DNA from: Anaerolineales bacterium
GTDB taxonomy: Bacteria > Chloroflexota > Anaerolineae > Anaerolineales > E44-bin32
Assembly (NCBI GenBank): GCA_035693825.1
Contig: DASSGB010000232.1
Location: forward strand, 4,199 to 68,198
Length of the DNA: 64,000 nucleotides
Direction of reading: 5' to 3'
Every line of letters begins with the position of its first letter. Within the stretch, counting starts at the first letter, position 1. A program made the position numbers and the translations under genes. This document shows positions 1-64,000 of the stretch, piece after piece. The notes below the pieces were generated by a model. It ran no database searches, was not told the DNA's origin, and saw only the letters and a list, made by a program, of their open reading frames with translations.

Positions 1-1
1 C

Positions 2-1435
2 CTGGCCCTTGCCTCCGGCGCCACGAGCGTGACCGCCATCTACGACGAGCCTCTCATCTTCGAGGCGCTCTCAGGTCCCTTCCTGGGTTTCACTCGGAGT
101 CTTGCAGTCGATCCCCGTGTGCAATGGATTGCCGGCCCGCAGCGGTCCGGCCTGGCTCGCCTGAGCGATGACTTCGACTTGATCGTCATCAGTCTCAGCG
201 ATCCCTACCGCCCGATCCGCTCCGGTGCTTTCAGCTTGAATGAGGAATATGGATTGACCCTGCAGGCGCTGACCGAGGCTCTCCAGCACCTGAAGCCGGA
301 CGGCCTGCTCGTCCTGACGCGCTGGCTCGGGACGCCCCCCAGCGATGAAACCCGCGCCTGGGCCACCCTGGTGGCGGCGATGTCAACGCCTGGTGCGGAA
401 GGCCCTGAAGACCGGATGCTGGCCTATCGGTCGATGCGCACCGCGACTCTGATCGCGAGTCCCCGTTCCTTCTCCCCGGCGGAGCTGGCCACGGTGCGCA
501 GCTTGCTCGAGGCCAGCGGCTACGATCCCATCTACCTTCCGGACCTGCGTCCGGAGGAGCTCAATCGACACAATCAGCTCCCCGAGGATGTCTACCACAC
601 GCTCTTCACCGGCTGGATGCTCGATCCCGAGACGACCCTCTCCCGCGCCGAAATGGATGTGCGCCCGACGAGCGACGACCGCCCCTTCTACTTTCAGTTC
701 TTCCGCTGGCGGCAGACGCCGGAGGTCCTGGCGCAGCTGGGGATGACGTGGCAACCATTTGGAGGAAGCGGGTTTCTTGTTCTCCTCCTCTTACTGGGAG
801 TTGTCCTGATCCTGGCCTTAGGGCTCGTGCTATTGACCGCGCGCCTCGCGCCTCGAGGCGGGACCTCACGGCCGAGCCCCGGTCGTTCGATGCTGTACTT
901 CGCCGCCGTCGGGCTGGGCTTCCTTGTGATCGAGGTAACGCTGATCCAGCAGCTCGTTCTGCTCCTGGATCGCCCGGGCCTATCTCTGGTGACGGTCTTG
1001 GGCGTCCTGCTTCTATCGTCGGGACTGGGGAGTCTGATCTCCCACCGCGTTCGACTCGTCCGGCTCCTGCCTTCGTTGGCGTTGTACGCCGCCATCCTGA
1101 CATGGGCCATTCCATGGCTCAGCCCAAGCGCTCTTGGCTGGCCCCTGCCGGCCAGGGTCGCCTTGTGCGCAGCCGTGCTTTTCCCACTGGGCGTCGGAAT
1201 GGGAATCCCCTTCGCCGGCGGACTCCGTCTGCTGGAGCGGATCGGCCCGCCCCTCGTACCCTGGGCGTGGACTGCCAACGGCGCGGCCTCCGGCGTGGCC
1301 GGCCCGGTGGCCGCGTTGCTCGTGCTCAGTGCCGGATTCAAGACGACCCTGGTCGTTGGAGCCGCGATGTATCTGATCGCGTGGCTGGTAGCGCCGCGCC
1401 ATCGAGATGCGGGCTACCAGTCTTCGGGAATGTAA
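2..1435 (+). CDS. Spermidine-synthase-like (SpeE-fold) domain fused to a C-terminal polytopic membrane domain; 5' partial
   Basis: The frame is open from the window edge, and the first listed codon (29) is a GTG inside an open frame. The N-terminal part resembles the SpeE/methyltransferase core (DLIVISLSDPY..., GLLVLTRW). The C-terminal 230 aa contain about 6 hydrophobic helices. Confidence 0.6.
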   Translation: MALASGATSVTAIYDEPLIFEALSGPFLGFTRSLAVDPRVQWIAGPQRSGLARLSDDFDLIVISLSDPYRPIRSGAFSLNEEYGLTLQALTEALQHLKPDGLLVLTRWLGTPPSDETRAWATLVAAMSTPGAEGPEDRMLAYRSMRTATLIASPRSFSPAELATVRSLLEASGYDPIYLPDLRPEELNRHNQLPEDVYHTLFTGWMLDPETTLSRAEMDVRPTSDDRPFYFQFFRWRQTPEVLAQLGMTWQPFGGSGFLVLLLLLGVVLILALGLVLLTARLAPRGGTSRPSPGRSMLYFAAVGLGFLVIEVTLIQQLVLLLDRPGLSLVTVLGVLLLSSGLGSLISHRVRLVRLLPSLALYAAILTWAIPWLSPSALGWPLPARVALCAAVLFPLGVGMGIPFAGGLRLLERIGPPLVPWAWTANGAASGVAGPVAALLVLSAGFKTTLVVGAAMYLIAWLVAPRHRDAGYQSSGM

Positions 1436-2229
1436 CCTGCCGGCTCCTCGTGCACCAGAGGCACGAACTGGACGCCCCCCAGGCTGGTCGACTGGAAGTC
1501 GTCGCCGGTGCGGCGGATCTTCCACAGCTCCTGATAGCCACCCGGCGGGCCGATCGGGATGACCAGCAGGCCCCCGTCGGCCAACTGCTCCAGCAGCGGC
1601 CTGGGGACATGATCGGGCGCGGCCGTCACGATGATGGCGGCATACGGAGCGTATTCCTCCCACCCGTTATAGCCGTCGGCGACGAGAACATCCACCTTAT
1701 ACCCCAGCCGTGCCAGCCGCTCGCGAGCCGGTTCTCCCAACTCGGGAATGATTTCCACCGTGTAGACCTCGATCCCCAATTGAGCCAGGACGGCCGCCTG
1801 ATAACCGGAACCTGTCCCGACCTCGAGCACTCGATCGCCCGGGCTGACTTCAAGCTCCTGACTCATCAAGGCCACGATGTACGGCTGCGAGATCGTCTGT
1901 CCGTAGCCAATCGGGAGAGGATGGTTCTCGTAGGCCTGCCCCAGGAACTCCTCGAGCACGAACTCATGACGCGGGACCGAGCGCATGACGGCGATGACCG
2001 CTTCGTCGGTGATCCCCCAACCCACAATGCCTTCATCGACCATCGCCTGCCGCGCGGCGGCAAACCCCTCTTCCGCTTGGGGTGAGACGGCGCGCGGCTC
2101 CGAACGTGTGACCCGGAGGTACAGGCCCAGCAGAATCAGAAGGATGCCCCCGCTGGCCAGAAGGCGAAAACGCAGTGATGGCGGCCTTGCATCGCTCTGC
2201 GTGTCTGGCGAACCCGCCTTGTCGGTCAT
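1414..2229 (-). CDS. pcm: Protein-L-isoaspartate O-methyltransferase with an N-terminal membrane anchor
   Basis: Contains GYGQTISQPYIVALM and the SAM motif VLEVGTGSGYQAAVLA, followed by ...VIPIG. ATG start. Its 3' end overlaps the convergent upstream gene by 22 nt. Confidence 0.9.
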   Translation of the reverse strand: MTDKAGSPDTQSDARPPSLRFRLLASGGILLILLGLYLRVTRSEPRAVSPQAEEGFAAARQAMVDEGIVGWGITDEAVIAVMRSVPRHEFVLEEFLGQAYENHPLPIGYGQTISQPYIVALMSQELEVSPGDRVLEVGTGSGYQAAVLAQLGIEVYTVEIIPELGEPARERLARLGYKVDVLVADGYNGWEEYAPYAAIIVTAAPDHVPRPLLEQLADGGLLVIPIGPPGGYQELWKIRRTGDDFQSTSLGGVQFVPLVHEEPAGYIPEDW

Positions 2230-2283
2230 ATCCAGGACTCGTGAGCTTTAGGGCTCGATCCTCATCCCGATTGTACTTCCGGG

Positions 2284-2682
2284 TCAGGCAACGGCCTTGG
2301 CGCTCACCGAGACCGACGGCGGATGCTCGAGATGCTTCTTGACCGAGCACAGTTCGGCGGATCGAACCAATGCCGGAAGATACTTCTTGGGAAAGTCCTC
2401 GGGAACGAGGATCTCGATGTCCATGGCTTCGACCATTCCGGTCTGGCGGTTGCCGTGGACTCGCTGAACCAGCCGAACTCCCTGGGTGGGCAGGTTCTTC
2501 TTTCGAAGGTAGCTCAGCACGTAGGCGCCGGCGCAGGTGCCCATGGAGGCCAGAAAATGGGCGAACGGCGTGGGAGCCGCCCCTTCGCCTCCATCTTCCG
2601 GGGGCTGATCGGTGTGCACGCGAAAACCGGCGAACGCGGCGTCGACCTGCGCTCCCCCTTGAAAGGTGATCTCCAACTTCAT
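2284..2682 (-). CDS. OsmC family peroxiredoxin-like protein
   Basis: 132 aa with OsmC-type Cys positions (MGTCAGAY..., AELCSVKKHL). GGAGGG Shine-Dalgarno (SD) sequence upstream of the ATG. Confidence 0.8.
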   Translation of the reverse strand: MKLEITFQGGAQVDAAFAGFRVHTDQPPEDGGEGAAPTPFAHFLASMGTCAGAYVLSYLRKKNLPTQGVRLVQRVHGNRQTGMVEAMDIEILVPEDFPKKYLPALVRSAELCSVKKHLEHPPSVSVSAKAVA

Positions 2683-2746
2683 GAACCCTCCGAGGCGGAC
2701 CCTGCTATCGATTAGGATTGGCCCGTCGCAAGTGTGAAGGAAGACA

Positions 2747-3160
2747 GTGTCCGCGTACGATCCGGTCGCCCTTCGAACACGAAACGCCCGGCGCGTGCTG
2801 TACGACGGCGAGTGCGGTGTCTGCCTGCTTCTGGCCGCACAAGCCCGGAAGCGAGACGACCGGCAGCGGCTCGAACTCCTTCCTTATCAGACCCAGGCTA
2901 CCGCCGACTTGCCGGCCAGGGTATCGAAGAACGACCTGGAATGTGCCCTGCACGTTGTCCTCGAGGATGGCAAGGTTGTGAGAGGGGCACAGGCGGTGTT
3001 CGCAGTTCTCGAGGCGCTGCCGGCTCCCTGGTCCTGGGCGGCGCGCATGGGATCCGCGCCGCCTGCATTGTGGTTGGCGGAGAAGCTCTATCCCCTGTTC
3101 GCGCGCCACCGCAGCCTCTGGTCGCGCTGGATGGGGATGCGCTCGGATCCCCGAGACTGA
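2747..3160 (+). CDS. DCC1-like thiol-disulfide oxidoreductase (DUF393)
   Basis: Contains VLYDGECGVC near the N-terminus, typical of the DCC family. GTG start with a GAAGGAAG SD. Confidence 0.7.
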   Translation: MSAYDPVALRTRNARRVLYDGECGVCLLLAAQARKRDDRQRLELLPYQTQATADLPARVSKNDLECALHVVLEDGKVVRGAQAVFAVLEALPAPWSWAARMGSAPPALWLAEKLYPLFARHRSLWSRWMGMRSDPRD

Positions 3161-3183
3161 ATGTCCCACCCGGCCACAAACAA

Positions 3184-3208
3184 ACCGGGCGGCCCAGGGC
3201 CGCCCGGT
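3184..3208. terminator. GC-rich palindrome between convergent genes (candidate bidirectional terminator)
   Basis: ACCGGGCGGCCC-A-GGGCCGCCCGGT lies between the stop at 3160 (+) and the stop at 3234 (-). The U-tract is weak. Confidence 0.4.
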
Positions 3209-3233
3209 CGATTTCGCCGGAAGAACGTGACGA

Positions 3234-3818
3234 CTAGAAACCCAGAATCTGCAAGGGCGCGTACAGGATCTCCGGGTAGTAGAGGTCCATGAACCACAGG
3301 AAGCCTGCGCACGCGGCCAGGAGGATCAGACAGCCGCACCCGGCGAGGACCCAACGCCGGTTGCCGGCGCGCGCAGGGACTTCGCCGGCCGGCATCGGCG
3401 GTGCGGCCGCAGGCGGCATAGGAGTTGCCGGGCGCGGCGGAGGCGCGGTGGGCGGCGGGGAGGGCCGCGCCCCTCGCGCCACAGGGCCCATGACCGTGGC
3501 CGCGGCTTCCGGCGCCGTCGATTCGAACGTCAGGGTGACGTTCTCACCCATCCCGACCAGATCACCCGACATCAACACCCGGGGCGAAACCAGGCGGTCT
3601 CCATTAACGAACGTCCCGTTCGTGGACCCCAGGTCCTCCAGTACCATCCCCCCGGGCGTGCGCGAGATCCGCGAGTGCTGGCGGCTGATCTCGGCGTCGC
3701 CCAGGACGATGTCGTTGGTGACGTCCCGGCCGAGCATGGTGACGTCCTTGGTCAGATCGAAAACCATCCCTGGGTTCGGGCCGGTGCGGACGATCAATCG
3801 GTGGGATGCGGGCGCCAT
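3234..3818 (-). CDS. FHA domain protein with a Pro-rich linker and a C-terminal transmembrane helix
   Basis: FHA signature (MLGRDVTNDIVLGDAEISRQHSRI..., GSTNGTFVNG). The C-terminus WVLAGCGCLILLAACAGFLWF is hydrophobic. GAGGAGG SD. Confidence 0.85.
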   Translation of the reverse strand: MAPASHRLIVRTGPNPGMVFDLTKDVTMLGRDVTNDIVLGDAEISRQHSRISRTPGGMVLEDLGSTNGTFVNGDRLVSPRVLMSGDLVGMGENVTLTFESTAPEAAATVMGPVARGARPSPPPTAPPPRPATPMPPAAAPPMPAGEVPARAGNRRWVLAGCGCLILLAACAGFLWFMDLYYPEILYAPLQILGF

Positions 3819-3890
3819 GGATAATCCTCCTCGTGCCGTCCTGAGAAGGTAGTGTACAAGCGCAGTCGAGCGCCGTCAACCGGCGCAGCG

Positions 3891-5204
3891 TCAGCGGCTG
3901 CGCACGCGTAAGCGCAGCCCATCGACGCTGCTCACGACGACTCTTTCGCCGACAGGCACCGGCCCGGCGCCTTCCTCCACTTCGGCCGACCACAGTTCTC
4001 CAGCGACCTGCACCTGACCGACGGGGTCGAGCGCCTCGCGCACTTCACCGACGCGTCCAACCAGCGCCGCGCTTCCCACGCCCAGCGGCGCTCGCTGGGC
4101 GCGCAGCACGAAGGTCAGGATGGTCAGGAAGGCCGCAGCCATGGCCAGGCCCACGCCGACCACCAGAGGAACGGAGACCCGTTGGAAGGTGGGGGTGGTC
4201 GGGGAATTGAAAAGCACGAGGGCACCGACAACAAAGGAGGCAAGCCCGGCTGCCGTCAGGGCGCCATGCGTCGGAGCTTTGATGTCCAGGACGAAGAGCA
4301 CGAAGGACGTGCCGAGAAAGATGAGGCCGAACCAGTTGACCGGAAGGATTCCCAGGCCGTAGGCGCCGAGCGCCAGCGCCACCACGCCGACAAATCCCGC
4401 CACCCAGCCTCCGGGGCTGGAGAGTTCGATGAGGATCGCCTGCACGCCGAGAGAGATCAGCAGAAAGACGATGTTCGGATTGGTGAGCGCGCCCAGCACC
4501 TGCTCGATGAACGAAGGTTGAACCTCGGTGACGATCGCGCCGCGGGTGCGCAGCACGTGCGGCCCGCCTTCCAGCTCCACGCTGCGGCCGTCTAGGCCGC
4601 TCAGCAGTTCCTCCAGGTCGTCGGCAATCAGGTCGATCAACCCCACCTGGAGCGCCTCGTCGGCGGAGACGGCCCGCGCCGATTCCACCGTGGCCTCAGC
4701 CAGGGCCACCGCCTCGGGGCCGCGCCGGGAGGCGAGGCCCCGAACCGTCGCCCTGAGAATCTCTTTCTCCTTGGCCTCGATGGTCTCGCCCAGGTCCTCG
4801 CCCTGGGACCCGACCGGGCTGGCGGCGCCGATCGCCGTTTCAGGCGCCATGCCCAGAGCATGGCCGGCCAGGGAGATCATCGTGCCGGCGCTGCCGGCGA
4901 TCGCGCCTCGCGGGGCGACGTACACAATCACCGGGGTCGGGCTGGAACGAATCGCCCGGACCATGCGATTCATGAGGTCGATCGAACCGCCGGGTGTGTC
5001 CAACTGCAAGACGACCGCGTCCGATCCATGATTGGTGGCTGTCGCCAACCCCCGCTCGAGGTATTCGGCCATGGCCGGAGTCAGGGGCCCGGAGGCCTTC
5101 AACAAAAGGACCTGGGGCGCATCCTGGCGTGGGGGCGTGGCCGCCAGGCTGGCTGCTGTCAGCCAGGCCAGAAGCAGGAGGCGTCGGCGGCGAACACCGG
5201 TCAT
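3891..5204 (-). CDS. NfeD-family membrane-bound serine protease (ClpP/S49-like N-domain, TM block, C-terminal OB-fold)
   Basis: Signal/anchor, then the protease-like core VLQLDTPGGSIDLM...GSAGTMISLAG, then 4-5 TM helices, then an NfeD OB-like tail (GELWSAEVEEG...VVVSSVDGLRLRV). Confidence 0.8.
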   Translation of the reverse strand: MTGVRRRRLLLLAWLTAASLAATPPRQDAPQVLLLKASGPLTPAMAEYLERGLATATNHGSDAVVLQLDTPGGSIDLMNRMVRAIRSSPTPVIVYVAPRGAIAGSAGTMISLAGHALGMAPETAIGAASPVGSQGEDLGETIEAKEKEILRATVRGLASRRGPEAVALAEATVESARAVSADEALQVGLIDLIADDLEELLSGLDGRSVELEGGPHVLRTRGAIVTEVQPSFIEQVLGALTNPNIVFLLISLGVQAILIELSSPGGWVAGFVGVVALALGAYGLGILPVNWFGLIFLGTSFVLFVLDIKAPTHGALTAAGLASFVVGALVLFNSPTTPTFQRVSVPLVVGVGLAMAAAFLTILTFVLRAQRAPLGVGSAALVGRVGEVREALDPVGQVQVAGELWSAEVEEGAGPVPVGERVVVSSVDGLRLRVRSR

Positions 5205-5293
5205 GATGTCGGATTATAGCCCTCGGCTTGTGCGGCCTCTCGACTGACGTATACTTCGTCCCGTACACGGCGCTGGGGGTCGTGGAGCCTTTC

Positions 5294-6172
5294 ATGAAGG
5301 TCATCGACAAGTCCGAATTCCGCGACGAAAACGGTCAGATTAGCCTCGAGAACCGCGTTCGGGGAACTTTGCGCTACGGTGGTCCCTGGTACGGGATCAT
5401 GCAGGCCCAGGTCGAGGTCACGGAGCGCCTGTCGAAAAGCCTGGGGAAGGACTACAGCCTGTTGCGGAACATACTGGTTCCGAATACAGGGTTGATCGCT
5501 TCCATGATCCTTGTCGGTCCGCAGGGAGTGCGCGCCTTGATGGCCACGCCCGTGGGTGGCGTCTTCCGGGCCAAAGGCGATGAGTGGCTGGTGCAGGCCT
5601 CCGGCGGCTTCCGCAAGTCGCTCCCCAACCTGCAGCAGTTGGCGGTCGGCACGGCCGAAGTCGTGCTGACCTTCCTCCGGGAGAAAGGCCTCGGGCTGCC
5701 GGATCTCGAGCCGGTGTTGATCTTCACCAACCCGAGGGCGCACGTCGACACGGCCCATCCGCGGGCGCGCATCGTGATGGCCGACGCCATCGAGCATTTC
5801 GCGGCGAACCTTCTCCAAGCCGATCCGATCATGGACGCCGAGGACGTTCAGGTGGTGGTCGATGCGCTCCTGCGGCCGCCCAAGGCGCCTGAGCCGGAGC
5901 CAGAACCGGCTCCGCCTGCTCCCGCGCGCCGCATGGCTCCACCGCCGCCTCCCCGCACAGCCCCGATCTCGGGCCCGTTCCCGGATGAGGCACCCGTGGC
6001 GGGCGCCGGGCCATTCAAACTCGATGAGAGGCCCGCGCCGCTTCCAGGAAGCCGAAGGCTGCCGCGTCTGAGCCTTCGACAATGGGCTCTGCTGGGGTTC
6101 ATGCTGGCGGTTGAGGTGGTGATCATCGTTGTCTTCGCCCTCGTGATCGCCCAGAACGCCTACCTCTTCTGA
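5294..6172 (+). CDS. NERD-domain-like protein with a Pro-rich region and a C-terminal TM helix
   Basis: The pattern YSLLRNILVP...ILVGPQGVRALMA...GDEW resembles NERD. I moved the start to the ATG at 5294 (MKVIDKSEF). The last 30 aa are hydrophobic. Confidence 0.5.
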   Translation: MKVIDKSEFRDENGQISLENRVRGTLRYGGPWYGIMQAQVEVTERLSKSLGKDYSLLRNILVPNTGLIASMILVGPQGVRALMATPVGGVFRAKGDEWLVQASGGFRKSLPNLQQLAVGTAEVVLTFLREKGLGLPDLEPVLIFTNPRAHVDTAHPRARIVMADAIEHFAANLLQADPIMDAEDVQVVVDALLRPPKAPEPEPEPAPPAPARRMAPPPPPRTAPISGPFPDEAPVAGAGPFKLDERPAPLPGSRRLPRLSLRQWALLGFMLAVEVVIIVVFALVIAQNAYLF

Positions 6173-6182
6173 CCGCCGTACC

Positions 6183-6941
6183 TTGACTCCTTTCCTTTCA
6201 GTGATCGTTCCGGCCCACAACGAGGAGCGACGGCTTCCGTCGAGCCTGGCTCGCATTCGATCCTTTCTGGCCGCCCAGGCCTATGAGTCGGAATTGATCG
6301 TTGTCGACAGCGGAAGCACCGACGGCACGGCAGCCGTCGCCCGCCGGCACGCCGCCGACAGCCACGGGCTGCGTTTGTTCCAGGAGGCCCTTCCAGGGAA
6401 GGGCCGGGCGGTGCGGCGCGGCATGCTCGAAGCGCGCGGGGATTACCGCTTCATCTGCGATGCCGATCTGTCTATGCCCATCGAGGAACTGCCCCGGTTT
6501 CTTCCACCGGCGCAGCCCTCGGCCGATATCGCCATCGGCTCGCGCGAGGCGTCCGGCGCGCGGCGCTACGGTGAGCCGGCCTACCGGCACTGGATCGGCC
6601 GGGTGTTTAACGCTACCGTGCGCCTGCTGGCCATCCCCGACTTCCAGGATACACAGTGCGGATTCAAATGCCTCCGCGCCGGGCCGGCCGAGGATCTGTT
6701 CTCCGTGCAGCGGATGGATGGATGGAGCTTCGACGTCGAAATGCTTTACATTGCCCTGCGCCGCGGCTACCGCATCGTTGAGATTCCGATCCCCTGGTAT
6801 TTCGAGCCGGGCAGCCGGGTCCGCATCGTGCAGGACTCCTTCCACATGCTCATCGATCTCTTCCGCATTCGCCGCAACTGGGCGCGAGGTTTGTATGCGC
6901 GGACCCGGGACTCATCGTCCGAGCCTGGCTCTCGAGCGTAG
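6183..6941 (+). CDS. Family 2 glycosyltransferase (polyprenyl-phosphate glycosyltransferase-like)
   Basis: Contains LSVIVPAHNEE...LIVVDSGSTDGT...DADLS. TTG start. Confidence 0.85.
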   Translation: MTPFLSVIVPAHNEERRLPSSLARIRSFLAAQAYESELIVVDSGSTDGTAAVARRHAADSHGLRLFQEALPGKGRAVRRGMLEARGDYRFICDADLSMPIEELPRFLPPAQPSADIAIGSREASGARRYGEPAYRHWIGRVFNATVRLLAIPDFQDTQCGFKCLRAGPAEDLFSVQRMDGWSFDVEMLYIALRRGYRIVEIPIPWYFEPGSRVRIVQDSFHMLIDLFRIRRNWARGLYARTRDSSSEPGSRA

Positions 6942-7575
6942 GCTGGCCGCTTCGAGCCAACTGCGCCTCGCCGGACTGGACGAAGTCGGCCGGGGTGCGC
7001 TGGCCGGCCCGCTGGTGGCAGCGGCCGTCATCCTGCCTCTCGAGCACCGCGGCCTGCGCCGCGTCCTGGACGGCGTGCGCGACTCGAAACAGATGACCGA
7101 CGGCCAGCGCAGGCGGTGGGCCGACCGCCTGCGCCAGGTGGCCCTGGATCACGGACTCGGCCTGGCCACTGCGGCCGAGGTCGATGCCATCGGGCCCCTG
7201 GCCGGGACGTTGCTGGCGATGGAACGCGCGCTCGAGGCCCTGAGTCTTCATCCGGGCCATCTGCTGTTGGACCACGTCGCCCTGCCCAACGTCGCCGTGG
7301 CCCAGACCTCGGTGACGCATGGAGATGCAAGCGTGCTCTCCATCGCCTGTGCCTCGGTGCTGGCCAAGGTATGGCGCGACGACCTGATGCTGATGTATGA
7401 GCGCACGTTCCCGGGCTACGGCTTCGGCCACCACAAGGGTTACGGAACGCCCGAGCATCTCCAGGCCCTGGCGCGGCTGGGCCCCTGCCCCCTTCACCGC
7501 CTCTCGTTCCGCGCCACCGCGGCCGGCACCGATGCCGAATGGATTTCGGCGCCGGCCGACGCAAGCATCATCTGA
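6895..7575 (+). CDS. rnhB: Ribonuclease HII
   Basis: GLDEVGRGALAGPLVAAAV motif, then ...DSKQ...HKGYGT. The first in-frame ATG is at 6895 and overlaps the GT2 gene by 47 nt. The longer listed ORF (6301) is an upstream extension. Confidence 0.85.
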   Translation: MRGPGTHRPSLALERRLAASSQLRLAGLDEVGRGALAGPLVAAAVILPLEHRGLRRVLDGVRDSKQMTDGQRRRWADRLRQVALDHGLGLATAAEVDAIGPLAGTLLAMERALEALSLHPGHLLLDHVALPNVAVAQTSVTHGDASVLSIACASVLAKVWRDDLMLMYERTFPGYGFGHHKGYGTPEHLQALARLGPCPLHRLSFRATAAGTDAEWISAPADASII

Positions 7576-7610
7576 CCTCCGCCCACAGCCCGTTCCCCGG
7601 CTGCGCAAGC

Positions 7611-7648
7611 CCCAAGCGCGCGGGCCGGCTCGCGCGTCCGCGCTTGGG
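7611..7648. terminator. Hairpin between convergent rnhB and the kinase gene
   Basis: CCCAAGCGCG...CGCGCTTGGG forms a 10-bp stem. There is no clear U-tract. Confidence 0.35.
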
Positions 7649-7670
7649 TGGCGCCTTGCGCCGCGCGCCG

Positions 7671-10600
7671 TCAGGCGGAGGGGGTCGCCTCGGTTGTCTT
7701 GAGCCAGATGGTGAACGTGGTCCCCTCACCCGTGCGGCTGGTGAAGGTGATGCGGCCGCCGTGACGATCGAGGATCTCGCGGCAGATGGCCAGGCCGAGG
7801 CCGGTGCCGGAGGTGTTCATCAGGCGGCTGGCGCTGCCGCGGAAGAACCGGCTGAACAGGTTGGGTTTTTCGTCGTCCGGGATTCCCAGGCCGGTATCAG
7901 CCACCGATAGGCGAACCCAGGACCCATCGGCGTCTTGGGCCACATCGGTGCTAATGCGAATGGCGCCACCGGGGGGCGTGTAGTTCATGGCGTTGGTCAT
8001 GAGATTGGCCAGGACCTGAGCCAGCATCCTCTCGTCGGCCATCACCACCGGCAGACCCGCCATCGGCTCGTAGGACAGCGAAAGACTCTTTTGATGCATG
8101 AGCCTCCGCCGGTCCTCCACGAGGCCGAGGGCCAGTCGATTCAGATCGATCGGCTCCGGCTGCGGCACGGCCGTTCCGGCATCGAGGCGCGATACCGCCA
8201 GCAAGTCTTCGATGAGGGAAACGAGACGCTCTGTTTCGCGATTGAGCGTCTCCATGTAGTTGGCAAACTTTTCCGGCCGACCGCGATCCACCAGCTCCAG
8301 GTACAGGCGAATATTGGTCAGAGGCGTGCGCAGCTCATGCGAAACATCGGCCACGAACTGCGTCTTCAATCGATCGGCTTCGCGGGCCTGTTCCAATGCT
8401 TTCGCCAGCTCGGCCGTCCGGTCCGAGACGGTTTGCTCCAGCTCGGCCATATTGCGGCGCAGGCGGTCGTAGAGTGCCGCGTTCTCCAACGCCACCGACA
8501 CCTGGTCGGCCAGGAGGGTCAGCAGGTGAAGGTCCTCCTCCGTCAAACGGCCGCGCTCGGGCGTCTCGACATTCAGGACGCCGACCACCAGATCTTCTTT
8601 GTAGAGGGGCACGGCGATCTCGGCGACGGTCGTCGGCACGCCCACGACGTAATCCGGGTCCTGACGCACATCGGGCACGTAGGCCGGCCGATTGGTGCGC
8701 ACAGCGCGGCCGATAACGCCGCGCTTGATCGGCACGCGTTTCTCTCCGATGGCCATCGTGTCCTTGGCCGCCCGCAACACCAGGACGTCGTCTTCGATCA
8801 GAAAGATCTCCACCACGGGGTACCCGAGGACGTCGCTGACCTGCCGGACGACTTCATCCAGCAGGGCTTCCATCTCCAGGCGACGGTTGACCGTCTGGGC
8901 CACGTTCTGCAGAGCCGCTCGTTCCGCCAGCCGACGCGTCACCTCCTGGTAGCGGCGGGCGTTGGCCAGAGCCAGCCCGACCTGCCAGCCGACAGCCTCC
9001 AGCAGCAGGAGATGCTCCTGTTGAAAGACCTCCGATCGCAAGACGGTCATCACGCCCAGGATCTCCTGACCCGTCAGGATGGGGGCCGTGATCGCCGAAC
9101 CTGGGCCGTGGTTGAGGGCCCGAAGGTGGAGCCAGCGCTCATCCTGCAGCACCTCGCGAACGAGGGCGGATTGCCGATGCGCCACGACCCAACCCTCCAG
9201 GCCGCGGCCGGTTCGCATGCCGAGGATTCGATCGAGGCTGTCCACGTCCATGCCGAGATCACCGGCGGTCGCCGTGAGCCGTAGCCGGCCGCTTTGAGAA
9301 TCGAGGAGGTAGGCCGTGCCCCACTCGGCATCCAGGTTGGCGGTCGTCAGGCGAACAGCTCGCTCGAGAATCTCCGTCAGGTCGACGCTGGCCGAAAGCT
9401 CGCGGGTGATATCGAACAGCAGGCGGAGCCGACGCCGCTCGGTGTCGATGGTCTCGAACAACCGCGCGTTCTCCAGGGCGATCGCCGTCTGATCTGCCAG
9501 GAGCTCGAGCGCCCGCAGCTCATCCTGGTCCAGATCGGTCGGCCGCCCGAAGGCCATGGTCATCACACCCCGCACCCGACCGGCGGCCAGGATGGGGATC
9601 CCGAGAATCGTCCCCGACCACGGACTGTCCTGGAACATCGGATCGGTGCTGGCGTCGGCCACGATGATCCGCTGGCCCGTGCGCGCCACGCTGTAGGTCA
9701 GTCCGTGGGGCCTCGGCTCGGAAAACGGCGCGGGATGGAACTCGCCGTCCCAATAGGCCGCGCCGAAGGCCAACTTCTCTCCGTCGTACATGAAGATGTG
9801 CGCGTCCTTGGCTCGCGCCAGCTTGAGAGCCTCCTCCAGGACGCTTTCCAGCACCGGCCTCAGCTCCAGGCTGGAGGTCAGGCGCAGGCTGGCCCGCCGA
9901 ATGCCCTCCAGTTCGGCCGTCCTTCGTCGCTCCGCCTCCAGCGCGCGCACGCGGGCGATGGCCAGCGCCACCTGCCCGGCGGCCTGCTCGCAGAGGTTGA
10001 TCTCCTCCGGAGTGAAGGCGTGAGGTCGTTCGAAGGTCAGGAGCGCCGCCCCCACGCGCGTTTCGCCCACGACCAGCGGCAACCCGAGGGCTGACCGCAC
10101 GAGGAAACGTTGGCTGAGAGACTGGCTGACATAGGGCGTGGCGCTGACATCATCGATGGCGAGGGGATGGCCGACCTTCAACACGCTCTCGGTCAGAGTC
10201 TGTTCTCCGGGCTCGGGCCCCATGGCGGGATACGTGTCGCGGAAAGTTCCGAAGGCGGCCGCCGGCAGGACGGTTCGATGCCCCTCATCCCACAACGTCA
10301 GGTAGCACGCGTCGGCTTCAATCAGCGACGCCATCCGGTCGGCCATCTCCTGCACCAGCGGCTGCAGCTCCGTGAGGGCCATGCCGGCGCGGGTGATACC
10401 GTGAAGCAGGGAAAGCTGGCGGAAACGGCGCTCGGCGGCTTCGAGCAAACGCGCGTTCTCCAGAACCACGGCCGCCTGATTGGCGAAGACCGTCAGCAGT
10501 CTGAGGTCGGCGTCGTTGAACGCGGATTCGGAGCGAAACCGGAGAACGTGGAGGATGCCGGTCACCCGCCCCTGCCAGACCATCGGGGCACTGATCACGG

Positions 10601-11003
10601 CTCGAAACGGAGCCCGCTGCTCGAACACCGCTGCCCGCGCCGGCCAGGTCCGGTAATCCCGGATGTTCAAGGGTTGGCCGGTTTCGGCCACGGTGCCTGC
10701 CGCTCCCTCGCCGAAGTTGAGCACGGTGCCCACGGCGGAGACCGGCGTGCCCAGGCTGACCACGCAGCGCACCTGGCGGGTCTCGGGCACCACCAGGTAC
10801 ATCCCGCCTCCCTCGCCCTGAATCAGATCTACGGCGTTGCGGACGATCGATTGGAAAAGCGACTCGAGGTCCGGCTGGAGAACGGCTTCTTCGGTGACGC
10901 GGCGCACGGCCTCCAAGGCCTCCGGGCGGGCGCCCGGAGATGGCGCGCCCCCTTCGGGGCGGCCGCGCTTGCGCCGGCTTCCATCGAGTCGGGCCGGGGT
11001 CAT
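7671..11003 (-). CDS. Cytoplasmic sensor histidine kinase with about five GAF domains
   Basis: Five repeated GAF-like blocks, then HisKA (FVADVSHELRTPLTNI) and HATPase_c (GGAIRI...DTGLGIP...GTGLGLAI). No TM segments. No adjacent response regulator. Confidence 0.9.
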   Translation of the reverse strand: MTPARLDGSRRKRGRPEGGAPSPGARPEALEAVRRVTEEAVLQPDLESLFQSIVRNAVDLIQGEGGGMYLVVPETRQVRCVVSLGTPVSAVGTVLNFGEGAAGTVAETGQPLNIRDYRTWPARAAVFEQRAPFRAVISAPMVWQGRVTGILHVLRFRSESAFNDADLRLLTVFANQAAVVLENARLLEAAERRFRQLSLLHGITRAGMALTELQPLVQEMADRMASLIEADACYLTLWDEGHRTVLPAAAFGTFRDTYPAMGPEPGEQTLTESVLKVGHPLAIDDVSATPYVSQSLSQRFLVRSALGLPLVVGETRVGAALLTFERPHAFTPEEINLCEQAAGQVALAIARVRALEAERRRTAELEGIRRASLRLTSSLELRPVLESVLEEALKLARAKDAHIFMYDGEKLAFGAAYWDGEFHPAPFSEPRPHGLTYSVARTGQRIIVADASTDPMFQDSPWSGTILGIPILAAGRVRGVMTMAFGRPTDLDQDELRALELLADQTAIALENARLFETIDTERRRLRLLFDITRELSASVDLTEILERAVRLTTANLDAEWGTAYLLDSQSGRLRLTATAGDLGMDVDSLDRILGMRTGRGLEGWVVAHRQSALVREVLQDERWLHLRALNHGPGSAITAPILTGQEILGVMTVLRSEVFQQEHLLLLEAVGWQVGLALANARRYQEVTRRLAERAALQNVAQTVNRRLEMEALLDEVVRQVSDVLGYPVVEIFLIEDDVLVLRAAKDTMAIGEKRVPIKRGVIGRAVRTNRPAYVPDVRQDPDYVVGVPTTVAEIAVPLYKEDLVVGVLNVETPERGRLTEEDLHLLTLLADQVSVALENAALYDRLRRNMAELEQTVSDRTAELAKALEQAREADRLKTQFVADVSHELRTPLTNIRLYLELVDRGRPEKFANYMETLNRETERLVSLIEDLLAVSRLDAGTAVPQPEPIDLNRLALGLVEDRRRLMHQKSLSLSYEPMAGLPVVMADERMLAQVLANLMTNAMNYTPPGGAIRISTDVAQDADGSWVRLSVADTGLGIPDDEKPNLFSRFFRGSASRLMNTSGTGLGLAICREILDRHGGRITFTSRTGEGTTFTIWLKTTEATPSA

Positions 11004-11231
11004 CTAAGCCTCACGCGCCGTTGAGCAGCGGATCGCCGCTACGCGCCCATAAGAGGCCACGTGGTTCGTTGGAAACACACACGCGTGGAGGAAAGGCTTA
11101 TCCGCTGAAGACATGCGGCGCCCGGGAGCGAACCGGGGTGTGCTTGGATTATACTCAGCCAGCAACAGCATCCCTCCGGCGGCAAGGTGAAGGCGGTCGC
11201 CGCCGGTCCATTCCTGATCACGGAGTCCTTC

Positions 11232-13934
11232 ATGGAGAATGTCATCCAGGCGCGCCGCAAGTTGCGCACCAGGTCCGGCGACGTCACGTTCATCAGCCTG
11301 CCGGCGCTGGAAGCCGAGGGCTGGCCCCGCCTCGAGCGGCTCCCGCTTTCGATCCGCATCTTGCTCGAATCGGTGGTGCGCCAGGTGAATCGTGCCGGCA
11401 TCACCGTCGATCACGCGCGGGCTTTGGCCTCCTGGTCTCCACATCCCGCAGCCCGTCAGGAAGTGCCATTCCTCCCGGCCAGGGTCCTGATGCAGGATTT
11501 CACCGGCGTGCCGGCGGTGGTCGACCTGGCGGCGATGCGCCAGGCCGTGGCTCGCCTGGGGGCGGGGGCGCGACGCATCAATCCCAGCGTTCCGGTGGAC
11601 CTGGTCATCGATCACTCGGTCCAGGTGGATTTCTTCGCTTCGTCCGAGGCGCTGCGCCGCAACGCCGAGCTGGAGTTCCAGCGAAATCGCGAGCGCTACG
11701 AGTTCCTGCGCTGGGGCCAGGAAGCCTTCGAACATTTCCGGGTCGTGCCGCCCGCCACGGGCATCGTTCATCAGGTCAACCTCGAGTTCCTGGCGCGCGT
11801 CGTGCTGACGCGCCAGGAGCGTGGCGAGACTCTGGCCTTTCCCGATACCCTGGTCGGCACCGACTCGCACACCACGATGGTCAACGGTCTGGGCGTGCTG
11901 GGCTGGGGCGTGGGGGGGATCGAAGCCGAGGCGGTGATGCTGGGCCAGCCGATGGTCATGGTCACGCCTCAGGTTGTCGGCCTTCGCCTGACCGGACGCC
12001 TGCCCGAAGGCACGACCGCCACCGATCTCACCCTGACGATCACCGAACGGCTTCGCCGTCATGGCGTGGTCGACAAGTTCGTCGAGGTCTTCGGGCCCGG
12101 GCTGGCCGCCATGCCGCTGCCGGATCGAGCGACGATCGCCAACATGGCTCCGGAATGCGGAGCCACCGCCACGTACTTCCCGGTCGACGACGAGACGTTG
12201 CGCTACTTGCGACTCACCGGCCGCGACGAGGACCTCGTCGACCTGGTTGAGCGCTACACCAAGGAACAAGGCCTGTTTCGGCAGGCGGACAGCCCCGATC
12301 CGGAATTCAGTGAGACCCTCGAGTTGGACCTGAGCACGATCGAGGCCAGCCTGGCCGGCCCCAAGCGGCCGCAGGACCGTGTCGTCCTTTCGCAGATCGG
12401 GCCGGCCTTTCAAGATACGCTGGCTTCGCCGGTCAAAGACGGCGGTTTCGGCCTGGCCCAGGAGGCGCGGGCCAGCCGCGCCACCGTTGGAACGAATGGC
12501 GCCACGGCCGAAATCGGTCATGGGGCGGTGGTCATCGCCGCGATCACTTCCTGCACCAACACCTCCAACCCGAGCGTGATGGTCGGCGCGGGGTTGCTGG
12601 CGCGCAACGCGCGCGCCCGGGGCCTGCAGGTGAAACCGTATGTCAAAACCAGCCTGGCGCCCGGGTCGCGGGTGGTCACGGAATATCTTCGGCAGGCCGG
12701 GCTTCTCGAACCGCTGGCCGAGCTGGGTTTCAACCTGGTCGGCTACGGCTGCACGACCTGCATCGGCAACAGCGGCCCTCTTTCGGGGGAAGTCGTCAAA
12801 GCCATCAGCACCGCCGACCTGGTGGCCACGGCTGTCCTGTCCGGCAATCGCAACTTCGAAGGGCGCATCAACCCTCACGTCCGCGCCAGCTACCTGGCCT
12901 CGCCTCCGCTGGTGGTGGCCTTCGCGCTGGCGGGAGCGGTGACGGTCGACCTGACGCGCGAGCCGCTCGGCACCGATCCCGACGGGCACGCCGTCTACCT
13001 GCGCGATATCTGGCCCAGCCAGCGCGAAATCGACGAGGTGATTCGCCGCACGCTGACACCGGAGGTCTTCCGCCGGTGGTACGGCGACGTGTTCACCGGC
13101 AACGAGACGTGGAATCTGCTTCCCGTGGCGGGCGGCGACCTGTACAACTGGGATACCGACTCGACCTACATCCAGGAGCCGCCGTTCTTTTTCGATCTCA
13201 CACCCGAGGCTACGCCGGTCGCAGACATCGTCGGGGCCCGAGCTCTGGTGGTCCTGGGTCATTCCGTCACCACTGATCACATTTCGCCGGCCGGGGCGAT
13301 CCCCGCCGACGGACCGGCCGGGCGCTACCTCATCGAGCACGGCGTCCAGCCGCGGGATTTCAACTCCTTCGGTTCGCGGCGGGGCAACGACCGCATCATG
13401 ACCCGCGGCACGTTCGGCAACACCCGTCTCAAGAATCTCCTGGTGCCCGGAGTCGAGGGCGGATGGACGATTCACCTGCCCGATGGTGAGCGCATGGCGG
13501 TCTACGACGCCGCCATGCGCTATCGCCGGGAAGAGGTGCCGCTGATCGTCCTCGCCGGTCGAGAATACGGGACCGGCTCATCGCGCGACTGGGCGGCCAA
13601 GGGGCCACGGCTCCTGGGGGTGCGAGCGGTCATCGCCGAGAGCCTCGAGCGGATCCATCGCTCCAACCTGGTCGGGATGGGGATTCTGCCGCTCGAGTTC
13701 CTTCCCGGCGAAACACCTCAAACGCTGTCCCTCACCGGGCGCGAACGTTTTCACCTGCGCGGGCTGGCCGAATGCACGCCCGGCTCCAGCCTCACGATCG
13801 AAGCCGAGGACGAAACGGGGGCCTTGAGGACATTCGAAGCCCGCGTGCGCATCGACACGCCGGTCGAGCTCGAGTACTTCCGCAACGGCGGCATCTTGCA
13901 GACAGTTCTGCGGCAGGTGATTCGCCAGGGCTGA
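11232..13934 (+). CDS. acnA: Aconitate hydratase A
   Basis: About 900 aa with aconitase signatures (MQDFTGVPAVVDLAAMR, DSHTTM, ITSCTNTSNP, GCTTCIGNSG, SGNRNFEGR). I moved the start to the ATG at 11232, which has a GGAG SD. Confidence 0.95.
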   Translation: MENVIQARRKLRTRSGDVTFISLPALEAEGWPRLERLPLSIRILLESVVRQVNRAGITVDHARALASWSPHPAARQEVPFLPARVLMQDFTGVPAVVDLAAMRQAVARLGAGARRINPSVPVDLVIDHSVQVDFFASSEALRRNAELEFQRNRERYEFLRWGQEAFEHFRVVPPATGIVHQVNLEFLARVVLTRQERGETLAFPDTLVGTDSHTTMVNGLGVLGWGVGGIEAEAVMLGQPMVMVTPQVVGLRLTGRLPEGTTATDLTLTITERLRRHGVVDKFVEVFGPGLAAMPLPDRATIANMAPECGATATYFPVDDETLRYLRLTGRDEDLVDLVERYTKEQGLFRQADSPDPEFSETLELDLSTIEASLAGPKRPQDRVVLSQIGPAFQDTLASPVKDGGFGLAQEARASRATVGTNGATAEIGHGAVVIAAITSCTNTSNPSVMVGAGLLARNARARGLQVKPYVKTSLAPGSRVVTEYLRQAGLLEPLAELGFNLVGYGCTTCIGNSGPLSGEVVKAISTADLVATAVLSGNRNFEGRINPHVRASYLASPPLVVAFALAGAVTVDLTREPLGTDPDGHAVYLRDIWPSQREIDEVIRRTLTPEVFRRWYGDVFTGNETWNLLPVAGGDLYNWDTDSTYIQEPPFFFDLTPEATPVADIVGARALVVLGHSVTTDHISPAGAIPADGPAGRYLIEHGVQPRDFNSFGSRRGNDRIMTRGTFGNTRLKNLLVPGVEGGWTIHLPDGERMAVYDAAMRYRREEVPLIVLAGREYGTGSSRDWAAKGPRLLGVRAVIAESLERIHRSNLVGMGILPLEFLPGETPQTLSLTGRERFHLRGLAECTPGSSLTIEAEDETGALRTFEARVRIDTPVELEYFRNGGILQTVLRQVIRQG

Positions 13935-13996
13935 CTCGCGAGCCGCCCGAACGGCCTAACCCTCGCTGCCCTGCCGCTCCCCTCGGAGAAGGCTGA

Positions 13997-14371
13997 GTGG
14001 AGTCAAGAACCCGGCGGGGTTTCCTGGTGCCGGCCGACGTTTCGGGCGTCACCGCCTTCCTGACCTCCAGCGAACTCGACTACGCTCAAGACATCATCGG
14101 CGAGCTTCTCGATCCCATCGTTCGCCGCCTGATCCCGCCGTTCGAGCACGCCGAAGTGGAAGGCGATGCGGTCTATGTATATGCAACGGAAGGCGCCGCG
14201 CCGGCCGGCGAGCATTTGCTACCCCTGCCGCCTCCCGGTGGCGAACGAAAGCGCCCGAGGTGCGGCCCGTCTGCGATTAACGCACCCCCTGGGGTCTGCC
14301 TCAGGCGCTTTCGTCGGGTCGGATTTCGACCCCCTGCCGCCCGGTCCCGAGACAACGCTCGGGTCGATTGA
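13997..14371 (+). pseudogene. Truncated DUF2652-like (nucleotidyl-cyclase-fold) gene fragment
   Basis: The first 75 aa or so match the DUF2652 N-terminus (GFLVPADVSGVTAFLTSSELDYAQDIIGELL...EVEGDAVYVYA). The remainder is low-complexity Pro/Arg-rich sequence and ends early. Full-length family members are about 190 aa. Confidence 0.45.
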
Positions 14372-14397
14372 CATGATACACGCTACCGGATGTCCTG

Positions 14398-14913
14398 TCA
14401 ATAGGGGCGACGCCGATGTGTCGCGAAATCCCCCTGAAGGGGGAAGCCGGCTCGCTCGGCGATGAGAGTCAGATGCTTCGAGCGACTGCGACTGGGAGCG
14501 TACGCTCCGGTCTCCCATTCGCTGATCGTCTGCTGCCGCACGCCAATCACATCCGCCATCCCCGCCTGGTCCAGCTCCAGGTGCGTCCTGAGCGCCCGCA
14601 CCATGGCTCCATCCCAGCGGACCTCACCCGCCTCCTTGCGCACCGCGTAGCGAACGCCCGGCCGCTCGAACTCCACCTTGCGACTCGCCAGATCGACCGC
14701 CCCTACCTCGTATCCAGCCTCGAGCCAGGCCGCCGCCTGAAGCCCGCCCTGCCCGCGGTTGCTCCAGAATCCGCGACGACGCGCCGAGCGCGGCAGATCG
14801 GCTCCCAACAGCCGCTCGATCTCGGCGAAACTCATCACGATCCGCTCCGCCCGCTGTTGCCGGAGATGTCGATAAAGAGGGAAGTACTTGGAGCCGGCCT
14901 TGACCGTGGACAT
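14398..14913 (-). CDS. XRE-type helix-turn-helix protein with an uncharacterised N-terminal domain
   Basis: The C-terminal half (LRTHLELDQAGMADVIGVRQQTISEWETG) is a classic HTH_XRE. The N-terminal KYFPLYRHL...SFAEIERLLG...LPRSA module is uncharacterised. Confidence 0.6.
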   Translation of the reverse strand: MSTVKAGSKYFPLYRHLRQQRAERIVMSFAEIERLLGADLPRSARRRGFWSNRGQGGLQAAAWLEAGYEVGAVDLASRKVEFERPGVRYAVRKEAGEVRWDGAMVRALRTHLELDQAGMADVIGVRQQTISEWETGAYAPSRSRSKHLTLIAERAGFPLQGDFATHRRRPY

Positions 14914-14922
14914 GCGCCGCGT

Positions 14923-16341
14923 CTACGTCCCGCGGCTGGTCACCGAGGCACTGGGATGCACAACGACTTTGTCGCCATGGGCCAGTTTGGCCTGCAGCTC
15001 GCTCTTGTCGGCCTGGTCGATCAGTTCCTCCAGAGTCGCGGCCACATCCGGAAAGACCGATCCCCCCATGCTCACCGTGATCGACAGCCGCTCGCCGCTC
15101 TCCAGCGTGATGCCGGCCTCGGCCACGTTCTTGCGGAGTTTCTCGCCGACCCCCTCCAGCTGACCCGGCGCGCAACCCGGCAGCACCACCGCGAACTCGT
15201 CCCCCCCGTAGCGCGCCACCCAGTCGGTCTCGCGAGTCGACAGCCGCAAGCCCTCGACCACGCGCTTCAACAAGGCGTCCCCCGCGAGGTGCCCGTGCTT
15301 GTCGTTGACCTCTTTCAGATTGTCGACGTCCACGATCAGCAGTCCGACCGAATAGCCCAGCCGCTGGGCGCGGGCCAGCTCGGCCCGCAAGTTCTGGTTG
15401 AAGAAGGCGCGATTGAAGGCACCGGTCAGATCGTCGATCGTCGCCTGGCGCTGGACCTGGTCGAACGTCTGGGAATTGGCGATGGCCAGGGCCGCCACCT
15501 GAGCCAACGCCACCAGGAAGTCGAGATCCGATTCACGGAACTGTTCCGGCTGGCCGCTGAGCAACAGAGCTCCCGTCACTCGCCCGCCCAGCTCCAGAGG
15601 CGCGCACAAAGCGCTCTCGTCTTCCTCGGGCGTCCCCTGCACTTGCATCGGGCGCGGATCCTGCGCGGTGTGATCGATCTTCAAAGGGACACCACGCGAG
15701 ACCACCCAGCCTGTCACTCCCTGGCCGACTCGCGGGCGCTGGCGCATGAGCTCCGCGGCGAAATCACCGGCCGAGGCCAGCGGCCGGAGCGTTTCCCCAT
15801 TCGGCTCCAGCAGAAAGATGGTGCAGGTGGTCGCCCGGAGGAGTTTCTGAGCGCGTTCGACGATCTTGCCCAGCGTGCGACGAAGGTCGAGCTGCGTCAG
15901 GAGCTCGCGCTGCACCTGAAGGAGCGTCGCCTGCTCCATCGTGCGCCGGCTGAGTTGCTCGGCCACGGCCAGGTGCTGGGAGACATCCCGCGCCGAACAG
16001 TCCATCCCCACGGTGCGGCCTTTGTCATCCCGAACCGGGATGGCAAACATCTCCACCCACACCGGCTCGCCGGACGCAGCCACCATCTGCAGCACCAGCG
16101 TGACGGAGGGCGCTCCCTCGTCACGGATCCGGGTGACGGCCGTTTGCAGGTCCGTCCAACCGTTGGAATGAAACAGGCTGGGCAGGTACTCCGGGCGCAG
16201 CAGGAGGTCGCCCGGCGCGCGCCCGGTGAGGCGCTCGAAGCCGGGGCTGACGAACGTCAGCCCCCGAACGAAGTCCCAACGGAAGACGGCGTCGGGGGAA
16301 AGGTCGGCCAGACGTTGGTAGTCGGGAACGGAGCGGACCAT
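14923..16341 (-). CDS. PAS-GAF-GGDEF diguanylate cyclase
   Basis: GGDEF core RYGGDEFAVVLPG preceded by GAF and PAS-like blocks. I prefer the ATG at 16341; the TTG at 16437 is the alternative. Confidence 0.85.
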   Translation of the reverse strand: MVRSVPDYQRLADLSPDAVFRWDFVRGLTFVSPGFERLTGRAPGDLLLRPEYLPSLFHSNGWTDLQTAVTRIRDEGAPSVTLVLQMVAASGEPVWVEMFAIPVRDDKGRTVGMDCSARDVSQHLAVAEQLSRRTMEQATLLQVQRELLTQLDLRRTLGKIVERAQKLLRATTCTIFLLEPNGETLRPLASAGDFAAELMRQRPRVGQGVTGWVVSRGVPLKIDHTAQDPRPMQVQGTPEEDESALCAPLELGGRVTGALLLSGQPEQFRESDLDFLVALAQVAALAIANSQTFDQVQRQATIDDLTGAFNRAFFNQNLRAELARAQRLGYSVGLLIVDVDNLKEVNDKHGHLAGDALLKRVVEGLRLSTRETDWVARYGGDEFAVVLPGCAPGQLEGVGEKLRKNVAEAGITLESGERLSITVSMGGSVFPDVAATLEELIDQADKSELQAKLAHGDKVVVHPSASVTSRGT

Positions 16342-16447
16342 GCACGACCATTCGGACGGCCAGGCGATTCCCCGGTCCCCCGCGGGGCGGCCACCCGCAT
16401 GCCGGCAAGTATACGGTCTAGTGGACGGAGTACGCAATGGAACGATG

Positions 16448-16492
16448 CCCCGAAAAGAGAAAAGCGAGGCGGCGGCAGGGGGCCTCGCTTTT
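16448..16492 (-). terminator. Intrinsic-terminator-like hairpin plus U-tract in the leader region of the GGDEF gene
   Basis: The minus strand reads AAAGCGAGGC-CCCCUGCCGCC-GCCUCGCUUU followed by UCUCUUUUCGGGG. Confidence 0.55.
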
Positions 16493-16550
16493 CGGTTTTC
16501 CGGAGGCGGCGATCTTCGTAGGAATGGCGCCGGACCGGACAGCTATCGTC

Positions 16551-16556
16551 ATTATA
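16551..16556 (-). promoter_or_regulatory. Perfect TATAAT -10 box (minus strand)
   Basis: The plus strand reads ATTATA, about 60 nt upstream (in the minus-strand sense) of the terminator-like hairpin. No good -35. Confidence 0.35.
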
Positions 16557-16682
16557 GGCAGGCCCCGCCCGCGCAGAGTCTTATGCAAATAGTTTGTAAG
16601 GCGCCAGGCCACGGGTATGGCCGGTTGACGGCGGAACGGAGCCGGGATAAGGTTGCCGGGCATCCACGCCGGAGAAGCCCTG

Positions 16683-17390
16683 ATGGCCGTCGCCATATCC
16701 CTGATCGACCTTGCCCTGAGCATCTTCTTCACCCTCGCGGTAGTCTCCCAATGGTTGGCCAGGCGCCGCGCGCACCAGCTCCTGTGGGCCGGAGCGCTCC
16801 TGGTGTGGACTTTGGCTGTCGCCGCCGAAACGGCGGCCGCCGTTCGTGGAGCGTGGACCCCGCTCGCGTACCGCACCTACTATGCTTGCGGCGCGCTCAT
16901 GGTCGCCGGCTGGCTCGGCGCCGGCTCGCTTTTCCTTTCGGCCTCTCCGCGCTTGGCCCGGACCTACACGATCATCCTGGCTGCGCTCTCTCTGGCCGGG
17001 ATCGCCGGCATCGCCACATTTCCTGTGGATCCGGCCCTTCTGACCCGCACGGACGCCCTGGGGTTCGTTGAGGTGAAGGTCTTCCCCATGATCCCTGTCC
17101 GTCTCTTCGTCATTCTGGCCAACATCCTCGGGACGCTGGCCTTCGTCGGATCGGCGATCTACTCCCTTGCCCGCCTGCGCGATCGGGGATTCAGCGGTTC
17201 AAGGACCGGCGGCATTCTGCTCATCGCCCTCGGCGGACTGGTCGCGGCCGGCGCCCACAGCCTGGGCGTGTTGGGTGGGCCCGGACTCTTCCGAGTGAGC
17301 GAACTCGCCGCCCTGCTTCTGATATTTGCCGGGTACATCCTGAGCAGCCGAAAGCTGCCCACACCATCACCAGCGACCGCCCCCGCCTGA
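16683..17390 (+). CDS. Polytopic membrane protein, function unknown
   Basis: About 7 hydrophobic helices. ATG at 16683 with a GGAGAAG SD; the listed ORF starts at an upstream TTG. Confidence 0.6.
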   Translation: MAVAISLIDLALSIFFTLAVVSQWLARRRAHQLLWAGALLVWTLAVAAETAAAVRGAWTPLAYRTYYACGALMVAGWLGAGSLFLSASPRLARTYTIILAALSLAGIAGIATFPVDPALLTRTDALGFVEVKVFPMIPVRLFVILANILGTLAFVGSAIYSLARLRDRGFSGSRTGGILLIALGGLVAAGAHSLGVLGGPGLFRVSELAALLLIFAGYILSSRKLPTPSPATAPA

Positions 17391-17515
17391 TACCGTGGCC
17401 ACGGCGCGGTGTCTCGCCTTCTGACTCGGAAGGGCGACTTGTCCTGCAGCGACGCATGGCATAGAGTCAGTCGCGCTCGGCACAACGGTCTGCGTCCCTC
17501 CGCGGAGGCCCTTTC

Positions 17516-18634
17516 ATGATCCCCGATCTCAATCCCAGCCCGCGCCTTCTTCTCGGGCCGGGCCCCAGCATGCTTCACCCGCGCGTTCTGCGAGCCATGG
17601 CCACACCTCTGGTGGGGCACCTCGATCCGGATTTCATCAAGATCCTGACCGACATCCGCAACATGTTGAGGCGCGTTTTCCAGACGGAGAACGAGTTGAC
17701 CCTGGCCGTTTCGGGCACAGGCACGTCGGCCATGGAGGCCGCTCTGGGAAACCTCATCGAACCCGGCGACGTGATGTTGGCCTGCGTCCACGGCTACTTC
17801 GGCGATCGCTTGGCCGAGATCGGCCGACGTTACGGAGCCCAAGTCGAGCGCCTCGAGAGTCCCTGGGGCCATTTCACCGATCCGGCGGCCATCGAGGCCT
17901 CCCTTCGTCAGCACCGGGCCAGAATCGTCACGCTGGTCCACGCCGAGACCTCCACCGGCGTCCTCCAGCCCGACATTCGCGCCATCGCCGAAGCCTGTCA
18001 TCGCCACGAGGCCTTGCTCGTGCTTGACTGCGTGACCTCCCTGGGAGGCATAGCGGTCGAAGTCGACGATTGGGGGGTGGATGTGGCTTACGGCGCCTCT
18101 CAGAAATCGCTATCCGCGCCGCCGGGACTGGCCCCGATCACCGTCGGGCCGCGGGCGCGCGAAGCCATCGCCCGGCGCAAATCACCCGTGCCGGTGTTCT
18201 ACTTCGACCTTGAATTGCTCAATCGCTACTGGGGCGAGACGCCTGTCTACCATCACACCGCGCCCATCAGCACGGCGTATGCGCTGCGCGAGGCTCTGCG
18301 CCTGGCGTTGGAGGAGCAGCTCGACAAGCGCTATCTCCGCCACCGGCACAACGCCCAGCGCCTGTGGCGAGGGCTCGAGGAGATGGATCTCGAACTGCTC
18401 GTGCCCGAGCCGCATCGTCTCACGACTCTCACCACCCCCCGACTGCCGGCCTCGTGGGACGACGGCGGCCTGCGCCGAAAGCTTCTGGAAGTTTACGGGA
18501 TCGAAATCGCCGGGGGTTTTGGCCCGCTTGCGGGAAAGGTGTGGCGAATCGGACTGATGGGCCACTCGAGCCGCCCGGAGAACGTGCTTACGTTCCTGGG
18601 TGCGCTGCGCGAGTTGACCGACGGGAGGTCCTGA
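17516..18634 (+). CDS. Class-V aminotransferase (alanine-glyoxylate / serine-pyruvate type)
   Basis: Family-like over its whole length: LLLGPGPS..., HAETSTGV, ...ASQKSL (PLP-Lys region). GGAGG SD. Confidence 0.9.
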   Translation: MIPDLNPSPRLLLGPGPSMLHPRVLRAMATPLVGHLDPDFIKILTDIRNMLRRVFQTENELTLAVSGTGTSAMEAALGNLIEPGDVMLACVHGYFGDRLAEIGRRYGAQVERLESPWGHFTDPAAIEASLRQHRARIVTLVHAETSTGVLQPDIRAIAEACHRHEALLVLDCVTSLGGIAVEVDDWGVDVAYGASQKSLSAPPGLAPITVGPRAREAIARRKSPVPVFYFDLELLNRYWGETPVYHHTAPISTAYALREALRLALEEQLDKRYLRHRHNAQRLWRGLEEMDLELLVPEPHRLTTLTTPRLPASWDDGGLRRKLLEVYGIEIAGGFGPLAGKVWRIGLMGHSSRPENVLTFLGALRELTDGRS

Positions 18635-18676
18635 GGCTCCTCCGCACGCGTATGTCTTTGCCGAATCGAATGGTGT

Positions 18677-19498
18677 CTAGCGCAGGCCGACGGGCGAGCG
18701 CCGGTTGTAGCGGACGGCCACGTACCCCAAGGCGCCGGCCGCAAGGAGCAGCAGCGCTCCCACCGTGCCCAGCAGAACCGACCGGCTGCCGGCTCCGCCG
18801 GCCCCGCCGCCCAGGACGGCGCTGGCCTGCGCCCCGAACTCGATGTTCTTGAAGTCCCCCGGTTCAATCCGCACGGGCACGTTCATGGTCGTCGTCGGAT
18901 TGTAGTTCGTTGGGGGAGCGGCGCTCACATTGTAGTCGCCGTTCAGCAGATCGGCAAAACAGTGTGCGCTGTCTTCCGTCGTGTGCTCGCCGGCGAGCGT
19001 GCCCGAAAGCTCCGACACACTGATCTGGCCCCCGGGGAGCGGCGATTCACCTTCGTCCAACACGGCATTGCCGTTGACGTCATCGAACAGAAGGATGCAA
19101 AGCTCCCCCGTACCGAAAACGGGCGTCGGTGTCAGCGGCACCAAAGTCGCCGTCGGCCGGGTGTCGGGGGGTGTCGTCGGCAGAACAGGTCCACCGAGCC
19201 CCAACAGGAGTTGCATGCCTGGGCGAAGGATATCGTTGGGCTGAAGTCCGTTGAGGGCCCTCAACTCTTCAACGGTCTTGCCGCTGAGTGCAGCGATCGT
19301 CCACAGAACGTCGCCTTCCTGGACGATGTAGATGATCTTGCCGTCCGGGCCGGGCGTCGGTGTGACGAACGTCTGGCTCCGCGGATCGGGACGCGTCGTC
19401 GCGGCCGAGGCCGGACGAGCCGCGGCCAGCCCGGCGTACATGCCCAGCGCCACCAGGAAGACAACGCCTCCCCGCACGAGCCACAAATCACGGTTCAC
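18677..19498 (-). CDS. LysM-domain secreted/membrane protein
   Basis: LysM block (YIVQEGDVLWTIAALSGKTVEELRALNGLQPNDILRPGMQLLL), N-terminal hydrophobic segment and C-terminal TM. I chose the GTG at 19498; the longer listed ORF (to 19933) has a non-protein-like Arg/Gly-rich extension. Confidence 0.7.
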   Translation of the reverse strand: MNRDLWLVRGGVVFLVALGMYAGLAAARPASAATTRPDPRSQTFVTPTPGPDGKIIYIVQEGDVLWTIAALSGKTVEELRALNGLQPNDILRPGMQLLLGLGGPVLPTTPPDTRPTATLVPLTPTPVFGTGELCILLFDDVNGNAVLDEGESPLPGGQISVSELSGTLAGEHTTEDSAHCFADLLNGDYNVSAAPPTNYNPTTTMNVPVRIEPGDFKNIEFGAQASAVLGGGAGGAGSRSVLLGTVGALLLLAAGALGYVAVRYNRRSPVGLR

Positions 19499-19514
19499 AT
19501 ACACGATTCTACCC

Positions 19515-19597
19515 CAGTGGTCAGGGTGAGTTGTCGGTGGGCAGAAAGAGCCGGACGGGGCACCGCCCGCTGACCACTCATCACTGGCCACTGACCG
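19515..19597. repeat. Inverted pair of heptamer arrays (CAGTGGT-type and CTGACCA-type)
   Basis: CAGTGGT CAGGGTG AGTTGTC GGTGGGC ... CTGACCA CTCATCA CTGGCCA CTGACCG. The two arms are largely complementary. Confidence 0.85.
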
Positions 19598-19602
19598 CCG
19601 CA

Positions 19603-19611
19603 TGTTATACT
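19603..19611 (+). promoter_or_regulatory. Extended -10 (TGTTATACT)
   Basis: A TGnTAnnnT box lies directly after the heptamer array, about 120 nt upstream of the ATG at 19733. Confidence 0.4.
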
Positions 19612-19732
19612 GCCGCCGGTTTTCCCGCCGCCCACCGGCTCCCCCTCCCCCACGCTCCGATCCAATCGAGACGAGCCGGCTCCTTCCCGATCGCGACGGG
19701 CCGTACGCCAGACCTGAGGTCGGACTTATCCG

Positions 19733-20500
19733 ATGACGCGCCGCTTGACTCCGGCGAACCTCATTTTCGGTCTGCTGTCCCTGGCGGGGCTGGTAGCGTT
19801 CGCCTATCCGTTTTGGGCCCCGGCCGGTCTGGACCCAAGCCAGATGCGTCCCGCGTTGTTTCTCTTCAGCGGATCGCTGGCGATGATCCTGGTCGCGATG
19901 CTGGCCGAGGCACAAGAAGGCTTGACGGCGCACACCATCGCCATGCTGGGTGCGCTGGTGGGCCTCAACACCGCGCTGCGCATGATGGACAACCTCGTGC
20001 CGCTTCCCGGCGGTTTCTCACCGGTCTTCCTTCTGATCGCCTTGGTGGGCTATGTCTTCGGCGCACGTCTGGGCTTCCTGATGGGCGCCCTCACACTCTT
20101 GATCTCTGATCCTCTTAGCCCGGGAGGCCTCGGGCCGTGGACGCCCTACCAGATGCTGGCCGCCGGCTGGGTAGGGATGGGCGCGGCCTTTCTGCCCAAA
20201 CGCGCCGGCGCGCTGGGTCTGGCTGTGTACGCCGGCCTGTGGGGCTGGCTCTTCGGCGTCCTGACCAATCTCTACTACTGGCCCTACGCGCTCGGCGCGC
20301 CGGACATCAGCTGGCAGCCGGGCCTGGGATGGGGAGAGATACTGGCGCGCTACGGCCGCTACTACCTGGTCACGTCGCTGGCCTGGGACACGATGCGAGC
20401 CATCGGGAACGTCGTCCTCCTGGGCGCCCTCGGCCCGTCGCTGATCAAGGTCCTCGAGCGATTCCGACGGCGGGCGTATGTCGCCTGGGAACCTGCGTGA
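19733..20500 (+). CDS. Polytopic membrane protein, tentatively ECF-transporter S-component-like
   Basis: 255 aa with 6-7 TM helices. The Gly/Ala-rich helices resemble annotated ECF S components. This is a weak call based on recognition only. Confidence 0.4.
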   Translation: MTRRLTPANLIFGLLSLAGLVAFAYPFWAPAGLDPSQMRPALFLFSGSLAMILVAMLAEAQEGLTAHTIAMLGALVGLNTALRMMDNLVPLPGGFSPVFLLIALVGYVFGARLGFLMGALTLLISDPLSPGGLGPWTPYQMLAAGWVGMGAAFLPKRAGALGLAVYAGLWGWLFGVLTNLYYWPYALGAPDISWQPGLGWGEILARYGRYYLVTSLAWDTMRAIGNVVLLGALGPSLIKVLERFRRRAYVAWEPA

Positions 20501-21824
20501 ACGCGGCCGGATGCCTGACATGCGAATGAGACGCTCGCCTCGTCGCTGGGTCATCGTGGCCGCGGCCATCGTACTGAGCCTCGTCCTCGGTGCCTGGGTA
20601 TACAACCTGCCGGCCGTCCAGGAGCGAATCGGCTGGCGAGTTTCCGAGGCGCGCGCCGCCCTGTGGTATGCCCTCTTCCCGCCGGAGGAATCGGTGTTCA
20701 CTCCGGATCCAACACTGGCGGCCATGGTCCGGCAGACCCTCGGGGCGTTAACCCCGACCCGCACGATCACGCCCACGCGCGGGCCGACTTCCCTTCCCAC
20801 CACCACGCCCTCACCCACCATCGTGCCGACTCCTCTTCCGGAGCGCGTGGCCCTCAGCGGAACCCGTCACGAGTACCAGCAATACAACAACTGCGGCCCG
20901 GCCACACTGGGCATGGGACTCTCCTTCTGGGGATGGACCGGCGATCAACGCCCGATCGCGGCCTTCACCAAGCCCAACCCGCGCGACAAGAACGTCATGC
21001 CTTATGAGATGGAAGCCTTCGTCGAGAGCGAGACCGAATGGCTGGCGGTCGTGCGCGTGGGCGGAAACCTGGACCGACTGAGGTCCTTCCTGGCGGCCGG
21101 CTTCCCGGTCATCGTCGAAAAAGGATTCGAACTCGAAGGTGCAGCATTCGACGGGTGGATGGGACACTACGAACTGATGACGGGCTACGACGATGCCCGC
21201 GGCCGTGTCACCGCCCAGGACTCCTACATCGGCTCGGATCTGCCGGTGAGCTACGAGGAACTCGAGGCCAATTGGCGGGCCTTCAACTACACCTACATCG
21301 TCATCTATCCCCCAGACCGCGAAGACCAGGTGCTGGCCCTGCTCGGCCCGGATGCCGACGAGAAGGCCAACATCGAGGCCGCCGCCCAAAAGGCCTCGGA
21401 CGAGATCTTCGCCCTGACCGGCCGCGATCAGTTGTTCGCCTGGTTCAATCGCGGCACCAACCTGGTGGACATGCAGGACTACGCCGGGGCGGCGGCGGCC
21501 TACGACGAAGCCTTCCGCATCGACGCCGAGTTGGCCATCCTCGATCCCGAACACCGGCCGTGGCGCATCCTGTGGTATCAGACGGGCCCGTACTGGGCTT
21601 ACTTCTACTCCGGCCGCTACTACGACGTCATCAACCTCGCCACGCAGACTCTGTCCAACATGAGCGAGCCGATCCTGGAGGAGAGCTATTACTGGCGCGG
21701 CCTGGCGCGCGAGGCCATCGGCGACGTCGCCGGGGCCATTGAAGATCTTCGGACCAGCCTGATCTATCACCCCGGTTTCGAGCCGGCTCTGTTCCATCTG
21801 AACCGCCTGGGCGTAGATGCCTGA
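20478..21824 (+). CDS. Membrane-anchored peptidase C39-like domain protein with TPR repeats
   Basis: YQQYNNCGPATLGMGLSFWG matches the C39-like catalytic-Cys region, and the C-terminus is TPR-like. The start may instead be the ATG at 20511, after the previous stop. Confidence 0.7.
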   Translation: MSPGNLRERGRMPDMRMRRSPRRWVIVAAAIVLSLVLGAWVYNLPAVQERIGWRVSEARAALWYALFPPEESVFTPDPTLAAMVRQTLGALTPTRTITPTRGPTSLPTTTPSPTIVPTPLPERVALSGTRHEYQQYNNCGPATLGMGLSFWGWTGDQRPIAAFTKPNPRDKNVMPYEMEAFVESETEWLAVVRVGGNLDRLRSFLAAGFPVIVEKGFELEGAAFDGWMGHYELMTGYDDARGRVTAQDSYIGSDLPVSYEELEANWRAFNYTYIVIYPPDREDQVLALLGPDADEKANIEAAAQKASDEIFALTGRDQLFAWFNRGTNLVDMQDYAGAAAAYDEAFRIDAELAILDPEHRPWRILWYQTGPYWAYFYSGRYYDVINLATQTLSNMSEPILEESYYWRGLAREAIGDVAGAIEDLRTSLIYHPGFEPALFHLNRLGVDA

Positions 21825-23394
21825 GTCCGCGCGCCCGAAGGCCGCGCTCACCGTCCTGCGAGCCTGGTCGCCCGTCGCCCGTGCCTCGCTCCTGATCGCG
21901 GGCCTGTTCGCCATCGACAAGCCGCTCGATCTGCTGCGGCAGATCATCATCGGCCGGCAGTTCGGTGTGGGCCCCGAGCTGGACGCGTTCAACGCCGCCA
22001 ACAATCTCCCCGACCTCCTGCGGGCGCTGATCACCGGCGGCGCGCTGTCGTTGGCTCTGATCCCCGTCCTGTCGGAAGCACTCGAGCGCAGCGGTCGCCC
22101 GGCGTTGTGGTCGTTGTTCAGCCGCATCGCCAATCTGGCCTTCGTCGTCACCGGCGTCCTGGCGGTCGTGGTCGGGTTGCTGGCCGAGCCGATCGTTCGC
22201 TCGCAGTGGGGCATCGCCCCCGGGTTCGCGCCCGAGGTCCAAGACCTGGTGATCGAGTTGATGCGCCTCAACCTCGCCGCGCTGTTGCTGTTCTCGGTCA
22301 GCGGCTTGGTGACCTCCGGCCTGCAGGCCAATCAGCATTTCTTCCTGCCGGCTTTGGCCCCGGTGGTGTACGACCTGGGCCAGATCGGCGGCGCGCTCGT
22401 GCTCGCCCCCGGCCCCGACGATCTCGCCATCGCCGGGCTGCGCTTCCCGGGGTTGGGACTCGGCGTTCACGGCCTGGTTTACGGCGTCATCATCGGCGCC
22501 GCCCTGCACCTGGCCGTGCAGCTGCCGGGCCTGGTGCGGCATCACTTTCGCTGGTCTCCATCCCTCGACCTTCGGCATCCCGGGGTCCGACAGGTGCTGA
22601 GGCTGATGGGACCGCGCCTCGTGACCATCGGCGCGTTTCAGCTCATGTTTGTCATTCAGGACAATCTGGGCTCACGCCTTCCCAGCGGCGCGGTGACGGC
22701 CCTGACGTACGGCTGGCTGATCATGCAGTTTCCGGAGACTCTCATCGGCACCGCTCTGGGGACAGCCCTGCTCCCGACGCTCTCGGAACAATTCGCCCGC
22801 GGCGATTCATCGGCCTTCGGCGCGAGTGTCGAACGCGGCCTGCGTGTCCTGCTCGCGTTGACGCTGCCTTCGGCGGTCCTGCTCGCGCTTGCGGTTCGAC
22901 CTCTGGTCGCGGCCGCGTTCGCCTTCGATGACGCGGGCACGAGCCTGGTGGCGGCCACCACGCAGGGCTTCCTAGTGGGATTGGTGGGCCATGCCTGGCT
23001 GGAAGTGCTGGCGCGCGCCTTCTTCGCGCGCCAGAATGCCCGGCCTCCGCTTGTGGCGCGGCTGGCTAATCTGGCGGTGTTCCTGGCCGCAGGCGCGGCC
23101 CTTTTCCGGCCGCTGGGAGCACTGGGGATCGCCGTCAGCAACAGCCTGGGCTTCACGGTCGAGGCGGCCGTTCTCTACTTGATTCTCCGACGCCCTCGGC
23201 CCGAGATCCGCGGCGCGTGGTCGTGCCTGCCGCGCGCCATCGCCGGATCGCTCCTCAGCGGCGCGGCGGCCTACGCCGCCATGAGCTGGCTCCCCCTTCC
23301 TGCGCTCCTGTCCACCGCCATCGGCCTCGCCATCGGCGGCGCGATCGCAGTCCTATTCATCCTGCCCGAATTGCGCGAATTGAAACGGCTGTAA
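21817..23394 (+). CDS. murJ: Lipid II flippase MurJ
   Basis: 525 aa with 14 TM helices. MurJ/MviN-like N-terminus (FGVGPELDAFNAANNLPDLL). Overlaps the upstream gene by 8 nt. Confidence 0.85.
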   Translation: MPESARPKAALTVLRAWSPVARASLLIAGLFAIDKPLDLLRQIIIGRQFGVGPELDAFNAANNLPDLLRALITGGALSLALIPVLSEALERSGRPALWSLFSRIANLAFVVTGVLAVVVGLLAEPIVRSQWGIAPGFAPEVQDLVIELMRLNLAALLLFSVSGLVTSGLQANQHFFLPALAPVVYDLGQIGGALVLAPGPDDLAIAGLRFPGLGLGVHGLVYGVIIGAALHLAVQLPGLVRHHFRWSPSLDLRHPGVRQVLRLMGPRLVTIGAFQLMFVIQDNLGSRLPSGAVTALTYGWLIMQFPETLIGTALGTALLPTLSEQFARGDSSAFGASVERGLRVLLALTLPSAVLLALAVRPLVAAAFAFDDAGTSLVAATTQGFLVGLVGHAWLEVLARAFFARQNARPPLVARLANLAVFLAAGAALFRPLGALGIAVSNSLGFTVEAAVLYLILRRPRPEIRGAWSCLPRAIAGSLLSGAAAYAAMSWLPLPALLSTAIGLAIGGAIAVLFILPELRELKRL

Positions 23395-23397
23395 GAG

Positions 23398-23538
23398 CAG
23401 TGGTCAGTGGTGACCCCTGCGCTTGCCGTTCTTCCGCCAAATGAGGCGCAGGGGTGAGTGGCCAGTGGTCAGCTCTCGCAGGCGACGCGGCTGCCCACAC
23501 CTGACGGCTGATGGCTGACGGCGGACGGCCGACGGCCG
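23398..23538. repeat. Heptamer arrays (CAGTGGT type, then CTGACGG type) interrupted by a 41-nt palindromic insert
   Basis: CAGTGGT CAGTGGT GA[CCCCTGCGC...GCGCAGGGG]TGAGTGG CCAGTGG TCAGC ... CTGACGG CTGATGG CTGACGG CGGACGG CCGACGG. Located between convergent stops. Confidence 0.9.
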
Positions 23539-23539
23539 T

Positions 23540-24805
23540 TTACTCCTTTTCGTATGGAACACCATCAGCCGCGGGCATCTGGCCTCGCCCAACCACCCCG
23601 GCCAGCACGATCATCGTCGCCACGTAGGGGGCCATCAGCAGGAATTCGGATGGGATCTGGATTCCCAGGATGGCCAGTTTCGAGGCCAGCGAGTCGGCGA
23701 AGCCGAACAGCAGGCCCGCGCCGAACGACCCGAACGGCGTCCAGTTGCCGAAGATCATCGCTGCCAGGCTGATGAAGCCGCGACCGGCGGTCATCACCTC
23801 GTCGAAACGGCCGACCGAGCCCAGGGTGAAATAGCCGCCGGCGAATCCGGCCATCATCCCGCCGAGCATCACGGCCATGTAACGGGTCCGGAAGACGTTG
23901 ATCCCGAGCGTGTCGGCCGCCTTGGGATGCTCGCCGACGGAGCGCAGGCGAAGCCCCCACCGGGTGTAGAACAGCGCCACGTGAATCACCGCCAGCAGCA
24001 CGAACATCGCATACACGAACATGTTGCTGTCGAACAAGATCGGGCCCAGGAAGGGGATGCGCGACAGCACCGGAATCCTCCAGGGCTGGAAGATGCCCGG
24101 GTTGTTGAGGTGCTGGTAGGTCTGCAGGAATTTCGCCGATATGTAGGAGGTCAGGCCGGTGGCCAGGATGTTGATGACCGTGCCCGATATGATCTGATTG
24201 GTCTTGTACTTGATGGAGAGCACGCCGTGAATCAAAGCCAGCAGCAATCCGCTGAGCACGGCGGCCAGCAGCCCGATCCACAGGCTGTCCGTCAGGCTGC
24301 CCACCAGCGATCCGACCATCGCCCCGGTGAGCATCATGCCCTCAATGGCGATGTTCACCACTCCCGCGCGTTCGCAAAGCACCCCGGAGAGCGCTCCGAG
24401 CGTAAGGGGCACGGCGCGCGACAGGCTCGTATTCAGCAATCCGCCGAGGTTGAGCGATTTGTCCGCCGCGGCCCACACCAGAAAGCCGAAGATCGAAAGT
24501 CCTGCCACCACGCCCAGGACGGCGTTCGTCCATCGCCCGAAGCCGCGCGCCAGCTGAACTCCTCCCAGCACGGCCGCGACCAGCGCCAGCGCGTTGAGGG
24601 TGGCCATCGTCGGCAGGTGCCAGTCGGGCAATGTGACCTCGGCCGCGCCGGGCGCGAGGTTGAAAACCGTGACCTGTTCGCCGCTCGAGGTACGGCTGAA
24701 GAGAAACCACACGGCGAAAGCCAGGCCCAGAAACACCAGCCCCATGACGCGCTGGCGTGTCGTCGAAACTCCAACCCACGGTCGAGAGACGGCGGTGGCG
24801 GCCAT
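23540..24805 (-). CDS. ABC transporter permease (BMP/nucleoside-type system)
   Basis: Polytopic permease in an operon with a second permease, a double ATPase and a BMP lipoprotein. Confidence 0.9.
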   Translation of the reverse strand: MAATAVSRPWVGVSTTRQRVMGLVFLGLAFAVWFLFSRTSSGEQVTVFNLAPGAAEVTLPDWHLPTMATLNALALVAAVLGGVQLARGFGRWTNAVLGVVAGLSIFGFLVWAAADKSLNLGGLLNTSLSRAVPLTLGALSGVLCERAGVVNIAIEGMMLTGAMVGSLVGSLTDSLWIGLLAAVLSGLLLALIHGVLSIKYKTNQIISGTVINILATGLTSYISAKFLQTYQHLNNPGIFQPWRIPVLSRIPFLGPILFDSNMFVYAMFVLLAVIHVALFYTRWGLRLRSVGEHPKAADTLGINVFRTRYMAVMLGGMMAGFAGGYFTLGSVGRFDEVMTAGRGFISLAAMIFGNWTPFGSFGAGLLFGFADSLASKLAILGIQIPSEFLLMAPYVATMIVLAGVVGRGQMPAADGVPYEKE

Positions 24806-24808
24806 GGG

Positions 24809-26080
24809 CTAGCCTCCCCACGTGCCGGCGAAGACCTGCTCGCCCTTTTCCGGCACGCGCAGACGATAGATCGTCCGGATGATCGCCGGCGCGGCAATGA
24901 ACGCCAGGATCATCGCCTGCAAGATGGAAATGATGTCGATCGGGATGCCCGCGGCGATCTGCATGCGCGTGGCCCCCGTACGTAAGATGCCGAAGAGCAA
25001 CGCCGCGAGGACCACGCCCACCGGATGGCTGTTGCCCAGAAGCGCCAGGGCGATGCTGTCGAAGCCGTAGCCGGAGGAAAAGGCCATCGCCACATTGTGG
25101 TTGACGCCCAACACCTCGTTCGTCCCGGCCAATCCCGCCAGCGCGCCCGAAAGCGACATGGCCAGGATGGTGCTGCGCACGGTGCTCATTCCGGCGTAGC
25201 GCGAAGCGTGAGGATTCGATCCCACCGAGCGCAGGTCGAAGCCCCAGGTCGTACGATACAGGAACCAGTACACCAGCCAGGCGACTGCCAGCGCCACGAA
25301 AAACCCGAGGTGGAATCGAATCGGCTGCTCGAAGAAGCGCGGCAGCATGGCCGAGTCCTGAATGGTGGGGCTGACCGGATTGAAGGACTCAGGCCGCTTC
25401 ATCGGCCCCGTGAGCAGCCAATCGCTCAGCCGGAAGGCAATGTAGTTCATCATGATGGTGTTGATGACTTCGTGGCCCCCCGTCTTGGCTTTCAGCCACC
25501 CGGGGATGAAGCCCCACAGGGCGCCTCCCAGAGCGCCGGCCAGCAGCGCCAACGGCAGGTGGATGATCGCCGGCAACCCGGTGATCGAGTATCCGGCATA
25601 TGCGGCCACGATCGCCCCGACGAAGATCTGGCCCTCGGCGCCGATGTTGAACAGCCCGCTCTGGAATCCCAGCGCCACGGCCAGCCCGCCGAAGATGTAC
25701 GGCGTGGAGGCCACAAGACTTTCGAGAATCGGGTTGAACGCTCTCCGGATCGCCAGGGCGTCACCGCTCGAAAGCGCGTTCACAATGCGCACCGGATCGC
25801 CGATGGAGCCGGTGAACAGGGCGGCGTAGGAACGCCCGACGACGCTCAAGGACGCGCCCAGGCCGTCAAACACGCCGCGACCGAAGGCGGCGTACACCTC
25901 CTCCGACGTGACGATGATGAACAGACCTCCAAGCACCAGGCCGGTGACGACGGCCAACACCGGCACGAGGAGGATCTGTCCCAACCGGCGGCGGCGTGAG
26001 GCTTCGGGCGGGCCGCCGCTCAACTCCTCCAGCAGGATCTTGCCGACCTTGCGAGCTTGCGCTTTGGGTTTGGGGTCCAC
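24809..26080 (-). CDS. ABC transporter permease (BMP/nucleoside-type system)
   Basis: Polytopic permease. A 3-nt gap separates it from the downstream permease. Confidence 0.9.
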   Translation of the reverse strand: MDPKPKAQARKVGKILLEELSGGPPEASRRRRLGQILLVPVLAVVTGLVLGGLFIIVTSEEVYAAFGRGVFDGLGASLSVVGRSYAALFTGSIGDPVRIVNALSSGDALAIRRAFNPILESLVASTPYIFGGLAVALGFQSGLFNIGAEGQIFVGAIVAAYAGYSITGLPAIIHLPLALLAGALGGALWGFIPGWLKAKTGGHEVINTIMMNYIAFRLSDWLLTGPMKRPESFNPVSPTIQDSAMLPRFFEQPIRFHLGFFVALAVAWLVYWFLYRTTWGFDLRSVGSNPHASRYAGMSTVRSTILAMSLSGALAGLAGTNEVLGVNHNVAMAFSSGYGFDSIALALLGNSHPVGVVLAALLFGILRTGATRMQIAAGIPIDIISILQAMILAFIAAPAIIRTIYRLRVPEKGEQVFAGTWGG

Positions 26081-26089
26081 GGCCTGGTC

Positions 26090-27649
26090 CTAGAGAGTGA
26101 CTTCGACTTTTCGTTTCTTGCGCGGTTTGGCCCCAGGCTCGGGTGTGATCCCGGCCATCAGCAGGCCGATCTCTTCCTTGGTGGCTTCTTCGGCGTCGAC
26201 GAAACCCACCAAATGCCCGCGGTACATCACCGCGATGCGGTCGGAGAGTTCCATGATCTCGTCCAGCTCGGGCGAGACCAGCAGAACGGCGCAGCCTTCC
26301 TCCCGCTTCTGGAGAATGCGGGAATGGATGTACTCGATCGAGCCGACATCCAGGCCGCGCGTGGGTTGCGAGGCCACCAGCAGTCGGATGGGCCTCGAGA
26401 ACTCGCGCGCCACGATCACCTTTTGCTGATTGCCACCCGAGAGCGAACCGACCGTCGTCAGCGGGCTGGGGGTGCGGATGTCGAACTCGCGAATGCGTTC
26501 CTTGGCCGAGGCCAGAATGGCCTCGCGCTGGAGCTGCGGACCACGGGCGAACGGCGGCAGGTAGTAGGTGGATAGGGTCAGATTGTCGGCCACGGTAAAC
26601 GTCAGGACCAATCCGTCGCGCTGCCGGTCTTCCGGAACGTGGGCTGATCCCAGCTCGGTGACCCGCCGCGGCGAGGCACGGGTGATGTCCTGACCCAGCA
26701 GGCTGATGCGGCCGGCTTGAACGGCCCGCAGGCCGGTGACGGCTTCCACCAGCTCGGTCTGGCCGTTGCCCTGCACGCCCGCCACCCCCAGGATCTCTCC
26801 GGCGCGCACCTCGAAGGACACGTCGTCGACGGCCACCTGGCGCCGATCGCTGGCCACCACGAGGTGCTCGACCCGCAGGACCGTCTCGCCGATCTTGGCC
26901 TTCGACTTCTCGACTTCCAGCATCACCTCGCGGCCCACCATCATCTCGGCCAGCTTCCCCCGGTCGGCCAGCTTGGGCGTGGTCGTGCCGACCACATGCC
27001 CCTGGCGGATGACGGTGATGCGATCGGCCACCTCCATCACCTCGCGCAGCTTGTGGGTGATGAAGATGATGGACTTCCCCTGGGAGGCCAGGGAACGCAT
27101 GATCTTGAAGAGTTCGCCGCTCTCCTGGGGCGTGAGGACAGCCGTGGGCTCGTCGAGGATAAGGATGTTGGCCTGACGGTACAGGAGCTTGATGATCTCG
27201 ACCCTCTGCTGGACGCCCACCGGCAGGTCGCGCACGTAGGCCGTCGGATCGACGTCCAGCATGAATTGGCCGGAGATTTCGGCGACGCGCCTTTCCGCCT
27301 GCCGCCGGTCGAGGAAGTCGCCCTGGCGAAGGATTTCCTGCCCCAGCATCACGTTCTCAGCTACGGTGAACACCGGGATCAACATGAAATGCTGGTGGAC
27401 CATACCGATGCCGGCCGAGATGGCGTCGCTCGGGGAGCGTATCTCCACGCGCTCGCCGCGGACGAAGACCTCGCCTTCGTCGGGCTGATACAGTCCGTAA
27501 AGGATGTTCATGAGTGTCGTCTTGCCGGCGCCGTTCTCGCCCAGCAAGGCGTGGATCTCGCCTTCTTCCAGACTCAAGTCGATATGGTCGTTGGCGAGGA
27601 CACCGGGGAAGCGCTTGGTGATGCCCCGGAGCTGGAGGATAGGGGCCAT
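26090..27649 (-). CDS. ABC transporter ATP-binding protein with two ATPase domains
   Basis: Walker A (GENGAGKTT) plus the LSGGNQQK signature in the second half. 519 aa. Confidence 0.95.
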   Translation of the reverse strand: MAPILQLRGITKRFPGVLANDHIDLSLEEGEIHALLGENGAGKTTLMNILYGLYQPDEGEVFVRGERVEIRSPSDAISAGIGMVHQHFMLIPVFTVAENVMLGQEILRQGDFLDRRQAERRVAEISGQFMLDVDPTAYVRDLPVGVQQRVEIIKLLYRQANILILDEPTAVLTPQESGELFKIMRSLASQGKSIIFITHKLREVMEVADRITVIRQGHVVGTTTPKLADRGKLAEMMVGREVMLEVEKSKAKIGETVLRVEHLVVASDRRQVAVDDVSFEVRAGEILGVAGVQGNGQTELVEAVTGLRAVQAGRISLLGQDITRASPRRVTELGSAHVPEDRQRDGLVLTFTVADNLTLSTYYLPPFARGPQLQREAILASAKERIREFDIRTPSPLTTVGSLSGGNQQKVIVAREFSRPIRLLVASQPTRGLDVGSIEYIHSRILQKREEGCAVLLVSPELDEIMELSDRIAVMYRGHLVGFVDAEEATKEEIGLLMAGITPEPGAKPRKKRKVEVTL

Positions 27650-27740
27650 AACCTCTCCTGGGTGCCTGGGGGGACGCTCATTCTATCACGCACGCTCGCC
27701 GATCAGGCTCGCCGCGTGCGCAATGATGGCCGAAGCAACC

Positions 27741-27770
27741 GCGGGGGCTGGCTTGTGGCCAGCCCCCGCG
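27741..27770 (-). terminator. Intra-operon hairpin downstream of the binding-protein gene
   Basis: GCGGGGGCTGGC-TTGT-GGCCAGCCCCCGC lies between the SBP stop (27808) and the ATPase start (27649). It could be a partial terminator or mRNA stabiliser that sets SBP excess. Confidence 0.45.
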
Positions 27771-27807
27771 TGTCGATCGGTCTTCCTCCGAAGCAACCCT
27801 CGGTCGC

Positions 27808-28836
27808 CTACGGGGAAGTCTGGATCGTTCCGTCGATGATCCCGGTCCGGATTGTGTCGAGCTCAGCCTTCAGCTCAGCCGAGACCATCGAGTCCAGGTC
27901 GTGGAATTCCGCCAGGTCAACGCCGCCGTTGGCCAGGGTGCCGACCGTCAGGCCGCCAGCGAACGTCCCGTCGAGCACAGACTGGATGGCGTTGAAGGTC
28001 GTGACGTCCATCTTCTTCAAGACGGAGGTCAGCGTGATCGCGGCATAGTCCGGCGAGGTCTGCGTCCAGTCGCTGTCGACGCCGATGATGTAGCCGCCGC
28101 CGCGCTCCTGAACCGCCGCCGCCGTGCCCAGGCCCACCGGCCCGGCCACGGGCATGATGATGTCGGCGCCTTCGTCCATCAGCGTCTCGCCCATCGCCCG
28201 GCCGTCATCCGTGCTTTCGAAGTTGCCGGTGAACAGGCCGGTCTGCGTGGCCGGATCCCAGCCCAGCACCTCGACGTTGGTGCCTTTCTGCTGGTTGTAG
28301 TAGTCCACGCCCATGGCGAACCCGTCCATGAAGATGGTCACGGTCGGGATCTGGATGCCGCCGAAGGTGCCGACCTTGCCGGTCTGGGTCACGCCGGCTG
28401 CCAGATAGCCCGCCAGGAAGGCCGCTTCATCCGTCTCGAAGGCCTGCCCCAGCAAGTTCGGGAAGTCGAGGTAATCGACGTCGACGATGGAGAACTTCTG
28501 ATCCGGATTCGCCTCCGCCGCCGCGGCCGTGGCGTCGCCCAGCAGGAAGCCGACGGTGATGATCAGATCGCAGCCTTCCTCAATGAAGGCGTTGATGTTG
28601 CGCTCGTAGTCGGTCTGCTGCTGCGACTCGAGGTACTTGCCCTCGATGCCCAGCTGGGCCACGGCATCCTGGACGCCCTTCCAGGCGGTGGCGTTGAACG
28701 ACTTGTCGTCGATACCGCCCGTGTCGGTGACCTGACACACCTTGGCTTTCGCCGCGGGGGCGGCCCCACCGCAGGCAGCCAGGACGAATCCGGCTACCAG
28801 CAGCAGGGAAAAGGCGGCGTACATCTTCTTCTGCAT
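27808..28836 (-). CDS. BMP-family ABC substrate-binding lipoprotein (PnrA/Med-like)
   Basis: Lipobox LAACGG, then DKSFNATAWKG..., then FLAGYLAAGVT, all typical of the BMP family. AAGGAGAAGGAGAA SD. Confidence 0.9.
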   Translation of the reverse strand: MQKKMYAAFSLLLVAGFVLAACGGAAPAAKAKVCQVTDTGGIDDKSFNATAWKGVQDAVAQLGIEGKYLESQQQTDYERNINAFIEEGCDLIITVGFLLGDATAAAAEANPDQKFSIVDVDYLDFPNLLGQAFETDEAAFLAGYLAAGVTQTGKVGTFGGIQIPTVTIFMDGFAMGVDYYNQQKGTNVEVLGWDPATQTGLFTGNFESTDDGRAMGETLMDEGADIIMPVAGPVGLGTAAAVQERGGGYIIGVDSDWTQTSPDYAAITLTSVLKKMDVTTFNAIQSVLDGTFAGGLTVGTLANGGVDLAEFHDLDSMVSAELKAELDTIRTGIIDGTIQTSP

Positions 28837-28989
28837 TTCTCCTTCTCCTTGGAAAAGTGGATGGGGATGGTAAGTCCAGGGTTGACGGACGAGGAGGAAC
28901 GGATGTCGTCCCTGTCTGCGATCACCCCTTTCCTGAATATCGAATCGGCATCGATTGGGATCGCCGGGGAAACCCGACGGGTATCGGTG

Positions 28990-28998
28990 ATGATAGCA
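28990..28998 (-). promoter_or_regulatory. Extended -10 (TGCTATCAT) for the BMP ABC operon
   Basis: The minus strand reads CATGCTATCATCACC, about 150 nt upstream of the ATG at 28836. Confidence 0.4.
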
Positions 28999-29074
28999 TG
29001 AGTCCCCTCACCGCGCAACGCGGGGCAAAGGACGCCTCGCGGCCGCGCCCAGGTCCGGGGGCGTGCGCACACTC

Positions 29075-30073
29075 CTATTCCTGAGTCAACACCTGCAGTT
29101 CGCCGCGTGCCAGTTTGTCCCACGCCTCCTGCGCCAGCCTCTGCTTGCCCGGGCTGATGGCCTGGTCGTTGAGGTCGGCCAGGAGCAGGCTTCCTGACTC
29201 GACCGAATACGACCATGTTTGACCGCCCTGCCCGTCCGCCAGGGCCTGGAAGGCCTGGACCACGAGCGCCTCCGGCGCGAATCGGATCTGCCCGGCCAGG
29301 CGGTCCGGCGCCAGGCCCTCCGGCAACCCGCCCACCCAGGCAAACCACAGCCCGATTTCGGCTGCGCGGGCGGCCGCCTCCGCCGCCCCGGATCCGGGTG
29401 TCAGGGCAACGACGTCAACACCCTGCGACGCGAAGGCGGAACCATCGAAACCTGCCTGGGCCTGGTGAACGAGGCGACACCGCGGGCAGGCGTAGGCCAG
29501 GCCTTGTTCGAAGCCCTGGTTGAAGCCCGGCGCTGCCTGCGACTCGTCTGTCAACCATCCCACCGCTCCAGAATCCGCGGTGTGGCCCGCCACCACTCCC
29601 GCCAGGAAGCCGGCCTGGTCCCATCGAACGGCCGCACCACCCATCGTGCTGACTCCGGGTTGCGACAGCGCGCCCTCCGGGTCGATCACCACCGCGCGCA
29701 ATTCGCTCTCGGCGTCGATTCCAGAAAGCCAACTCGTGTCGCCCGCGGCCAGAACGTACGCCCGACCTCCTTGCTGGATCGAGGCCATCAGTTCGTCCTG
29801 TGTGCCGTCGGCGACCGACAGACCGCTCTCGGCCGCCCAGGTGCGCGCGGCTTCAGCCGCGTTCGCCGGCACACCCTCGACCACAAACAGGATCGTTGTC
29901 GGCGCCCGTGTGGGCGAAGGCGCGATCGTCGAGGCAGGTAGAGAAACGGTTGCCGTGAGATTCGCCGCCCCGCCGCAGGCAAGAGACAGCAGCCCGAAGA
30001 CCGCCAGGCTCGAGGCGAGGCGCTTGGGCGCGCTCAGGGTGAGGCGAGCGGAGACTCGAAAACGATACGACAC
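29075..30073 (-). CDS. Divergent BMP-family-like lipoprotein
   Basis: GTG at 30073 gives a lipoprotein signal (LLSLACGG). The DQAGFLAGVVAG block is BMP-like, and there is a CPRC pair. The listed ORF extends upstream into the ftsK 3' end. Confidence 0.55.
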   Translation of the reverse strand: MSYRFRVSARLTLSAPKRLASSLAVFGLLSLACGGAANLTATVSLPASTIAPSPTRAPTTILFVVEGVPANAAEAARTWAAESGLSVADGTQDELMASIQQGGRAYVLAAGDTSWLSGIDAESELRAVVIDPEGALSQPGVSTMGGAAVRWDQAGFLAGVVAGHTADSGAVGWLTDESQAAPGFNQGFEQGLAYACPRCRLVHQAQAGFDGSAFASQGVDVVALTPGSGAAEAAARAAEIGLWFAWVGGLPEGLAPDRLAGQIRFAPEALVVQAFQALADGQGGQTWSYSVESGSLLLADLNDQAISPGKQRLAQEAWDKLARGELQVLTQE

Positions 30074-30087
30074 TTGGGCGCGGGCCG

Positions 30088-32520
30088 CTACACGCGGCCC
30101 CGGCGAGGAAGTTCCTGATCTTCTTCGCGCGCCGGCAGTTCGCCGTAGTCCAGCACCTCGCGGGCCTGTGAGCCGCTCTGAGCCTGGCCGATGATCCCCC
30201 GTTCCTCCAACTGGTCCACCAGGCGCGCCGCCCGCGTGTAGCCGATGCGCAGACGCCGCTGCAGGAGCGAGATCGAGGCGCGCCGCATCCGCCTCACGAT
30301 CTCCACCGCCTCGTCGAACAAGGTGTCGGTATCCTCGTCTTCCGCCGCCATCTCGTCCCACAGCGCGCCTTGCTTCAAGGGCACGCCGCTGGGGATCGAC
30401 TCGGCGGGGACCAGCGGCGGAGCGCCGCCCGCCTCGAGCGCCGCCTGCTGCCAGTAGGAAATCAACCGCGCCAGCTCGCCTTCGGACACGAAGGCGCCCT
30501 GCATGCGAATGGGGTTGGCCGCCTCCGGAGACTGGAACAGCATGTCGCCGCGACCGAGAAGGCGTTCCGCGCCCGGCTGGTCGAGGATGACGCGGCTGTC
30601 GATCGAAGACGCCACGGCGAAGGCGATGCGCGCCGGGAAGTTGGCCTTGATCAGTCCGGTGACCACGTCGACCGACGGCCGCTGGGTGGCGATCACCAGG
30701 TGGATGCCGGTAGCGCGCGCCAGCTGCGCCAGGCGGGTGATCACCCGCTCGGTCTCGTCGGGGGCCAGCATCATCAGGTCGGCCAACTCATCGATCACCA
30801 CAACGAGGAACGGCAGCCGCGCCATTCCGGCGGCGTCCATGCGGCGGTTGTACTCGTCGATGTTGCGCACCCCGTCGCGCGAGAACTTGCGGTAGCGTTC
30901 ATCCATCTCGCGCGAGACCCACTGCAGCGCTCCCACCACGCGGTCCAGCTCCACGACGACCGGCGCCAGCAGATGCGGGATGCCGTTGTACAGCGTCAGC
31001 TCGACGCGTTTGGGGTCGACCATGACGAATCGCAGGTCGTCCGGCGTGTTCTGCAGCAGCAGGCAGGCGACGATGGCGTTGACGCACACCGACTTGCCCG
31101 AGCCGGTGGTGCCGGCAATCAACAGGTGCGGCATCGACGCCAGATCGGCGGCGATGGCCCGGCCGGAAACGTCCTGGCCCAGCCCCAGGCGGAGCCGCGT
31201 GCCCAGCTTGCGAAAGCCCTGCGAGTCCATCACGTCGCGCAGCGCCACCAGGGAGATCTCGGTGTTCGGCACCTCGACCCCGACGTAACCCTTGCCGGGA
31301 ACGGGCGCCTCGATACGGATGGAGGGAGCCGCCAGGGCCAGGGCCAGGTCGTCGGCCAGAGCCGAAATCTTGCTGACTTTGACTTTGGTGCGCCGGCCGC
31401 CCCTCGATTCGACGAAGTCCGGCTCCACCCCGAACTGGGTGATGGCCGGGCCGCGATTGATCTCGACGATGCGCGCCGGCGCGCCGAAGGCCAGCAACGT
31501 ATCCTCGATCATGCGCGCCCGCTGCCGATCGAACTCTTCGTCGGCCTTGGCCTCCGCACCGTGCTCGAGGATCGACTCCATCTCAGGCAGCGCCCAGCTT
31601 CGCCGGGGCGCAGGCGGGGCTTCGACCGCGGTCGCCTCCGGTCGTTCCGCGCCGGCGGCCGGCGGGGGAGGCTTCGGTGCAGATCGCTCGCCGGACGAGG
31701 CCGCCGGCGGTGGAATGATGGCCGGAGCGGCCTCCTCCAGGTCGGGAGCGAGCCGCACGGAACCACGGCGGTCGCTCAGCCGGACGGAGGACGAAGGCGC
31801 ATCGGGCTTGGGAGCCAGGCGGATTCCTCGCCGCCGGTCACCGGAGCGAATCGTAGAGGCTGTGCCGGATCGAGACGCCCTCCTGGCCAACGCGGCCGCA
31901 GCGTCGGTGGGCGAGAAACCGAGGCTGAAGGCGAGCGCTACGAGGATCCAGGCGCCGAGCACCACCACCGTCCCGCCGTTTCCCAACGAGCCGATCATGC
32001 CTCCCAGAATGGCCGCGCCTACAGCACCTCCGCCGCCCCCCGCACGGGCCACATCCGAGGCGATGCCCGGCTCGGCTCCTCCGGCCAGCGCGTGGAACAG
32101 CACGAGAATCGCGAGGTACAACAGCACCCCGCCGAGAATCTGCTCGGGCTCGAGCCTGGGCAGCCAGCCGCTGTATTTGCTCACAACCAGCCAGACGCCG
32201 AAGGCGGCCGCGATCAGCGGAACGACGTACACGCCCCAGCCAAAACCCTGGCGCAAGAGGCGCGCCCAGGCGCTGCCCAGCCATCCTTGCGCGGGCAAGA
32301 GCAGCGTCACCAGAGTCAGGATTCCGAGCAGGGTGAGGAGGATGCCGGTCAGTTCGCGCCGGTGGTCGCGCGCCTGGTCCAGCATGCTGTCGCGCAGTGC
32401 AGACAGAGAGAGACCGCTTCGGCGAGAGGTTTTCCGGCCGCTCCCCGCGCCGGCTCGCGATCGACGCCCGCCGTTGGCACGCCGACCTTGAGCGACCGTC
32501 GGCGCTTTCCTTTTGGCCAA
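30088..32520 (-). CDS. ftsK: DNA translocase FtsK
   Basis: N-terminal TM helices, a Pro/Ala-rich linker, the motor domain (GTTGSGKSVCVN, VVIDELADLMM, ATQRPSVDV) and a gamma winged-helix tail. Confidence 0.95.
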   Translation of the reverse strand: MAKRKAPTVAQGRRANGGRRSRAGAGSGRKTSRRSGLSLSALRDSMLDQARDHRRELTGILLTLLGILTLVTLLLPAQGWLGSAWARLLRQGFGWGVYVVPLIAAAFGVWLVVSKYSGWLPRLEPEQILGGVLLYLAILVLFHALAGGAEPGIASDVARAGGGGGAVGAAILGGMIGSLGNGGTVVVLGAWILVALAFSLGFSPTDAAAALARRASRSGTASTIRSGDRRRGIRLAPKPDAPSSSVRLSDRRGSVRLAPDLEEAAPAIIPPPAASSGERSAPKPPPPAAGAERPEATAVEAPPAPRRSWALPEMESILEHGAEAKADEEFDRQRARMIEDTLLAFGAPARIVEINRGPAITQFGVEPDFVESRGGRRTKVKVSKISALADDLALALAAPSIRIEAPVPGKGYVGVEVPNTEISLVALRDVMDSQGFRKLGTRLRLGLGQDVSGRAIAADLASMPHLLIAGTTGSGKSVCVNAIVACLLLQNTPDDLRFVMVDPKRVELTLYNGIPHLLAPVVVELDRVVGALQWVSREMDERYRKFSRDGVRNIDEYNRRMDAAGMARLPFLVVVIDELADLMMLAPDETERVITRLAQLARATGIHLVIATQRPSVDVVTGLIKANFPARIAFAVASSIDSRVILDQPGAERLLGRGDMLFQSPEAANPIRMQGAFVSEGELARLISYWQQAALEAGGAPPLVPAESIPSGVPLKQGALWDEMAAEDEDTDTLFDEAVEIVRRMRRASISLLQRRLRIGYTRAARLVDQLEERGIIGQAQSGSQAREVLDYGELPAREEDQELPRRGRV

Positions 32521-32541
32521 GAGGAGTCCTCCGGGTCGGCG

Positions 32542-32550
32542 ATTATAGCA
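32542..32550 (-). promoter_or_regulatory. Extended -10 (TGCTATAAT) for ftsK
   Basis: The minus strand reads GTGCTATAATCGCCGACCCGGAGGACTCCTC-TTG, i.e. the -10 box, then a GGAGG SD, then the TTG start. Confidence 0.5.
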
Positions 32551-32664
32551 CGCGGGTTCGAGGCAGGCGCGAATTGAGCTCGAAATCGCCGCGATCGACG
32601 TATCGATGCAGCTTGCGTGCCTCAGGCTGGAGCCTCGCTCGCCGGAGGACGTCCTCGAATCGGG

Positions 32665-33168
32665 CTAGCTTTCCAGTTCCACCAGCTTGGCCTTCATCTC
32701 GGCGATCTCCGCCTGCTGGTTGGCGAGGATCCTGTCGCACAGGTCCAGGATCTCCGGATCCTGCACGGGGGCGCGCTCGCACATCAGAATCGCGCCACCA
32801 TGATGGGGAATCATCGACCGCAGGAACTGGGTGTCCGAGACGGCGGCCTGCTGCCGCAAGAGAAGGTAGAACACGACGAAAAGCGCCAGGCTGCCGGCTA
32901 AGAAGATCGCATTGAGGCGCTTGTCCTTATACATGGAGCTCATCAAGAGCAGCTCGATCACGACCATGGGCGCCGCCATCAAGCCGGCCATGTAGACCTG
33001 GTTCACGTTGACGTATACGTTGCCGAGAACGTCCACCATGGCGTACATGAGAACGAACATGGCCGCAAAAGACAGCGCCGCCATCAAGAGCAGCCGACCG
33101 TAGTGGCCTGAGGTCATTGGCGGGGCCGAAGATTTCTCGGCCTGTGCTGGGTGGTCTCGATGCTCCAC
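32665..33168 (-). CDS. DUF305 family membrane-associated protein
   Basis: The C-terminal block FLRSMIPHHGGAILM...ILANQQAEIAEMK is a DUF305 signature. GTG at 33168 has an AAAGGAAA SD; the ATG at 33117 is the alternative. Confidence 0.75.
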   Translation of the reverse strand: MEHRDHPAQAEKSSAPPMTSGHYGRLLLMAALSFAAMFVLMYAMVDVLGNVYVNVNQVYMAGLMAAPMVVIELLLMSSMYKDKRLNAIFLAGSLALFVVFYLLLRQQAAVSDTQFLRSMIPHHGGAILMCERAPVQDPEILDLCDRILANQQAEIAEMKAKLVELES

Positions 33169-33280
33169 GTCGTTTCCTTTCTTTGATGTGGATTCGGCCT
33201 TCGGGCGTGCTGGCCGTGCCGCGCGTTGTTGCGCCTTCTCGAGGCTACCTTGTCCCCCCACCGGATGAGAGCAGGTCGGA

Positions 33281-33490
33281 CTACTGAGCCAGGCTCTGCG
33301 CCGTGGAGATCGCCCTCGCTTCCGACGGATGCACACTGTCGACCCAGGCTTCGGGCTCGTTGACCACAGCGAACCGGCTGGACTTACCCTCTTCGTGCAG
33401 GGCCCGGTTGGCGATGACGGAGTACGGACCTATGCGCTCCAGGCGCTGGACCCCGCGCTTCCCGCGCAGGTCGCACTTTTCGGCGTACAT
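33281..33490 (-). CDS. Small hypothetical protein (69 aa)
   Basis: ATG preceded by a near-perfect AAGGAGGTG SD. I recognise no family. Confidence 0.5.
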   Translation of the reverse strand: MYAEKCDLRGKRGVQRLERIGPYSVIANRALHEEGKSSRFAVVNEPEAWVDSVHPSEARAISTAQSLAQ

Positions 33491-33691
33491 CGCCCCACCT
33501 CCTTGACCTCAGGGCCATCAATCCCTGAAGCGCTTCCAATCGAAGTATAGGCGCGGTCCCATCTGATGAGGATATAGGGCCGTCCTGAGTGTCGGCGACT
33601 TGTCGCGGTGCAGGCGGCGCGCGAGCCGCCCCACCCTTGGAGTACATTGAGACGCGGTCGCCCAACGGTTCCTCGGGCGCGCAGCCTGATC

Positions 33692-33764
33692 CAAGTCCCC
33701 CAAGGGGATGCCCCCTACGGGGTGCGAAGCGCGACGAAGTGCGATCCCTGGCAGGGCGATGAGG
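33692..33764 (+). repeat. Promoter-upstream element, expanded copy (CAAGTCCCCCAAGGGGATG...GGCAGGGCGATGAGG)
   Basis: Shares both ends and the core with the copy at 37951-37999. It carries two short internal insertions, CCCCCTACGGGGT and ACGAAGTGCG. Confidence 0.8.
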
Positions 33765-33806
33765 TGGGAAACGGGGTTTGTCCCATCTGCTGTCGTAAAG
33801 TCCGCA

Positions 33807-33815
33807 TGCTACAAT
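33807..33815 (+). promoter_or_regulatory. Extended -10 (TGCTACAAT) 6 nt upstream of the ATG, implying a leaderless transcript
   Basis: CATGCTACAATCACCTC-ATG. Confidence 0.5.
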
Positions 33816-33821
33816 CACCTC

Positions 33822-35498
33822 ATGCCGGAGCTCAGCGCGCTCGAAATCCTGCTGCGCGCGCCGTTCCTTGCCGGCGTCGAGGCCGACGAACTCGAGCCCA
33901 TCCAGGGCCGGATGGAACGACTGACCTTCGACGCGGGCGAGGCGATTCTGGCTCCCGGTCAGCCGTCCCGCGGCCTGTATTTCATCGCTTCAGGTTCGGT
34001 CGAGGTGTGGGTTCGCCTGGCCGATGGCACGCCGCGCATCGTTTCCCGGCTGTGTCCGGGCGACTCCCTGGGCGAAGAGAATCTGCGCGAGCCCTCGCGC
34101 GACGCCCCCGGGGCCCGGGCTTCGACTCCCGTCGTGGCGTATCGCTGGGATCGCATCTCCCTGCGCGTGTTTCTCAAGGACCATCCCGGGTTCGCCACGG
34201 CGCTCCAGCTGCCGGTCCACACACGGCGGTTCGCCCTCAGCCCCCTGTTCTCGTGGCTCGGCGCCGACGAAACGTTGTACGCCGTCACGCGCAAACACCC
34301 GGCCCTGCTCGCCCAATCGCTCCTCATCCCTTCGGCGATGTTTCTGGCCGGGGTCGCCTGGCTGACCTTTAGCCTGACCGGCGGGGCCGGGCTTTCGGTG
34401 CTCCCAGTCGGTTTGGCGTTGATCGGCGCGGCGTATTTCGTCTGGCAGTGGGCCGACTGGCGCAACGACTACTATCTGGTCACCGACCGGCGCGTCATCT
34501 GGCTGGAGAAAGTCATCGGGCTGTACGACAGCCGGCAGGAGTGCCCGCTGGGCATGATCTTGTCGGTCAGCTTGGGTTCGACTCTGGCGGCGCGGGTGCT
34601 GGGCTACGCCGACGTGCAGATTCGGTCCTACACCGGCAACCTGGTCTTTCGCGACACGGCCCATCCACAGACGCTGGCCGCCCTCATCGAGGAGCTGCGC
34701 CGACGCCATCAGATCGCCAGCGACCAGACGGACCGCGAGGTCATCAGCGACTCGTTGCGGCGGCGCCTGCAGGGGGAGACGGTCCCCGTGGCCGTTCCGC
34801 CTCGCCCCACGCTCGAACCCCAGCGCAGCCTGGATGGAGTCGGCCTCGACCACTGGACCCTGCAGGTTCGTTTCGAGGTCAAGGGCGTCATCACCTACCG
34901 CAAGCATTGGATGGTTCTGTTGCAGGGCGTCGGGGTTCCCGTCTTCATCTGCCTGGCGTCCATCGGACTGGCGGTTGCCGGAATCACCGGCTGGATGGAG
35001 AGCCTTTCGGACGCGGCGCTTGCCGCGCTGGGCGCGGCGGCTGTGGCCTCGGCCGTGTGGGCTGTGTACGAATACCTGGACTGGGCCAACGACCTGTATC
35101 AAATCACGCCGACGCACATCGTCGACGTGCACAAGAAGCCCCTCGGCCGCGAGGTACGCAAGCTGGCGCCGCTCGAGAATATCCTGGGGACCGAGGTCGA
35201 TCGACGCGGACTGCTGGGGTTGATCCTGAATTTCGGCAACGTCATCGCCACGGTGGGAACCTCGCAGTTTCTGTTCGAGGGAATCCTCAACCCGACCACG
35301 GCGCAGCAGGACGTGGTGCGGGCGCAGGAAGCCCTGGTCGAGCGCAAGCGGTCGGCGGAACGGAAGAAGCGCCAGGAGGAAATGGTAGAATGGCTGACCG
35401 CGTACCACGACCAGGTCGGCCCCACGGAGCCGGGGCGATCCTCCGGGGCCGACGACGGCGCGACCAAGCATGGCCTCCCTGCCGATTCTGACCGCTGA
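33822..35498 (+). CDS. Cyclic-nucleotide-binding domain protein fused to two membrane bPH (YdbT/DUF304-like) modules
   Basis: N-terminal cNMP-binding fold (LLRAPFLAGVEADELEP...GEAILAPGQPSRGLYFIASGSVEV). Then two TM hairpins, each followed by a W..W.NDYYLVTDRRVI-type bPH motif. Confidence 0.8.
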   Translation: MPELSALEILLRAPFLAGVEADELEPIQGRMERLTFDAGEAILAPGQPSRGLYFIASGSVEVWVRLADGTPRIVSRLCPGDSLGEENLREPSRDAPGARASTPVVAYRWDRISLRVFLKDHPGFATALQLPVHTRRFALSPLFSWLGADETLYAVTRKHPALLAQSLLIPSAMFLAGVAWLTFSLTGGAGLSVLPVGLALIGAAYFVWQWADWRNDYYLVTDRRVIWLEKVIGLYDSRQECPLGMILSVSLGSTLAARVLGYADVQIRSYTGNLVFRDTAHPQTLAALIEELRRRHQIASDQTDREVISDSLRRRLQGETVPVAVPPRPTLEPQRSLDGVGLDHWTLQVRFEVKGVITYRKHWMVLLQGVGVPVFICLASIGLAVAGITGWMESLSDAALAALGAAAVASAVWAVYEYLDWANDLYQITPTHIVDVHKKPLGREVRKLAPLENILGTEVDRRGLLGLILNFGNVIATVGTSQFLFEGILNPTTAQQDVVRAQEALVERKRSAERKKRQEEMVEWLTAYHDQVGPTEPGRSSGADDGATKHGLPADSDR

Positions 35499-36033
35499 GA
35501 AACCGATCCTCCGCCAGCGCGCCCGCAAGGTGCGCTCGGTGGGCCCCAGCCTGCATCGGTTGGTCGAGGACATGATCGACACGATGCGCGCCGCGCCCGG
35601 CGTGGGCCTGGCCGCGCCCCAGGTGGGCGTCGCCCAGCGGGTGATCGTGGTCGAGTTCGCCGAAACCAAGGACGACGACGGCGTCGAGCCCAAGCTCTAC
35701 GTGGTCGTCAATCCGGAGATCGTGCGCCACTCGGCCGACACAGTTGTCGGAACGGAAGGCTGCCTGTCCATCCCCGGCTTCCTGGGCGACGTCGAGCGAT
35801 ACCAATCGGTGACGGTGCGCGGCCTGGATCGGCGCGGCCGTCCGCTTCGTCTCAAGACCAACGACTGGCTGGCGCGTATCTTCCAGCACGAGATCGACCA
35901 CCTGGACGGCGTCCTGTACATCGACCGCGCCAGCCGCGTGTGGAAGGCAGAGCCCGAAGAGGCGGCGGCCGTTCAGGTCGGCGCCCCCCACCCGGCAACG
36001 GAGAACACGGAGAACAAGGAGGCAGGCGAATGA
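35470..36033 (+). CDS. def: Peptide deformylase
   Basis: GVGLAAPQ, EGCLSIPG and HEIDHLDG motifs. The start overlaps the upstream gene by 29 nt. Confidence 0.95.
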   Translation: MASLPILTAEKPILRQRARKVRSVGPSLHRLVEDMIDTMRAAPGVGLAAPQVGVAQRVIVVEFAETKDDDGVEPKLYVVVNPEIVRHSADTVVGTEGCLSIPGFLGDVERYQSVTVRGLDRRGRPLRLKTNDWLARIFQHEIDHLDGVLYIDRASRVWKAEPEEAAAVQVGAPHPATENTENKEAGE

Positions 36034-36401
36034 AGCTTCTGTTGCGTTGGCTGATCACTGCGCTCGCCCTGGGCGCGGCGGTGTTGCTCGTCCCAGGCAT
36101 TCGCGTCGAAAGCGACCGCGCCTGGTTGACGGTGGCGGCCATGGCCATCATCCTGGGCCTGGTGAACGCCTTTGTCCGTCCCCTGCTCAAGCTGCTCTCT
36201 TGTCCATTGATCCTGGTGACCATGGGCCTGTTCCTTTTGGTGGTCAACGCCTTCACATTGTGGCTGGCCTCGGCCATCGCTGCGGCCATCGGGGTGCCGT
36301 TCTTCGTCGACGGTTTCTGGCCGGCGTTCGTGGGCGGCCTGGTCATCAGCGTGGTGTCTTTCCTGCTGTCCATGTTCCTGATCGACGACCGCGAGCGATA
36401 A
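36030..36401 (+). CDS. DUF360 / phage-holin-family-IV-like 4-TM membrane protein
   Basis: MKLLLRWLITALALGAAVLLVPGI... followed by 4 TM helices. ATGA overlap with the def stop. Confidence 0.75.
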   Translation: MKLLLRWLITALALGAAVLLVPGIRVESDRAWLTVAAMAIILGLVNAFVRPLLKLLSCPLILVTMGLFLLVVNAFTLWLASAIAAAIGVPFFVDGFWPAFVGGLVISVVSFLLSMFLIDDRER

Positions 36402-36424
36402 GATCGCCTGGTTCGAAGACACGG

Positions 36425-36450
36425 CAGGGGCGGCTCGCCAGCCGCCCCTG
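36425..36450. terminator. Hairpin between convergent genes
   Basis: CAGGGGCGGC-TCGCCA-GCCGCCCCTG followed by CCCCTTTAAC. Confidence 0.55.
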
Positions 36451-36469
36451 CCCCTTTAACGGAGGGATC

Positions 36470-37852
36470 TCATTCGCGTTTGCGCCCGCGGCGTTTCGTT
36501 TTCACCGTCCGGGCGGTCCGTCCGGGCCTGCGCCGCGCGACGTCGGCCTCCAGCGTCGGAGCCTCGACGACCGCGGGTTCCAACACGGCGACCTCTGCCG
36601 GCGGCTCGGACCGACGTGCGAACGGAAGACGGCGGCGAAGGTTTCCGATCCACTGCGCGAACGAAACGCGCGCCTTGCCCGGCTCGGCCGGAAGGGCATC
36701 CAGGGAGGCCGGAAACGGGTCAACGTTGAGGACCTTGCGATACAGGTAGCCCAGAACCTCCCTCAACGAGGCGATGATCGGCGCCGCCAGGAACACGCCC
36801 AGGACCCCGGCGGTCGCGGCGCCCACCAGGACCCCGGCCAGGATGATCAGCGGGTGGACCTTGACGGCATCGCCCAGCACCCGCGGCACAATGACCGTGT
36901 TTTCCAGACTCTGAACCGTGACGTAGAAGGCCACGACGATCAGCGCGAACCAACCATTGGGAATCGCCAGGTACGTCGATCCCTGCAGCAAGGCGATCAA
37001 CGCCGCCGGAATCACCGCCAGGAGAGGGCCGAGGTTCGGGACGAGCTCGAGGAATCCGGCCAGCAGCCCCAGGCTGAGCGCATTGGGCAGGCCGAGCGCG
37101 GCCGTGCCCAGCGCCACCGCCGTCCCGATGATCACCATCAGCAGCAGTTGGCCCCGCAGGAACGCGTCCCACAGTCGCTCCAGCCGGTGGAACAGTTCGG
37201 TGATCTCGGGTCGCTGTGACTCGGGCAGGCCGTCGAGGACGCTTCGGATCATCTTGGGGCCGTCAACGCTCAGATAGACGCTGGCCACGAGGACGAACAC
37301 CAGGGACAGCAGGGAGGAAGCCACGCTGCCCACAACGCTGGCCGCGCTGCGAGAGAGAAGCGAGAACAGCGAACTCAGAATCGACGTGATGGACGAGAGA
37401 GAACCGGGGAGAGCCGTACCCGGGTTCTTCAGCGCGTCCAGCACCGGATCGACGATAGCCTCCACCGAAATCACGATGCCGAAGAAACGCAGGCCGGACA
37501 GCTTCCAGGCAGTGAGCGTGTCCACCAGCCAGCGCACGACCGTGTCGACCACCACCTGGTAGTCGATGCCGATCAGGAAGCCCACGGCGTTGACGAGGTG
37601 CGGGAGAAAGACCAGCGGAACGATGAGCAGCACCAGGCCCGCGATGAAATACGTCACCGCGACGGCGGAGGCCTTCGGCATGCGCAGGCGGAGGTGGAAG
37701 TAGTTGATGGTCGGGCGCACCAGGAACGCCAGCAGGATCGCCACCACCAGCTCCGGCAGCACCGGCCGGCTCAGGTACAGCAGCCAGACCACCACCAACA
37801 CCAGCCCCGCCCCCACCAGGTAGCGCGTCCCGGTCTTCCACTCATTCGTCAT
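36470..37852 (-). CDS. AI-2E family (PerM-like) transporter with an Arg-rich C-terminal tail
   Basis: 8 TM helices with an AI-2E-like layout, including the conserved ...GVLGVFLAAPIIA... block. Confidence 0.8.
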   Translation of the reverse strand: MTNEWKTGTRYLVGAGLVLVVVWLLYLSRPVLPELVVAILLAFLVRPTINYFHLRLRMPKASAVAVTYFIAGLVLLIVPLVFLPHLVNAVGFLIGIDYQVVVDTVVRWLVDTLTAWKLSGLRFFGIVISVEAIVDPVLDALKNPGTALPGSLSSITSILSSLFSLLSRSAASVVGSVASSLLSLVFVLVASVYLSVDGPKMIRSVLDGLPESQRPEITELFHRLERLWDAFLRGQLLLMVIIGTAVALGTAALGLPNALSLGLLAGFLELVPNLGPLLAVIPAALIALLQGSTYLAIPNGWFALIVVAFYVTVQSLENTVIVPRVLGDAVKVHPLIILAGVLVGAATAGVLGVFLAAPIIASLREVLGYLYRKVLNVDPFPASLDALPAEPGKARVSFAQWIGNLRRRLPFARRSEPPAEVAVLEPAVVEAPTLEADVARRRPGRTARTVKTKRRGRKRE

Positions 37853-37950
37853 GCTTCTGAACCTCCGCCCGCCTCACCCACCCGACTCTAGCACACCGCC
37901 ATCCGAAGAGCACTCTCGCCCGACGGCCTTTGGACTGCACCCTCAAGCTT

Positions 37951-37999
37951 CAAGTCCCCCAAGGGGATGCGAAGCGCGATCCCCGGTAGGGCAGTGAGG
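37951..37999 (+). repeat. Promoter-upstream element, compact copy
   Basis: CAAGTCCCCCAAGGGGATGCGAAGCGCGATCCCCGGTAGGGCAGTGAGG. It contains overlapping palindromes TCCCC-CAA-GGGGA and GGGGAT-N10-ATCCCC. Confidence 0.8.
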
Positions 38000-38021
38000 A
38001 TCGGTCGGCTCCGTATGAGCA

Positions 38022-38030
38022 TGCTAGAAT
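38022..38030 (+). promoter_or_regulatory. Extended -10 (TGCTAGAAT) 10 nt upstream of the recF ATG
   Basis: CATGCTAGAATCCGCGCGGCC-ATG. No SD, so the transcript is leaderless or near-leaderless. Confidence 0.5.
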
Positions 38031-38040
38031 CCGCGCGGCC

Positions 38041-39261
38041 ATGCTCCTCGCGCATCTTTCTCTGAGCAACTTCCGCAATTTCATTCGCCTCGAGTCGGCT
38101 CTTCCAGCCGGCACGACGCTCGTCCTTGGCGCCAACGCCCAGGGAAAAACCAGCCTGCTCGAAGCCATTCACTATCTGGTGGCCGCCGATTCGCCGCACG
38201 CCGCTCAGGATCGCCAGCTCATCAACTTTCTGGCCCTGGCCGAATCGACTCCGGTGGCGCGTCTCGTCGGCGAAGTCCATCGCGCCGATCGCATCTTGCG
38301 CGTCGAGATTCGACTGGTCCTCGAGAAGACGAACGGCGAAGAGCCGCGCCTGCGGAAAGATGTCTTGCTCAACGGCGTCCGGCGGCGCGTCGGCGACCTG
38401 GCGGGAGTCTTCAACGCCGTTCTCTTTCTGCCCGAGGACCTGCAGGTGCTCGAAGGCCCACCGGCAGAGCGGCGGCGCTATCTGGATCTGGCCCTTTCGC
38501 AGGCCGATCCCCAATACGCCGCATCGCTCGCCGAGTACGGCCGGGTGATCACCCAGCGCAACGCGTTGCTCAAACAGCTTTCGGACCAAGCCGCCAACGG
38601 GGATCAGCTCGAGTTCTGGGATCGCCAGGCGGCCGAGGCCGGCGCCAGCCTGTTCCGCGGGCGGGCTCTGGCTGTTCGCGAACTCGAAACGTTGGCCGCT
38701 CCCGTGCATGCGGAGCTGACCCGCGGGGCCGAGAGTCTGCGCCTCGAGTACCTGCCGGCGCTGCCTGCTGCCGTTCCGGGCGACGGCCAGCTCGGCCTGC
38801 CCCTGGCCGAAACCACCGACTGGACCGGCCTGTCGCACGCCGCCTGGCGCGATCGCCTGAGCACGGCGCTGGCTCGGATGCGGCCGGATGACGTCCTGCG
38901 CGGCTCGACTCTGGTCGGCCCCCACCGCGACGAACTGCGACTTCTCTCGAACGGGATCGACCTCCGGCCCTACGGATCGCGCGGTCAGAATCGAACGGCG
39001 ATGATCTCGCTCAAGCTGGCCGAGGTCGAATGGCTGCGCCAGCGAACGGGCGAGTGGCCGGTGCTGCTCCTCGACGAAGTCCTGGCCGAGCTGGATCAGG
39101 ACCGCCGGCGAGACTTGCTGGCCCGAGTCTCCCAGAGCCAGCAGGCCCTGCTCACTTCGACGGACGAATCCCTGTTCGATGAGGAGTTTCGCCGGCGCTC
39201 GACGATCTGGCGCATCCGCGCCGGGCAGCTGGAGCCCGCCTCCCCCGGCCTCAGCGGTTGA
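38041..39261 (+). CDS. recF: DNA replication and repair protein RecF
   Basis: LSLSNFRNF...LVLGANAQGKTSLLEAI (Walker A), then the signature/Walker B region ...LLLDEVLAELD. Confidence 0.95.
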   Translation: MLLAHLSLSNFRNFIRLESALPAGTTLVLGANAQGKTSLLEAIHYLVAADSPHAAQDRQLINFLALAESTPVARLVGEVHRADRILRVEIRLVLEKTNGEEPRLRKDVLLNGVRRRVGDLAGVFNAVLFLPEDLQVLEGPPAERRRYLDLALSQADPQYAASLAEYGRVITQRNALLKQLSDQAANGDQLEFWDRQAAEAGASLFRGRALAVRELETLAAPVHAELTRGAESLRLEYLPALPAAVPGDGQLGLPLAETTDWTGLSHAAWRDRLSTALARMRPDDVLRGSTLVGPHRDELRLLSNGIDLRPYGSRGQNRTAMISLKLAEVEWLRQRTGEWPVLLLDEVLAELDQDRRRDLLARVSQSQQALLTSTDESLFDEEFRRRSTIWRIRAGQLEPASPGLSG

Positions 39262-39277
39262 TGCGCTTGCGGGAGCG

Positions 39278-40015
39278 CTAGCGCAGCGGACGACGCGTCG
39301 GCAGCCCGGCCCGACGCGGGTACGCCGGCGGCGTCGCGGCCGTCTTGTCGATGACGATCAGGTAGCGGGCCTCGGCCACTCCCGGCAGCTCAACCGGCGC
39401 CACCTGCCGCAGTTGCCCCCCCAGCACGCGAATCGCCATCTCCGCCTGATGCGCTTCGGACGGCCCGCTTTCCCCTTTCTGGGCGATCGCTTTTCCGCCT
39501 CGGCGGACCAGAGGCAGCAAATACTCGACGAGCACCGGCAGCGCGGCCACCGCCCGCGCAACGGCGACGTCGTACTGCTGGCGGTGCGCCTCGTCCCTTC
39601 CCGCCTCCTCGGCCCGGGCATGCACGACCTGGACGCCCTCCAATCCCAGATGCTCGACGATGTGCCGGCAGAAGTCGGCTTTCTTGCCCGTGGCTTCGAT
39701 CAGCGTCACAGACAGGGCCGGGCAGGCAATCTTGATGGGCAGGCCGGGGAAACCCGCCCCGCTGCCGACGTCGACCAGCTTTCCGGTGGGGGTCCGCCCA
39801 AGGTGCGGCACGACCGTCAGCGAATCGAGGAAGTGTTTGACTTCGATGCCCGCCGGATCGGTGATGGCCGTCAGATTGGCGCGTTCGTTCCACGCCACCA
39901 ACTCGGCGGCGTAGGCCGCGAACGCCTCCAGCTGACGCCGCGAAAGGGTCACACCCAGCCGGCGGCGGGCAGCATCCTGGAGGCTCGATAGGCCGGCGGC
40001 GGCCGACGTTATCAC
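39278..40015 (-). CDS. rsmG: 16S rRNA (guanine527-N7)-methyltransferase
   Basis: Contains NLTAITDP...KHFLDSL...DVGSGAGFPGLPIKI. GTG start. Confidence 0.9.
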   Translation of the reverse strand: MITSAAAGLSSLQDAARRRLGVTLSRRQLEAFAAYAAELVAWNERANLTAITDPAGIEVKHFLDSLTVVPHLGRTPTGKLVDVGSGAGFPGLPIKIACPALSVTLIEATGKKADFCRHIVEHLGLEGVQVVHARAEEAGRDEAHRQQYDVAVARAVAALPVLVEYLLPLVRRGGKAIAQKGESGPSEAHQAEMAIRVLGGQLRQVAPVELPGVAEARYLIVIDKTAATPPAYPRRAGLPTRRPLR

Positions 40016-40039
40016 CGAAGAGAAACGCCAGGGCGTGAA

Positions 40040-40873
40040 TCAGTCGGAGTCGGCATACCGGCGGAGGTACAGCGTCGCCAGGCCCGAACGCAGGCGCTGG
40101 GCGACGGCCTCCTTGCGCGCCGATCCGACGCGGTAATTGCGGGCCAGCTGCAATGCCAGTTTGGCCGTAGCTTCGGGTGGCTCGCCTCGTGCCTGCAAGC
40201 GCGTCAGGCGGCCGTCCACTTTTCTCAGAAACGAGGCCATCGCCGAGAACGCTTCGCCGCGCACCTGGCCGTCGCGGCTGGAAAGGATGCGGTACTTGCG
40301 GAAGGCCGCCCCTCGCAGCTCGTGGAGCGACTCGAGCCAGGCGTCGATGTCCGCCTCGCCCAGGTAGGGCGGCTCGCGCAGCGAGACCAGGTCACCCACG
40401 AAGATCGTGCGCTTCGCAGGCAGAACCACCCAGATCGCGCCGGGGGTCGGCCCGGGGCGATGCCAGAGTTCCACCGGAGTATTGCCGAGCATCAGGGTCA
40501 GCGTGTCTGTGAAAGCGATGTGGGGGACCGCCCGGTGGATGCCCGCCACGCGGCGCAAGCGATCGGACTCGGCGCCCATCGGCATGGGCGGCTTGTAGAC
40601 GTCCGGCCAGGCGGCGATGGCTTCACGCGTGGCCTGGTGGGCGATGACGGCCAGGTCGAGGCCGCGCGCCCCGAGGACTCGGTCCGGATGCTGATCGAGC
40701 AGCACGACCATGCGCGGCCGGCCGCGCAGGCCGAGCTCCCCGAGCCACTCCCGACCGTCCTCGATTCGCAGCGGGGTGTCGATGAGCAGCACATCGCCGT
40801 CGGCCGCCGCCGCGCCCAGGATCACCCCCGGGTATCGATCCTCCAGGAACACGCCCTGCACGACTTCGCGCAT
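40040..40873 (-). CDS. Metallo-beta-lactamase-fold-like protein with a degenerate metal motif
   Basis: MBL-like beta-strand pattern (VLLIDTP...VVLLDQHPDRVLG), but HxHxDH is replaced by DQHPDR. ATG at 40873; the GTG at 40924 is the alternative. Confidence 0.5.
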   Translation of the reverse strand: MREVVQGVFLEDRYPGVILGAAAADGDVLLIDTPLRIEDGREWLGELGLRGRPRMVVLLDQHPDRVLGARGLDLAVIAHQATREAIAAWPDVYKPPMPMGAESDRLRRVAGIHRAVPHIAFTDTLTLMLGNTPVELWHRPGPTPGAIWVVLPAKRTIFVGDLVSLREPPYLGEADIDAWLESLHELRGAAFRKYRILSSRDGQVRGEAFSAMASFLRKVDGRLTRLQARGEPPEATAKLALQLARNYRVGSARKEAVAQRLRSGLATLYLRRYADSD

Positions 40874-40920
40874 CTCGTCCTCGGCTGTCCGCGCCCGACG
40901 GCCAACTTGGTGCGCCGGCG

Positions 40921-43008
40921 TCACGCCTCGCTGGACAGCGGCAGGCTGAAGGAGAAGGTCGAGCCCTTCCCCGGATCACTCTCGACCCAAATCCGTCCCC
41001 CATGGGCCTCAACGGCCAGGCGGCAGAAGGCCAGGCCCAGGCCGAGGCCTTTGGCGTTGCCTTCCTGATTGGCCCGGGCAAACTTCTCGAAGATGTTCTT
41101 CTGCTCGCTGGCCGGAATCCCCGGCCCGTTGTCGGTGACGCTCACCACGAGGTCGCCGGCCCGGGCGTGGGCCGCCACGCCGATCTGCCCGCCGCTGCGC
41201 GTGTACTTGATGGCGTTTTCCAGCAGGTTGATCAGCACCCGCCGGATCATGTCGACGTCCATCTCGACCGCCGGCAGCTCGGCTTTGCCCAGCCCGAACT
41301 GCAGCAGGTGGCCCCTGGCCTCCGCCACGGGATGGACTTCCTCGACCGCCTCGGCGATGAGGCCGCTGATGGCGGCCGGCGTCTTGTGCAGAACCGCCTG
41401 CCCCGATTCCAGCTGACCCAGATCGAGCAGCGACTCGACCAGCCGCGACAGCCGCCGGCTGGAGCGCAGGGCGATGGACAGGATCGACTGCATGGCCTCA
41501 TCGTCCTGCGGCAGCGTTGCCTGGAGCATCTCCAGGCTCGAGATGATGTTGCCCAGCGGCGAACGCAAATCGTGGAAGATCATCGAGGTCAGATCCAGCC
41601 GCAGCTCGTCCAGCGCCAGCCGCTCGGAGATGTCGCGCAGAATCCACTGCAGCGTACCCTGCGGCCCGATGTCGATCCGCTTGACGTGAATCTCGATCGG
41701 CAGCTGCCGCCCGTCGCGGTGCATCGCTCGTCCGGTGTAATCGTCGGTTTCGCCCTCCTGCAGGCTGCCGAGCTCCGGGGGGTGTTGGTCGGGATCCGGT
41801 TGGTGCAGCTTCAACACCGATTCACCGACCAGGTCATCATGCGAGGTGCCCAGGAACTCCTGGGCCCTCCGATTGGCATCACTGACCTTTCCCTGCAGGT
41901 CGGTGATGAGAATCGGGTCGATGCTGTCTTCGAACAGGCTGGCGTAACGCTGCCGCGCCGCCTGGGTTTCGGCGAACATCTGGGAGTTGGTCACGGCGGC
42001 CGCGGCTTGATCGGCGAAGGCCGCCACCAGCTCGGCCTGCGTCGCCCCGTAGGTGCCGACCCGGCGGCTGTCGACGTTGAGCACGCCCACGGCCCGATCG
42101 CGCACGATCAACGGCGCGCCGATCCAGCCGCGGATCAGGGCCGACTCGGGCACTTCGTCCGAGCGCACCCAGCCGCGCTCTTCCTGCACGTTGCCGATGA
42201 CCAGCGTTTGGCGCGTGGTCAGCACGCGGCCGGTCAGCATATCGGGGTTCACCGGCAAGGTCAGGCCGATGATGGCCCGGTTGTTGGCGAAGCCGCGCGC
42301 CGCCACCAGGCGCAGGACGTCCCCATCGCGCAGCAGAATGCTGGCGCTGTCGAAGTCCACCACGCGTTCGAGCTGCTCCAGGACCGTGGGAAAGACCAAG
42401 GCCGGGTCGAGGGTTGAGCTGATCGATCGGGCGACTTCCTGGAGCGTCGAGGCAAACTTGCGCCGCTCTTGCTCGGCGCTGAACAGCCGGGCATTCTCGA
42501 CGGCGATGCCGGCCTGGTCGGCGATGGCGCTCAGCAGCTCCAGGTCGTCTTCATTGAAGTGGCCCGCCTCGGGATGGACGAGCGTCAATACGCCCACGAC
42601 GCGGGTGCGGGTCATCAACGGGACGGAGATGACCGAACGCGACTCGCCCTCCGCTTCGTGCTCGGGTCGCCGCAGCCAGCGCGGATCGTCGGCCGTTCGC
42701 CGCACCAGGGCCGGCTCGCGGTGCTCGACCACCCAGCCCGCCAGGCCGCGCTCGAAGGTGTCGGTCAGCTGCTCGGCGGTGTGGTCGTGGACTTTGCCTT
42801 CGTAGGCCAGCGCGCCCTCGAGCACTTCGCCCTGGTTGTTGAGCACCAGAATGCTGCCGCTCGGAGCCCCGACGGTTTCCAGGGTCAGTTGAAGAATGTG
42901 CTGAAGCAGTTGGCGGAGATCGAGTTGCGCCGCAAGCTCGCGGCCGATGCGATACAGCAGCTCGAGCGAGGAACGCGTTCGTTCACGGGCCGGCCCGTGG
43001 GCGGTCAC
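40921..43008 (-). CDS. Cytoplasmic GAF-GAF-PAS sensor histidine kinase
   Basis: Two or three GAF blocks, PAS (IDPILITDLQGKVSDAN), HisKA (FHDLRSPLGNI) and HATPase_c (DNGPGIP...GLGLGLAF). No response regulator is adjacent. Confidence 0.9.
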   Translation of the reverse strand: MTAHGPARERTRSSLELLYRIGRELAAQLDLRQLLQHILQLTLETVGAPSGSILVLNNQGEVLEGALAYEGKVHDHTAEQLTDTFERGLAGWVVEHREPALVRRTADDPRWLRRPEHEAEGESRSVISVPLMTRTRVVGVLTLVHPEAGHFNEDDLELLSAIADQAGIAVENARLFSAEQERRKFASTLQEVARSISSTLDPALVFPTVLEQLERVVDFDSASILLRDGDVLRLVAARGFANNRAIIGLTLPVNPDMLTGRVLTTRQTLVIGNVQEERGWVRSDEVPESALIRGWIGAPLIVRDRAVGVLNVDSRRVGTYGATQAELVAAFADQAAAAVTNSQMFAETQAARQRYASLFEDSIDPILITDLQGKVSDANRRAQEFLGTSHDDLVGESVLKLHQPDPDQHPPELGSLQEGETDDYTGRAMHRDGRQLPIEIHVKRIDIGPQGTLQWILRDISERLALDELRLDLTSMIFHDLRSPLGNIISSLEMLQATLPQDDEAMQSILSIALRSSRRLSRLVESLLDLGQLESGQAVLHKTPAAISGLIAEAVEEVHPVAEARGHLLQFGLGKAELPAVEMDVDMIRRVLINLLENAIKYTRSGGQIGVAAHARAGDLVVSVTDNGPGIPASEQKNIFEKFARANQEGNAKGLGLGLAFCRLAVEAHGGRIWVESDPGKGSTFSFSLPLSSEA

Positions 43009-44165
43009 AGCAGATCCTTCAATCCGGTGCCGGTGTTGAACAGGATGACACGCTCATCGGGCTTGATCCAACCGCGGCGTGCCAGGCTGGCGGCGCCGGC
43101 GACCGTGGCCGCGCCTTCGAGACAGGCGAGCACGCCTTCCGTTCGCGCCAGCAGCTCTCGCGCCTGGCGCATCTCGCTTTCGCTGACCGTCACTCCGGTT
43201 CCCTTCGTGCTCCGTACCACATCCAGAATCAGCCGGTCGGCCAGCGGCTTGGGCACGCGCAATCCGGCGGCTCCGGTCTGCGCCCCCTCCCAGCGCTCGG
43301 CACGCTCCTCGCCGCGCTCGAGGGCGCGCACGATCGGGGCGCAGCCCTCCGGCTGCACCGCCACCATGCGCGGTCGCTTGGGCCCGATCCAGCCGAGTGC
43401 TTCCAACTCGTCGAAGGCTTTGACCATGCCCACCAGGCCCGTCCCGCCCCCGGTCGGATACAGGATGACGTCCGGCAATTCCTCGCGGAACGCCTCCACC
43501 AGCTCGAATCCCATGGTCTTCTTGCCTTCCACGCGTCCCACCTCTCGAAAGGTCGAGAGATCAAGCCAGCCGTTGGCTTTGCCGGCGGCGACGGCCTCGC
43601 GGCCCGCGACATCGATCAGACCGTCCACAGGATGCACCCGCGCCCCGGCCGCTTCGATCTCGCGGCGAATGCGCGCCGGGGCATCCGCCGGCATGAAGAT
43701 CTCGGCCTGCGCGCCGGCGCGGGCGGCATACGCCGCAAGCGCCGCCCCGGCGTTTCCCGCCGTCGGCAGTACGAAGTGATCCGCCCCGTGCTCCAGCGCT
43801 CTCGCCACCGCCACGGCCAGGCCGCGGGCCTTGAACGTTCCGGTCGGATTGACGCCTTCATCCTTGACCCACACCGCCGTCAGCCCGAGGCGCCGCGCCA
43901 TTTCCCGCACGGGCAGGAGCGGCGTGTCGCCCTCACCCAGACTTAGAGTCCGGCCGATCGACGGGGAAGCCGGCAGCAGCTCCGACCAGCGCCAGATTCC
44001 TGAAGGGCGGCCTGCCACCTCTTCCGGTGTCAGCCGCCCCTGCAGCACCTCAAGATCATAGCGGGCGAGCAGCGCCGAGTCACACTCCGGACAGATGGCC
44101 GAAAGCCGGTCGGCGTCATACCAGGCACGGCATCCGGAACATTCCAGGCCGCGCAGCGCACCCAT
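43005..44165 (-). CDS. thrC: Threonine synthase (with an N-terminal Cys4 zinc ribbon)
   Basis: PLP-Lys motif NPTGTFKARG and N-terminal C..C...C..C. The ATG at 44165 sits 9 nt downstream of a TGCTATACT box. Confidence 0.85.
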   Translation of the reverse strand: MGALRGLECSGCRAWYDADRLSAICPECDSALLARYDLEVLQGRLTPEEVAGRPSGIWRWSELLPASPSIGRTLSLGEGDTPLLPVREMARRLGLTAVWVKDEGVNPTGTFKARGLAVAVARALEHGADHFVLPTAGNAGAALAAYAARAGAQAEIFMPADAPARIRREIEAAGARVHPVDGLIDVAGREAVAAGKANGWLDLSTFREVGRVEGKKTMGFELVEAFREELPDVILYPTGGGTGLVGMVKAFDELEALGWIGPKRPRMVAVQPEGCAPIVRALERGEERAERWEGAQTGAAGLRVPKPLADRLILDVVRSTKGTGVTVSESEMRQARELLARTEGVLACLEGAATVAGAASLARRGWIKPDERVILFNTGTGLKDLL

Positions 44166-44174
44166 GTTGTGACG

Positions 44175-44183
44175 AGTATAGCA
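44175..44183 (-). promoter_or_regulatory. Extended -10 (TGCTATACT) 9 nt upstream of the thrC ATG
   Basis: The minus strand reads GCATGCTATACTCGTCACAAC-ATG. Confidence 0.5.
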
Positions 44184-44332
44184 TGCGCCCCTGTCTTGCC
44201 GATGCGACATAAGCAGGCTGCCGTATTCAAGACTCTGGATTCGGCCCCCCTCCGGCTGCGGCTCAGCCTATCGGCCTCGCCTCGCCTGCGGGGGGAATGG
44301 TTTCGGACATGGACGGGAGATTCCTCGATCGC

Positions 44333-44375
44333 CAATAGCCAACGGCAGACGGCGGACGGCTGACGGCCGACGGCC
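44333..44375. repeat. Heptamer array (NGACGGC x5-6)
   Basis: CAACGGC AGACGGC GGACGGC TGACGGC CGACGGC. It abuts the stop codon at 44378-44380 of the minus-strand gene. Confidence 0.9.
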
Positions 44376-44377
44376 TT

Positions 44378-46072
44378 TTACGATTTCCCCCGCCGGCCCT
44401 TTTCCTCGTGAATGAACAGCCATCCGGCGATCTCGCCCACGTCGAACGAATCGCCGGCGGTCCAGGAAAGTTCTTCGGGATAGGCTCGATCCTGACGAGA
44501 GCTCGTGTCGCCTGCGGCCTTCTGCCGCACATGCTCGCGCAGGTCCCGCAGCCGGGCCGACCAGCGCGCGGCGTTGGCGGGCGTCAAATCCACCCAGCCG
44601 TGCTCGGCATCCGCCGACTTGATCGTCGGGCCCCGCAAGAGGCGCCGGCCATCCGCCATCAGAATGGGAATCCCGATGGAGAGAATCCGCTGGCGCAGGG
44701 CTGCGTCGTCCGAGATGAGTTTCTCCATGGCGCGCGCCAGATCCTCCGGAGAACGCTTCACGGCCGCCTCGAGGGTCCCGCACGTCTGTCGCAGCAGGTC
44801 CGCCTCAAAGAGCAGCTTCGACAGGCGCGGCGGGCCCAGGATCTCGAAGGCCACCGAGTCGACGCCGTGCTCCTGCTCGAGCTGGCGCAGGCGGTTGAGC
44901 GCCGCCTGACGAAGGAAACCCGCCCGGTAGGATGGGCCCAGGACCGACCCGTCGAGCGCCGCCACGATATCGTGTCCGGTGTTGCCGCCCTGAATCTCGT
45001 GCACGACATTGGCTGCGATCTCCTCCGGCGTCACGAATTCCATCTGCCCCAGGGTGGTGATGGCGCGGAACTCCCCCGCCGCGAACACGCCGTTCTCGCC
45101 CGTGTCGATGTAGACCGACTCCAGTGGCTTGCCGGTCGAGCGGCCGAAGGCGCCCTCCGGAGCCAGGGCCTCCTCCGCGTCCACACGCACCGCCTCGGCG
45201 GGAAGACAGTCAAACAGCTCGATCTCCCTCCCGCCGCGCCGGATCGGCCCGTAGCCGATCTCCTTCCAGGCGATGACCGCCGTCGGCTTGATCTCTTTGA
45301 CGATCTGAGGGCCTCCCGGTGTGCGCGCGATCAAGAACGTCAACAGCGTCTGCGCGCCCGCCACGGCCGACTTCGAGAGCAGCACGCGCGAGGGTCTCTC
45401 CTCGCCGTGGGTGTAAGGAATGTTGAAGCCCATGCCGCCCGTGCCGCTCGTGCCGACTTTGATATAGGCCTTCGTGTCGGCGCGCAGCATCGCCTCATAC
45501 AGAATCTGCATGTGCCGAACGAGCTGCGGGATATACAACGCCGTGAGCAGACGCTCGACTTCTTCCGGCCAGTCGGTGGTGGCGCCCTGGGCGATGCGAT
45601 CCTGGAGGCGGCGCGCCGTCTGGAACACGTTTTGATACGCGACCGCCGTGGCGGTGTTCACGCAATCCACGATGATCTCCGCCGGGTGGCCGTCCAATCC
45701 ACGGGCGGTGCCCACGATCAACTGATAGAGCATCGACGATTCGAGGATCGACTCGTCGATCTCGTTCAGGATGTCGGCCACCAGCTGCCGCCGCCGGTGC
45801 GTGTCGGCCAGGACCGCCGTGCGCGGATGGACTCCGGCAGGCCCATCCTGCCACTCGGCGCGCAACAACAGATCGCCCCAGGCCGGCACCAATACCGTCG
45901 AGGACTCGGGGAACTCGCGACGCAGGCCGGCCACCCCGGCCTCGGCCTCACTCTGCCGAAGCGAGGCGACCACCAGCCGCGCCGGACGATGCGCCAGCAG
46001 CTCGCGGCACACGGCCGTCCCCACCAGGCCGTAGCCGCCGAGGACGAGCGCATTCCTGTTCTCAATATCCAC
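44378..46072 (-). CDS. Large NAD(P)-binding Rossmann-fold protein, uncharacterised (saccharopine-dehydrogenase-like N-terminus)
   Basis: The GTG at 46072 has a GGAGG SD. The N-terminus ALVLGGYGLVGTAVCREL is a dinucleotide-binding motif. The remaining 500 aa or so have no motif I recognise. Confidence 0.55.
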   Translation of the reverse strand: MDIENRNALVLGGYGLVGTAVCRELLAHRPARLVVASLRQSEAEAGVAGLRREFPESSTVLVPAWGDLLLRAEWQDGPAGVHPRTAVLADTHRRRQLVADILNEIDESILESSMLYQLIVGTARGLDGHPAEIIVDCVNTATAVAYQNVFQTARRLQDRIAQGATTDWPEEVERLLTALYIPQLVRHMQILYEAMLRADTKAYIKVGTSGTGGMGFNIPYTHGEERPSRVLLSKSAVAGAQTLLTFLIARTPGGPQIVKEIKPTAVIAWKEIGYGPIRRGGREIELFDCLPAEAVRVDAEEALAPEGAFGRSTGKPLESVYIDTGENGVFAAGEFRAITTLGQMEFVTPEEIAANVVHEIQGGNTGHDIVAALDGSVLGPSYRAGFLRQAALNRLRQLEQEHGVDSVAFEILGPPRLSKLLFEADLLRQTCGTLEAAVKRSPEDLARAMEKLISDDAALRQRILSIGIPILMADGRRLLRGPTIKSADAEHGWVDLTPANAARWSARLRDLREHVRQKAAGDTSSRQDRAYPEELSWTAGDSFDVGEIAGWLFIHEEKGRRGKS

Positions 46073-46207
46073 GTGGAAGACCTCCGTGCGGGACGGTCGA
46101 AAGGGAGGGGGACTTCCCGCGAGCGGCCCGCAGGCCGCCCGCATCAGCCTATTCTACAACCGGGGAAGGAGGAAGCGCCGTTCGGCAGGTGCCTGGGCAG
46201 GCAACCT

Positions 46208-46579
46208 TCATTCGACGTAGATCTCGACTCGCTGGCCCTCTTCTTCGTCGACGACGTCCATGACTTTCCCGCTCATGCCCTGCCGCAGCGCGTTGGCCAG
46301 TTCGCCCAGTTCGATGCCCTCGACATCGGGAATGAAGCGCGCTCCGACTTTCAGCCCGACGTTGACCAGCCGCATCGGAATGGTCACATTGACCGAAGGC
46401 TTGCCGCTGTGGACATCGGTCACCCGCACCCGCAGCCACCGCGACTCGAGATCGCCCGCCGCCTGCCGTCGCCGCTCGCCCCGCGCCAGTGCCGCGAGCA
46501 GCCGGGCCGCCTCCTCGGGAGTGATCTTCTTTTCCTCGACCATCTTGAGGATCTTGAGCCGCTCTTCGGAAGTCGTCAT
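46208..46579 (-). CDS. Small protein with an N-terminal SHOCT-like helix motif
   Basis: SEERLKILKMVEEKKITPEEAARLLAAL followed by a beta-rich domain of about 80 aa. Confidence 0.7.
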   Translation of the reverse strand: MTTSEERLKILKMVEEKKITPEEAARLLAALARGERRRQAAGDLESRWLRVRVTDVHSGKPSVNVTIPMRLVNVGLKVGARFIPDVEGIELGELANALRQGMSGKVMDVVDEEEGQRVEIYVE

Positions 46580-46595
46580 GTCCGTCTCCGCTAGA

Positions 46596-47567
46596 TCACC
46601 TGGCTGTCGGCTCGACCGCGGACCTTAGGCCCAGGGTCAGAGCCATCCACTTCAAGCTTCGACCCGGCTGAAATCCGTGGGCCCGGAGGCTTGATTCATC
46701 CGCTGCATGATCGACCTCCAGCCGCATCGTGCCGCGCCCCGGAGAGGCGTGCAGCGCCCGGTCGAGCAGGGCAGCCTCGGCCCTGCCTCTGGCCAGCGGA
46801 TCGAGCACCATCAGCCAATGCACTCCAGGGGCTTCGTAACCGGGAAAGGCCGAGAGGCTGGCCATGAGGGGGCCCTCCTCCGGCCAGACCCAATGTCTTG
46901 CCCACACGCCGTCCAGGACTCCGGCCGAGTCCAGCGGCCGCGGCCACAACAACCCTTCGGGATGAAGTCGGCGCACGAGGGCCAGGTGCTCGAGAGAATC
47001 GGCCGACCGCCGTGCACGCGCCGGTTCCTGCGCCGTTTCCGCCGGCGGCGACCAGCCCGCGATTCGATTCCAGGTCGTTCGATGGGAGACGACGCGGAAG
47101 CCCAACCGCGCATACAGCTCCTGGGCGCCGGCCTCCGAGGCATCCACCTGGAGGAAGACCTCATGCGCGCCACGTCGCCGGGCCTCGTCCAGGCAGGCTC
47201 GCACCAGCGACGAGCCGATGCCCCGGCGCCTCCAGGTGGGCTCGACCGCCACGTTGATCAACACCCACCGCCGGGGCGCCTCGTCGACGCGCATCAGGCT
47301 GGCGTTGCCCACGATGCGGCCTTCTTCCAGCCAGACATACCCCTGAGGAAAAGCCGCGGGGGGCAGGAACCATCGGCCGATGGCCCAGCCCAGCCGGCCC
47401 CAGCGACCGAAGGAGCGCATGGCCTGCACCATGCGCTTGCCCTCAGGGTCGAGGCGTTCCGCGAAGGCCGCCTCGATCACGGACCCCAGGCCGCCCAGAT
47501 CGCGGCGGGGGTCGATGGCCCGCATTCCCCTCGCCGGCGCCGCGCTCGAAATAGCGGCTGCCGTCAC
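46596..47567 (-). CDS. Tandem-domain GNAT N-acetyltransferase
   Basis: The first half has a GNAT core (RRRGIGSSLVRACLDEARRRGAHEVFLQV). The second half is GNAT-like. Overlaps the upstream gene by 4 nt. Confidence 0.8.
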   Translation of the reverse strand: MTAAAISSAAPARGMRAIDPRRDLGGLGSVIEAAFAERLDPEGKRMVQAMRSFGRWGRLGWAIGRWFLPPAAFPQGYVWLEEGRIVGNASLMRVDEAPRRWVLINVAVEPTWRRRGIGSSLVRACLDEARRRGAHEVFLQVDASEAGAQELYARLGFRVVSHRTTWNRIAGWSPPAETAQEPARARRSADSLEHLALVRRLHPEGLLWPRPLDSAGVLDGVWARHWVWPEEGPLMASLSAFPGYEAPGVHWLMVLDPLARGRAEAALLDRALHASPGRGTMRLEVDHAADESSLRAHGFQPGRSLKWMALTLGLRSAVEPTAR

Positions 47568-48613
47568 GCGCCCGGCTCCAGTGCCCGCAACAACGATTCG
47601 GCCTGCTCCACGCTGATCTTCCCGTCCTCCAGCATCCGCAGGATCGCCAGCCGCTCGTCGTCCGTCGGCTCCGCGCCCACGGTTTCTTCTTCGGCGGTCT
47701 CGGGCGATCCCTGGCGGGCGCGCCGCAGCGCCCTCGAAATGGCGCGATGGACTTTCTGCCGGAGATCCTGAGCCTCGAGCCCGTAGGCGCTGAGGTCCAT
47801 GCCCTCCAGGCCGGCCTCGACATCGGCCAGGGTTGCTTCCACCTGAGAGCTGATCTCCTCCGCCAGGCCGGCGGTAAACTCTGTGCCGCCGTGCGTTACC
47901 AGGACGTCGCCTCCGGCGGATATCTCCACCGTTGCCTCACCGCCACCCAATGTCACCGTCGACTCGCCCGCCGAACGCTCACCCATCATGCGCAGGTCGC
48001 CCTGCGCCCTGCCGGTGACTCTGGCCGAGGCGGAGGTGAGGAAGCGGCACACCACGTCCCCCTCGGCGCGAACCGATGAGCTGCTGCCGGCAGGCGGCAG
48101 CCACTCCAGCATCGCATCTCCACGCGCATGCACCTGAAGACCGCCCTCCAGGTGGATGGCTCGCAGGTCTCCTGCGACTTGGTCGATATGGACGGGCCCG
48201 GTGACCTGCTCCATCCGGGCGCTTCCGTCCACGATCGCGACTCGCAGACCGGATACAAGCCTCCGAACCGCCAGGTCGCCCGACACGTGCTCGACGTGCG
48301 TGGCTCCGACGTGACGCAAGCTGAGATCACCGGCGATGTCGCCCAGCCGGAGCTCGCCCGCCAGGTCGGCCAGCCGCGCGTCCCCCGACACGCGCTCCAC
48401 CTCGAGCGTGCTGTCCTCAGGCAGGAACAGGAGACATCCGGATCGGCAGGTCACCTCAACGCCATTGCCGCGCGCCTGCACCAGCAATCCGCCGCGGCTG
48501 CCTGCCTGGGCTTCCAGGCGCGTCCCCGGCCGGCCGCTGACCCGAAGGTCGCCGTCGATCGAGGTGATATGCACCCGCGGGTGCGGGCCGACTTCCTGAC
48601 GGACGCTCTCCAT
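47564..48613 (-). CDS. DUF4097-like repeat (putative beta-helix) protein with a C-terminal SHOCT-like motif
   Basis: Many repeated SGD(L/A)xx strands. The C-terminus is DDERLAILRMLEDGKISVEQAESLLRAL. Confidence 0.7.
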   Translation of the reverse strand: MESVRQEVGPHPRVHITSIDGDLRVSGRPGTRLEAQAGSRGGLLVQARGNGVEVTCRSGCLLFLPEDSTLEVERVSGDARLADLAGELRLGDIAGDLSLRHVGATHVEHVSGDLAVRRLVSGLRVAIVDGSARMEQVTGPVHIDQVAGDLRAIHLEGGLQVHARGDAMLEWLPPAGSSSSVRAEGDVVCRFLTSASARVTGRAQGDLRMMGERSAGESTVTLGGGEATVEISAGGDVLVTHGGTEFTAGLAEEISSQVEATLADVEAGLEGMDLSAYGLEAQDLRQKVHRAISRALRRARQGSPETAEEETVGAEPTDDERLAILRMLEDGKISVEQAESLLRALEPGA

Positions 48614-48636
48614 ACCGATCGCCTCCGCTTCGCTGT

Positions 48637-49020
48637 CTACTCTGCTTCCAGCAGACGCATCGCCTCGTCCGAAGTAATACGGCCGCCGGCCAGGTCGTCC
48701 AGGACGCGCTGCCGCTCGTCCTCCGACCTCGACGAGGATTCTTCACCCACAGGGAATCCCATCTGGCGCACGACGTCGACCAGGCGCGAACGCAGCGTCG
48801 GATAGGACAGCCCCATTTCGCGCTCCATCCGGTTCAACTTCCCCTCGCACCGCAGGAACGTTTCCACGAACGTCAGTTGATCGGAAGTCAGTCGACCCAG
48901 GCGGCCGACCTCAAACTGGCCGTCCACGGTCGTGTCGCAACTGCGGCAGTGAAGCCTCGTCACCGCGAGCCGTTCGCCACAAACTGGACATAATGTGAGC
49001 AGAGGGTTCATTCGGACCAC
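48637..49020 (-). CDS. DUF2089 family protein (zinc ribbon plus HTH) with a C-terminal SHOCT-like motif
   Basis: CPVCGERL...CRSCDT zinc ribbon, then LTFVETFLRCEGKLNRMEREMGLSYPTLRSRL, then a C-terminal ERQRVLDDLAGGRITSDEAMRLLEA. The start is the GTG at 49020 or the ATG at 49011. Confidence 0.8.
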   Translation of the reverse strand: MVRMNPLLTLCPVCGERLAVTRLHCRSCDTTVDGQFEVGRLGRLTSDQLTFVETFLRCEGKLNRMEREMGLSYPTLRSRLVDVVRQMGFPVGEESSSRSEDERQRVLDDLAGGRITSDEAMRLLEAE

Positions 49021-49075
49021 GCCTCGGAACCGAGGTTACGATATTCCTCGTTTGGTTTTCATGTTATCCGCGCGA

Positions 49076-49103
49076 ATTGTAATGGGCCTTTAAGAAAAGT
49101 CAA
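49076..49103 (-). promoter_or_regulatory. Sigma70-type promoter (TTGACT-16-TACAAT) for the DUF2089 operon
   Basis: The minus strand reads CTTGTTGACTTTTCTTAAAGGCCCATTACAAT, in the most AT-rich stretch of the window. Confidence 0.55.
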
Positions 49104-49191
49104 CAAGGGATGAAGAACTTTGAGGGGCGGCCCAAGGCGTCCATGCATCGGCCGCAGGCGAATCATGGCCGCATCGTCGGTCGGGGTCCTC

Positions 49192-49200
49192 TGCTAGAAT
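49192..49200 (+). promoter_or_regulatory. Extended -10 (TGCTAGAAT) for the aminotransferase gene
   Basis: CTCTGCTAGAAT lies 27 nt upstream of the ATG at 49228, with a GAGGGAAG SD in between. Confidence 0.5.
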
Positions 49201-49227
49201 GCCCCTGTCCACTCGCCGAGGGAAGCC

Positions 49228-50292
49228 ATGGCGCACCTTTTCGTGCCGGGGCCGACCGATGTCGCCCCCGAGATTCTGGCAGCGCAGACCCACCCCATGA
49301 TCGGGCATCGCAGCCAGGCATGTTCGGATCTGATGGCCCGCATCCAACCTCGCCTTCAGCAGGTACTCCAAACCCGCCAGCGCGTGTACATCACCGCCTC
49401 CTCGGGGAGTGGACTCCAGGAAGCGGCCGTTCGCAACACGGTCGCGCGGCGCGTGCTGGTGTGCGTTGGCGGCGCTTTCGGCGAACGCTGGTATGACATC
49501 GCGCGCGCCAACGGCCTTGCCGCCGACCGCCTCGACGCGGCCTGGGGCGAGCCGCATCGGCCGGATCAGGTGGCCGAGGCCGTGGCGCGCGGCTACGACG
49601 CGGTGGCCATCGTCCACAACGAGACGTCCACCGGGATCGAAAACCCGGTGGCCGATATCGCCCGAGCCGTGCGCGCCGCGGCGCCCGAAGCGCTGCTGCT
49701 CGTCGACGCCGTGTCCTCTGCCGGCGGAGTCGACCTTCGGCCCGACGAGTGGGGGCTGGATGTTGTTCTCACCTCCTCGCAGAAGTGCTTCGCGCTGCCG
49801 CCGGGGTTGGCCTTCGCCGCCGTCAGCGATCGCGCCCTCGAGCGCGCGGCCACGATCGCCCACCGAGGCTGGTATTTCGATTTCCTGCTGCTGGAGAAGT
49901 ACCTCCAACAGCACAACACGCCGGCCACGCCGGCCATTTCCCTTCTGTACGCCCTCGACGCGCAACTCGATCGAATCCTGGCCGAGGGTCTCGAGGCCCG
50001 ATTCGCACGCCACAGCCGCATGGCGCAAATAGCCCAGGGTTGGGCCGAGGATCGTTTGTCGGTCTTCCCCCGCGCCGGGTTTCGCTCGAAGACGGTCACC
50101 ACCATATCCAACACGCGCGCCATCGATATCGTCGCCCTTTCGGCCCACCTGTCCCGCGCGGGCATGGCCATCGCCAACGGCTACGGACCGCTCAAAGGAA
50201 AGACGTTCCGCATCGGACACATGGGCGAAATTACCCCGGACGACGTCGCCTCTCTCCTGGCGCAGATCGATGGTTTCCTCGGTCAGTCCTGA
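49228..50292 (+). CDS. Class-V aminotransferase (second paralog)
   Basis: Contains LFVPGPTDV..., HNETSTGI and ...SSQKCF (PLP-Lys region). Confidence 0.9.
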   Translation: MAHLFVPGPTDVAPEILAAQTHPMIGHRSQACSDLMARIQPRLQQVLQTRQRVYITASSGSGLQEAAVRNTVARRVLVCVGGAFGERWYDIARANGLAADRLDAAWGEPHRPDQVAEAVARGYDAVAIVHNETSTGIENPVADIARAVRAAAPEALLLVDAVSSAGGVDLRPDEWGLDVVLTSSQKCFALPPGLAFAAVSDRALERAATIAHRGWYFDFLLLEKYLQQHNTPATPAISLLYALDAQLDRILAEGLEARFARHSRMAQIAQGWAEDRLSVFPRAGFRSKTVTTISNTRAIDIVALSAHLSRAGMAIANGYGPLKGKTFRIGHMGEITPDDVASLLAQIDGFLGQS

Positions 50293-51736
50293 CCCACCGG
50301 CCCCGCAGCGGCCGAGCGGGCGACTCCTCGCGGGGCTGTTCCTGGTGGCTGCGCTTCCCCGCCTGGCGCTGGCCCTGGTGTACCTGAACCTCCCCATCGG
50401 CCTGGACGACATGTTCCAGTACGACATGCTCGGCCGCTCGCTTGCCTCCGGAAACGGCTACCGCTGGTACACCCGCGCCGACGTGGCGGCCCTGCGACCG
50501 TATCTCGACAAGTGGTATGCCATCGATCTTCCGACAGAAGCCGTTCCCGCCGACGGGTATCTCACCACGTTTCGTGCTCCCGGGTACCCGCTTTTCCTCG
50601 CCGGGATCTACTCGTTGGTGGGCATGACACAGCGGTTGGCCGCGGTCCGTCTGATTCAAGTCGGCCTCGGAGCGATGCTTGCGCCCCTGACGGCTCTGCT
50701 GACCGCCCGGCTCTTGCCCTCCCCGCGAGCGCCCTGGATATCCGGAACCGTCGTTGCGCTGTACCCGATCCTGTGGATGTATCCCCTCGGCCTCGGCTCC
50801 GAGAATCTGTTCATGCCCCTGGTCATTCTTTCGGGGCTGGCTCTCCTGCGCGCGGCGCGGTCTGCTGGCGACGCCCCGGCGGCGGTGGCGGGCGTGACGA
50901 TGGGACTGGCCACCCTGACCCGCGGCGCGTTCGTGCTCACGTGGCCTCTGGCCCTGGTGTGGCTCGCCCGGCGCGCCGGCGCGCGCCGCGCCCTGTTGAC
51001 GGCGATCGCTGCCGCGGCCATCGTGGCGCCGTGGGCCATCCGCAACAGCCGCGTGTTGGGCCGGCCGGCTTTTGTCGAAACCACGTTGGGCTACAACCTG
51101 TTCATCGGCTACCACCCCGAAGGCGACGGCGGCTTCGTGACGCGCATCGCGCTCATGCCCGTCCACATGCTCGACGACGGCGAACGCGACCGATGGACGA
51201 TGGAGCGCGCGCTGGGCTTCATTCGCAGCGACCCCACGCGGGCGGGTCTTCTCACACTGCGGCGATTGGCGTATTTCTGGGGCTGGGAGACGCGCGAGCT
51301 GGCGTACTTCTACAGCAACAACACCTTCGGTCCATTGCCGTCAGGCGTGCTCCTGGCGGCAATGCTTGTCTTGGTCGGACCGTGGATGGCCGTCGCCCTG
51401 TCCGCGCCGCTGGGCTTCGCCGTTGCTCCCGGCTCCGGGGGCCGCTGGTTCAGCCTGGCCTTTCTGATCGGGGGCATGTTGCCGTACATACCCGTCCTGG
51501 CCGAGCCGAGATTCCACTTGCCCGTACTTCCGTGGCTGTCGGCCTACGCGGCCTACGCGTGGCTCGAGCGCCGCCGCTGGTTGCAGCCATCGCCGCCGGC
51601 CCGCCTGGCCATCCTGGCCGCGGTTCTGGTGATCATCCTTCTCGTCTTGCTGTGGAGCTGGGACGCCCTGCGTCTCCTGCCTCGCTGGCAGGCCGTGTTC
51701 TCGCCCGGCGGCCACCGCCTGTATCTTGCCTATTGA
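50270..51736 (+). CDS. GT39/ArnT-like polyprenyl-phosphate-dependent glycosyltransferase
   Basis: About 12 TM helices. The first loop DDMFQYDMLGRSL (DD/DE motif) is typical of PMT_2/ArnT-like enzymes. Confidence 0.75.
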   Translation: MVSSVSPDPPAPQRPSGRLLAGLFLVAALPRLALALVYLNLPIGLDDMFQYDMLGRSLASGNGYRWYTRADVAALRPYLDKWYAIDLPTEAVPADGYLTTFRAPGYPLFLAGIYSLVGMTQRLAAVRLIQVGLGAMLAPLTALLTARLLPSPRAPWISGTVVALYPILWMYPLGLGSENLFMPLVILSGLALLRAARSAGDAPAAVAGVTMGLATLTRGAFVLTWPLALVWLARRAGARRALLTAIAAAAIVAPWAIRNSRVLGRPAFVETTLGYNLFIGYHPEGDGGFVTRIALMPVHMLDDGERDRWTMERALGFIRSDPTRAGLLTLRRLAYFWGWETRELAYFYSNNTFGPLPSGVLLAAMLVLVGPWMAVALSAPLGFAVAPGSGGRWFSLAFLIGGMLPYIPVLAEPRFHLPVLPWLSAYAAYAWLERRRWLQPSPPARLAILAAVLVIILLVLLWSWDALRLLPRWQAVFSPGGHRLYLAY

Positions 51737-51780
51737 CCGCGGACCGATCCTCTCGCCGCCGACAAAGCCTTCGAGGCCAC

Positions 51781-52563
51781 ATGTCCCCACCTTCCCTCCA
51801 GGATCGCTACGAACGTGCCGTCGAACTGGCGCGCCAGGCAGGCGCGCTGCTTCGAGCCGGGCTGGGATCGGTCGAAACGATCGAACACAAAGGCGCCATC
51901 GATCTCCTGACCGAATACGATCTGCGTTCGGAACGTCTTCTGGTGGATGGATTGCGGCAGTCCTTTCCGGACGATCCGATTCTGGCCGAGGAAGGCGGCG
52001 GCGCCCAAGGCGCGCGCCGCTGGCTGATCGACCCCCTGGACGGCACGACCAACTTCGCCCACGGGCTGCCGCATTTCTCGGTGTCGCTGGCCTACGCCGA
52101 AGGCGGCGATATCCGGCTCGGTGTCGTCTTCGACCCGGCGCGCTCCGAGCTCTTTCACGCCATCCAGGGCGGAGGCGCTTTCCTCAACCAGGCGCGGCTG
52201 CGCGTCTCCTCCACAGCCAGCCTCGACCGGGCCCTGCTCGTCACCGGTTTCCCCTACGATATCCGGACGGCGGATGAAACGAACCTGGAGCTCTTCTCGA
52301 AGATGGCTCTGCGCGCCCAGGGACTGCGGCGCTTGGGTTCGGCGGCGCTCGATCTGGCCTACGTCGCCGCCGGCCGCTTCGACGGCTACTGGGAGCTGCG
52401 TCTATCACCCTGGGATTGGGCGGCGGGGATTCTTCTCGTGCGCGAAGCCGGCGGTCGAGTGACGCGCCTCAGCGGCGAGGAGGACATCTTTCGCCCGCCC
52501 ACCTCCATCATCGCCAGCAACAGGCTCATCCACCAGGCAATGCTCGAGGCGCTGGAAGAATAG
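51781..52563 (+). CDS. suhB: Inositol monophosphatase family protein
   Basis: LAEEGG...WLIDPLDGTTNF...WDWAAG motifs. ATG at 51781; the longer listed ORF is an upstream extension. Confidence 0.9.
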   Translation: MSPPSLQDRYERAVELARQAGALLRAGLGSVETIEHKGAIDLLTEYDLRSERLLVDGLRQSFPDDPILAEEGGGAQGARRWLIDPLDGTTNFAHGLPHFSVSLAYAEGGDIRLGVVFDPARSELFHAIQGGGAFLNQARLRVSSTASLDRALLVTGFPYDIRTADETNLELFSKMALRAQGLRRLGSAALDLAYVAAGRFDGYWELRLSPWDWAAGILLVREAGGRVTRLSGEEDIFRPPTSIIASNRLIHQAMLEALEE

Positions 52564-52564
52564 G

Positions 52565-52620
52565 GGTCAGTGGTCAGTGGTGAGTGGTCAGACCGACACC
52601 TGATGACTGACGACTGAACG
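52565..52620. repeat. Inverted heptamer arrays (GGTCAGT x4, spacer, CTGAYGA x3)
   Basis: GGTCAGT GGTCAGT GGTGAGT GGTCAGA CCGACAC CTGATGA CTGACGA CTGAACG. The array fills the gap between convergent stops. Confidence 0.9.
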
Positions 52621-52627
52621 GGGCAGC

Positions 52628-53449
52628 CTACGATCGTCTCGACTTCAGGGCCGACTCGAGCTCGGCGAAAGGGACGCGCGAGGTCATGTCGAGGCTCAGC
52701 GGGGTGACGGACACTTTGCGTTCGACGCGCAGGGCATGTGCGTCCGACCCGGGCTCGAGAGAACTGGCCTCCACCGAAACGCGGTAACCCATCAGTCCCG
52801 GTTCGCTCAGCTCGGTGCGGCCGGAGGCCACCGGCTCGTAGTAGCGCATGCGTGACAGCCGCGTGAGCCTCCACGGTGTCTCGGGCGTGGCCCCGATCGG
52901 CACATCGACCTTCAAGACATCCACATCCTGCAGCCGGCCGGTCTTCATCAGCGTCGCGCCGAATTGGCGGGCGAAGAAGGCCGCCGCCGAGAAATCCACT
53001 TCTTCCGAATGCGTCAGGTGATAGCGGCTCTCGGCTTCCTGGGAGACCGCCAGCGCCGGGATTCCGGCCGCGGCGCCTTCCAGCGCAGCGCCGATCGTGC
53101 CCGAAATGGTCACGCTGGTGGAGACGTTCTCGCCGTAGTTGATCCCAGACACGACCAGATCCGGTTTGCGCGGCACGAGCTCGAACAGCGCGTGCTGGAC
53201 GGCCTGCGCCGGCGAGCCTCCCACGGCGTACACCTTCCACGACTTCCCGCCGACCACGACGTCTTGTTCGTGAATGGCGCCGTCGGAACTCGGAGGCATG
53301 CTTCGACCGCTGCCGGATTGCTGCTCGCGCGGGGCTACCACGAACACGAAGCCGATCTCGGACAGCGACTCGGCCGCGGCCCACAATCCGGGCGAACGGA
53401 TGCCGTCGTCGTTGGTCAACAGGATGAGAGGTCTGTCGTCCGGGATCAT
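52628..53449 (-). CDS. surE: 5'/3'-nucleotidase SurE
   Basis: ILLTNDDGIRSPG motif, then ...SGINYGEN. ATG at 53449 (an upstream TTG is listed). Confidence 0.9.
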   Translation of the reverse strand: MIPDDRPLILLTNDDGIRSPGLWAAAESLSEIGFVFVVAPREQQSGSGRSMPPSSDGAIHEQDVVVGGKSWKVYAVGGSPAQAVQHALFELVPRKPDLVVSGINYGENVSTSVTISGTIGAALEGAAAGIPALAVSQEAESRYHLTHSEEVDFSAAAFFARQFGATLMKTGRLQDVDVLKVDVPIGATPETPWRLTRLSRMRYYEPVASGRTELSEPGLMGYRVSVEASSLEPGSDAHALRVERKVSVTPLSLDMTSRVPFAELESALKSRRS

Positions 53450-53538
53450 GGTCGAGACAAATCGTACCAAGCCGCCACCCGCCGGTCAACGCAGCCGGCG
53501 CAAGGATCGTGCCAGGCTGGACGAAGGCTGCTCAACCT

Positions 53539-54174
53539 CTAGCTTTGTCCGCGCGCTTCGGCGGCGAGCTGCTCGAAGAAAGCCGTCAGCACGCGTTCCC
53601 GGCGGCGCGCCCATCGGCGCGCCGGGCGCGTATGAAGCCTGCCGGCCACGTGCCGCAGCTTGAAGAGGTACTCGTGATACGCGCTGTGGGGTTCGTTGGG
53701 TGCCGATCGGTTTTGGCGGAGAAAGACCTCCGATGGCTCGGCAAAGATCGGCTCACCCGCCTGCATGGCGTAGGCGATCGTCCGCGCCACGCCGAAAGCC
53801 CCCACCACATCCAGTTTGTCGGCGTCGAAGAGGATCTCGGCCTCGAGAGTCGCCGGAGCTTCGCGGCTGCGGTAGCGATGAGAACGGATGCAGTGTTCCA
53901 CCGCCCGTATTCTCGGCTCCGGCCATGCTTCGTTTTCCAGCACCTGACGGGCGAACTCGGCCGAGGCCTGCTCATGATGGCTGCGGGTCGAACCTTCGCC
54001 CGGGGCCGCGCCGGAAGCATCGTGCAGGAGAGCCGCGGCGCGCAGGACGTCGAGGTCAGCGCGCAGCTCGTTCCCCAGTCTCTCGGCCAGGGCCAGAACG
54101 CGCAGCACGTGATCGAAGCCGTGGACAGTATCGTTGTGCGGATACCACGTCCGCGCCTGCTCTACCGTCGGCAT
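53539..54174 (-). CDS. HD-domain phosphohydrolase
   Basis: Contains HGFDHVLRV...AALLHDA. ATG at 54174 with a GGAGGG SD. Confidence 0.8.
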   Translation of the reverse strand: MPTVEQARTWYPHNDTVHGFDHVLRVLALAERLGNELRADLDVLRAAALLHDASGAAPGEGSTRSHHEQASAEFARQVLENEAWPEPRIRAVEHCIRSHRYRSREAPATLEAEILFDADKLDVVGAFGVARTIAYAMQAGEPIFAEPSEVFLRQNRSAPNEPHSAYHEYLFKLRHVAGRLHTRPARRWARRRERVLTAFFEQLAAEARGQS

Positions 54175-54223
54175 CTCCCGCCCTCCACTTTGACGAATCG
54201 CCGCGCACCGAAGTGTACCCGCC

Positions 54224-54847
54224 TCACGCGGGACCACGTCGCATCGTCCACAACTCAATCGGCGTTCCGGGAAATTCGAGGTGGCTGAGCACCTGAAAAC
54301 CGTGCTTGGCGTAGAAAGCGAGGTTATCTTCCTTCACGGTCTCCAGGTAGCAGGCGGACTTCTCGGCATCGGCAACGGCCAGGATCGGCGCCAGGAGACG
54401 ACTGCCGATTCCTTGCCCTTGGCGGCCCGGCTCGACGCCCAGGGCCTGGAGATACCAGAAGCGACCGGTCATGAGCCTGCGACGCTCGCCGTCGAGAATC
54501 TCCACGGCTCGAAACAGGAGGCGGCGAGGCTTTTCCGGAGCACGAAGAAACGAGATCGGCAGCGCGAAGCCTGTACGCAGCGCGCGCGCAAAGGTGAGAT
54601 CGTCCCGGCCGGGAGCGGCCCAACAGGCGACTCCCTCCAGCCCGGCTGTCGCGTAGACCTTGCCCAGGATCCGGCAGGTGTGGATGAGGGCCCTCCACAG
54701 ATTCCGGGTAAAGCGAAGCCGGCGCTGCTCCTCGGGAAAGAGGAAGGAGTAGAAAGGATCGTCCGCGAAGGCGCGCGTGAGCACATCCGCGGCCCGCCCT
54801 TCGGCGGAAGGCGAAAGTTCGACGACGGACGCGGCCGGCTTGCTCAT
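54224..54847 (-). CDS. GNAT family N-acetyltransferase
   Basis: QGQGIGSRLLAPIL...FYAKHGF core. ATGA overlap with the upstream ATPase stop. The long listed ORF (to 55744) runs out of frame relative to the ATPase gene and is rejected. Confidence 0.8.
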   Translation of the reverse strand: MSKPAASVVELSPSAEGRAADVLTRAFADDPFYSFLFPEEQRRLRFTRNLWRALIHTCRILGKVYATAGLEGVACWAAPGRDDLTFARALRTGFALPISFLRAPEKPRRLLFRAVEILDGERRRLMTGRFWYLQALGVEPGRQGQGIGSRLLAPILAVADAEKSACYLETVKEDNLAFYAKHGFQVLSHLEFPGTPIELWTMRRGPA

Positions 54848-56439
54848 CCTCGGTCTGAACGGCCGATGTCCTCCGCGCATGCCGGCCAGGGTCTCCCGGT
54901 CAGCGTCTGCAAGGCGGTGCGGAAACCGGCCTGTGCGAAAAGCGTTTCCCGCGTGGGGCCCGCGTCGGCAATGCGGCCGTCCTGCAAGACGAGAATCCGG
55001 CCGGTGTGAGCCGCCAGGAATTCGACGTCGTGGCTGGCGACGATCACCGCCGTGCCGTCCTTCGACCAGTTCCGCATCAGCTCGCCCAGCTCGCGCTGCG
55101 CCATGGGATCCATCCCGAGCGTCGGCTCGTCCAGGAGCAGAACTTCCGGGTGAGTCACCATGACCGCGGCCAGCGCGACGCGCTGCCGCTGGCCCGCCGA
55201 GAGATCGCGCGGGTAGGCGCCTCGCACGGCCGTCAGCCCGAGCGCCTCCAGCATCCAGGAGGGGTCCACCGGAGGCCGGTCCCGCAGTCCGTGGCTGCGC
55301 AAGGTGAAATCCAACTCGGCTTCCACGGAGTCGGCAAACAGCATGGAACTCGGCGTCTGAGACACGAAGCCGATGTGTCGTGCTCGCGTCGCGACCGGAA
55401 CCTGCGACAGCGAAGATCCATCCAGGAAAACCTCGCCCGAGGCCGGCTCCTCCAGTCCCATGAGACAGCGCAGGAGAGTCGTCTTGCCAGATCCGTTGCG
55501 CCCCACCAGCCCCAGGATTTCTCCAGGCGCGACCTCCAGGTCGACGCCCATGAGGACGGGCCGGTGGTTGTAGGAGAACTCGAGGCCGCGCGTCGAGAGT
55601 CGCGTCGGATCGGACGCGGCTCGCGGGCGCGGGGCGGGATCGGGCAGCGCGTGCAGGGCTTGCGCCAGCGCGGAATGGTCGTCCGTGTCCTCCAGGCCGA
55701 GCCGGCGGGCGGCCTCCTGCAGCGGGTCGGCATACGGCATACACTTCGTCACCGCCGACGGCCCGTCACAGGCGACCATCCTTCCAGGCGCCTCCAGATA
55801 AGCCATCCGGTTGACGCTCTCCATCCAGCGGCCAAGCCGATGCTCGGCGAGCACCAGGGTCAGCCCGTGGTCTTCGGTGAGATCGTCAAGCCATTCCACC
55901 AGCGCCTGCGCCGCCATCGGATCGAGCTCGGTCGACGGCTCGTCGAGCACCAGCATCGCCGGCCGGCGCGCCAGCCCCGCGGCGATGGCCACGCGCGCTT
56001 GCTCGCCGGCTGAAAGCCGGTCGAGCGCACGCGACATCAGGGGCCCGAGGTCGAGGCGTTCGATGACGTCGGCCACTCGCCGGCGGATTTCGGCCCCGGC
56101 GAGACCGGCCACTTCGAGGCCAAAGGCGATTTCGTCCTCGACCGAGGCGGAGAGGAATCTCGCCTGCGGTTCCTGAAAGACCATGCCCACCTGGGCCGCC
56201 AGCTGCATCGGTCCGGCGCGGTGCACGTCCAGCCCGCCGATCCGCGCTCGACCGCGGAATCGGCCGCCATAGAGATGAGGCACCAGGCCGTTGAAGACGC
56301 GAAGCAAGGTCGACTTGCCGGCGCCGGACAGCCCGCTCACCAGCAGCCGATCGCCAGGCTCGAGATGCAGATCGATGGAATCGAGCGCCGGCAGCCTCGA
56401 TTCGGGATACCAGTAGGAAACGCCCTCGAGGTCAACCAT
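54844..56439 (-). CDS. ECF/cobalt-type ABC ATPase, fused duplicate (EcfA-EcfA')
   Basis: Two ABC cassettes (GLSGAGKST...LSAGEQARV...LVLDEP; GRNGSGKTT...LSAGQRQRV...LLLDEP). Confidence 0.9.
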   Translation of the reverse strand: MVDLEGVSYWYPESRLPALDSIDLHLEPGDRLLVSGLSGAGKSTLLRVFNGLVPHLYGGRFRGRARIGGLDVHRAGPMQLAAQVGMVFQEPQARFLSASVEDEIAFGLEVAGLAGAEIRRRVADVIERLDLGPLMSRALDRLSAGEQARVAIAAGLARRPAMLVLDEPSTELDPMAAQALVEWLDDLTEDHGLTLVLAEHRLGRWMESVNRMAYLEAPGRMVACDGPSAVTKCMPYADPLQEAARRLGLEDTDDHSALAQALHALPDPAPRPRAASDPTRLSTRGLEFSYNHRPVLMGVDLEVAPGEILGLVGRNGSGKTTLLRCLMGLEEPASGEVFLDGSSLSQVPVATRARHIGFVSQTPSSMLFADSVEAELDFTLRSHGLRDRPPVDPSWMLEALGLTAVRGAYPRDLSAGQRQRVALAAVMVTHPEVLLLDEPTLGMDPMAQRELGELMRNWSKDGTAVIVASHDVEFLAAHTGRILVLQDGRIADAGPTRETLFAQAGFRTALQTLTGRPWPACAEDIGRSDRG

Positions 56440-57442
56440 GGCGGGCGCCGATCAGGGGTGCGGCCAGAAGCGCGACGATCAACACAGGCGCGGGGTGCAG
56501 CGACGGCAGGCTGAGCTGAGGGTAGGGATAGTAGGTCAGGAGCGCCGGCCAGCGAGCCATGACCGTCAGCAGCAGAATGCCCGCCGCGCCGGACAGCCCG
56601 GCGATGATCCTGTCGTTCGCTCTCCATACTTCGGGCCGGTATCGATGGCTCTCCCTCTGCATGCTCCGACTCAAGAACACAACCGACAGCGCCATCAGAC
56701 CCAAGCCCAGCGACAGAAGGCCCGGCTGCGCCGCCCAGACTCCGAGTCCGAGCGCCAAAACCACCCAGCCGAGAATCATGAGCCACCGCCTGGCGCGGCG
56801 CAGACGCTGCGTCCCCCAGCCGCGGGCCACGAGGCCTTCGGCCTGGGCCATGGCGCGCTCCAGGCTCAGGATCACCAGCGGCTCGACCGAAGCGCGGGCT
56901 TCACGGATCCCTTGCGAAGCCTGGCCTCGGATCCGGCGCGCCTCCACCAGATCCATGTAGCTCCGACGGGCCAGCGGGGCGAAGGTGAGGCCGAGCATCC
57001 CTACCACACCCAACGGGTACAGGCCGGGAGGCGTCCGCCGCAACAGATCGGCCGGAGTCACGACGGCTGAGAAGAGCACCATGATCAGCAGCACGGCCCC
57101 GATCTGCAGGCCGGCCACGACGCCGAACGCGACCGCCTCCAGCGTGTATGGACCTCCGATCCAGCGGATGGGCAATTCGAGGAGGACCGTCGCGCCGGCG
57201 CGGCTGAAGATGAGGTTGATCAGGGTTGACGTCGCCAGCAGCGAGGCCACCAGCAGGAAGGTCGAGAGCGACGGCGGCTCGCGCGTGACACGCCAGCGCA
57301 CGACGGCCGCCAGCGCCCCCAGAAGCATGAGGTACCACGGGTTTCGCACGAGCAGCGCCGTCGACACCGCGCACACGGTCCACACCAACCAGGCTGTCGG
57401 ATGGATGCGCCGCCGTGTGCCAGAATTCGCGTTGGAGTTCAC
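56432..57442 (-). CDS. ECF transporter T component (CbiQ/EcfT family)
   Basis: Polytopic protein with two coupling-helix Ala-Arg-Gly motifs (EARRIRG, LVARGWG). GTG start. Overlaps the ATPase gene by 8 nt. Confidence 0.7.
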   Translation of the reverse strand: MNSNANSGTRRRIHPTAWLVWTVCAVSTALLVRNPWYLMLLGALAAVVRWRVTREPPSLSTFLLVASLLATSTLINLIFSRAGATVLLELPIRWIGGPYTLEAVAFGVVAGLQIGAVLLIMVLFSAVVTPADLLRRTPPGLYPLGVVGMLGLTFAPLARRSYMDLVEARRIRGQASQGIREARASVEPLVILSLERAMAQAEGLVARGWGTQRLRRARRWLMILGWVVLALGLGVWAAQPGLLSLGLGLMALSVVFLSRSMQRESHRYRPEVWRANDRIIAGLSGAAGILLLTVMARWPALLTYYPYPQLSLPSLHPAPVLIVALLAAPLIGARHG

Positions 57443-57526
57443 GCGGGCGATGCACCTGCCGTGCGGCCGGGCGTCGAGCGGTCGCGAGGAATCGTGGGCG
57501 TGCGCCTGCGCGATTTCGGCACCAAG

Positions 57527-58570
57527 CTAACCTTCGGCCCTACGCGATCTGCCAAGCAGCCCGGCGGCAGCCAGGACCGCTAGCAGCACGACCAGTGTCG
57601 CCATCAGGATCGGGGTCGTGGATCCGCCGGTCGCGGCGAAACCTGCCGGCAGTCGCGGCACGTCGGTCAGATCCGCCCCCGCCAGGGCCGGGATGGCCTG
57701 GACCGTCGCCAGGAAGTTGTCCCCGGGCGTGGCGGCGTTGAACGCCAGCGCTCCGCTCGGCTGCTGCAGCGCCTGCAGGGCGCGTTCCGGATGGCCCCAT
57801 TCGCTCAGGTCTTGCCCGGAGGCCATCAGCGCCTGGATCACCACCGCCGTCGAATTGGCATCGGTGTCCTCACCGAAGGCGCTCGGCTTCTGGTAGGTCC
57901 AGCCCCCATCCGCGTTCTGCACCAGGCGGAAGTAGTCAATCGAGGGTGCGGCCTCCGATCCGGCACCGGCCGCCAGCAGCGCCTGAACGACGAGAGCCGT
58001 GGTGTTGCTGTCACCGGCGTCCGGGGTCATGTCGCCCGCAAACGAGTAGCTTCCATCCGGCAACCGCGTGGCCACCAGACCCGTCAGCGCGCCTTCGGGC
58101 AGCGCTTCACCTGCGGCGCGCAGGGCCAACACGGACAGCCCGCTGTCGTAGGGGCCGCCTCCGAACAAACCCGTCTCGGAATTGAAACCCGCCAGCACCG
58201 CGTCCACCAGATTCGCGCCGCCGAAGTCGCGCGGATCTTCGCCCGCGGCGACGGCGGCCAGGACCACCTTGGCCGCCAGGCCGGGCGTTTCGAGTTTGGT
58301 GGCCTGCGCCGTGAGGTACTGGATCGGCGAGGTGCCCTCGACGACCCACGTCGACGGATCCTCGCCGGCACTGGCGATGGCCACCACGGCGTCGGCCGTT
58401 GCGCCAGGATCACTGCCCTCACTGAACCCGGTCGAGAAGCCTCCGTCGGCCAGCTGCTCTGTTCGCAACCAGGCCAGCGCCGCGGCCGCGCCGTCCTGCG
58501 CCGCGGCGGGCAGCGGCGAGAGGATCCAACCGAAAAGCACAGATACAAGGATGAGCCGTCGAATCCACAT
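57527..58570 (-). CDS. Secreted, C-terminally membrane-anchored prenyltransferase/squalene-cyclase-repeat (alpha/alpha-toroid) protein
   Basis: Signal peptide (LSPLPAAAQD). Repeated QxxDGG(F/W)-type motifs (EQLADGGFS, RLPDGSYSF, VQNADGGWTY, QQPSGALAF). Terminal TM (ILMATLVVLLAVLAAAGLL). Confidence 0.75.
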   Translation of the reverse strand: MWIRRLILVSVLFGWILSPLPAAAQDGAAAALAWLRTEQLADGGFSTGFSEGSDPGATADAVVAIASAGEDPSTWVVEGTSPIQYLTAQATKLETPGLAAKVVLAAVAAGEDPRDFGGANLVDAVLAGFNSETGLFGGGPYDSGLSVLALRAAGEALPEGALTGLVATRLPDGSYSFAGDMTPDAGDSNTTALVVQALLAAGAGSEAAPSIDYFRLVQNADGGWTYQKPSAFGEDTDANSTAVVIQALMASGQDLSEWGHPERALQALQQPSGALAFNAATPGDNFLATVQAIPALAGADLTDVPRLPAGFAATGGSTTPILMATLVVLLAVLAAAGLLGRSRRAEG

Positions 58571-58602
58571 GATGGTTTGCTCCCTTAGAAGGTCAGGCTA
58601 CG

Positions 58603-58638
58603 GCCAGAAACACAACCTCCCCGTTCTGGCGGGGAGGC
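58603..58638 (-). terminator. Riboswitch expression-platform terminator
   Basis: The minus strand reads CCUCCCCG-CCAGAA-CGGGGAGG followed by UUGUGUUUCU. The upstream GGAGGCGGCGCC could act as an anti-terminator. Confidence 0.6.
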
Positions 58639-58905
58639 GCGAGGTACATAGGCGCCGCCTCCTTTCCGCGAAGGCATGTCAAGCGCCGGGCAGAGGCGGG
58701 TATCCTGGCTTGGATGCCGTCTGCCATCAGCCTTCCGCCATCAGCCGAAACCGCCCAAGCTGATAGCCGACAGCCGATAGCTGACAGCCTTCCCTACAGT
58801 TGCGGGACAGCGCCGGACTTCCGCGTGCGAGCCGCAGTCACCGGCTTCCCCTTCGTTGACCTTCGCATCCGGGCGAAGGCCACCTCTGCCCAGGGGTTAT
58901 CAGTT
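58616..58905 (-). promoter_or_regulatory. Cobalamin (B12) riboswitch
   Basis: The minus strand reads ...GGUGGCC...GAAGGGGAAGCCGGUGA...GGAAGUCCGGCGCUGUCCCGCAACUGUAGGGA...AAGCCAGGAUACCCGCC. These are the conserved GGGAAnnnGGUGA, GCUGUCCCGCAACUGUA and B12-box elements in the canonical order. Confidence 0.85.
58716..58788. repeat. Inverted heptamer arrays forming the riboswitch's variable hairpin
   Basis: GCCGTCT GCCATCA GCCTTCC GCCATCA GC - 13-nt loop - GCTGATA GCCGACA GCCGATA GCTGACA GC. The 30-nt arms pair with a few mismatches and G-U pairs. Confidence 0.85.
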
Positions 58906-58913
58906 GTGGGAGG

Positions 58914-58943
58914 AGTATAGGGCCTCAAGGTGGGCCGCGTCAA
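58914..58943 (-). promoter_or_regulatory. Promoter (TTGACG-18-TATACT) upstream of the riboswitch
   Basis: The minus strand reads GCATGCTTGACGCGGCCCACCTTGAGGCCCTATACT. Confidence 0.45.
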
Positions 58944-59265
58944 GCATGCTGACTTGCCGCCTCTCGCGCAGCTGACCGATTTGCTGCCCCCGTTCGCCTG
59001 CGCCGCACCAAGCGCAGCGCAGGTGCAGGCGGGCCGCGCGAAGCCCCGGCCCGCCGGGGCGAGACGGCCTCCGGCGCGCCCCTCGCCACCGGCTCAGGGC
59101 GCGCCTGCGGGCTCTGTTTCGTTGATGACCCTACCGCGCAAGGACAGCCGCCGCCCGCGAATAGTTGTCACCGGGAGGAGGTCGAAGGCCTACGAAGCGA
59201 TCTCCTCGCTTCACCGGGACGTTTCCTGCTCTCGCCCAGCGGCCTCGCGGATGCGAGCCCCGCCA

Positions 59266-59287
59266 CAAGTCCCCGGCAGGGCAGTGA
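59266..59287 (+). repeat. Promoter-upstream element, short copy (CAAGTCCCC-GGCAGGGCAGTGA)
   Basis: Retains both ends of the 49-nt element at 37951 but lacks the internal palindromic core. Lies 22 nt upstream of a TTGACA -35. Confidence 0.6.
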
Positions 59288-59308
59288 TTCTGTATTCGGA
59301 AACCCAGA

Positions 59309-59337
59309 TTGACAGCCGCCGCGCGACATGTTACAAG
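59309..59337 (+). promoter_or_regulatory. Promoter (TTGACA-17-TACAAG, with TG at the extended -10 position) for rnj
   Basis: TTGACAGCCGCCGCGCGACATGTTACAAG, giving a predicted leader of about 270 nt. Confidence 0.5.
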
Positions 59338-59611
59338 TGCAGCAATCTTTCCGGACAGACCCGGCGCGGGCGCGAGAGCGCCCGCGGGTTTCAACGGTTT
59401 CGAAAGCTGCGATCGCATTTCCACCGACGAGGGACTTCACTCCTCGTCCATCCCACGGCAAGGCCCTCCCCGTTCCGCCTGACAAGCGACCCGGCGACGG
59501 ACCCCGACGAACGGATGCGGTGCGAACCGACTTCCGACCGCGCCGCCCGCGCGCCCTTCGCCTGGCAACGACCGCCGCGGTCGCTCCGGATACCATGAAA
59601 AGGATTGTTGC

Positions 59612-61255
59612 ATGAGCACCAAACCACTGCGCCTGGTGCCCCTGGGGGGCCTGGGCGAAGTCGGCAAGAACATGATGGCCCTGGAATACGGCGACAACAT
59701 ACTCGTCGTCGACACCGGCATCATGTTCCCCGAAAACGACATGTTGGGGATCGACTACATCATCCCCGACTTCAACTACCTCAAGGACAAGGCCGACAGG
59801 GTCCGCGGCATTCTCGTGACTCACGGTCACGAGGATCACACCGGCGCCATCGCCCATGTTCTGGAGGACATCCCGGCTCCGATCTACGCCACGCCCCTGA
59901 CGCGCGGCCTGCTCGAATCCAAGATCAGCCGCGCCGGTCTGGCGAAGGAAGCCAAACTCCACACGGTCCAGGCCGGCGATCACGCGCGCCTGGGCCCCTT
60001 CCGCGTCGAGTTCTTCCACGTCTGCCATTCCATCCCGGACGGCGTGGGGCTGGCCATCGACACGCCCGCCGGACTGATCGTCCACTCGGGCGACTTCAAG
60101 TTCGATCACACGCCGGTCGACGGCTGGCCCACGGATTTCGGCAAACTGGCCGAGCTCGGCCAGCGCGGCGTCCTGGCCTTGCTGGCCGACTCCACCAACG
60201 CCGAGCGGCCGGGCTGGACGCCGTCGGAGGCCGTCATCGACCCGGCCTTTGACGAGGTCTTCCTTCAGGCGAAAGGTCGAATCCTGATCGGCACCTTCGC
60301 CTCGCTCATCTCCCGCATCCAGCAGGCGGCCCGGGCCGCCGACCGCCACGGGCGCGTCCTGTCGCTGGTCGGCACGAGCATGATCGACAACGTTCGCATC
60401 GCCCGCCAGCTCGGCTACCTGACCGTTCCCGACGGACTGGTGGTGCCGCTGGACGAGGCTTTGAAGATGAAGCCGGAGCGCGTCGTCCTGATGTGCACCG
60501 GCACGCAGGGCGAACCCTCGTCGATCCTCGGCCGCCTGTCGACCGGCACCAACCGCCAGTTCGACCTGATGGCGGGCGACACCGTCGTCTTGTCCTCCCA
60601 CCCGATCCCGGGCAACGAAGAGATGGTCCATCGGACGATCAACCGCCTGCTTCAACGCGGGGCGAAAGTGATCTACGACGCCATCGCCCCCGTGCATGTC
60701 TCGGGGCACGCCAGCCAGGAGGAGCAGAAGCTCCTGCTGCAGCTCATCCGGCCCCAGTACTTCGTGCCGATCCACGGCGAGCTGCGCCACCTGACGCGGC
60801 ATGCAGGCCTCGCCCGGGAGATCGGCATACCCGCCGAGCGGATCGCCATCGTCGAAAACGGGACAGTGATCGAGTTCCGCGAGGGCGTGATGCAGGTGGG
60901 CGAGCGCATTCCAGGCGGGTATGTCTTCGTCGACGGCCGCGGGGTGGGCGACATCGGCCCTGCTGTGATGCGCGAGCGCGAGTCGCTGGCGCGGGACGGC
61001 TTCGTGCTGGTCCATCTGCGCCGGCATCCGAAGACAGGCGCTCTGGTCGGCGATCCCGAAATACAGACGCGCGGCTTCGTCTATCTACCCGACGCCGAGG
61101 CTTTGTTCCGCCAGGCCCGCCAGCGTGTGCGCGAGCTGGCGAACGGCACCGAGAATGCCCTCCCCGAACGCGTCGAGCGCGAGCTGGGCAAGCTGTTCTA
61201 CGCCGAAACCAAGCGCCGCCCGATGGTCCTGGTCGTCACCTCGGAGACGGGCTGA
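59612..61255 (+). CDS. rnj: Ribonuclease J
   Basis: PLGGLGEVGKNM..., the HGHEDHTGAI beta-lactamase motif, and beta-CASP/C-terminal domains. AAGGA SD. Confidence 0.95.
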   Translation: MSTKPLRLVPLGGLGEVGKNMMALEYGDNILVVDTGIMFPENDMLGIDYIIPDFNYLKDKADRVRGILVTHGHEDHTGAIAHVLEDIPAPIYATPLTRGLLESKISRAGLAKEAKLHTVQAGDHARLGPFRVEFFHVCHSIPDGVGLAIDTPAGLIVHSGDFKFDHTPVDGWPTDFGKLAELGQRGVLALLADSTNAERPGWTPSEAVIDPAFDEVFLQAKGRILIGTFASLISRIQQAARAADRHGRVLSLVGTSMIDNVRIARQLGYLTVPDGLVVPLDEALKMKPERVVLMCTGTQGEPSSILGRLSTGTNRQFDLMAGDTVVLSSHPIPGNEEMVHRTINRLLQRGAKVIYDAIAPVHVSGHASQEEQKLLLQLIRPQYFVPIHGELRHLTRHAGLAREIGIPAERIAIVENGTVIEFREGVMQVGERIPGGYVFVDGRGVGDIGPAVMRERESLARDGFVLVHLRRHPKTGALVGDPEIQTRGFVYLPDAEALFRQARQRVRELANGTENALPERVERELGKLFYAETKRRPMVLVVTSETG

Positions 61256-61265
61256 CAGCCTCGAG

Positions 61266-61446
61266 CTTCCAACTGCCAGCGTCCAGCGTCCAGCACTTAG
61301 AGTTGCCAGTTGCCAGGTTCCAGTTCCCAGCTGCCCATCATCTCCTGCATTCTATGAGACAGGCGTGCATCCGGAAACTGAAGACCGGTAACCGTCGCGG
61401 CTGGTGGCTGGTGACTGGCAGCTGGTGCCTGGCGGCTGGTGGCTTC
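61266..61446. repeat. Largest heptamer locus: 10 NNNCCAG/AGTTGCC-type units, a spacer of about 60 nt, then 7 complementary NGGCTGG-type units
   Basis: CTTCCAA CTGCCAG CGTCCAG CGTCCAG CACTTAG AGTTGCC AGTTGCC AGGTTCC AGTTCCC AGCTGCC ... CGGCTGG TGGCTGG TGACTGG CAGCTGG TGCCTGG CGGCTGG TGGCTTC. Confidence 0.9.
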
Positions 61447-61456
61447 TTCCGCTGGG

Positions 61457-61462
61457 TATAAT
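61457..61462 (+). promoter_or_regulatory. Perfect TATAAT 10 nt upstream of the ATG (leaderless-type)
   Basis: GGGTATAATCCGCGGCCGT-ATG. No SD. Confidence 0.45.
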
Positions 61463-61472
61463 CCGCGGCCGT

Positions 61473-62378
61473 ATGAGCCTCCGCAACAGGGCATTGGCAG
61501 GGTTGTCCCTGCTCTGCATCGCCGCCACAGCCTGCACGGCGCTGCCTTTCCTTGCCGGCGCGACAGCTACTCCCAGTCCGACACCCATCCCTCCGACCCC
61601 GACCCTGCCGCCCATGGCAGCGCTGGTCAACGGCGAGGGCATTTGGCTGTCGGATTGGGAGGCCGAAGTCCAGCGATACGAGGCGGCGCAGGCCTCGCTT
61701 GGCATCGACCTTGCAACTCAAGGCGAATACGAGATGCAAGTCCTGCAAGCCCTGGTCGATCGGCTGCTGTTGGCGCAGGCGGCCCGGGCGGCAGGCGTGA
61801 CGGTTTCGGGCGAGCAGATCGACGCGCGCCTGGAGGAACTGGCGGCGACCCGCGGCGGTAACGAGGCCATGGGCGCCTGGCTGGCGGAGAACGCATACAC
61901 CTTGGACAGTTTCAAGCGCGCCCTCGAGGTCGACATGCTGGCGGCCCACCAGGTGGAGCAGATTTCCGCGGGCGTAGGCGAAAACGCCGACCAGGTCCAC
62001 GCCGCGCATATTCTCGTCGCCACGCGCGACGAGGCGGTCGCGCTGCAGGCCGAGTTGGCCGCCGGCGCCGAATTCGCCGACCTGGCCTCCGCGTATTCGC
62101 TCGACGCGAGCACGCGTCCGGCCGGCGGGGATCTGGGCTGGTTCCCGCCTGGCTATCTGCTCGTTCCGGAAGTGGATTCAGCCGCCTGGGGCCTGTCCCC
62201 CGGCGAGACAAGCGACATTATCGAGAGCAGCCTGGGCTATCATATCGTCCGGGTGATCGAACGCGGCGAGCACGCCCTGTCGTCCGAGGCGCGCCTGGCC
62301 CTCCAGACGCGCGCCGTGGAAGAGTGGCTGGCGGCCCGCCGCGCAGAATCCCTGATCGACATCTTGGCCGCACCCTAG
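61473..62378 (+). CDS. PpiC-type peptidyl-prolyl isomerase lipoprotein (PrsA/SurA-like)
   Basis: Lipobox (LLCIAATAC) and the parvulin block (HAAHILV...GGDLGWF...GYHIVRV). ATG at 61473. Confidence 0.85.
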   Translation: MSLRNRALAGLSLLCIAATACTALPFLAGATATPSPTPIPPTPTLPPMAALVNGEGIWLSDWEAEVQRYEAAQASLGIDLATQGEYEMQVLQALVDRLLLAQAARAAGVTVSGEQIDARLEELAATRGGNEAMGAWLAENAYTLDSFKRALEVDMLAAHQVEQISAGVGENADQVHAAHILVATRDEAVALQAELAAGAEFADLASAYSLDASTRPAGGDLGWFPPGYLLVPEVDSAAWGLSPGETSDIIESSLGYHIVRVIERGEHALSSEARLALQTRAVEEWLAARRAESLIDILAAP

Positions 62379-62397
62379 GCCGGGAGGAAAGATCGAC

Positions 62398-63147
62398 ATG
62401 CAACCCAGAATGCTGCGCCGTCGAGGTGGGTCGCTGGGGGCTTCCCTGGCGAACTGCCTGACCATCGTCATTCTCCTGGCGACGGCCGCCGTGGCTGCGG
62501 GCATGGCCGCCGTATTCTCCAACCCCTCCCTGGTCGAGGCCATCAACCCCTTCCTGCCGGTCCATTTCGAGCCCGGCCCCACCGTGCCGCCGACCCTGGG
62601 ATTCCCAACCCGCACCAACACGCCCGAGATCTACCTTCCCCCGACTTGGACTCACACGCCGGCGCCTTCCGACACGCCCACCGAGACGCCCCTTCCCAGC
62701 GACACGCCGCTGCCATCCGAAACGCCGACCCCGCTCCCGTCGACCGGGACGCCTCAGCCCACGGCCACCGGGCTGCCCTTCTCGGTGCAGCCGGGCAGCA
62801 ACATTCTCGTCACCAATTTCGCCAACGACGACGGCTGCAACTGGATGGGCGTCGCCGGTCAGGTCTTCGACCTGAGCAAGGCGCCTTACCCGGGCGTGAC
62901 GGTGCACGTGGAGGGACAGCTGGCGGGCCAGTTGGTCAAGATCGACACGCTGACCGGTAGCGCCACGCGCATCGGCCCGGCCGGCTACGTCTTCGATCTT
63001 TCCGACCACCCCATCGCCTCCACCGGCACGCTGTGGATTCAGCTGAAGGACACCGCCGGCCTGCTGCTTTCCGACAAAGTGTTCTTCAACACCTCGGCCC
63101 AGTGCGACCAAAACATGGTCTTCATCAACTGGAACCAGGTGCGTTGA
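62398..63147 (+). CDS. Membrane-anchored hypothetical protein with a Pro/Thr-rich linker and a C-terminal globular domain
   Basis: N-terminal TM, a TPxPSDTP-type linker, and a C-terminal beta-rich domain of about 110 aa with 2 Cys. GGGAGGA SD. Confidence 0.6.
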   Translation: MQPRMLRRRGGSLGASLANCLTIVILLATAAVAAGMAAVFSNPSLVEAINPFLPVHFEPGPTVPPTLGFPTRTNTPEIYLPPTWTHTPAPSDTPTETPLPSDTPLPSETPTPLPSTGTPQPTATGLPFSVQPGSNILVTNFANDDGCNWMGVAGQVFDLSKAPYPGVTVHVEGQLAGQLVKIDTLTGSATRIGPAGYVFDLSDHPIASTGTLWIQLKDTAGLLLSDKVFFNTSAQCDQNMVFINWNQVR

Positions 63148-63157
63148 GCAACGCAGA

Positions 63158-63230
63158 CCCAAACCCGTTTTGCAGAAGAGGCCCTCAGATTGAGGGCCTC
63201 TTCATCTGCAAAACGGGTTTGGGGTTTTCT
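63158..63230 (+). terminator. Long hairpin terminator
   Basis: CCCAAACCCGTTTTGCAGAAGAGGCCCTCA-GAT-TGAGGGCCTCTTCATCTGCAAAACGGGTTTGGGG followed by TTTTCT. A stem of about 30 bp with one 3-nt bulge. Confidence 0.7.
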
Positions 63231-64000
63231 ACCCCATCGCCTCGCGCAACGCATGGCACACCTCGTCCACCTGCGCCTCGGTCATGACCCCCGAGAACGG
63301 CAGGGCCAGGGTGCGGCGGCCGAGATCCTCGGTCACGGGGAAATCGCCGGCACGATAGCCGAACCTTTCCACGAAATACGGCATGAGATGAATCGGGGCG
63401 AAGTACGGCCGTGAGGGGATGCCCCGCGCCTCGAGCCGCGCCATGATGCGCGATCGGTCGAGGCCGGCAGCGAGCCGGACCGGATAGATGAACCACGCCA
63501 GGCGCGTCGTCTGAGGGGCGAGGCTCAGCGGTGAGACCGGCGGCAGCTCCGCCAGACGTTCGCCATACCATCCGGCCACCTGGTCGCGCTTCGCCAGAAG
63601 CTCCTCCAACCGCGCCAGCTGGGCCACGCCCAGCGCGGCGCTCATTTCATCCAGTCGGTAGTTGTAGCCGAGGTGGGTGTGTTCGAGCCAGGTGTCTCCG
63701 GGCGCTCTTCCTTGATTCCGCAGGGACCGCGCCATTTCGGCCCAGTCGTCACGATCGGTAACGATGACCGCACCTTCGCCGGTCGTCATCTGTTTGTTGG
63801 GATAGAAGGCATACACCCCGACATCGCCCAGCATTCCCGCCGGGCGGCCCTTGTAGGTCGCGCCAAACGCTTCACACGAATCCTCGATGACCGGCAGCGC
63901 GCGAGAGCGGGCCGCGGCCATGATCGGATCCAAATCAGCCGGCTGACCGAAAGCGTCCACGGGCAGGAGAGCCTTCAACTTCGCCTCGCGGCTCGCCCCG
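63229..64000 (-). CDS. DegT/DnrJ/EryC1/StrS-family aminotransferase; 5' partial (continues beyond the window)
   Basis: Contains FYPNKQMTTGEGA...LRNQGR...LGYNYRLDEMSAALGVAQL. The frame is open to the window end. Confidence 0.85.
   Translation of the reverse strand, partial: GASREAKLKALLPVDAFGQPADLDPIMAAARSRALPVIEDSCEAFGATYKGRPAGMLGDVGVYAFYPNKQMTTGEGAVIVTDRDDWAEMARSLRNQGRAPGDTWLEHTHLGYNYRLDEMSAALGVAQLARLEELLAKRDQVAGWYGERLAELPPVSPLSLAPQTTRLAWFIYPVRLAAGLDRSRIMARLEARGIPSRPYFAPIHLMPYFVERFGYRAGDFPVTEDLGRRTLALPFSGVMTEAQVDEVCHALREAMG

Follow-up and report, generated by a model that had tools for sequence, protein, structure and literature searches.

Heptanucleotide repeat arrays and their hairpins in the non-coding DNA of an Anaerolineales genome

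Tandem runs of imperfect 7-nt units occur at six loci in a 64-kb stretch of DNA (the window) from a bacterial genome, and they raise the question of what kind of repeat this is, how it arose, and whether it serves the genes beside it. The host is an uncultured member of Anaerolineales (Chloroflexota), represented by a MAG with 66% GC, whose RNase J shows 100% identity to a protein from a MAG labeled "Anaerolineales bacterium". A first-pass annotation compared the runs with the STRR sequences (short tandemly repeated repetitive) of cyanobacteria and suggested a terminator or insulator role. Our answer to the first question is that these arrays are of the kind known as STRR in cyanobacteria and as "long SSRs" in surveys of genomes.

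Period-7 arrays in the window

The window was analyzed with TRF and with a sliding self-match period scan, using 30 dinucleotide shuffles as controls. The strict scan (at least 17 of 21 matches) found five period-7 arrays versus a shuffle mean of 0.00, and the looser scan (at least 16 of 21) found eight versus 0.40. This outcome of the tandem-repeat and autocorrelation check, together with the TRF calls, bears out the description of the six loci as dispersed imperfect heptanucleotide arrays. Among periods not divisible by 3, only period 7 gave strong arrays in the window, while periods 4, 5, 8, 10, and 11 gave 0 to 1 arrays each. TRF called period 7 at positions 23501-23536 (CTGACGG, 5.1 copies), 44338-44375 (5.4 copies), 52565-52591 (GGTCAGT, 3.9 copies), 58758-58789, 61276-61294, 61301-61335, and 61399-61444 (GGCTGGT, 6.6 copies). 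The units that it defined in the window are GGTCAGT, CTGACGG, GCCGACG, CCAGCGT, GTTGCCA, and GGCTGGT; the arrays are 3 to 7 units long and mostly paired as hairpin arms. The sequence GTCAGnnGTCAG, with one mismatch at most, occurs 14 times versus 4.35 expected, and 12 of these occurrences fall within loci 1 to 4.

The arrays are confined to non-coding DNA: with crude gene calls, all eight arrays in the window are non-coding and none is in coding sequence. Because these calls leave no more than 15.5% of the window uncalled, the probability of this outcome is about 3e-7. Since 7 is not a multiple of 3, arrays arising inside genes would presumably be removed by selection. The claim that all six loci are intergenic stands insofar as every array is non-coding; however, the locus at 58716-58788 lies inside a cobalamin riboswitch.

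Hairpins beside genes and in a riboswitch

At most loci, opposed arrays come in pairs built on one core, GTCAG/CTGAC or CCAG/CTGG, and each member of the pair supplies one arm of a stem-loop. RNA folding gave long imperfect hairpins at five of the six loci, as the opposed arrays had suggested, with locus 3 as the exception. Four loci begin 0-10 nt past a stop codon, as had been noted, but only two of them (23398-23538 and 52565-52620), rather than three, occupy convergent gaps, which they fill completely; those at 44333-44375 and 61266-61446 lie between same-strand genes.

Locus 1 (19515-19597) sits in a divergent gap. Its weak periodicity was missed by both TRF and the period scan, and it is recognizable from its ACTGACC-like units and from a very stable plus-strand hairpin at 19515-19594, with the units CCCCAGT, GGTCAGG, GTGAGTT, and GTCGGTG on the 5' arm and GCTGACC, ACTCATC, ACTGGCC, and ACTGACC on the 3' arm (-52.3 kcal/mol on the plus strand, z = -5.35, versus -40.1 on the minus strand). 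The CCCCAGT unit said to open this locus is there, in a single copy, at 19513-19519. The -10 boxes reported beside loci 1 and 6 do match the consensus: TGTTATACT stands at 19603-19611 and TATAAT at 61457-61462. The first is an extended -10-like box on the plus strand, directly past the locus 1 hairpin; it is a consensus match only, and a sigma-70 scan requiring a -35 box found nothing at 19603-19611. On the other side of the hairpin, a putative -10-like box, TAGAAT (19511-19506, minus strand, judged by consensus), lies 7 nt upstream of the start codon, a GTG at 19498, of a LysM protein gene and would give that gene a leaderless-type arrangement. Such boxes flank locus 1 at 3-11 nt from either end.

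Locus 2 fills the gap between convergent MurJ and permease genes. Its left part (23398-23475, plus strand, defined by sequence and fold) begins 3 nt after the MurJ stop (23394) and consists of GGTCAGT, GGTGAGT, and GGCCAGT units that flank an ordinary 12-bp hairpin (23413-23455) on both sides. Its right part (23501-23538, plus strand, TRF score 51, also found by the period scan) reads CTGACGG, CTGATGG, CTGACGG, CGGACGG, CCGACGG, pairs with the GGTCAG units on the left, and ends 1 nt before the permease stop (23540). The whole locus folds at -75.1 on the plus strand versus -62.0 on the minus strand, and at its end a terminator-like site (23523-23541) is followed by ACTCCTTTTC, the sole U-rich tail flagged by the scan. 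Locus 4 (52561-52630, plus strand, TRF and fold) is a hairpin occupying the entire stop-to-stop gap between the genes for inositol monophosphatase (plus strand, stop at 52563) and SurE (minus strand, stop at 52628). It has four GGTCAGT units on the 5' arm and CTGATGA, CTGACGA, and CTGAACG on the 3' arm, and folds at -29.8 (z = -2.66) on the plus strand versus -20.0 on the minus strand. The variant unit GGTGAGT is common to loci 1, 2, and 4. Locus 3 (44333-44377, no strand assigned) is a single array of GCCAATA, GCCAACG, GCAGACG, GCGGACG, GCTGACG, and GCCGACG, directly past a minus-strand gene stop (44378) and upstream of the next minus-strand gene; it has no opposed partner and folds into no significant structure (z = -0.70). 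Ordinary hairpins occur in other gaps of the window (63158-63223 and 16449-16503).

Locus 6 comprises three plus-strand arrays between the genes for RNase J and a SurA-like protein. Array A (61266-61294, CCAGCGT units, 2.7 copies by TRF with 100% matches) begins 10 nt beyond the stop codon of RNase J (61255). Array B (61300-61335; GTTGCCA, GTTGCCA, GGTTCCA, GTTCCCA, GCTGCC; TRF and period scan) is the 5' arm of a long hairpin whose 3' arm is array C (61397-61446, GGCTGGT units, TRF score 57). Array C ends 10 nt upstream of the TATAAT box of the SurA-like gene (ATG at 61473), and the hairpin core folds at -72.0 on the plus strand, with 12 G.U pairs, versus -55.6 on the minus strand.

Locus 5 (58711-58795, minus strand) forms the variable peripheral stem of a predicted cobalamin riboswitch (58678-58902, minus strand; Rfam RF00174, full model, 71.9 bits against a gathering threshold of 31.5, E = 8.9e-16). 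A promoter-like site (58943-58914) and a terminator-like hairpin (58638-58615) were found by scans on the same strand, and the downstream gene lies at 57527-58570; with this full-length match, the heptamers appear to sit inside the variable helix of a structured RNA that is otherwise intact. In the RNA sense, one arm reads GGCUGUC, AGCUAUC, GGCUGUC, GGCUAUC and the other GGCUGAU, GGCGGAA, GGCUGAU, GGCAGAC; the fold is -53.1 in the sense orientation (z = -5.4, seven G.U pairs) versus -30.5 in antisense (no G.U pairs). Hairpin extension is directly visible in this stem. It is shortest in the related contigs L003 and L132 (25-28 nt), longer in L001 (60 nt) and the window (85 nt), and longest in L130 (92 nt) and L129 (126 nt). 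GTCAGC/GCTGAC heptamers make up both arms of the stem, with pairing kept.

Relatives and known heptamer repeats

Related Anaerolineae contigs totaling 436 kb contain 23 period-7 arrays versus at most one each for periods 4, 5, 8, 10, and 11. The arrays change length by whole 7-nt units, gained or lost, as expected from replication slippage. Between L129 and L130, with flanks 91-95% identical, the indels of at least 5 nt measure 5, 7, 7, 7, 7, 10, 21, 23, 28, and 29 nt; of these ten, the six that measure 7, 21, or 28 nt are multiples of 7, and such indels between lineages are a signature of slippage. L001 and L002 differ at 11 sites in 6,596 nt, six of which fall within a 146-nt hairpin gap; the three that lie inside arrays, read by eye, each make a unit resemble its neighbor. 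The arrays are hypervariable. On the other hand, unit counts are identical within the only two near-identical pairs, L001/L002 (99.8%) and L130/L131 (99.99%), so length turnover is not fast. Phase-variation (contingency) repeats are recognized by unit numbers that differ between near-identical strains and that switch a promoter or reading frame; the comparison with them here covers these two pairs.

The genes next to the arrays are housekeeping genes. The window, L001/L002, and L003 have the RNase J-SurA hairpin and L124, L126, and L127 lack it, whereas relatives of both kinds keep the TGGGTATAATCCGC...ATG promoter. The gap between the inositol phosphatase and SurE genes in L126 is 45 nt long and lacks an array, and no arrays at all were found in the sister lineages L124 (21 kb), L126 (21 kb), and L127 (13 kb). 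Missing as they are in some relatives with the same gene order and promoter, the arrays are dispensable. Where present, they can last: the CCAGT core after RNase J is kept in three lineages, with RNase J proteins 86-91% identical to that of the window, which indicates long persistence at that locus. In L003, one array lies directly upstream of a ribosome-binding site and start codon. L129 has two insertions of an unrelated palindrome (about 40 nt) inside heptamer arrays, which indicates that small mobile hairpins exist in this clade.

The GTCAG core recurs well beyond the window. CTGAC/GTCAG is found in 26% of unselected Anaerolineae arrays versus 1% expected, CTGA in 33% versus 5%, and CAG/CTG in 56% of unselected arrays versus 24%. 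A scan with one genome per species gave at least 120 matches for GTCAG-core arrays in at least 10 phyla, those among the matches listed including Acidobacteriota, Verrucomicrobiota, Planctomycetota, Chloroflexota, Bacteroidota, and Actinomycetota. Four-copy arrays in IMG/VR contigs number at least 120 each for the GTCAG and GTGAC cores, 104 for TGGAC, 81 for GACTG, 36 for GCGAT, and 12 for GTACG; as several unrelated cores are common there, GTCAG is not unique. Heptanucleotide repeats are over-represented in Burkholderia, Actinobacteria, and Xanthomonas (Mrazek 2007, as summarized in PMC4679880 and PMC4692102) and are documented in Beggiatoaceae (PMC4679880). In view of these reports and of the spread across phyla, the suggestion that a high-GC genome outside the cyanobacteria is an unusual place for such a family does not hold. 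Arrays of 7-base units are a known and widespread class of bacterial simple repeat.

The cyanobacterial STRR heptamers of Mazel et al. (1990) are reportedly CCCCAGT, TTGGTCA, and CAACAGT. Tandem dimers of these three, in any rotation, are absent from the window. The likeness to STRR proposed at the outset is nevertheless apt: six loci in 64 kb carry tandem imperfect heptamers dispersed through non-coding DNA, several unit types occur per genome (GGTCAGT, CCCCAGT, and CAACAGT are all NNNCAGT), and both kinds occur inside the length-variable helix of a functional RNA, here the predicted riboswitch stem and there the RNase P RNA gene (Vioque 1997, as it appears in the reference list of PMC2858038). 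Unlike STRR, the arrays in the window belong to a 66% GC Anaerolineales genome, with RNase J relatives in Anaerolineales and Chloroflexota rather than in cyanobacteria, and they are short and mostly arranged as hairpin arms.

The long SSRs surveyed by Mrazek (2007) share the period-7 excess, intergenic bias, and sporadic phylogenetic distribution. As summarized in PMC4679880 and PMC4692102, heptamers are the most abundant class of long SSR and an origin by polymerase slippage has been proposed, which fits the 7n indels seen here; those summaries do not name Chloroflexota, and the hairpin-arm layout and the riboswitch case fall outside their description. Each genome so described has one or a few dominant heptamers, with hundreds of loci (PMC4679880, PMC4692102), for example GGGAATC at 186 loci and TAACTGA in 169 sets. 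The GGGAATC repeats of Xanthomonas, also a high-GC, non-cyanobacterial genus, and GGGGA(C/T)T of Nostoc (Rehm et al. 2015, PMC4692102) are strongly biased to non-coding DNA, and some of them form inverted pairs in convergent gaps. Related Xanthomonas species carry arrays in the same gene gaps, but these differ widely in length and sequence and have yielded no regulatory role (PMC4692102). However, these repeats carry G3-4 tracts, form G-quadruplexes, and prefer four units, whereas units in the window lack such tracts and form Watson-Crick/G.U stem-loops; GGGAATC dimers were not found in the window. TAACTGA repeats (marine Beggiatoaceae, some Cyanobacteria, and Bacteroidetes; MacGregor 2015, PMC4679880) are intergenic, with 2-6 units, a CTGA core, and a patchy cross-phylum spread, and the L003 array resembles them in position. 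Yet they are nearly all direct (one indirect among 169 sets) and just upstream of starts, whereas arrays in the window are mostly inverted pairs past stop codons.

Origin and possible roles

We consider it probable that these are slippage-driven heptanucleotide arrays that lengthen existing hairpins and are mostly tolerated, any terminator or insulator role being secondary. Arrays would begin within or beside pre-existing intergenic or structural hairpins, and both arms would lengthen, either because complementary seeds slipped independently or because templates were switched inside the hairpin; the arrays would then persist, a longer helix being harmless. They may act as expansion segments of RNA or DNA hairpins in the riboswitch variable stem and in stop-to-stop and stop-to-promoter gaps, and a role as transcript-end stem-loops or insulators would be locus specific and not the reason why the family exists. 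Pure slippage from random seeds does not explain the recurring cores (the 26% versus 1% enrichment and the GGTGAGT shared by three loci), the preference for 7 over 4, 5, or 8, or the array-less sister lineages. A further point against it is that loci 5 and 6, where the direction of transcription is certain, are predicted to be clearly more stable in the RNA sense, as selection on RNA structure would give.

Such selection is the core of an alternative that we regard as unlikely, namely that the hairpins are selected RNA elements (U-tract-poor terminators, 3'-stabilizing stem-loops, or insulators that keep transcription from running on into a convergent gene or the following promoter) and that the heptamers are merely this lineage's way of building them. 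It agrees with the G.U-driven strand asymmetry of locus 5 and the locus 6 core, the starts of four loci just past stops and the complete filling of two convergent gaps, the ends of loci 1 and 6 immediately upstream of -10 boxes, the terminator-like site at the end of locus 2, and the persistence of CCAGT-core arrays past RNase J. The suggested terminator or insulator role is nonetheless unproven. Like intrinsic terminators and REP/BIME elements, these stem-loops are GC-rich and located in convergent gaps and the 3' regions of genes; however, their imperfect stems of 25-50 bp are much longer, and the sequence and the terminator scan gave no U-tract at loci 1, 4, and 6, three of the four 3'-end loci. 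The RNase J-SurA hairpin is missing in relatives with unchanged gene order and promoter, locus 3 does not fold, other gaps in the window use ordinary hairpins, and locus 1, if both of its -10 boxes are real, lies between divergent promoters and would be transcribed from neither. Across phyla, hairpin-type clusters at gene 3' ends, placed by crude gene calls, showed no preference for folding in the orientation of the upstream gene: 7 were more stable in sense and 14 in antisense.

The recurring cores could instead reflect multivalent sites for a putative sequence-specific protein, such as a cold-shock-domain-like single-strand binder or a DNA-binding regulator, with one heptamer per module; selection for binding would explain both the period and the CTGAC/CAG core. 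The core is enriched in unselected arrays and turns up at four or five independent window loci as well as in riboswitch stems from several lineages, and one or a few heptamers predominate in each genome described; all this is in line with the idea, as is the reported binding of CspB to heptamer repeats, one protein per heptamer (reviewed in PMC4679880). We find it highly unlikely, given that units vary between loci (GGTCAGT, GCCGACG, CCAGCGT, GTTGCCA, GGCTGGT) and between orthologous arrays, that arrays occur in every orientation and context, that unrelated cores are common in IMG/VR, that the units at most loci are base-paired in a stem and so not single-stranded, and that no candidate protein was found. 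Least of all do we expect the hairpins to be copies of a small non-autonomous mobile element (REP/BIME- or MITE-like) that inserts beside stops and carries heptamer arrays, an idea that is scarcely credible. A stretch of about 20 nt, CAGTGGTCAGKGGTGAGT, is common to loci 1, 2, and 4, presence varies among relatives, and the L129 palindrome did insert twice. However, the hairpins lack conserved termini, target-site duplications, and constant length (60-150 nt, with unrelated loops), and lineages differ by unit-wise indels within arrays rather than by presence or absence of a whole element. Unlike REP, they have no conserved palindromic unit, and neither TRF nor the repeat search showed any shared unit longer than the heptamers among the six loci.

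Beyond the slippage that we prefer, there may be, although we think it quite unlikely, a dedicated, lineage-restricted process that builds hairpins outward in 7-nt steps on both arms, prefers CTGAC/CAG units, and is active in some Anaerolineales, even inside functional RNAs, and silent in their sisters. A particular replication or repair enzyme might drive it through slippage templated by the hairpin or through template switching, or selection could come from a protein whose modules each bind one heptamer. If such a process is real, the same mechanism would account for the STRRs of cyanobacteria and for heptamer arrays in Acidobacteriota, Planctomycetota, and Verrucomicrobiota.

Heptanucleotide arrays in the window

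The first-pass annotation had named six heptamer-repeat sites (loci 1 to 6), and these proved real: TRF detected arrays of period 7 at all of them except locus 1, which has the weakest periodicity and is counted for its ACTGACC-like units and highly stable hairpin. The enrichment of period-7 arrays over shuffled sequence was likewise borne out in the window. Using a sliding self-match scan and 30 dinucleotide-preserving shuffles of the window, we found five period-7 arrays at a threshold of at least 17 of 21 matches (mean of 0.00 in the shuffles) and eight at a threshold of at least 16 of 21 (0.40 in the shuffles). All eight lie outside coding sequence, in a window of which a crude gene call leaves no more than 15.5% uncalled as non-coding. 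Among periods not divisible by 3, strong arrays occur in the window at period 7 only: periods 4, 5, 8, 10, and 11 yielded 0 to 1 arrays each in the same scan, and periods 6, 9, and 12 contribute a few arrays that are coding repeats of the usual kind. Allowing up to one mismatch, GTCAGnnGTCAG occurs 14 times versus 4.35 expected, and 12 of the 14 occurrences are inside loci 1 to 4.

The window, with a GC content of 65-70% throughout, is a stretch of ordinary chromosome encoding aconitase, FtsK, GAF histidine kinases, an ABC ATPase, RNase J (59612-61255; 100% identical to a protein from an Anaerolineales MAG, and its close homologs are all from Anaerolineales or Chloroflexota), a SurA-like PPIase, MurJ, SurE, and inositol monophosphatase. 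Its sole tRNA gene, tRNA-Gln(CTG) (1415-1488, minus strand), overlaps the ends of two crude ORF calls, which indicates that such calls over-extend. The inositol-monophosphatase domain of the 683-residue ORF at 50512-52563 is confined to residues 430-682, and this ORF overlaps a second long ORF (50270-51736); the gene model for 50270-52563 is uncertain and may represent two genes instead. Ordinary hairpins free of heptamers are present in other intergenic gaps (16449-16503, 27725-27785, and the convergent gap 63158-63223, which has a 22-bp stem with 95% complementarity); thus, conventional stem-loops are in use at gene ends of this genome as well.

Locus 1 (19515-19594) separates two divergent genes, one for a LysM protein (minus strand, GTG at 19498) and the other for an ECF S component (plus strand, 19733). 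It is flanked by two -10-like boxes: TAGAAT (19511-19506, minus strand), 7 nt before the LysM-protein GTG, and TGTTATACT (19603-19611, plus strand). An Rfam search around this locus at a permissive threshold returned a single, meaningless miRNA-family match (E = 0.65), and so no known leader or riboswitch precedes the ECF S-component gene. Locus 2 (23398-23538) takes up all of the space between the facing stops of MurJ and a permease gene, and locus 4 (52561-52630) does the same for inositol monophosphatase and SurE; the single array of locus 3 (44333-44377) adjoins the stop of one minus-strand gene and precedes the next. Locus 6 (61266-61446) lies between the RNase J stop and the TATAAT (61457-61462) that precedes the SurA-like gene, the ATG of which follows just 10 nt on. 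These gene contexts agree with the initial placement of -10 boxes next to two loci (1 and 6) and reduce the number of loci in convergent gaps from three to two.

The sequence TGGGTATAAT is conserved 10 nt upstream of the SurA-like ATG in the window (61453-61475) and in the related contigs L001 (7276-7300), L124, L126, and L127, an arrangement implying an mRNA that has little or no leader. The layout of the LysM-protein gene, where TAGAAT stands 7 nt before the GTG, is similar. The E. coli Chi octamer, GCTGGTGG, appears twice in the 3' arm of locus 6 (61399-61446). Chi sequences differ by species, and the GGCTGGT unit therefore probably matches by coincidence.

Hairpins and strand asymmetry

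The first-pass proposal that opposed arrays give long imperfect hairpins at five loci was upheld by RNA folding, which produced such stem-loops at locus 1 (-52.3 kcal/mol, z = -5.35), locus 2 (-75.1 kcal/mol, z = -2.61), locus 4 (-29.8 kcal/mol, z = -2.66), locus 5 (-53.1 kcal/mol, z = -5.40), and locus 6 (-91.6 kcal/mol over 218 nt, z = -1.86); the single array of locus 3 gave no significant fold (z = -0.70). At several loci the two arms share the 5-nt core GUCAG/CUGAC alone, and the 2-nt spacers are mismatched, as seen at locus 4, which is unlike the outcome of selection for a maximally stable stem. No clear compensatory changes were found between L001 and L002, two related contigs, in the hairpin next to RNase J, where the arms pair in several registers and partners shift between folds.

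The folds are strand-asymmetric because of G·U pairs. Locus 5 folds better on the minus strand, the sense of the predicted riboswitch described below (-53.1 versus -30.5 kcal/mol, with seven versus zero G·U pairs), and the core of locus 6 folds better in the gene sense, on the plus strand (-72.0 versus -55.6 kcal/mol, 12 versus 3 G·U pairs); at loci 1, 2, and 4 the plus-strand advantage is 10-13 kcal/mol. An origin of this asymmetry in the replication strand, through single-stranded DNA hairpins, was excluded because locus 5 favors the strand opposite to that favored by loci 1, 2, 4, and 6. Among 231 array clusters, the better-folding strand was the gene sense in 32 cases versus 36 against it (stop-to-stop ORF calls, which are crude), and in a stricter set of 42 hairpin-type clusters, drawn from many phyla, the ones beside a gene 3' end were sense in 7 and antisense in 14 cases (again with crude gene calls). 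Single G/T-rich arrays dominate the fold asymmetry, much of which is simply a matter of the strand that is richer in G and T. We also rejected a role for the arrays in supplying stop codons in all frames (one TGA per 7 nt): many units (CCAGCGT, GGCTGGT, and GTTGCCA) contain no stop, whichever strand is read, and the upstream gene first meets the orientation that carries no TGA.

A predicted riboswitch stem and orthologous loci

The heptamers of locus 5 make up the variable peripheral stem (58711-58795, minus strand) of a predicted full-length cobalamin riboswitch (58902-58678, minus strand), which scores 71.9 bits in Rfam against a gathering score of 31.5. It is preceded by a promoter-like site, TTGACG-18-TATACT (58943-58914, minus strand), and followed by a terminator-like hairpin (58638-58615, minus strand), a gene at 57527-58570, and then CbiQ-like and ABC ATPase genes; together with the riboswitch, these genes probably form an ECF-type uptake operon for cobalt or cobalamin under B12 control. 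Another riboswitch in the related contigs, of the c-di-GMP-II-GAG family (L134, 1204-1307, minus strand, 49.7 bits), is unrelated to heptamer arrays.

We located the orthologous riboswitch in seven relatives and excised the stem, taking the conserved motifs GCAACTGT and CCAGGAnAC as its borders. Its length is about 25 nt in L003, 28 nt in L132, 60 nt in L001, 85 nt in the window, 86-88 nt in L126 and L124, 92 nt in L130, and 126 nt in L129. In the window, L001, L124, L129, and L130, both arms of the stem are made of xxxGTCAGC/GCTGACxx heptamers, and pairing is preserved. This series offers direct evidence, at the level of sequence, that heptamer arrays can extend a pre-existing helix of the predicted riboswitch on both arms, apparently without destroying the RNA. 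Growth of this stem from about 25 to 126 nt has a parallel in cyanobacterial RNase P RNA, where helix P12 is the site of STRRs, the short tandemly repeated repetitive heptamers of cyanobacteria. In L129, a palindrome of ~40 nt (ACACTTGCACCTGCG...CGCAGGTGCAAGTGT) that is missing from L130 occurs twice (about 2130-2175 and 2505-2545 in locus coordinates), each time right after GCTGAC in a heptamer array and once within the riboswitch stem; the palindrome resembles a very small mobile hairpin with heptamer arrays as its target.

The gap between RNase J and the SurA-like gene can be followed across the same relatives. The promoter-plus-start motif TGGGTATAATCCGCnnnCGyATG is kept in every relative examined, and the heptamer hairpin is present only in the window, in L001 and L002 (RNase J 91% identical), and in L003 (86%). 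Where found, the arrays share a (G/T)CCAGTT-like core and differ in detail. The hairpin is missing from the gaps of L127 (19 nt; RNase J 86% identical) and L124 (55 nt; 79%), and the 167-nt gap of L126 (79%) has no arrays; the inositol-phosphatase/SurE gap of L126 (45 nt) is also array-free.

L001 and L002 represent one lineage sampled twice, and 6 of their 11 differences in 6,596 nt fall within the 146-nt hairpin gap (about 4.1% divergence versus 0.08% elsewhere). The three in-array differences, as read by eye, each turn a unit into the likeness of its neighbor; unit counts are equal. L130 and L131 are 99.99% identical, and their arrays are identical. Between L129 and L130, the array-region indels of at least 5 nt measure 5, 7, 7, 7, 7, 10, 21, 23, 28, and 29 nt (6 of the 10 are multiples of 7), with flanks that are 91-95% identical. 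Taken together, these alignments show that array length shifts by whole units at percent-level divergence and not among near-clones.

Distribution, origin, and significance

In 436 kb of Anaerolineae-related metagenome contigs from relatives with RNase J 62-79% identical, 23 period-7 arrays were found among the matches listed, versus 0 to 1 for periods 4, 5, 8, 10, and 11; some lineages are array-free over 13-21 kb. Of 27 Anaerolineae arrays taken without selection, 26% contain CTGAC/GTCAG (1% expected), 33% CTGA/TCAG (5% expected), and 56% CAG/CTG (24% expected). Four-copy arrays of cores of the same composition in IMG/VR contigs are led by GTCAG and GTGAC (at least 120 each) and TGGAC (104), with GACTG (81), GCGAT (36), and GTACG (12) being rarer. 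The clade therefore has a core preference but no universal heptamer. Individual virus-like IMG/VR contigs hold up to six four-copy heptamer matches.

Four copies of GTCAGnn gave at least 120 matches in a one-genome-per-species collection. Among the matches listed, the hosts (31 to 73% GC) are Cyanobacteria, Acidobacteriota (many), Verrucomicrobiota, Planctomycetota, Bacteroidota, Actinomycetota, Gemmatimonadota, Nitrospirota, several proteobacterial groups, and, within Chloroflexota, Roseilinea, Anaerolineae, Thermoflexales, Caldilineaceae, and Chloroflexales; the longest array listed has about 37 units. These loci hold many additional heptamer arrays of other units. As cited in two later papers (PMC4679880, PMC4692102), Mrazek et al. 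(2007) reported heptanucleotides to be the most abundant class of long SSRs in many bacteria, including Burkholderia, Actinobacteria, and Xanthomonas, and proposed that polymerase contacts with a ~7-nt segment favor slippage. Rehm et al. (PMC4692102) described GGGAATC arrays at 186 loci in Xanthomonas (65% GC) and GGGGAYT arrays in Nostoc, with a non-coding bias and some inverted pairs in convergent gaps; the arrays keep the same gene neighbors in sister species, vary extensively in length and sequence, and had no regulatory role that those authors could find. MacGregor (PMC4679880) described TAACTGA arrays in Beggiatoaceae, Cyanobacteria, and Bacteroidetes. The first-pass view that such a family is unusual outside cyanobacteria can therefore be set aside, as far as these accounts go. 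Its label "STRR-like" fits the behavior of the arrays and not their membership, because the canonical STRR units (CCCCAGT, TTGGTCA, and CAACAGT) never occur in tandem in the window. Our literature search found no paper on heptamer arrays in Chloroflexota and did not find the particular units of the window; going by the literature searched, the arrays are a known type of feature in a phylum that is new for it.

The most likely account, in which we place somewhat better than even confidence, is that the arrays are driven by slippage, purged from coding DNA, extend hairpins, and are tolerated. Slippage would generate heptanucleotide arrays, of which coding DNA would be purged; arrays would originate in or beside existing hairpins and then extend both arms, and they would persist since longer helices are tolerated. 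This account draws support from the graded riboswitch stems, from the 7n indels, from hypervariability, and from sister lineages that lack arrays. A selected role as terminators or insulators at loci 2, 4, and 6, suggested by their positions at gene ends, appears unlikely, given that U-tracts (except at locus 2) and conservation are lacking. Slippage with hairpin extension nonetheless does not account for the 7-nt step itself, the recurrence of CTGAC/CAG cores, or the better RNA-sense folding of loci 5 and 6, and these three features leave room for a function or for a more specific mechanism.

A long-known heptanucleotide-repeat phenomenon now reaches Chloroflexota, where the arrays act as hairpin expansion segments that lengthen one riboswitch stem from about 25 to 126 nt on both arms. 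They inflate the lengths of riboswitches and UTRs, can pass for terminators or new noncoding RNAs, and are likely trouble spots in MAG assembly. With array-bearing and array-free sisters, orthologous loci, and 7n indels, these lineages offer a compact set for comparison, in which one can ask why the unit is 7 nt and why certain cores recur.

Follow-up and report, generated by a model that had tools for sequence, protein, structure and literature searches.

Toastrack and SHOCT-like domains were defined by Ravi et al. 2024 (PMC11237479), who predicted computationally a Lia/Psp-like role for them. That survey already tabulates both the association of DUF2089 with Toastrack and SHOCT-like domains and the pairing of DUF2089 genes with genes for SHOCT-like proteins (DUF2089→SHOCT-like). 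Its authors independently argue that Toastrack is intracellular and prefer membrane anchoring over pairing as the function of the SHOCT-like unit: Toastrack is usually fused to TM anchors, and the SHOCT-like unit replaces these in YvlB-type proteins. Experiments exist on SHOCT-like+Toastrack proteins of the YvlB/LiaX type. PspA, LiaH and Yvl proteins are two-hybrid partners of YvlB (PMC9239133), and membrane-active peptides elicit a response of the liaXYZ, yvlABCD and lmo2484-87 loci, in which Toastrack occurs together with a PF04020 holin-like protein (PMC6936494, PMC12791056). The classical SHOCT domain, in turn, was negative in a test of self-oligomerization (Eberhardt et al. 2013, PMC3581485).

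The locus described here was first noted in an interpretation made from the nucleotide sequence without database searches (hereinafter the sequence-only reading), which regarded its families as functionally uncharacterized; that view overlooks the published association and experiments. The locus lies in a 64,000-nt stretch that matches the genome of an uncultured Anaerolineales MAG at 100% identity; the whole stretch is hereinafter called the window. It is very probably a DUF2089/Toastrack/SHOCT-like module and, in the explanation that we prefer with a little under even confidence, a reduced, all-soluble Anaerolineales version of the module predicted to act as a Lia/Psp-like membrane-stress device.

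Four tightly packed genes and their products

Four tightly packed, co-oriented ORFs on the minus strand encode, in order, a DUF2089 regulator (48637–49011), a Toastrack protein of the DUF4097 type with a C-terminal SHOCT-like unit (47564–48613), a tandem GNAT acetyltransferase (46596–47567) and a 123-aa protein with a SHOCT-like unit and a further domain (46208–46579). Genes 1 and 2 are separated by 23 nt and genes 3 and 4 by 16 nt; genes 2 and 3 share a 4-nt GTGA overlap that sets the GTG start of the GNAT gene on the Toastrack stop codon. A sigma-70-type promoter, TTGACT-16 nt-TACAAT (49076–49103, minus strand), precedes the ATG at 49011 by 92 nt and is the single promoter-like site between 45000 and 50500 (1 found versus 0.4 expected). 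The closest relatives retain the −35 region as TTGACTTT(T)CTT and the −10 as TAnnAT, and the pattern TTGACN-15..18-TANN[AC]T occurs in 34 of 65 related upstream regions. The ORFs, their spacing and the conserved promoter all confirm the operon proposed in the sequence-only reading, which had staked its proposal beforehand on the genes being conserved together; across relatives they are indeed found together. The locus is a conserved four-gene operon behind one conserved sigma-70-type promoter.

The first product matches, in the order characteristic of its family, the Pfam profiles Zn_ribbon_DUF2089 (PF22747, 3e-14), DUF2089-HTH (PF09862, 1.2e-18) and SHOCT-like_DUF2089-C (PF22746, 3.1e-6, with a score exactly at the cutoff), and is a DUF2089 family regulator comprising a Cys4 zinc ribbon, with its CPVC...CRSC motif readable in the sequence, an HTH and a C-terminal SHOCT-like bihelix (encoded at 48643–48720). 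Pfam recognizes no ligand-binding domain in it. The mechanical ORF spans 48637–49020, with a GTG at 49020; the true start is likely the ATG at 49011, for a protein of 124 aa, since the same call was made on L001, a near-identical contig from the same species.

The AlphaFold2 model of the second product (mean pLDDT 87.5) displays a right-handed beta-helix at aa 1–241 (encoded at 47891–48613; pLDDT above 93), followed by a low-confidence helical linker and a C-terminal SHOCT-like bihelix (aa 319–348, encoded at 47570–47659; PF22746, 9.4e-10). There are 11 xG[DE][LAVI] rungs and 27 strands in the model, which corrects an earlier count of about 15 strands. A Foldseek search of the PDB recovers 4QRK as the best match (E 4e-7, probability 1.0), then 4YGU (1.5e-4) and 3PET (3.6e-4) and, lower down, 3LYC and 4OPW (1e-2), with low TM-scores (0.19–0.44) as expected for beta-helices differing in length. 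The protein thus belongs to the Toastrack class (DUF4097/DUF2154/DUF2807) by structure; the Pfam profile for Toastrack/DUF4097, PF13349, reaches 21.9 bits, under its gathering cutoff of 22.9, and covers aa 68–153 only. Many Toastrack orthologs carry a precomputed PF13349 match. None of the four products has a TM-like window (maximum Kyte-Doolittle 19-residue mean 0.7–1.1), in agreement with the earlier statement that signal peptides and TM segments are absent. The objection then raised to the "adhesin" label of DUF4097 also stands, and Ravi et al. 2024 (PMC11237479) place Toastrack inside the cell on independent grounds.

The third product (PF00583, 3.9e-23) is a tandem GNAT, as had been proposed. 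Its N-domain (aa 74–165, encoded at 47073–47348) has an intact acetyl-CoA motif, RRRGIG (aa 112–117; consensus R/Q-x-x-G-x-G/A), while the C-domain (approximately aa 178–323, encoded at 46599–47036) has the degenerate motif ARGRAE; the homology of the two is borne out by hhalign of the N-half of the family alignment against the C-half (probability 95.4%, E 2e-8). The best PDB sequence match is RimI (5ISV, 6.8e-9).

The fourth product unites an N-terminal SHOCT-like bihelix (aa 5–35, encoded at 46475–46567; PF22746, 4.9e-11) with a C-terminal domain of beta-beta-alpha-alpha-beta-beta form (aa 45–123, encoded at 46211–46447), which matches no catalogued family and for which we coin the name X. 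An AlphaFold2 model of the protein (pLDDT 72.9) finds no match in a PDB fold search. The family comprises 835 homologs, the top 120 of which are 62–93% identical, and a search with X alone yields 699 clusters, with X being C-terminal in every case.

Core and accessory genes in relatives

Our neighborhood sample comprises 59 Chloroflexota loci at species level, each having 5.5 kb or more of upstream sequence; as the search started from the small protein, it is present in all 59 by construction. Toastrack is encoded in 59 and DUF2089 in 58 of these, and 49 additionally encode a paralog with the architecture SHOCT-like + 2 TM + X, the C-terminus of which matches the X domain of the small protein; the window is without one. 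GNATs are found in 37 loci, PF04020 proteins, which are YvlD/LiaZ-like with four TM segments, in 27, and MFS transporters in 22, the most frequent gene order being DUF2089>Toastrack>GNAT>TM-paralog>small>PF04020. The window does code for a PF04020 homolog at 35940–36401, about 10 kb from the operon and outside it. The core of DUF2089, Toastrack and the small SHOCT-like+X protein hence hardly varies, and the GNAT, MFS pumps and YvlD/LiaZ-type 4-TM protein are swappable accessories. With its patchy presence, the GNAT is an accessory rather than a core member, contrary to the suggestion that an acetyltransferase is the core output or modifier of the system. The claim that all products are soluble is right for the four proteins of the window; however, this state is derived, because the relatives mostly include the 2-TM paralog, MFS transporters and the 4-TM protein.

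Beyond Chloroflexota, full-length DUF2089 genes adjoin SHOCT-like+X genes in Paraclostridium and Niallia, the products of which are homologous to the small protein (E 3e-13 and 8e-11, respectively). The DUF2089 neighbor in Legionella is a SHOCT-like+Yip1-TM gene; in Embleya it encodes a 192-aa SHOCT-like partner with no assigned body, and an ABC-2 permease gene comes next. The DUF2089→SHOCT-like+X pair is thereby also found in Bacillota, where it occurs as a two-gene unit without any enzyme, and Actinomycetota have a DUF2089 gene followed by one for a SHOCT-like partner. In lactic acid bacteria, short DUF2089 proteins are linked to small TM proteins that have no SHOCT-like unit, so the shared domain is not universal to DUF2089 partnerships.

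These patterns bear on whether the locus is a plain repressor-controlled detoxification or resistance operon, with DUF2089 as a ligand- or stress-responsive repressor, the GNAT or MFS as its purpose, and the Toastrack and small proteins as passengers. The intact motif of the GNAT N-domain, its domain-level likeness to RimI, aminoglycoside and streptothricin acetyltransferases, the translational coupling of its start to the Toastrack stop codon and the MFS pumps of the relatives would all fit such an operon. We nevertheless consider it rather improbable: conservation runs in the opposite direction, with Toastrack and the small protein invariant and the GNAT and MFS genes variable; DUF2089 lacks a recognizable ligand-binding domain; and the Bacillota pair is enzyme-free.

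Some GNAT toxins have small DNA-binding proteins as their antitoxins, and the genes of the operon are small and tightly packed, which would suit a toxin–antitoxin or anti-phage module having the GNAT as toxin and the small or HTH protein as antitoxin. Such a module is highly improbable here, as none of the proteins matches a defense or toxin–antitoxin model in a PADLOC search, the GNAT, a tandem enzyme of 323 aa, is missing from 22 of the 59 relatives, and the synteny across Anaerolineae is stable and vertical, with housekeeping-type neighbors and not a mobile island.

SHOCT-like units and the control of DUF2089

The motif of about 27 aa that the sequence-only reading recognized in three of the products is matched by the Pfam profile PF22746 in all of them, with 27.0, 38.2 and 42.2 bits for the DUF2089, Toastrack and small proteins, respectively, against a gathering cutoff of 27. 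By these profile matches, on which the earlier proposal had likewise been staked, it is a recognized homologous domain with a curated Pfam entry, not a chance resemblance. It is kept in orthologs across about 60 loci: among ORF pieces it is present on 88 of 89 small proteins, 70 of 76 Toastrack proteins, 68 of 71 DUF2089 proteins and 45 of 63 TM-paralogs, as compared to none of 51 GNATs, 39 MFS and 36 PF04020 proteins. Its copies further bear a class signature, with D/E-D/E in those of DUF2089 and K/R-Met at the same place in those of the partners. This distribution, the neighbors seen across phyla and the acidic-acidic versus basic-Met signature lend indirect support to the proposal that the regulator is connected with its partners by way of the SHOCT-like unit.

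The published prediction for SHOCT-like and Toastrack domains (Ravi et al. 2024) gives the unit another role: being amphipathic, it would bring each protein to the inner leaflet by itself, and the proteins would then meet on the beta-sheets of Toastrack without SHOCT–SHOCT pairing. This accords with the membrane-rich operons of the relatives and with the anchors to which Toastrack is usually fused and which the unit replaces in YvlB-type proteins. The SHOCT-like segments examined here, however, are neutral to acidic in net charge (−1 to −3.7), which is unfavorable for binding anionic lipids, and have no aromatic or bulky hydrophobic face. Moreover, the 2-TM paralog keeps the unit despite having TM helices of its own, a transcription factor that needs access to DNA bears it as well, and anchoring provides no obvious reason for the class-specific signature. 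We hence regard anchoring of this kind as unlikely.

With respect to the operator, the leader contains a 6+6 palindrome read from the sequence (CCTCGGTTCCGAGG, arms CCTCGG and CCGAGG about a central TT; 49022–49035, minus strand), the right arm of which includes the GAGG ribosome-binding site. The palindrome had been put forward as the DUF2089 target; it is real but is conserved only in L001, and the leader fold (MFE −17.4 kcal/mol, z = −1.39) has no significant hairpin stability. It is probably not the operator.

A candidate operator, an AT-rich palindrome of the form ~TCAATAATATTGA, is present at least once within 450 nt upstream of DUF2089 in 43 of 62 loci, abutting the −35 hexamer and/or just downstream of the −10 hexamer. 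There are 53 sites in 28 kb of upstream sequence against 8 in 874 kb elsewhere (a 204-fold enrichment), and shuffled upstream regions have 0.5±0.8. The PWM was trained on the very upstream regions on which it was scored, a circularity for which the shuffled sequences and the remainder of each locus act as controls. The promoter region of the window is missing this palindrome (best PWM score 2.5 versus a threshold of 10).

As the best model, which we hold tentatively, we propose an autoregulated, membrane-stress-linked operon whose regulator would be controlled by heterotypic SHOCT-like contacts. A DUF2089 dimer would bind near its own promoter, the operon-specific palindrome flanking the core promoter in two-thirds of the relatives being a candidate site; such autoregulation we consider probable. 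Control of DUF2089 through SHOCT–SHOCT pairing is possible but more doubtful. Its acidic bihelix might pair with the more basic bihelices of the soluble X-domain protein, of the Toastrack scaffold and of the 2-TM-anchored X-domain paralog that most relatives have, thereby setting the activity of the regulator, which the partners would titrate or tether in the manner of Id/bHLH or anti-sigma/sigma pairs. The membrane-anchored or Toastrack partners could sense a disturbance of the membrane or envelope, which would then shift the equilibrium and change operon expression, with the effectors so regulated being the lineage's own: the tandem GNAT here, and MFS pumps or PF04020 proteins elsewhere. As the window has neither the AT-rich palindrome nor a membrane component in the operon, extrapolation from the relatives underlies both autoregulation and membrane sensing in this model, and, with no membrane-anchored partner in the operon, the signal would have to enter via Toastrack, the X protein or a partner encoded elsewhere.

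A broader proposition, which we think unlikely, is that SHOCT-like units constitute a heterotypic pairing code, acidic on DUF2089 and basic on X, 2-TM X, Toastrack and Yip1-type partners, with X as the sensing or effector end of a widespread, unrecognized signaling scheme. If true, a one-domain regulator would be titrated or membrane-tethered by proteins copying its dimerization module.

Comparison with known systems

The likeness of the proposed control to Id/bHLH and anti-sigma/sigma pairs is a functional analogy alone: in these, partners with the interaction module of the regulator, but without a DNA-binding domain, titrate or tether it, and they have no sequence or fold relationship to the window proteins. 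The SHOCT-like unit resembles the classical SHOCT domain in being short and bihelical, in its mostly terminal position and in occurring on many unrelated bodies; it differs in that PF22746 is a separate "SHOCT-like" family, common here to co-operonic proteins and with a class-specific charge pattern. The negative self-oligomerization result for classical SHOCT (PMC3581485) counts against our best model.

Bacillus subtilis yvlABCD, Enterococcus faecalis liaXYZ and Listeria monocytogenes lmo2484-2487, which are tied to the cell-membrane stress response, likewise encode a SHOCT-like+Toastrack protein (YvlB/LiaX) without a signal peptide or TM segment, and a gene for a PF04020 "holin-like" 4-TM protein (YvlD/LiaZ) adjoins it, as in the relatives of the window. 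They differ in that the SHOCT-like unit is N-terminal in YvlB/LiaX and C-terminal in the window protein, in that the operon of the window has neither a PspC nor a PF04020 gene, and in being controlled by LiaFSR or sigma-W rather than by an operon-encoded DUF2089. LiaX is furthermore reported as a surface-exposed, released protein that binds daptomycin and LL-37, with no counterpart known for the window protein; its exposure and release conflict with the purely cytoplasmic role that our best model gives to SHOCT-like+Toastrack proteins. Profile searches of the four products and flanking genes detect none of the Psp/Lia components PspA/LiaH, PspC and LiaI-LiaF-TM, and what the window has in common with the Psp/Lia systems is Toastrack and SHOCT-like only, joined by PF04020 in the relatives.

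The DUF2089 contexts of Ravi et al. 2024 agree with the window in regulator architecture, PF22746, the SHOCT-like+X partner and the Toastrack association. Unlike them, the operon of the window lacks a sigma/anti-sigma pair and any LiaI-LiaF-TM, PspC or B-box partner; its Toastrack is soluble with a C-terminal SHOCT-like unit, rather than on an N-terminal TM anchor; and it adds the tandem GNAT, to which the relatives add the 2-TM SHOCT-like+X paralog, MFS pumps and PF04020. What is new here is an all-soluble variant of a predicted membrane-stress module family, and not a new kind of system.

Operon organization and constituent domains

The four tightly packed minus-strand ORFs (46208–49020) that the sequence-only reading placed behind one promoter are borne out, and a TM-like hydrophobic window was found in none of their products, in keeping with its claim that they lack TM segments. 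In gene order, they code for a DUF2089 regulator (48637–49020; 127 aa if begun at a GTG, although the ATG at 49011, yielding 124 aa, is the likely start and agrees with the gene call on L001, a near-identical contig of the same species), a Toastrack protein (47564–48613; 349 aa), a GNAT (46596–47567; 323 aa) and a small protein (46208–46579; 123 aa). Successive genes are set apart by 23 nt, a 4-nt GTGA overlap and 16 nt. Proteins of the window match those of an Anaerolineales MAG at 100% identity. The sigma-70-like promoter TTGACT-16-TACAAT (49103..49076, minus strand) is the sole such site in 45000–50500 (1 found, 0.4 expected); sites of the form TTGACN-15..18-TANN[AC]T are present in 34 of 65 related upstream regions, and the window shares TTGACTTT(T)CTT with its closest relatives.

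A 588-aa downstream ORF (44378–46144, minus strand; 564 aa as called on L001) was considered as a fifth core member and rejected: its synteny is confined to close relatives, and it probably lies outside the operon because it occupies the opposite strand in L003, a related locus. Its product has a weak Rossmann-like N-terminus and a precomputed match to PF27054 ('Beta_methylindole_red_C'). Its syntenic companions among close relatives are a class-V aminotransferase (49228–50292, plus strand), a PALP enzyme (43005–44210, minus strand) and a large GAF-repeat protein. The window also codes for a second class-V aminotransferase paralog (17465–18631, plus strand; E 7e-50 against the 49228–50292 copy) and two large multi-GAF proteins (40924–43053 and 7674–11003, both minus strand) related to that GAF protein.

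Pfam resolves the DUF2089 protein into Zn_ribbon_DUF2089, DUF2089-HTH and SHOCT-like_DUF2089-C (PF22746; E 3e-6). The same bihelix recurs at the C-terminus of the Toastrack protein (E 9e-10) and at the N-terminus of the small protein (E 5e-11), which has no other Pfam match; thus, the motif of about 27 aa earlier noticed on three products is a curated homologous domain. The Toastrack/DUF4097 match itself is sub-threshold (21.9 bits versus a cutoff of 22.9), and PDB sequence searches with the Toastrack and DUF2089 proteins, as well as with a 36-sequence Toastrack profile, recovered nothing meaningful. The Toastrack fold is confirmed by the predicted structure: its AlphaFold2 model (mean pLDDT 87.5, exceeding 93 over the β-helix at aa 1–241) retrieves 4QRK first in Foldseek (E 4e-7), followed by 4YGU, 3PET, 3LYC and 4OPW, with 4QRK and 4OPW being the 'putative adhesin' structures on which Toastrack was defined (PMC11237479). 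The third product, recognized as a GNAT by Pfam, is by profile comparison truly tandem, with the N- and C-terminal halves of the family alignment (25 sequences) matching each other at an hhalign probability of 95.4% (E 2e-8), as the earlier two-domain assignment anticipated. The first domain has the acetyl-CoA motif RRRGIG, and ARGRAE stands at the equivalent place in the second. No second SHOCT-like, X (the C-terminal domain of the small protein) or Toastrack gene copy occurs elsewhere within the window.

Phyletic spread, paralogs and the X domain

Homologs of the small protein number 835, and almost all of them are 123 aa long. A scan using one genome per species recovered at least 499 relatives, and the best 80 loci among these are labelled as Chloroflexota or its classes, bar one Methanosarcinales. 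This exception, L071 (JAIWHF010000009.1, labelled a Methanosarcinales archaeon MAG), bears the whole operon in its Chloroflexota form, in a syntenic arrangement that matches loci L074 and L076 exactly, and looks like a mis-binned contig rather than an archaeal occurrence.

We surveyed operon components by using the window proteins, along with three from relatives, as queries against the stop-to-stop ORFs of these loci; counts refer to the 59 loci that extend 5.5 kb or more upstream. Of the four genes whose joint conservation the sequence-only reading wanted checked, those for DUF2089 (58/59) and Toastrack (59/59) are kept alongside that of the small protein, and the GNAT is present in 37/59. 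The loci further feature an extra SHOCT-like protein of about 200–240 aa (49/59), a PF04020 4-TM protein, which closes the operon as its last gene (27/59), MFS transporters (22/59) and a second soluble paralog of the small protein (7/59), with the most frequent order being DUF2089>Toastrack>GNAT>extra>small>PF04020. A paralog of the small protein anchored in the membrane, the extra protein combines the SHOCT-like domain with two TM helices and X. Its helices bear a conserved GGWWW(L/I) motif, and examples such as L003:5066-5794, L021:7452-7976 and L037:7229-7852 display one to two SHOCT-like units ahead of the two helices and X.

The window operon is without the TM paralog, MFS and PF04020 genes, and is therefore a reduced, all-soluble derivative. 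Both the TM paralog and MFS are missing in only 4/59 loci, two of which show the exact four-gene order of the window while the other two retain PF04020. A PF04020 homolog (YvlD/LiaZ-type 4-TM 'holin-like') does occur in the window about 10 kb off the operon (35940–36401, plus strand), where it adjoins a peptide deformylase-like ORF. The second soluble SHOCT-like+X paralog (in L032, L039, L041, L064, L069, L073 and L082) lies between the DUF2089 and Toastrack genes in six of the seven loci and directly upstream of the Toastrack gene in L039; hence, these operons encode four or five SHOCT-like proteins. The distant locus L084 keeps a core of DUF2089>Toastrack>TM paralog>small, while L086, likewise distant, adds to such a core a GNAT and a 940-aa protein without any significant Pfam match (L086:8238-11060, on a 3.68-Mb contig), whose gene separates those of the GNAT and the TM paralog.

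X, the C-terminal 79 residues of the small protein, is predicted to adopt a β-β-α-α-β-β unit (pLDDT 72.9). It falls into 699 clusters at 50% identity and matches no Pfam or NCBIfam model, and the small-protein model retrieved nothing from the PDB at E < 0.1 with Foldseek. Searching plasmids by tblastn with the small protein gave no match at E ≤ 0.01, and its Bacillota homologs were found only via their DUF2089 neighbour, by locating full-length DUF2089 genes of cultured bacteria through tblastn against plasmids and reading the directly following gene. In Paraclostridium bifermentans this gene codes for a SHOCT-like+X protein of 132 aa (BLASTP against the window small protein E 3e-13, spanning X), and in Niallia taxi for one of 129 aa (E 8e-11; hhalign against the family 96.8%). 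X is an uncatalogued domain accompanying DUF2089 in at least two phyla. In both Bacillota loci, a third gene of about 94 aa resembles a stand-alone X without the SHOCT-like domain (L088:4792-5079; L087:4749-5030); the Paraclostridium X-only paralog, next after the SHOCT-like+X gene, gives an hhalign probability of 91% over 29 columns, and for the Niallia copy the resemblance is a visual judgement only.

Elsewhere, the gene after DUF2089 codes for a weak SHOCT-like segment joined to a Yip1-type 5-TM body in Legionella adelaidensis, and in Embleya for a PF22746 protein of 192 aa, with an ABC-2 permease coming next. Short DUF2089 proteins without the zinc ribbon (HTH plus a C-terminal bihelix) are found on Lactococcus, Priestia, Lactiplantibacillus and Enterococcus plasmids (L090, L091, L094, L095), where their genes overlap the start of, and are translationally coupled to, those for 2–3-TM proteins of about 95 aa lacking the SHOCT-like domain. 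Two of these four loci (L091 and L094) adjoin genes for leaderless bacteriocins of the aureocin A53/enterocin L50 type, which points to a DUF2089 subfamily linked with the regulation of bacteriocins or immunity to them.

A candidate operator in the relatives

Seeded EM on the upstream regions returned an AT-rich palindrome of about TCAATAATATTGA. At a PWM score of at least 10 and in the 450 nt that precede the DUF2089 gene, it is present in one to three copies in 43/62 loci, spanning L013–L083 (e.g., at −102/−97 in L058 and −174/−122 in L059). The 53 sites in 28 kb of upstream sequence, as against 8 in the remaining 874 kb, amount to a 204-fold density; shuffled upstream regions contain 0.5±0.8 sites, and the first-pass matches elsewhere mostly lie farther upstream within the same intergenic region. 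The sites adjoin the −35 hexamer and/or sit just downstream of the −10 hexamer, a layout typical of autoregulatory operators. The palindrome has no copy in the window (best score 2.5) and is absent from its high-GC closest relatives, while its PWM does not single out the DUF2089 upstream regions of AT-rich Bacillota and Legionella loci.

The GC-rich palindrome at 49022–49035, initially put forward as the regulator's site, was rejected, being conserved no further than the same species. The leader fold around it is not significant (z = −1.39), its hairpin is of ordinary stability, and 44000–50500 contains no match to an Rfam family.

The SHOCT-like domain and relation to known systems

To our knowledge, no mechanism has been demonstrated for any of the widespread DUF2089, Toastrack and SHOCT-like domains. 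Run on ORF pieces of the related loci, an HMM built up iteratively from the window's three copies detects the SHOCT-like domain in 88/89 small, 70/76 Toastrack, 68/71 DUF2089 and 45/63 TM-paralog pieces, and in none of the 51 GNAT, 39 MFS and 36 PF04020 ORFs. In class-wise alignments, the two residues following an invariant 'IL' differ between the DUF2089 and partner copies: the former are acidic-acidic (D62/E32, then D61/E21), whereas the latter are basic-Met (small K87/R6 and M91; Toastrack R54/K34 and M94; TM paralog K39 and M56). The net charge of the segments as a whole ranges from neutral to acidic (−1.05 to −3.7).

We weighed two roles for this domain. Ravi et al. 2024 proposed a Lia-like signalling from membrane to transcription with the SHOCT-like domain as a membrane anchor (PMC11237479), and its classical SHOCT namesake showed no self-oligomerisation in its single test (PMC3581485). 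We instead favour heterotypic SHOCT-like pairing with partner proteins, which would control a DUF2089 dimer that might autoregulate the operon, with anchoring as a plausible alternative, because across four phyla the partner bodies, unrelated in other respects, have no element but this domain in common, and because the domain is kept on a protein already embedded in the membrane, is acidic overall and shows the regulator-versus-partner charge signature. For the window, extrapolation of this pairing model from relatives is weakest, since its operon has none of the membrane components and no AT-rich operator. For the GNAT, earlier raised as a possible output or modifier, the best view is that of an effector specific to certain lineages and outside the switch. 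Overall, the sequence-only interpretation is supported in part. A defence or toxin–antitoxin reading was rejected, there being no PADLOC matches.

The family offers a compact, well-conserved test bed for pairing versus membrane anchoring: a regulator and two to three partners having that domain alone in common, a natural pair of soluble and membrane-anchored paralogs, a mutable class-specific charge signature and a candidate operator in relatives. Through the conserved paralog pair, the charge signature, the candidate operator and X, what the SHOCT-like domain does, a question of long standing, can be put to a direct test. LiaX and YvlB, the relatives studied in most depth, are important for resistance to daptomycin and antimicrobial peptides. 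LiaX of Enterococcus faecalis is a LiaFSR modulator that binds both daptomycin and LL-37 (PMC6936494, PMC12791056), and the two-hybrid partners of Bacillus subtilis YvlB (SHOCT-like+Toastrack) are PspA, LiaH and Yvl proteins (PMC9239133). The partners of Toastrack in liaXYZ, yvlABCD and lmo2484-87 are a PspC and a holin-like PF04020 protein (PMC6936494, PMC12791056).

Ravi et al. 2024 defined Toastrack by merging DUF4097, DUF2154 and DUF2807, argued for its intracellular location, divided DUF2089 into ZnR, HTH and SHOCT-like parts and described a four-gene sigma/anti-sigma/Toastrack/DUF2089 context (PMC11237479). The domain association of the window operon is hence already published there; its parts and that association would be recognisable to a specialist, and its membership in the DUF2089/Toastrack/SHOCT-like module family is secure. 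The Chloroflexota-specific architecture, with a soluble Toastrack bearing a C-terminal SHOCT-like domain, a soluble/2-TM pair of X-domain paralogs and an optional tandem GNAT, MFS pumps and PF04020, is not previously described, and is incremental to that comparative-genomics account rather than a new category.

Follow-up and report, generated by a model that had tools for sequence, protein, structure and literature searches.

An Anaerolineales operon under a cobalamin riboswitch encodes a predicted extracytoplasmic toroid protein and an ECF energizing module, and a gene for a CbrT-family S component lies 38 kb from it

Few microbes make vitamin B12 whereas many compete for it, and to our knowledge its capture by monoderm bacteria outside the Lactobacillales is poorly known. 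The locus considered here, which lies in a 64 kb stretch of DNA from an Anaerolineales bacterium (the window, by which we mean the whole stretch analyzed), raises the question of how an ECF-type transporter would acquire a corrinoid when the operon headed by a cobalamin riboswitch begins with a toroid protein (TOR), continues with a T component and a double ATPase, and encodes no S component. The original prediction, made from the sequence alone, was that TOR captures corrinoid outside the cytoplasm and may feed, or partly replace, the S component. The features of the locus, in their order along the minus strand, are as follows.

58914-58943, minus strand: sigma-70-like promoter TTGACG-18-TATACT, matching the consensus at 10/12 positions
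58678-58902, minus strand: cobalamin riboswitch aptamer, RF00174 (71.9 bits, E 1.9e-16)
58605-58638, minus strand: expression platform, a terminator-like hairpin GCCTCCCCG/CGGGGAGGT with a T-rich tail (motif scan and folding)
57527-58570, minus strand: TOR, predicted secreted alpha/alpha-toroid protein, 347 aa (AlphaFold2, Foldseek, synteny)
56432-57442, minus strand: EcfT-type T component, 336 aa (profile match to solved EcfT)
54844-56439, minus strand: fused EcfA-EcfA' double ATPase, EcfAA', 531 aa (two ABC_tran domains, E 1e-55)
54224-54847, minus strand: GNAT acetyltransferase (ATG overlapping the ATPase stop as ATGA)
53539-54174, minus strand: HD-domain phosphohydrolase (start taken as Met 29 of the ORF)
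52628-53470, minus strand: SurE (same strand as the operon)

The riboswitch core that had been read from the sequence was confirmed by the Rfam scan, as the RF00174 match, which reaches 71.9 bits where the gathering score is 31.5, covers model positions 1-189 in full, includes the B12 box AGCCAGGAUACCCGCC within its alignment, and is the only Rfam match in the whole 64 kb window. The promoter and the terminator that had been named on either side of this core were both recovered. Promoter-like sites of this quality numbered 2 in the region scanned, against 0.4 expected from shuffles, and the hairpin with its T-tract at 58638-58615, which has 9 pairs, 7 of them GC, is the one terminator-like site within 52400-59200. 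It is present in the MFE and centroid folds and lies 40 nt past the aptamer, ahead of the Shine-Dalgarno sequence AAGGGAG that separates it from the TOR ATG at 58570. From the hairpin and its T-tract, an expression platform able to turn the downstream gene off is predicted.

The order of TOR, EcfT, fused ATPase, and GNAT is as originally described, and the ATGA overlap agrees with the proposed translational coupling of the GNAT gene. The latter is, however, particular to the window genome, as it is absent from 39/39 related loci. Farther downstream, the start of the HD protein was set at the Met where its homologues begin to align, and among the 22 related loci of the same reduced layout as the window (see below), 17 have both HD and SurE genes after the ATPase gene and 2 more have HD alone; in the remaining 3, the contigs or matches end before this position. 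A promoter-like site lies directly ahead of SurE (53489-53461), and it is uncertain whether HD and SurE belong to the riboswitch transcript.

The AlphaFold2 model of TOR (pLDDT 91.3) begins with a signal helix, continues as an alpha/alpha toroid, and ends in a transmembrane helix (318-345), with hydrophobic segments of the sequence at 6-24 and 321-339 and an ectodomain of about residues 25-315. The conserved face of TOR bears the sequences DGGFS, GDSNTTA, QNxDGGWTYQKPS, and TDANSTA. Both the signal peptide and the C-terminal anchor that had been proposed are thus in the model, which places TOR outside the cytoplasm, held to the membrane by its C-terminal helix. At least four QxxDGG(F/W) repeats had been counted, of which two are strict motifs (Q39 and Q218), whereas the others are degenerate. 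As had been anticipated, the toroid matches the alpha domain of transcobalamin (2bb6; E 2.8e-5, TM 0.56, rmsd 4.6 A), with 2pmv and 3kq4 at E about 1e-3, but small squalene-hopene-cyclase-like proteins (E 6e-7) rank slightly above transcobalamin (E 3e-5) in Foldseek, so the fold of TOR alone does not single out B12 binding. TOR is 14-18% identical to transcobalamin/intrinsic factor/haptocorrin-type proteins, and a Pfam search with it gave no match to PF01122, for which one multi-toroid relative reached a subthreshold 21.5 bits (threshold 25). TOR is related to SCO2321_fam (NF053823; E 5e-28) but is not a member, scoring 98 bits where 300 are required. At E <= 1e-30, the TOR family itself numbers 559 cluster representatives (clustering at 50% identity), whose members the databases label as "prenyltransferase/squalene oxidase repeat protein" or "hypothetical".

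The evidence that ties TOR to B12 comes from its context in other genomes. Among 39 related loci, 34 have usable upstream DNA, and in every one of these the operon is headed by RF00174; they span two phyla, with loci in Chloroflexota and in Clostridia. The T and AA' genes follow TOR wherever the contig runs far enough, and the predicted tie of this extracytoplasmic toroid family to B12 riboswitches and ECF T/A genes is therefore borne out by its co-occurrence with them. The distance from the end of the riboswitch to the estimated TOR start is 112-227 nt in 26 Chloroflexota loci and 545 nt in L030, where the gene for a transcobalamin-beta-like protein comes first; in L018 the riboswitch is visible, although interrupted by a 100-N scaffold gap, and in 6 Clostridia loci it stands at the front of a larger operon. 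Three layouts can be told apart. The full operons (L024-L030) consist of the riboswitch, a TOR 36-44% identical to that of the window, an SCO2322-like protein, S, T, and AA'. The operons of Syntrophomonadaceae and other Clostridia encode a 928-aa protein with toroid, Big_2, DUF4430, and SLH domains, together with a DUF4430 lipoprotein, T, AA', a second toroid plus SLH protein, and an S component, and an SLBB/DUF4430 domain is present in the protein or the operon throughout L024-L038. The reduced, beta-less and S-unlinked layout is kept in the window and in 22 Chloroflexota genomes, mostly labeled Anaerolineales or Anaerolineaceae.

The partner that the reduced layout lacks is informative about TOR. 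The beta-like protein of the full operons matches SCO2322_fam (NF040672) at E 1.5e-4, with 22 bits against a cutoff of 85, and a representative of the SCO2322-like family (P0272, 238 aa, modeled from alignment A6) gave a model with a pLDDT of 82, for which the 16 best matches in the PDB consist without exception of beta domains, from transcobalamin, haptocorrin, or intrinsic factor, and of the DUF4430 protein 3u7z (TM 0.64 to 5np4, normalized to the target). As a predicted fold, then, the SCO2322-like partner is a transcobalamin beta domain; at the sequence level, hhalign gave no link between this family and DUF4430 (probability 0.5%). When a beta-like (SCO2322/DUF4430) gene was sought throughout the 64 kb by tblastn and with a custom HMM, nothing better than E 3.2 was returned, and none of the best 120 of 181 database homologues lies on a contig that equals in length any of the long contigs checked for reduced-type genomes. 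In work by Fedosov and colleagues on fragments of intrinsic factor, the isolated beta fragment is said to bind cobalamin far better than alpha, which implies that a TOR without a beta partner may bind only weakly on its own.

For the energizing module, the profile of the EcfT family matches the solved chains 4hzu_T, 4huq_T, and 5d3m_D at E about 1e-12, the sequence of 5d3m_D being also present in 6fnp. Pfam CbiQ (PF02361) has no direct match to the 336-aa protein of the window even at E up to 1, but it does match the homologues in L024 (E 5e-10) and L032 (E 4e-18), to which the window protein is 30-32% identical. Two A-R-G coupling motifs had been reported; the one at 206 reads ARG, while the other reads IRG (171), and in both the Arg-Gly pair is invariant (R172-G173 and R207-G208). 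The start of EcfAA' overlaps the T gene by 8 nt, and its identification as a fused double EcfA holds, given the two ABC ATPase domains, a score of 264.6 bits with TIGR01166 cbiO (cutoff 211.8), and matches to ECF_ATPase_1 and ECF_ATPase_2 at E 1.4e-85. As expected for a fusion protein, it falls short of the equivalog cutoffs for EcfA1 and EcfA2.

The absence of an S gene from the operon, which had been central to the original prediction, is real, as there is neither an S gene or homologue nor room for one between 52.6 and 58.6 kb. The search for a CbrT homologue nonetheless found one elsewhere in the window.

19733-20500, plus strand: CbrT-family ECF S component, 255 aa (orthology, profile, Pfam)

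This protein is 45% identical over 294 aa (E 8e-55) to the in-operon S of L024, scores 27.8 bits with PF07155 (cutoff 26.7), and is named "ECF transporter S component" by NCBI. The profile of its family has a single match in the PDB, 6fnp_A (CbrT, the B12-specific S component; E 8e-14), and CbiM and the S components for other vitamins are absent from the solved proteins matched even at E up to 10. By these sequence comparisons, it is an ortholog of the S components encoded within the related operons and belongs to the CbrT family. Its gene lies about 38 kb from the TOR operon in the window and 37-39 kb from it in three other related genomes, in a conserved neighborhood with a C39-like peptidase and MurJ, and no riboswitch was found near it. 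Orthology suggests that this S is the partner of the riboswitch-controlled T/AA' module.

We consider it fairly probable that the system is a B12-repressed corrinoid ECF importer distributed over two loci, in which TOR feeds the CbrT-like S rather than replacing it. Because a CbrT-like S is encoded 38 kb away, the arrangement reads as a trimmed and split transcobalamin plus ECF system and not as an S-independent importer. When B12 is scarce, the riboswitch would allow transcription through the terminator, and this read-through would lead to production of TOR, the dedicated EcfT, and the fused EcfAA'. TOR would be exported by the Sec route and tethered on the outer face of the membrane by its C-terminal helix, while the T/AA' module would dock with the CbrT-family S, which would carry the corrinoid across the membrane. 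By analogy with the alpha domain of transcobalamin, TOR may be an accessory protein that binds, or helps to bind, corrinoid outside the cell, and we infer that it would hand this corrinoid over to S. A more specific version, which is doubtful, is that TOR works beta-less in the Chloroflexota clade by docking on the enlarged S or the extended EcfT, with the corrinoid sandwiched between. If this were true, it would represent a minimal "alpha-only" capture mode, novel among transcobalamin-type binders, with a constitutively encoded S recruited on demand by a B12-switched module.

Several other explanations have to be weighed against a corrinoid importer fed by TOR. The one that survives best, although we consider it rather unlikely, is that TOR is a B12-regulated surface protein that binds no corrinoid, acting as a scaffold or stabilizer, an envelope protein, or a binder of some other ligand, so that S alone performs the capture. 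This would fit with a solitary CbrT that binds B12 unaided (PMC5997447), with the absence of a beta partner from the window, with terpene-cyclase-like proteins being the closest fold, and with a superfamily that includes many multi-toroid surface proteins carrying PKD or CWB2 domains and showing no obvious B12 link. It does not readily account for the first place behind the riboswitch being kept for TOR across two phyla, nor for the repeated pairing or fusion of the toroid with transcobalamin-beta-like domains, which brings together both halves of transcobalamin. The cargo might also be something other than a complete corrinoid, namely cobalt, a lower-ligand precursor, or heme. B12 riboswitches control cobalt transporters as well, and the ATPase scores best with cbiO-type models. 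For heme, a precedent exists in the lsa1836-1840 deletion, which lowered heme uptake (bioRxiv 10.1101/864751). The S component, however, has CbrT as its only match among solved proteins, the accessory proteins mirror both transcobalamin domains, and there is no evident reason for B12 to shut off a heme importer, all of which make such a cargo improbable.

The replacement of S by TOR, with corrinoid delivered straight to EcfT/AA' in an S-less importer, had been raised in the original prediction and is appealing in view of the 22 reduced-type loci, where S is absent from the operon and from the 8 kb around it, and of the roughly 100 additional aa, with several hydrophobic segments, at the C terminus of this EcfT family. 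The same extension is found in relatives with S in the operon, TOR has only one transmembrane helix, and translocation proceeds via the S component in all solved ECF complexes (PMC5997447). Moreover, group II ECF transporters normally have a T/A module without an adjacent S (PMC5997447), and the orthologous CbrT-like S of the window is conserved in related genomes, being likewise unlinked in three of them. Given the CbrT-family S at 19733-20500 (plus strand), we reject the S-less importer, which is very improbable. Least credible of all is that TOR is a class II terpene cyclase or prenyltransferase-type enzyme acting on an isoprenoid, since its weak matches to Pfam SQHop_cyclase_N/C (E about 1e-3, under the gathering score) and its best PDB matches, which are cyclases by both sequence and fold, are set against the absence of DxDD, zero Cys with which to form a Zn site, a single toroid exported via a signal peptide, and a context of B12 riboswitch and ECF transporter in every genome examined, and we reject it.

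The claim that this arrangement was mechanistically undescribed was overstated, as related systems were predicted in 2007 (PMC1796856) and studied in Lactobacillus sakei (bioRxiv 10.1101/864751). What is new is the beta-less, S-unlinked layout of the window and 22 Chloroflexota genomes. Among 20 further genes of the window, a Pfam survey identified neither genes for cobalamin biosynthesis nor B12-dependent enzymes. From the comparative evidence, it can be argued that the TOR family supplies the alpha half of a bacterial transcobalamin that works with ECF-CbrT, and the beta half would be the SCO2322/PF28005 family. If this is true, thousands of genes could be re-annotated, and there would be support for the 2007 proposal that the B12 carriers of animals descended from bacterial surface binders. 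The beta-less variant would then be a natural experiment on the contribution of each half.

Like transcobalamin, intrinsic factor, and haptocorrin (PF01122), TOR is predicted to be extracellular and to have the alpha/alpha-toroid fold of their alpha domain; unlike these eukaryotic carriers, it has no beta domain in its chain and is membrane-anchored, and an ECF transporter is the proposed recipient of its ligand, where theirs is an endocytic receptor. B12 riboswitches control the BtuG-type loci as well, and the fold of BtuG is a beta-propeller, unrelated to the toroid. The BtuG lipoproteins of Bacteroides (Wexler et al. 2018, PMC6143338) follow the same functional logic, as surface corrinoid binders encoded with a transporter, but are an analogy only, the recipient being outer-membrane BtuB there and, as proposed, an ECF transporter here. 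The SCO2321 (NF053823) and SCO2322 (NF040672) families of Actinobacteria are related to TOR and the beta-like protein, respectively, without being the same, and to neither has a function been assigned; as their locus numbers are consecutive, the genes may be paired there in the same way. Literature searches returned nothing relevant on SCO2321 and nothing linking a cobalamin riboswitch, a prenyltransferase-type protein, and an ECF transporter.

Closer parallels are found among the ECF systems themselves. ECF-CbrT of Lactobacillus delbrueckii (PDB 6FNP; Santos et al. 2018) imports cobalamin and cobinamide (PMC5997447), and the window likewise has a CbrT-family S, EcfT, and EcfA-type ATPases. 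The L. delbrueckii module is common to about eight S components (group II), whereas the T/AA' of the window is itself under a B12 riboswitch, and the S protein has 182 aa there and 255 aa here. A and A' are separate proteins in L. delbrueckii, whereas the ATPases of the window are fused and its EcfT is extended C-terminally; ECF-CbrT also has no extracytoplasmic accessory protein, whereas TOR leads the operon here. The L. sakei operon lsa1836-1840 encodes S, a fused AA', T, and two exported transcobalamin beta/alpha-like proteins (Verplaetse 2019, bioRxiv 10.1101/864751), the latter proposed to scavenge ligand and pass it to S, and has been linked experimentally to heme, not B12. It contains the beta-like and S genes, whereas the window is without a beta-like gene and has its S 38 kb off, and RF00174 heads the window operon, whereas the L. 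sakei paper mentions no riboswitch, the two systems being compared here by description.

The earliest precedent is the prediction of Burroughs 2007 (PMC1796856) that secreted alpha/alpha-toroid and transcobalamin-beta-like proteins encoded in CbiO/CbiQ operons are B12 scavengers, these being secreted or anchored surface proteins with a toroid and an SLBB domain (transcobalamin C-terminal-like, DUF4430). The window agrees with it in encoding a toroid protein, predicted to be secreted, together with CbiQ-like and CbiO-like genes and differs from it in that this protein is a toroid only, with no SLBB/DUF4430 gene in the 64 kb. The systematic riboswitch linkage, the CbrT-type S, and the Chloroflexota clade go beyond what was described in 2007 (PMC1796856), while the Clostridia relatives (L032-L038) have exactly the architecture described there.

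The toroid operon of the window is headed by a cobalamin riboswitch with a transcription-terminator platform, and it encodes an exported, anchored toroid protein together with a dedicated EcfT and a fused EcfAA'. The features of the operon and of its downstream flank lie on the minus strand:

58943-58914, minus: promoter-like site, TTGACG-18-TATACT
58678-58902, minus: cobalamin riboswitch, RF00174
58638-58615, minus: terminator-like hairpin of 9 bp, GC-rich, with a T-tract
57527-58570, minus: toroid protein, 347 aa
56432-57442, minus: EcfT-like membrane protein, 336 aa (C-terminal third with extension, 56432-56800)
54844-56439, minus: fused EcfA-EcfA' ATPase, 531 aa
54224-54847, minus: GNAT acetyltransferase, between the ATPase and HD genes
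52628-54174, minus: HD-domain phosphohydrolase and SurE (5'/3'-nucleotidase), same strand as the operon
53489-53461, minus: promoter-like site directly before SurE

The riboswitch match is full length and scores 71.9 bits (gathering score 31.5), and RF00174 was the sole Rfam family matched in a scan of the whole 64 kb. The hairpin is present in the minimum-free-energy fold, there is no other terminator-like site in 52.4-59.2 kb, and 3' of it stand a Shine-Dalgarno sequence, AAGGGAG, and then the toroid ATG at 58570. The riboswitch and the terminator-like and promoter-like elements of the original prediction were all located, and its gene order (toroid protein, membrane protein, double ABC ATPase, GNAT) stands.

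A scan with one genome per species yielded 39 related loci, on all of which Rfam was run; four were cut by contig ends. The expected co-occurrence of the toroid family with B12 riboswitches and ECF T and A genes was borne out: wherever the upstream DNA was usable, RF00174 stands at the head of the operon, and the linkage is conserved across two phyla. The distance from the aptamer end to the estimated toroid start is 112-227 nt in 26 Chloroflexota loci and 545 nt in L030, because a gene resembling the transcobalamin beta domain (beta-like) stands first there. The riboswitch of L018 is broken by a 100-N scaffold gap but its 5' half is clear, and in six Clostridia loci RF00174 heads a larger operon. 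A doubtful relative, L039 (E 7e-4), has a SAM riboswitch (9209-9320) and no B12 riboswitch, and a group II intron domain match lies upstream in L011 (43-114).

The reduced type (A; the window and L001-L022, toroid proteins 51-65% identical) consists of riboswitch, toroid, T, AA', HD, and SurE, with neither a beta-like gene nor an S gene within 8 kb of the toroid operon. The full type (B; L024-L030, 36-44%) has riboswitch, toroid, a Cys-rich SCO2322-like protein (PF28005), S (PF12822), T (CbiQ), and AA'. The Clostridia type (C; L031-L038, 25-30%) begins with the riboswitch and a 928-aa protein joining toroid, Big_2, DUF4430, and SLH domains, followed by a DUF4430 lipoprotein, T, AA', a toroid and SLH protein, and S. 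One Chloroflexia genome (L030, 6792-9487) carries a tandem duplication of beta-like, toroid, toroid, and beta-like genes, which precedes S, T, and AA' under a single riboswitch.

The toroid protein is 100% identical to a hypothetical protein from an Anaerolineales MAG. Its model is a single alpha/alpha toroid (pLDDT 91.3) with a signal helix at the N-terminus and a TM helix at the C-terminus, and its body should face outward in a monoderm cell. It contains no cysteine and no DxDD motif and is therefore not plausible as a cyclase or prenyltransferase. The QxxDGG[FW] motif is present, but in only two strict copies rather than the four or more originally claimed. The best Foldseek group comprised small single-domain squalene-hopene-cyclase-like proteins (8pak and 8paj, E about 6e-7, TM 0.61); transcobalamin 2bb6 ranked seventh (E 2.8e-5, TM 0.56, rmsd 4.6 Å), and intrinsic factor was found at about 1e-3. 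The anticipated likeness to transcobalamin was thus recovered, but since cyclase-like proteins outrank it, the modelled fold is compatible with the transcobalamin alpha domain without singling it out. Clustered at 50% identity, the wider family has 559 representatives at E <= 1e-30, none experimentally characterised in the searched literature. Many are surface proteins of 600-2000 aa (P0361-P0509) with two to four toroid domains and PKD or cell-wall-binding CWB2 domains, and one such protein has a sub-threshold match to eukaryotic Cobalamin_bind (PF01122).

In relatives, the toroid is paired with or fused to transcobalamin-beta-like domains. The SCO2322-like/PF28005 proteins (L024 9011-9913; L025-L030; P0241-P0360) are Cys-rich, with an invariant C..GC..C.FC.C..C.YW.Y. 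A 238-aa representative, P0272, was modelled from alignment A6 (pLDDT 82), and its best 16 PDB matches were all transcobalamin, haptocorrin, or intrinsic factor beta domains or the DUF4430 protein 3u7z, with a target-normalised TM of 0.64 to the isolated human beta domain (5np4). Profile-profile comparison found nothing between this family and DUF4430. The predicted fold of the family is that of the transcobalamin beta domain, and it probably represents a disulfide-stabilised branch of the SLBB superfamily that has gone unrecognised. On this model and the gene content, both transcobalamin halves, split or fused, are therefore encoded beside the ECF transporter in types B and C.

Pfam CbiQ gave no direct match to the 336-aa protein, and its identification as EcfT is upheld by a profile of its family, which matched solved EcfT chains (E about 1e-12) over the first ~230 positions. 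Of the two A-R-G coupling motifs claimed, one reads ARG, whereas the other reads IRG. Past the aligned region, all EcfT proteins of the operon family, whether reduced, full, or Clostridia type, share an extension of ~100 aa particular to this family (alignment A3), with about four additional hydrophobic segments and the conserved motif RYRPxxW...YYPYP; one possibility is that it docks the TM anchors of accessory proteins. The GNAT start and ATPase stop overlap as ATGA, and a GNAT in this position is confined to the window among 40 loci compared. Of the 22 reduced-type loci, 17 have both HD and SurE downstream of the ECF ATPase gene and two have only HD there, while in the remaining three the contig or match ends earlier; neither gene stands there in full-type loci. 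These genes could be co-transcribed, and hence B12-regulated, or could merely reflect clade synteny. Elsewhere in the window, three large GAF-rich signalling proteins (7671-11003, 14923-16437, and 40921-43008, all minus), comprising a five-GAF histidine kinase, a PAS-GAF-GGDEF protein, and a GAF-PAS histidine kinase, appear unrelated to the B12/ECF finding.

The window encodes an unlinked CbrT-family S component:

19733-20500, plus: S component gene
19733-23394, plus: block of S, C39-like peptidase/TPR, and MurJ (lipid II flippase) genes

It emerged from a tblastn search with the S protein of the L024 operon (E 8e-55, 45% identity across 294 aa), is annotated by NCBI as an ECF transporter S component, and lies above the Pfam PF07155 threshold. 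Searched against solved proteins at E up to 10, the S family profile had one match (E 8e-14): chain A of 6FNP, which is the structure of the vitamin B12 importer ECF-CbrT (PMC5997447); the 182-aa "membrane protein" chain of 6FNP must be CbrT, because the EcfT chain was identified separately. Three further reduced-type genomes carry an orthologue on the contig of the toroid operon, 37-39 kb away from it, and Rfam found no riboswitch at these orthologues or 5' of the window gene. The three-gene order, with overlaps or short gaps, is shared by all four genomes examined (the window; L040-L043), and a LysM/SdrD_B protein gene adjoins S upstream on the opposite strand in the window and L040. This S gene, an outcome that the original prediction had said would weaken it, and its orthologues argue against replacement of S by the toroid protein, an idea that we consider effectively excluded.

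An accessory binder that feeds S remains plausible as the surviving part of the proposed extracytoplasmic capture role. Under low B12, the operon would be transcribed, the toroid protein at the cell surface would bind corrinoid, or assist in its binding, and pass it to S, and S would dock on the T/AA' module so induced, with ATP driving the import. The main weakness of this capture mechanism is the lack of a beta partner in reduced-type operons. In intrinsic-factor fragment studies, the beta fragment reportedly holds most of the affinity, and the toroid protein alone may therefore bind weakly, need S as a counter-surface, or work with a partner whose gene lies at another place in the genome.

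Burroughs et al. (2007) described bacterial secreted proteins joining an alpha/alpha toroid to a transcobalamin-like SLBB domain, whose genes accompany CbiO-like and CbiQ-like ones, and predicted that they scavenge B12 (PMC1796856). In Lactobacillus sakei, lsa1836-1840 encode S, T, and a fused AA' alongside exported proteins that resemble the beta and alpha parts of transcobalamin, for which Verplaetse et al. proposed ligand hand-over to S, the deletion phenotype being reduced heme uptake (bioRxiv 10.1101/864751). The characterised B12 ECF importer is ECF-CbrT (PMC5997447). The arrangement as such is therefore known already, and its novelty was originally overstated. In the searched literature, we found no description of near-universal RF00174 control of toroid-ECF operons, of SCO2322/PF28005 as the beta half, or of a Chloroflexota clade, mostly Anaerolineales or Anaerolineaceae, in which the reduced variant is conserved with no beta-like gene and an unlinked S gene. 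Whereas the L. sakei operon holds S and beta-like genes and the proteins of Burroughs et al. combine toroid and SLBB, the window operon lacks both genes and reduced-type operons have no beta-like gene; the window system is a variant of an already known, computationally predicted arrangement.
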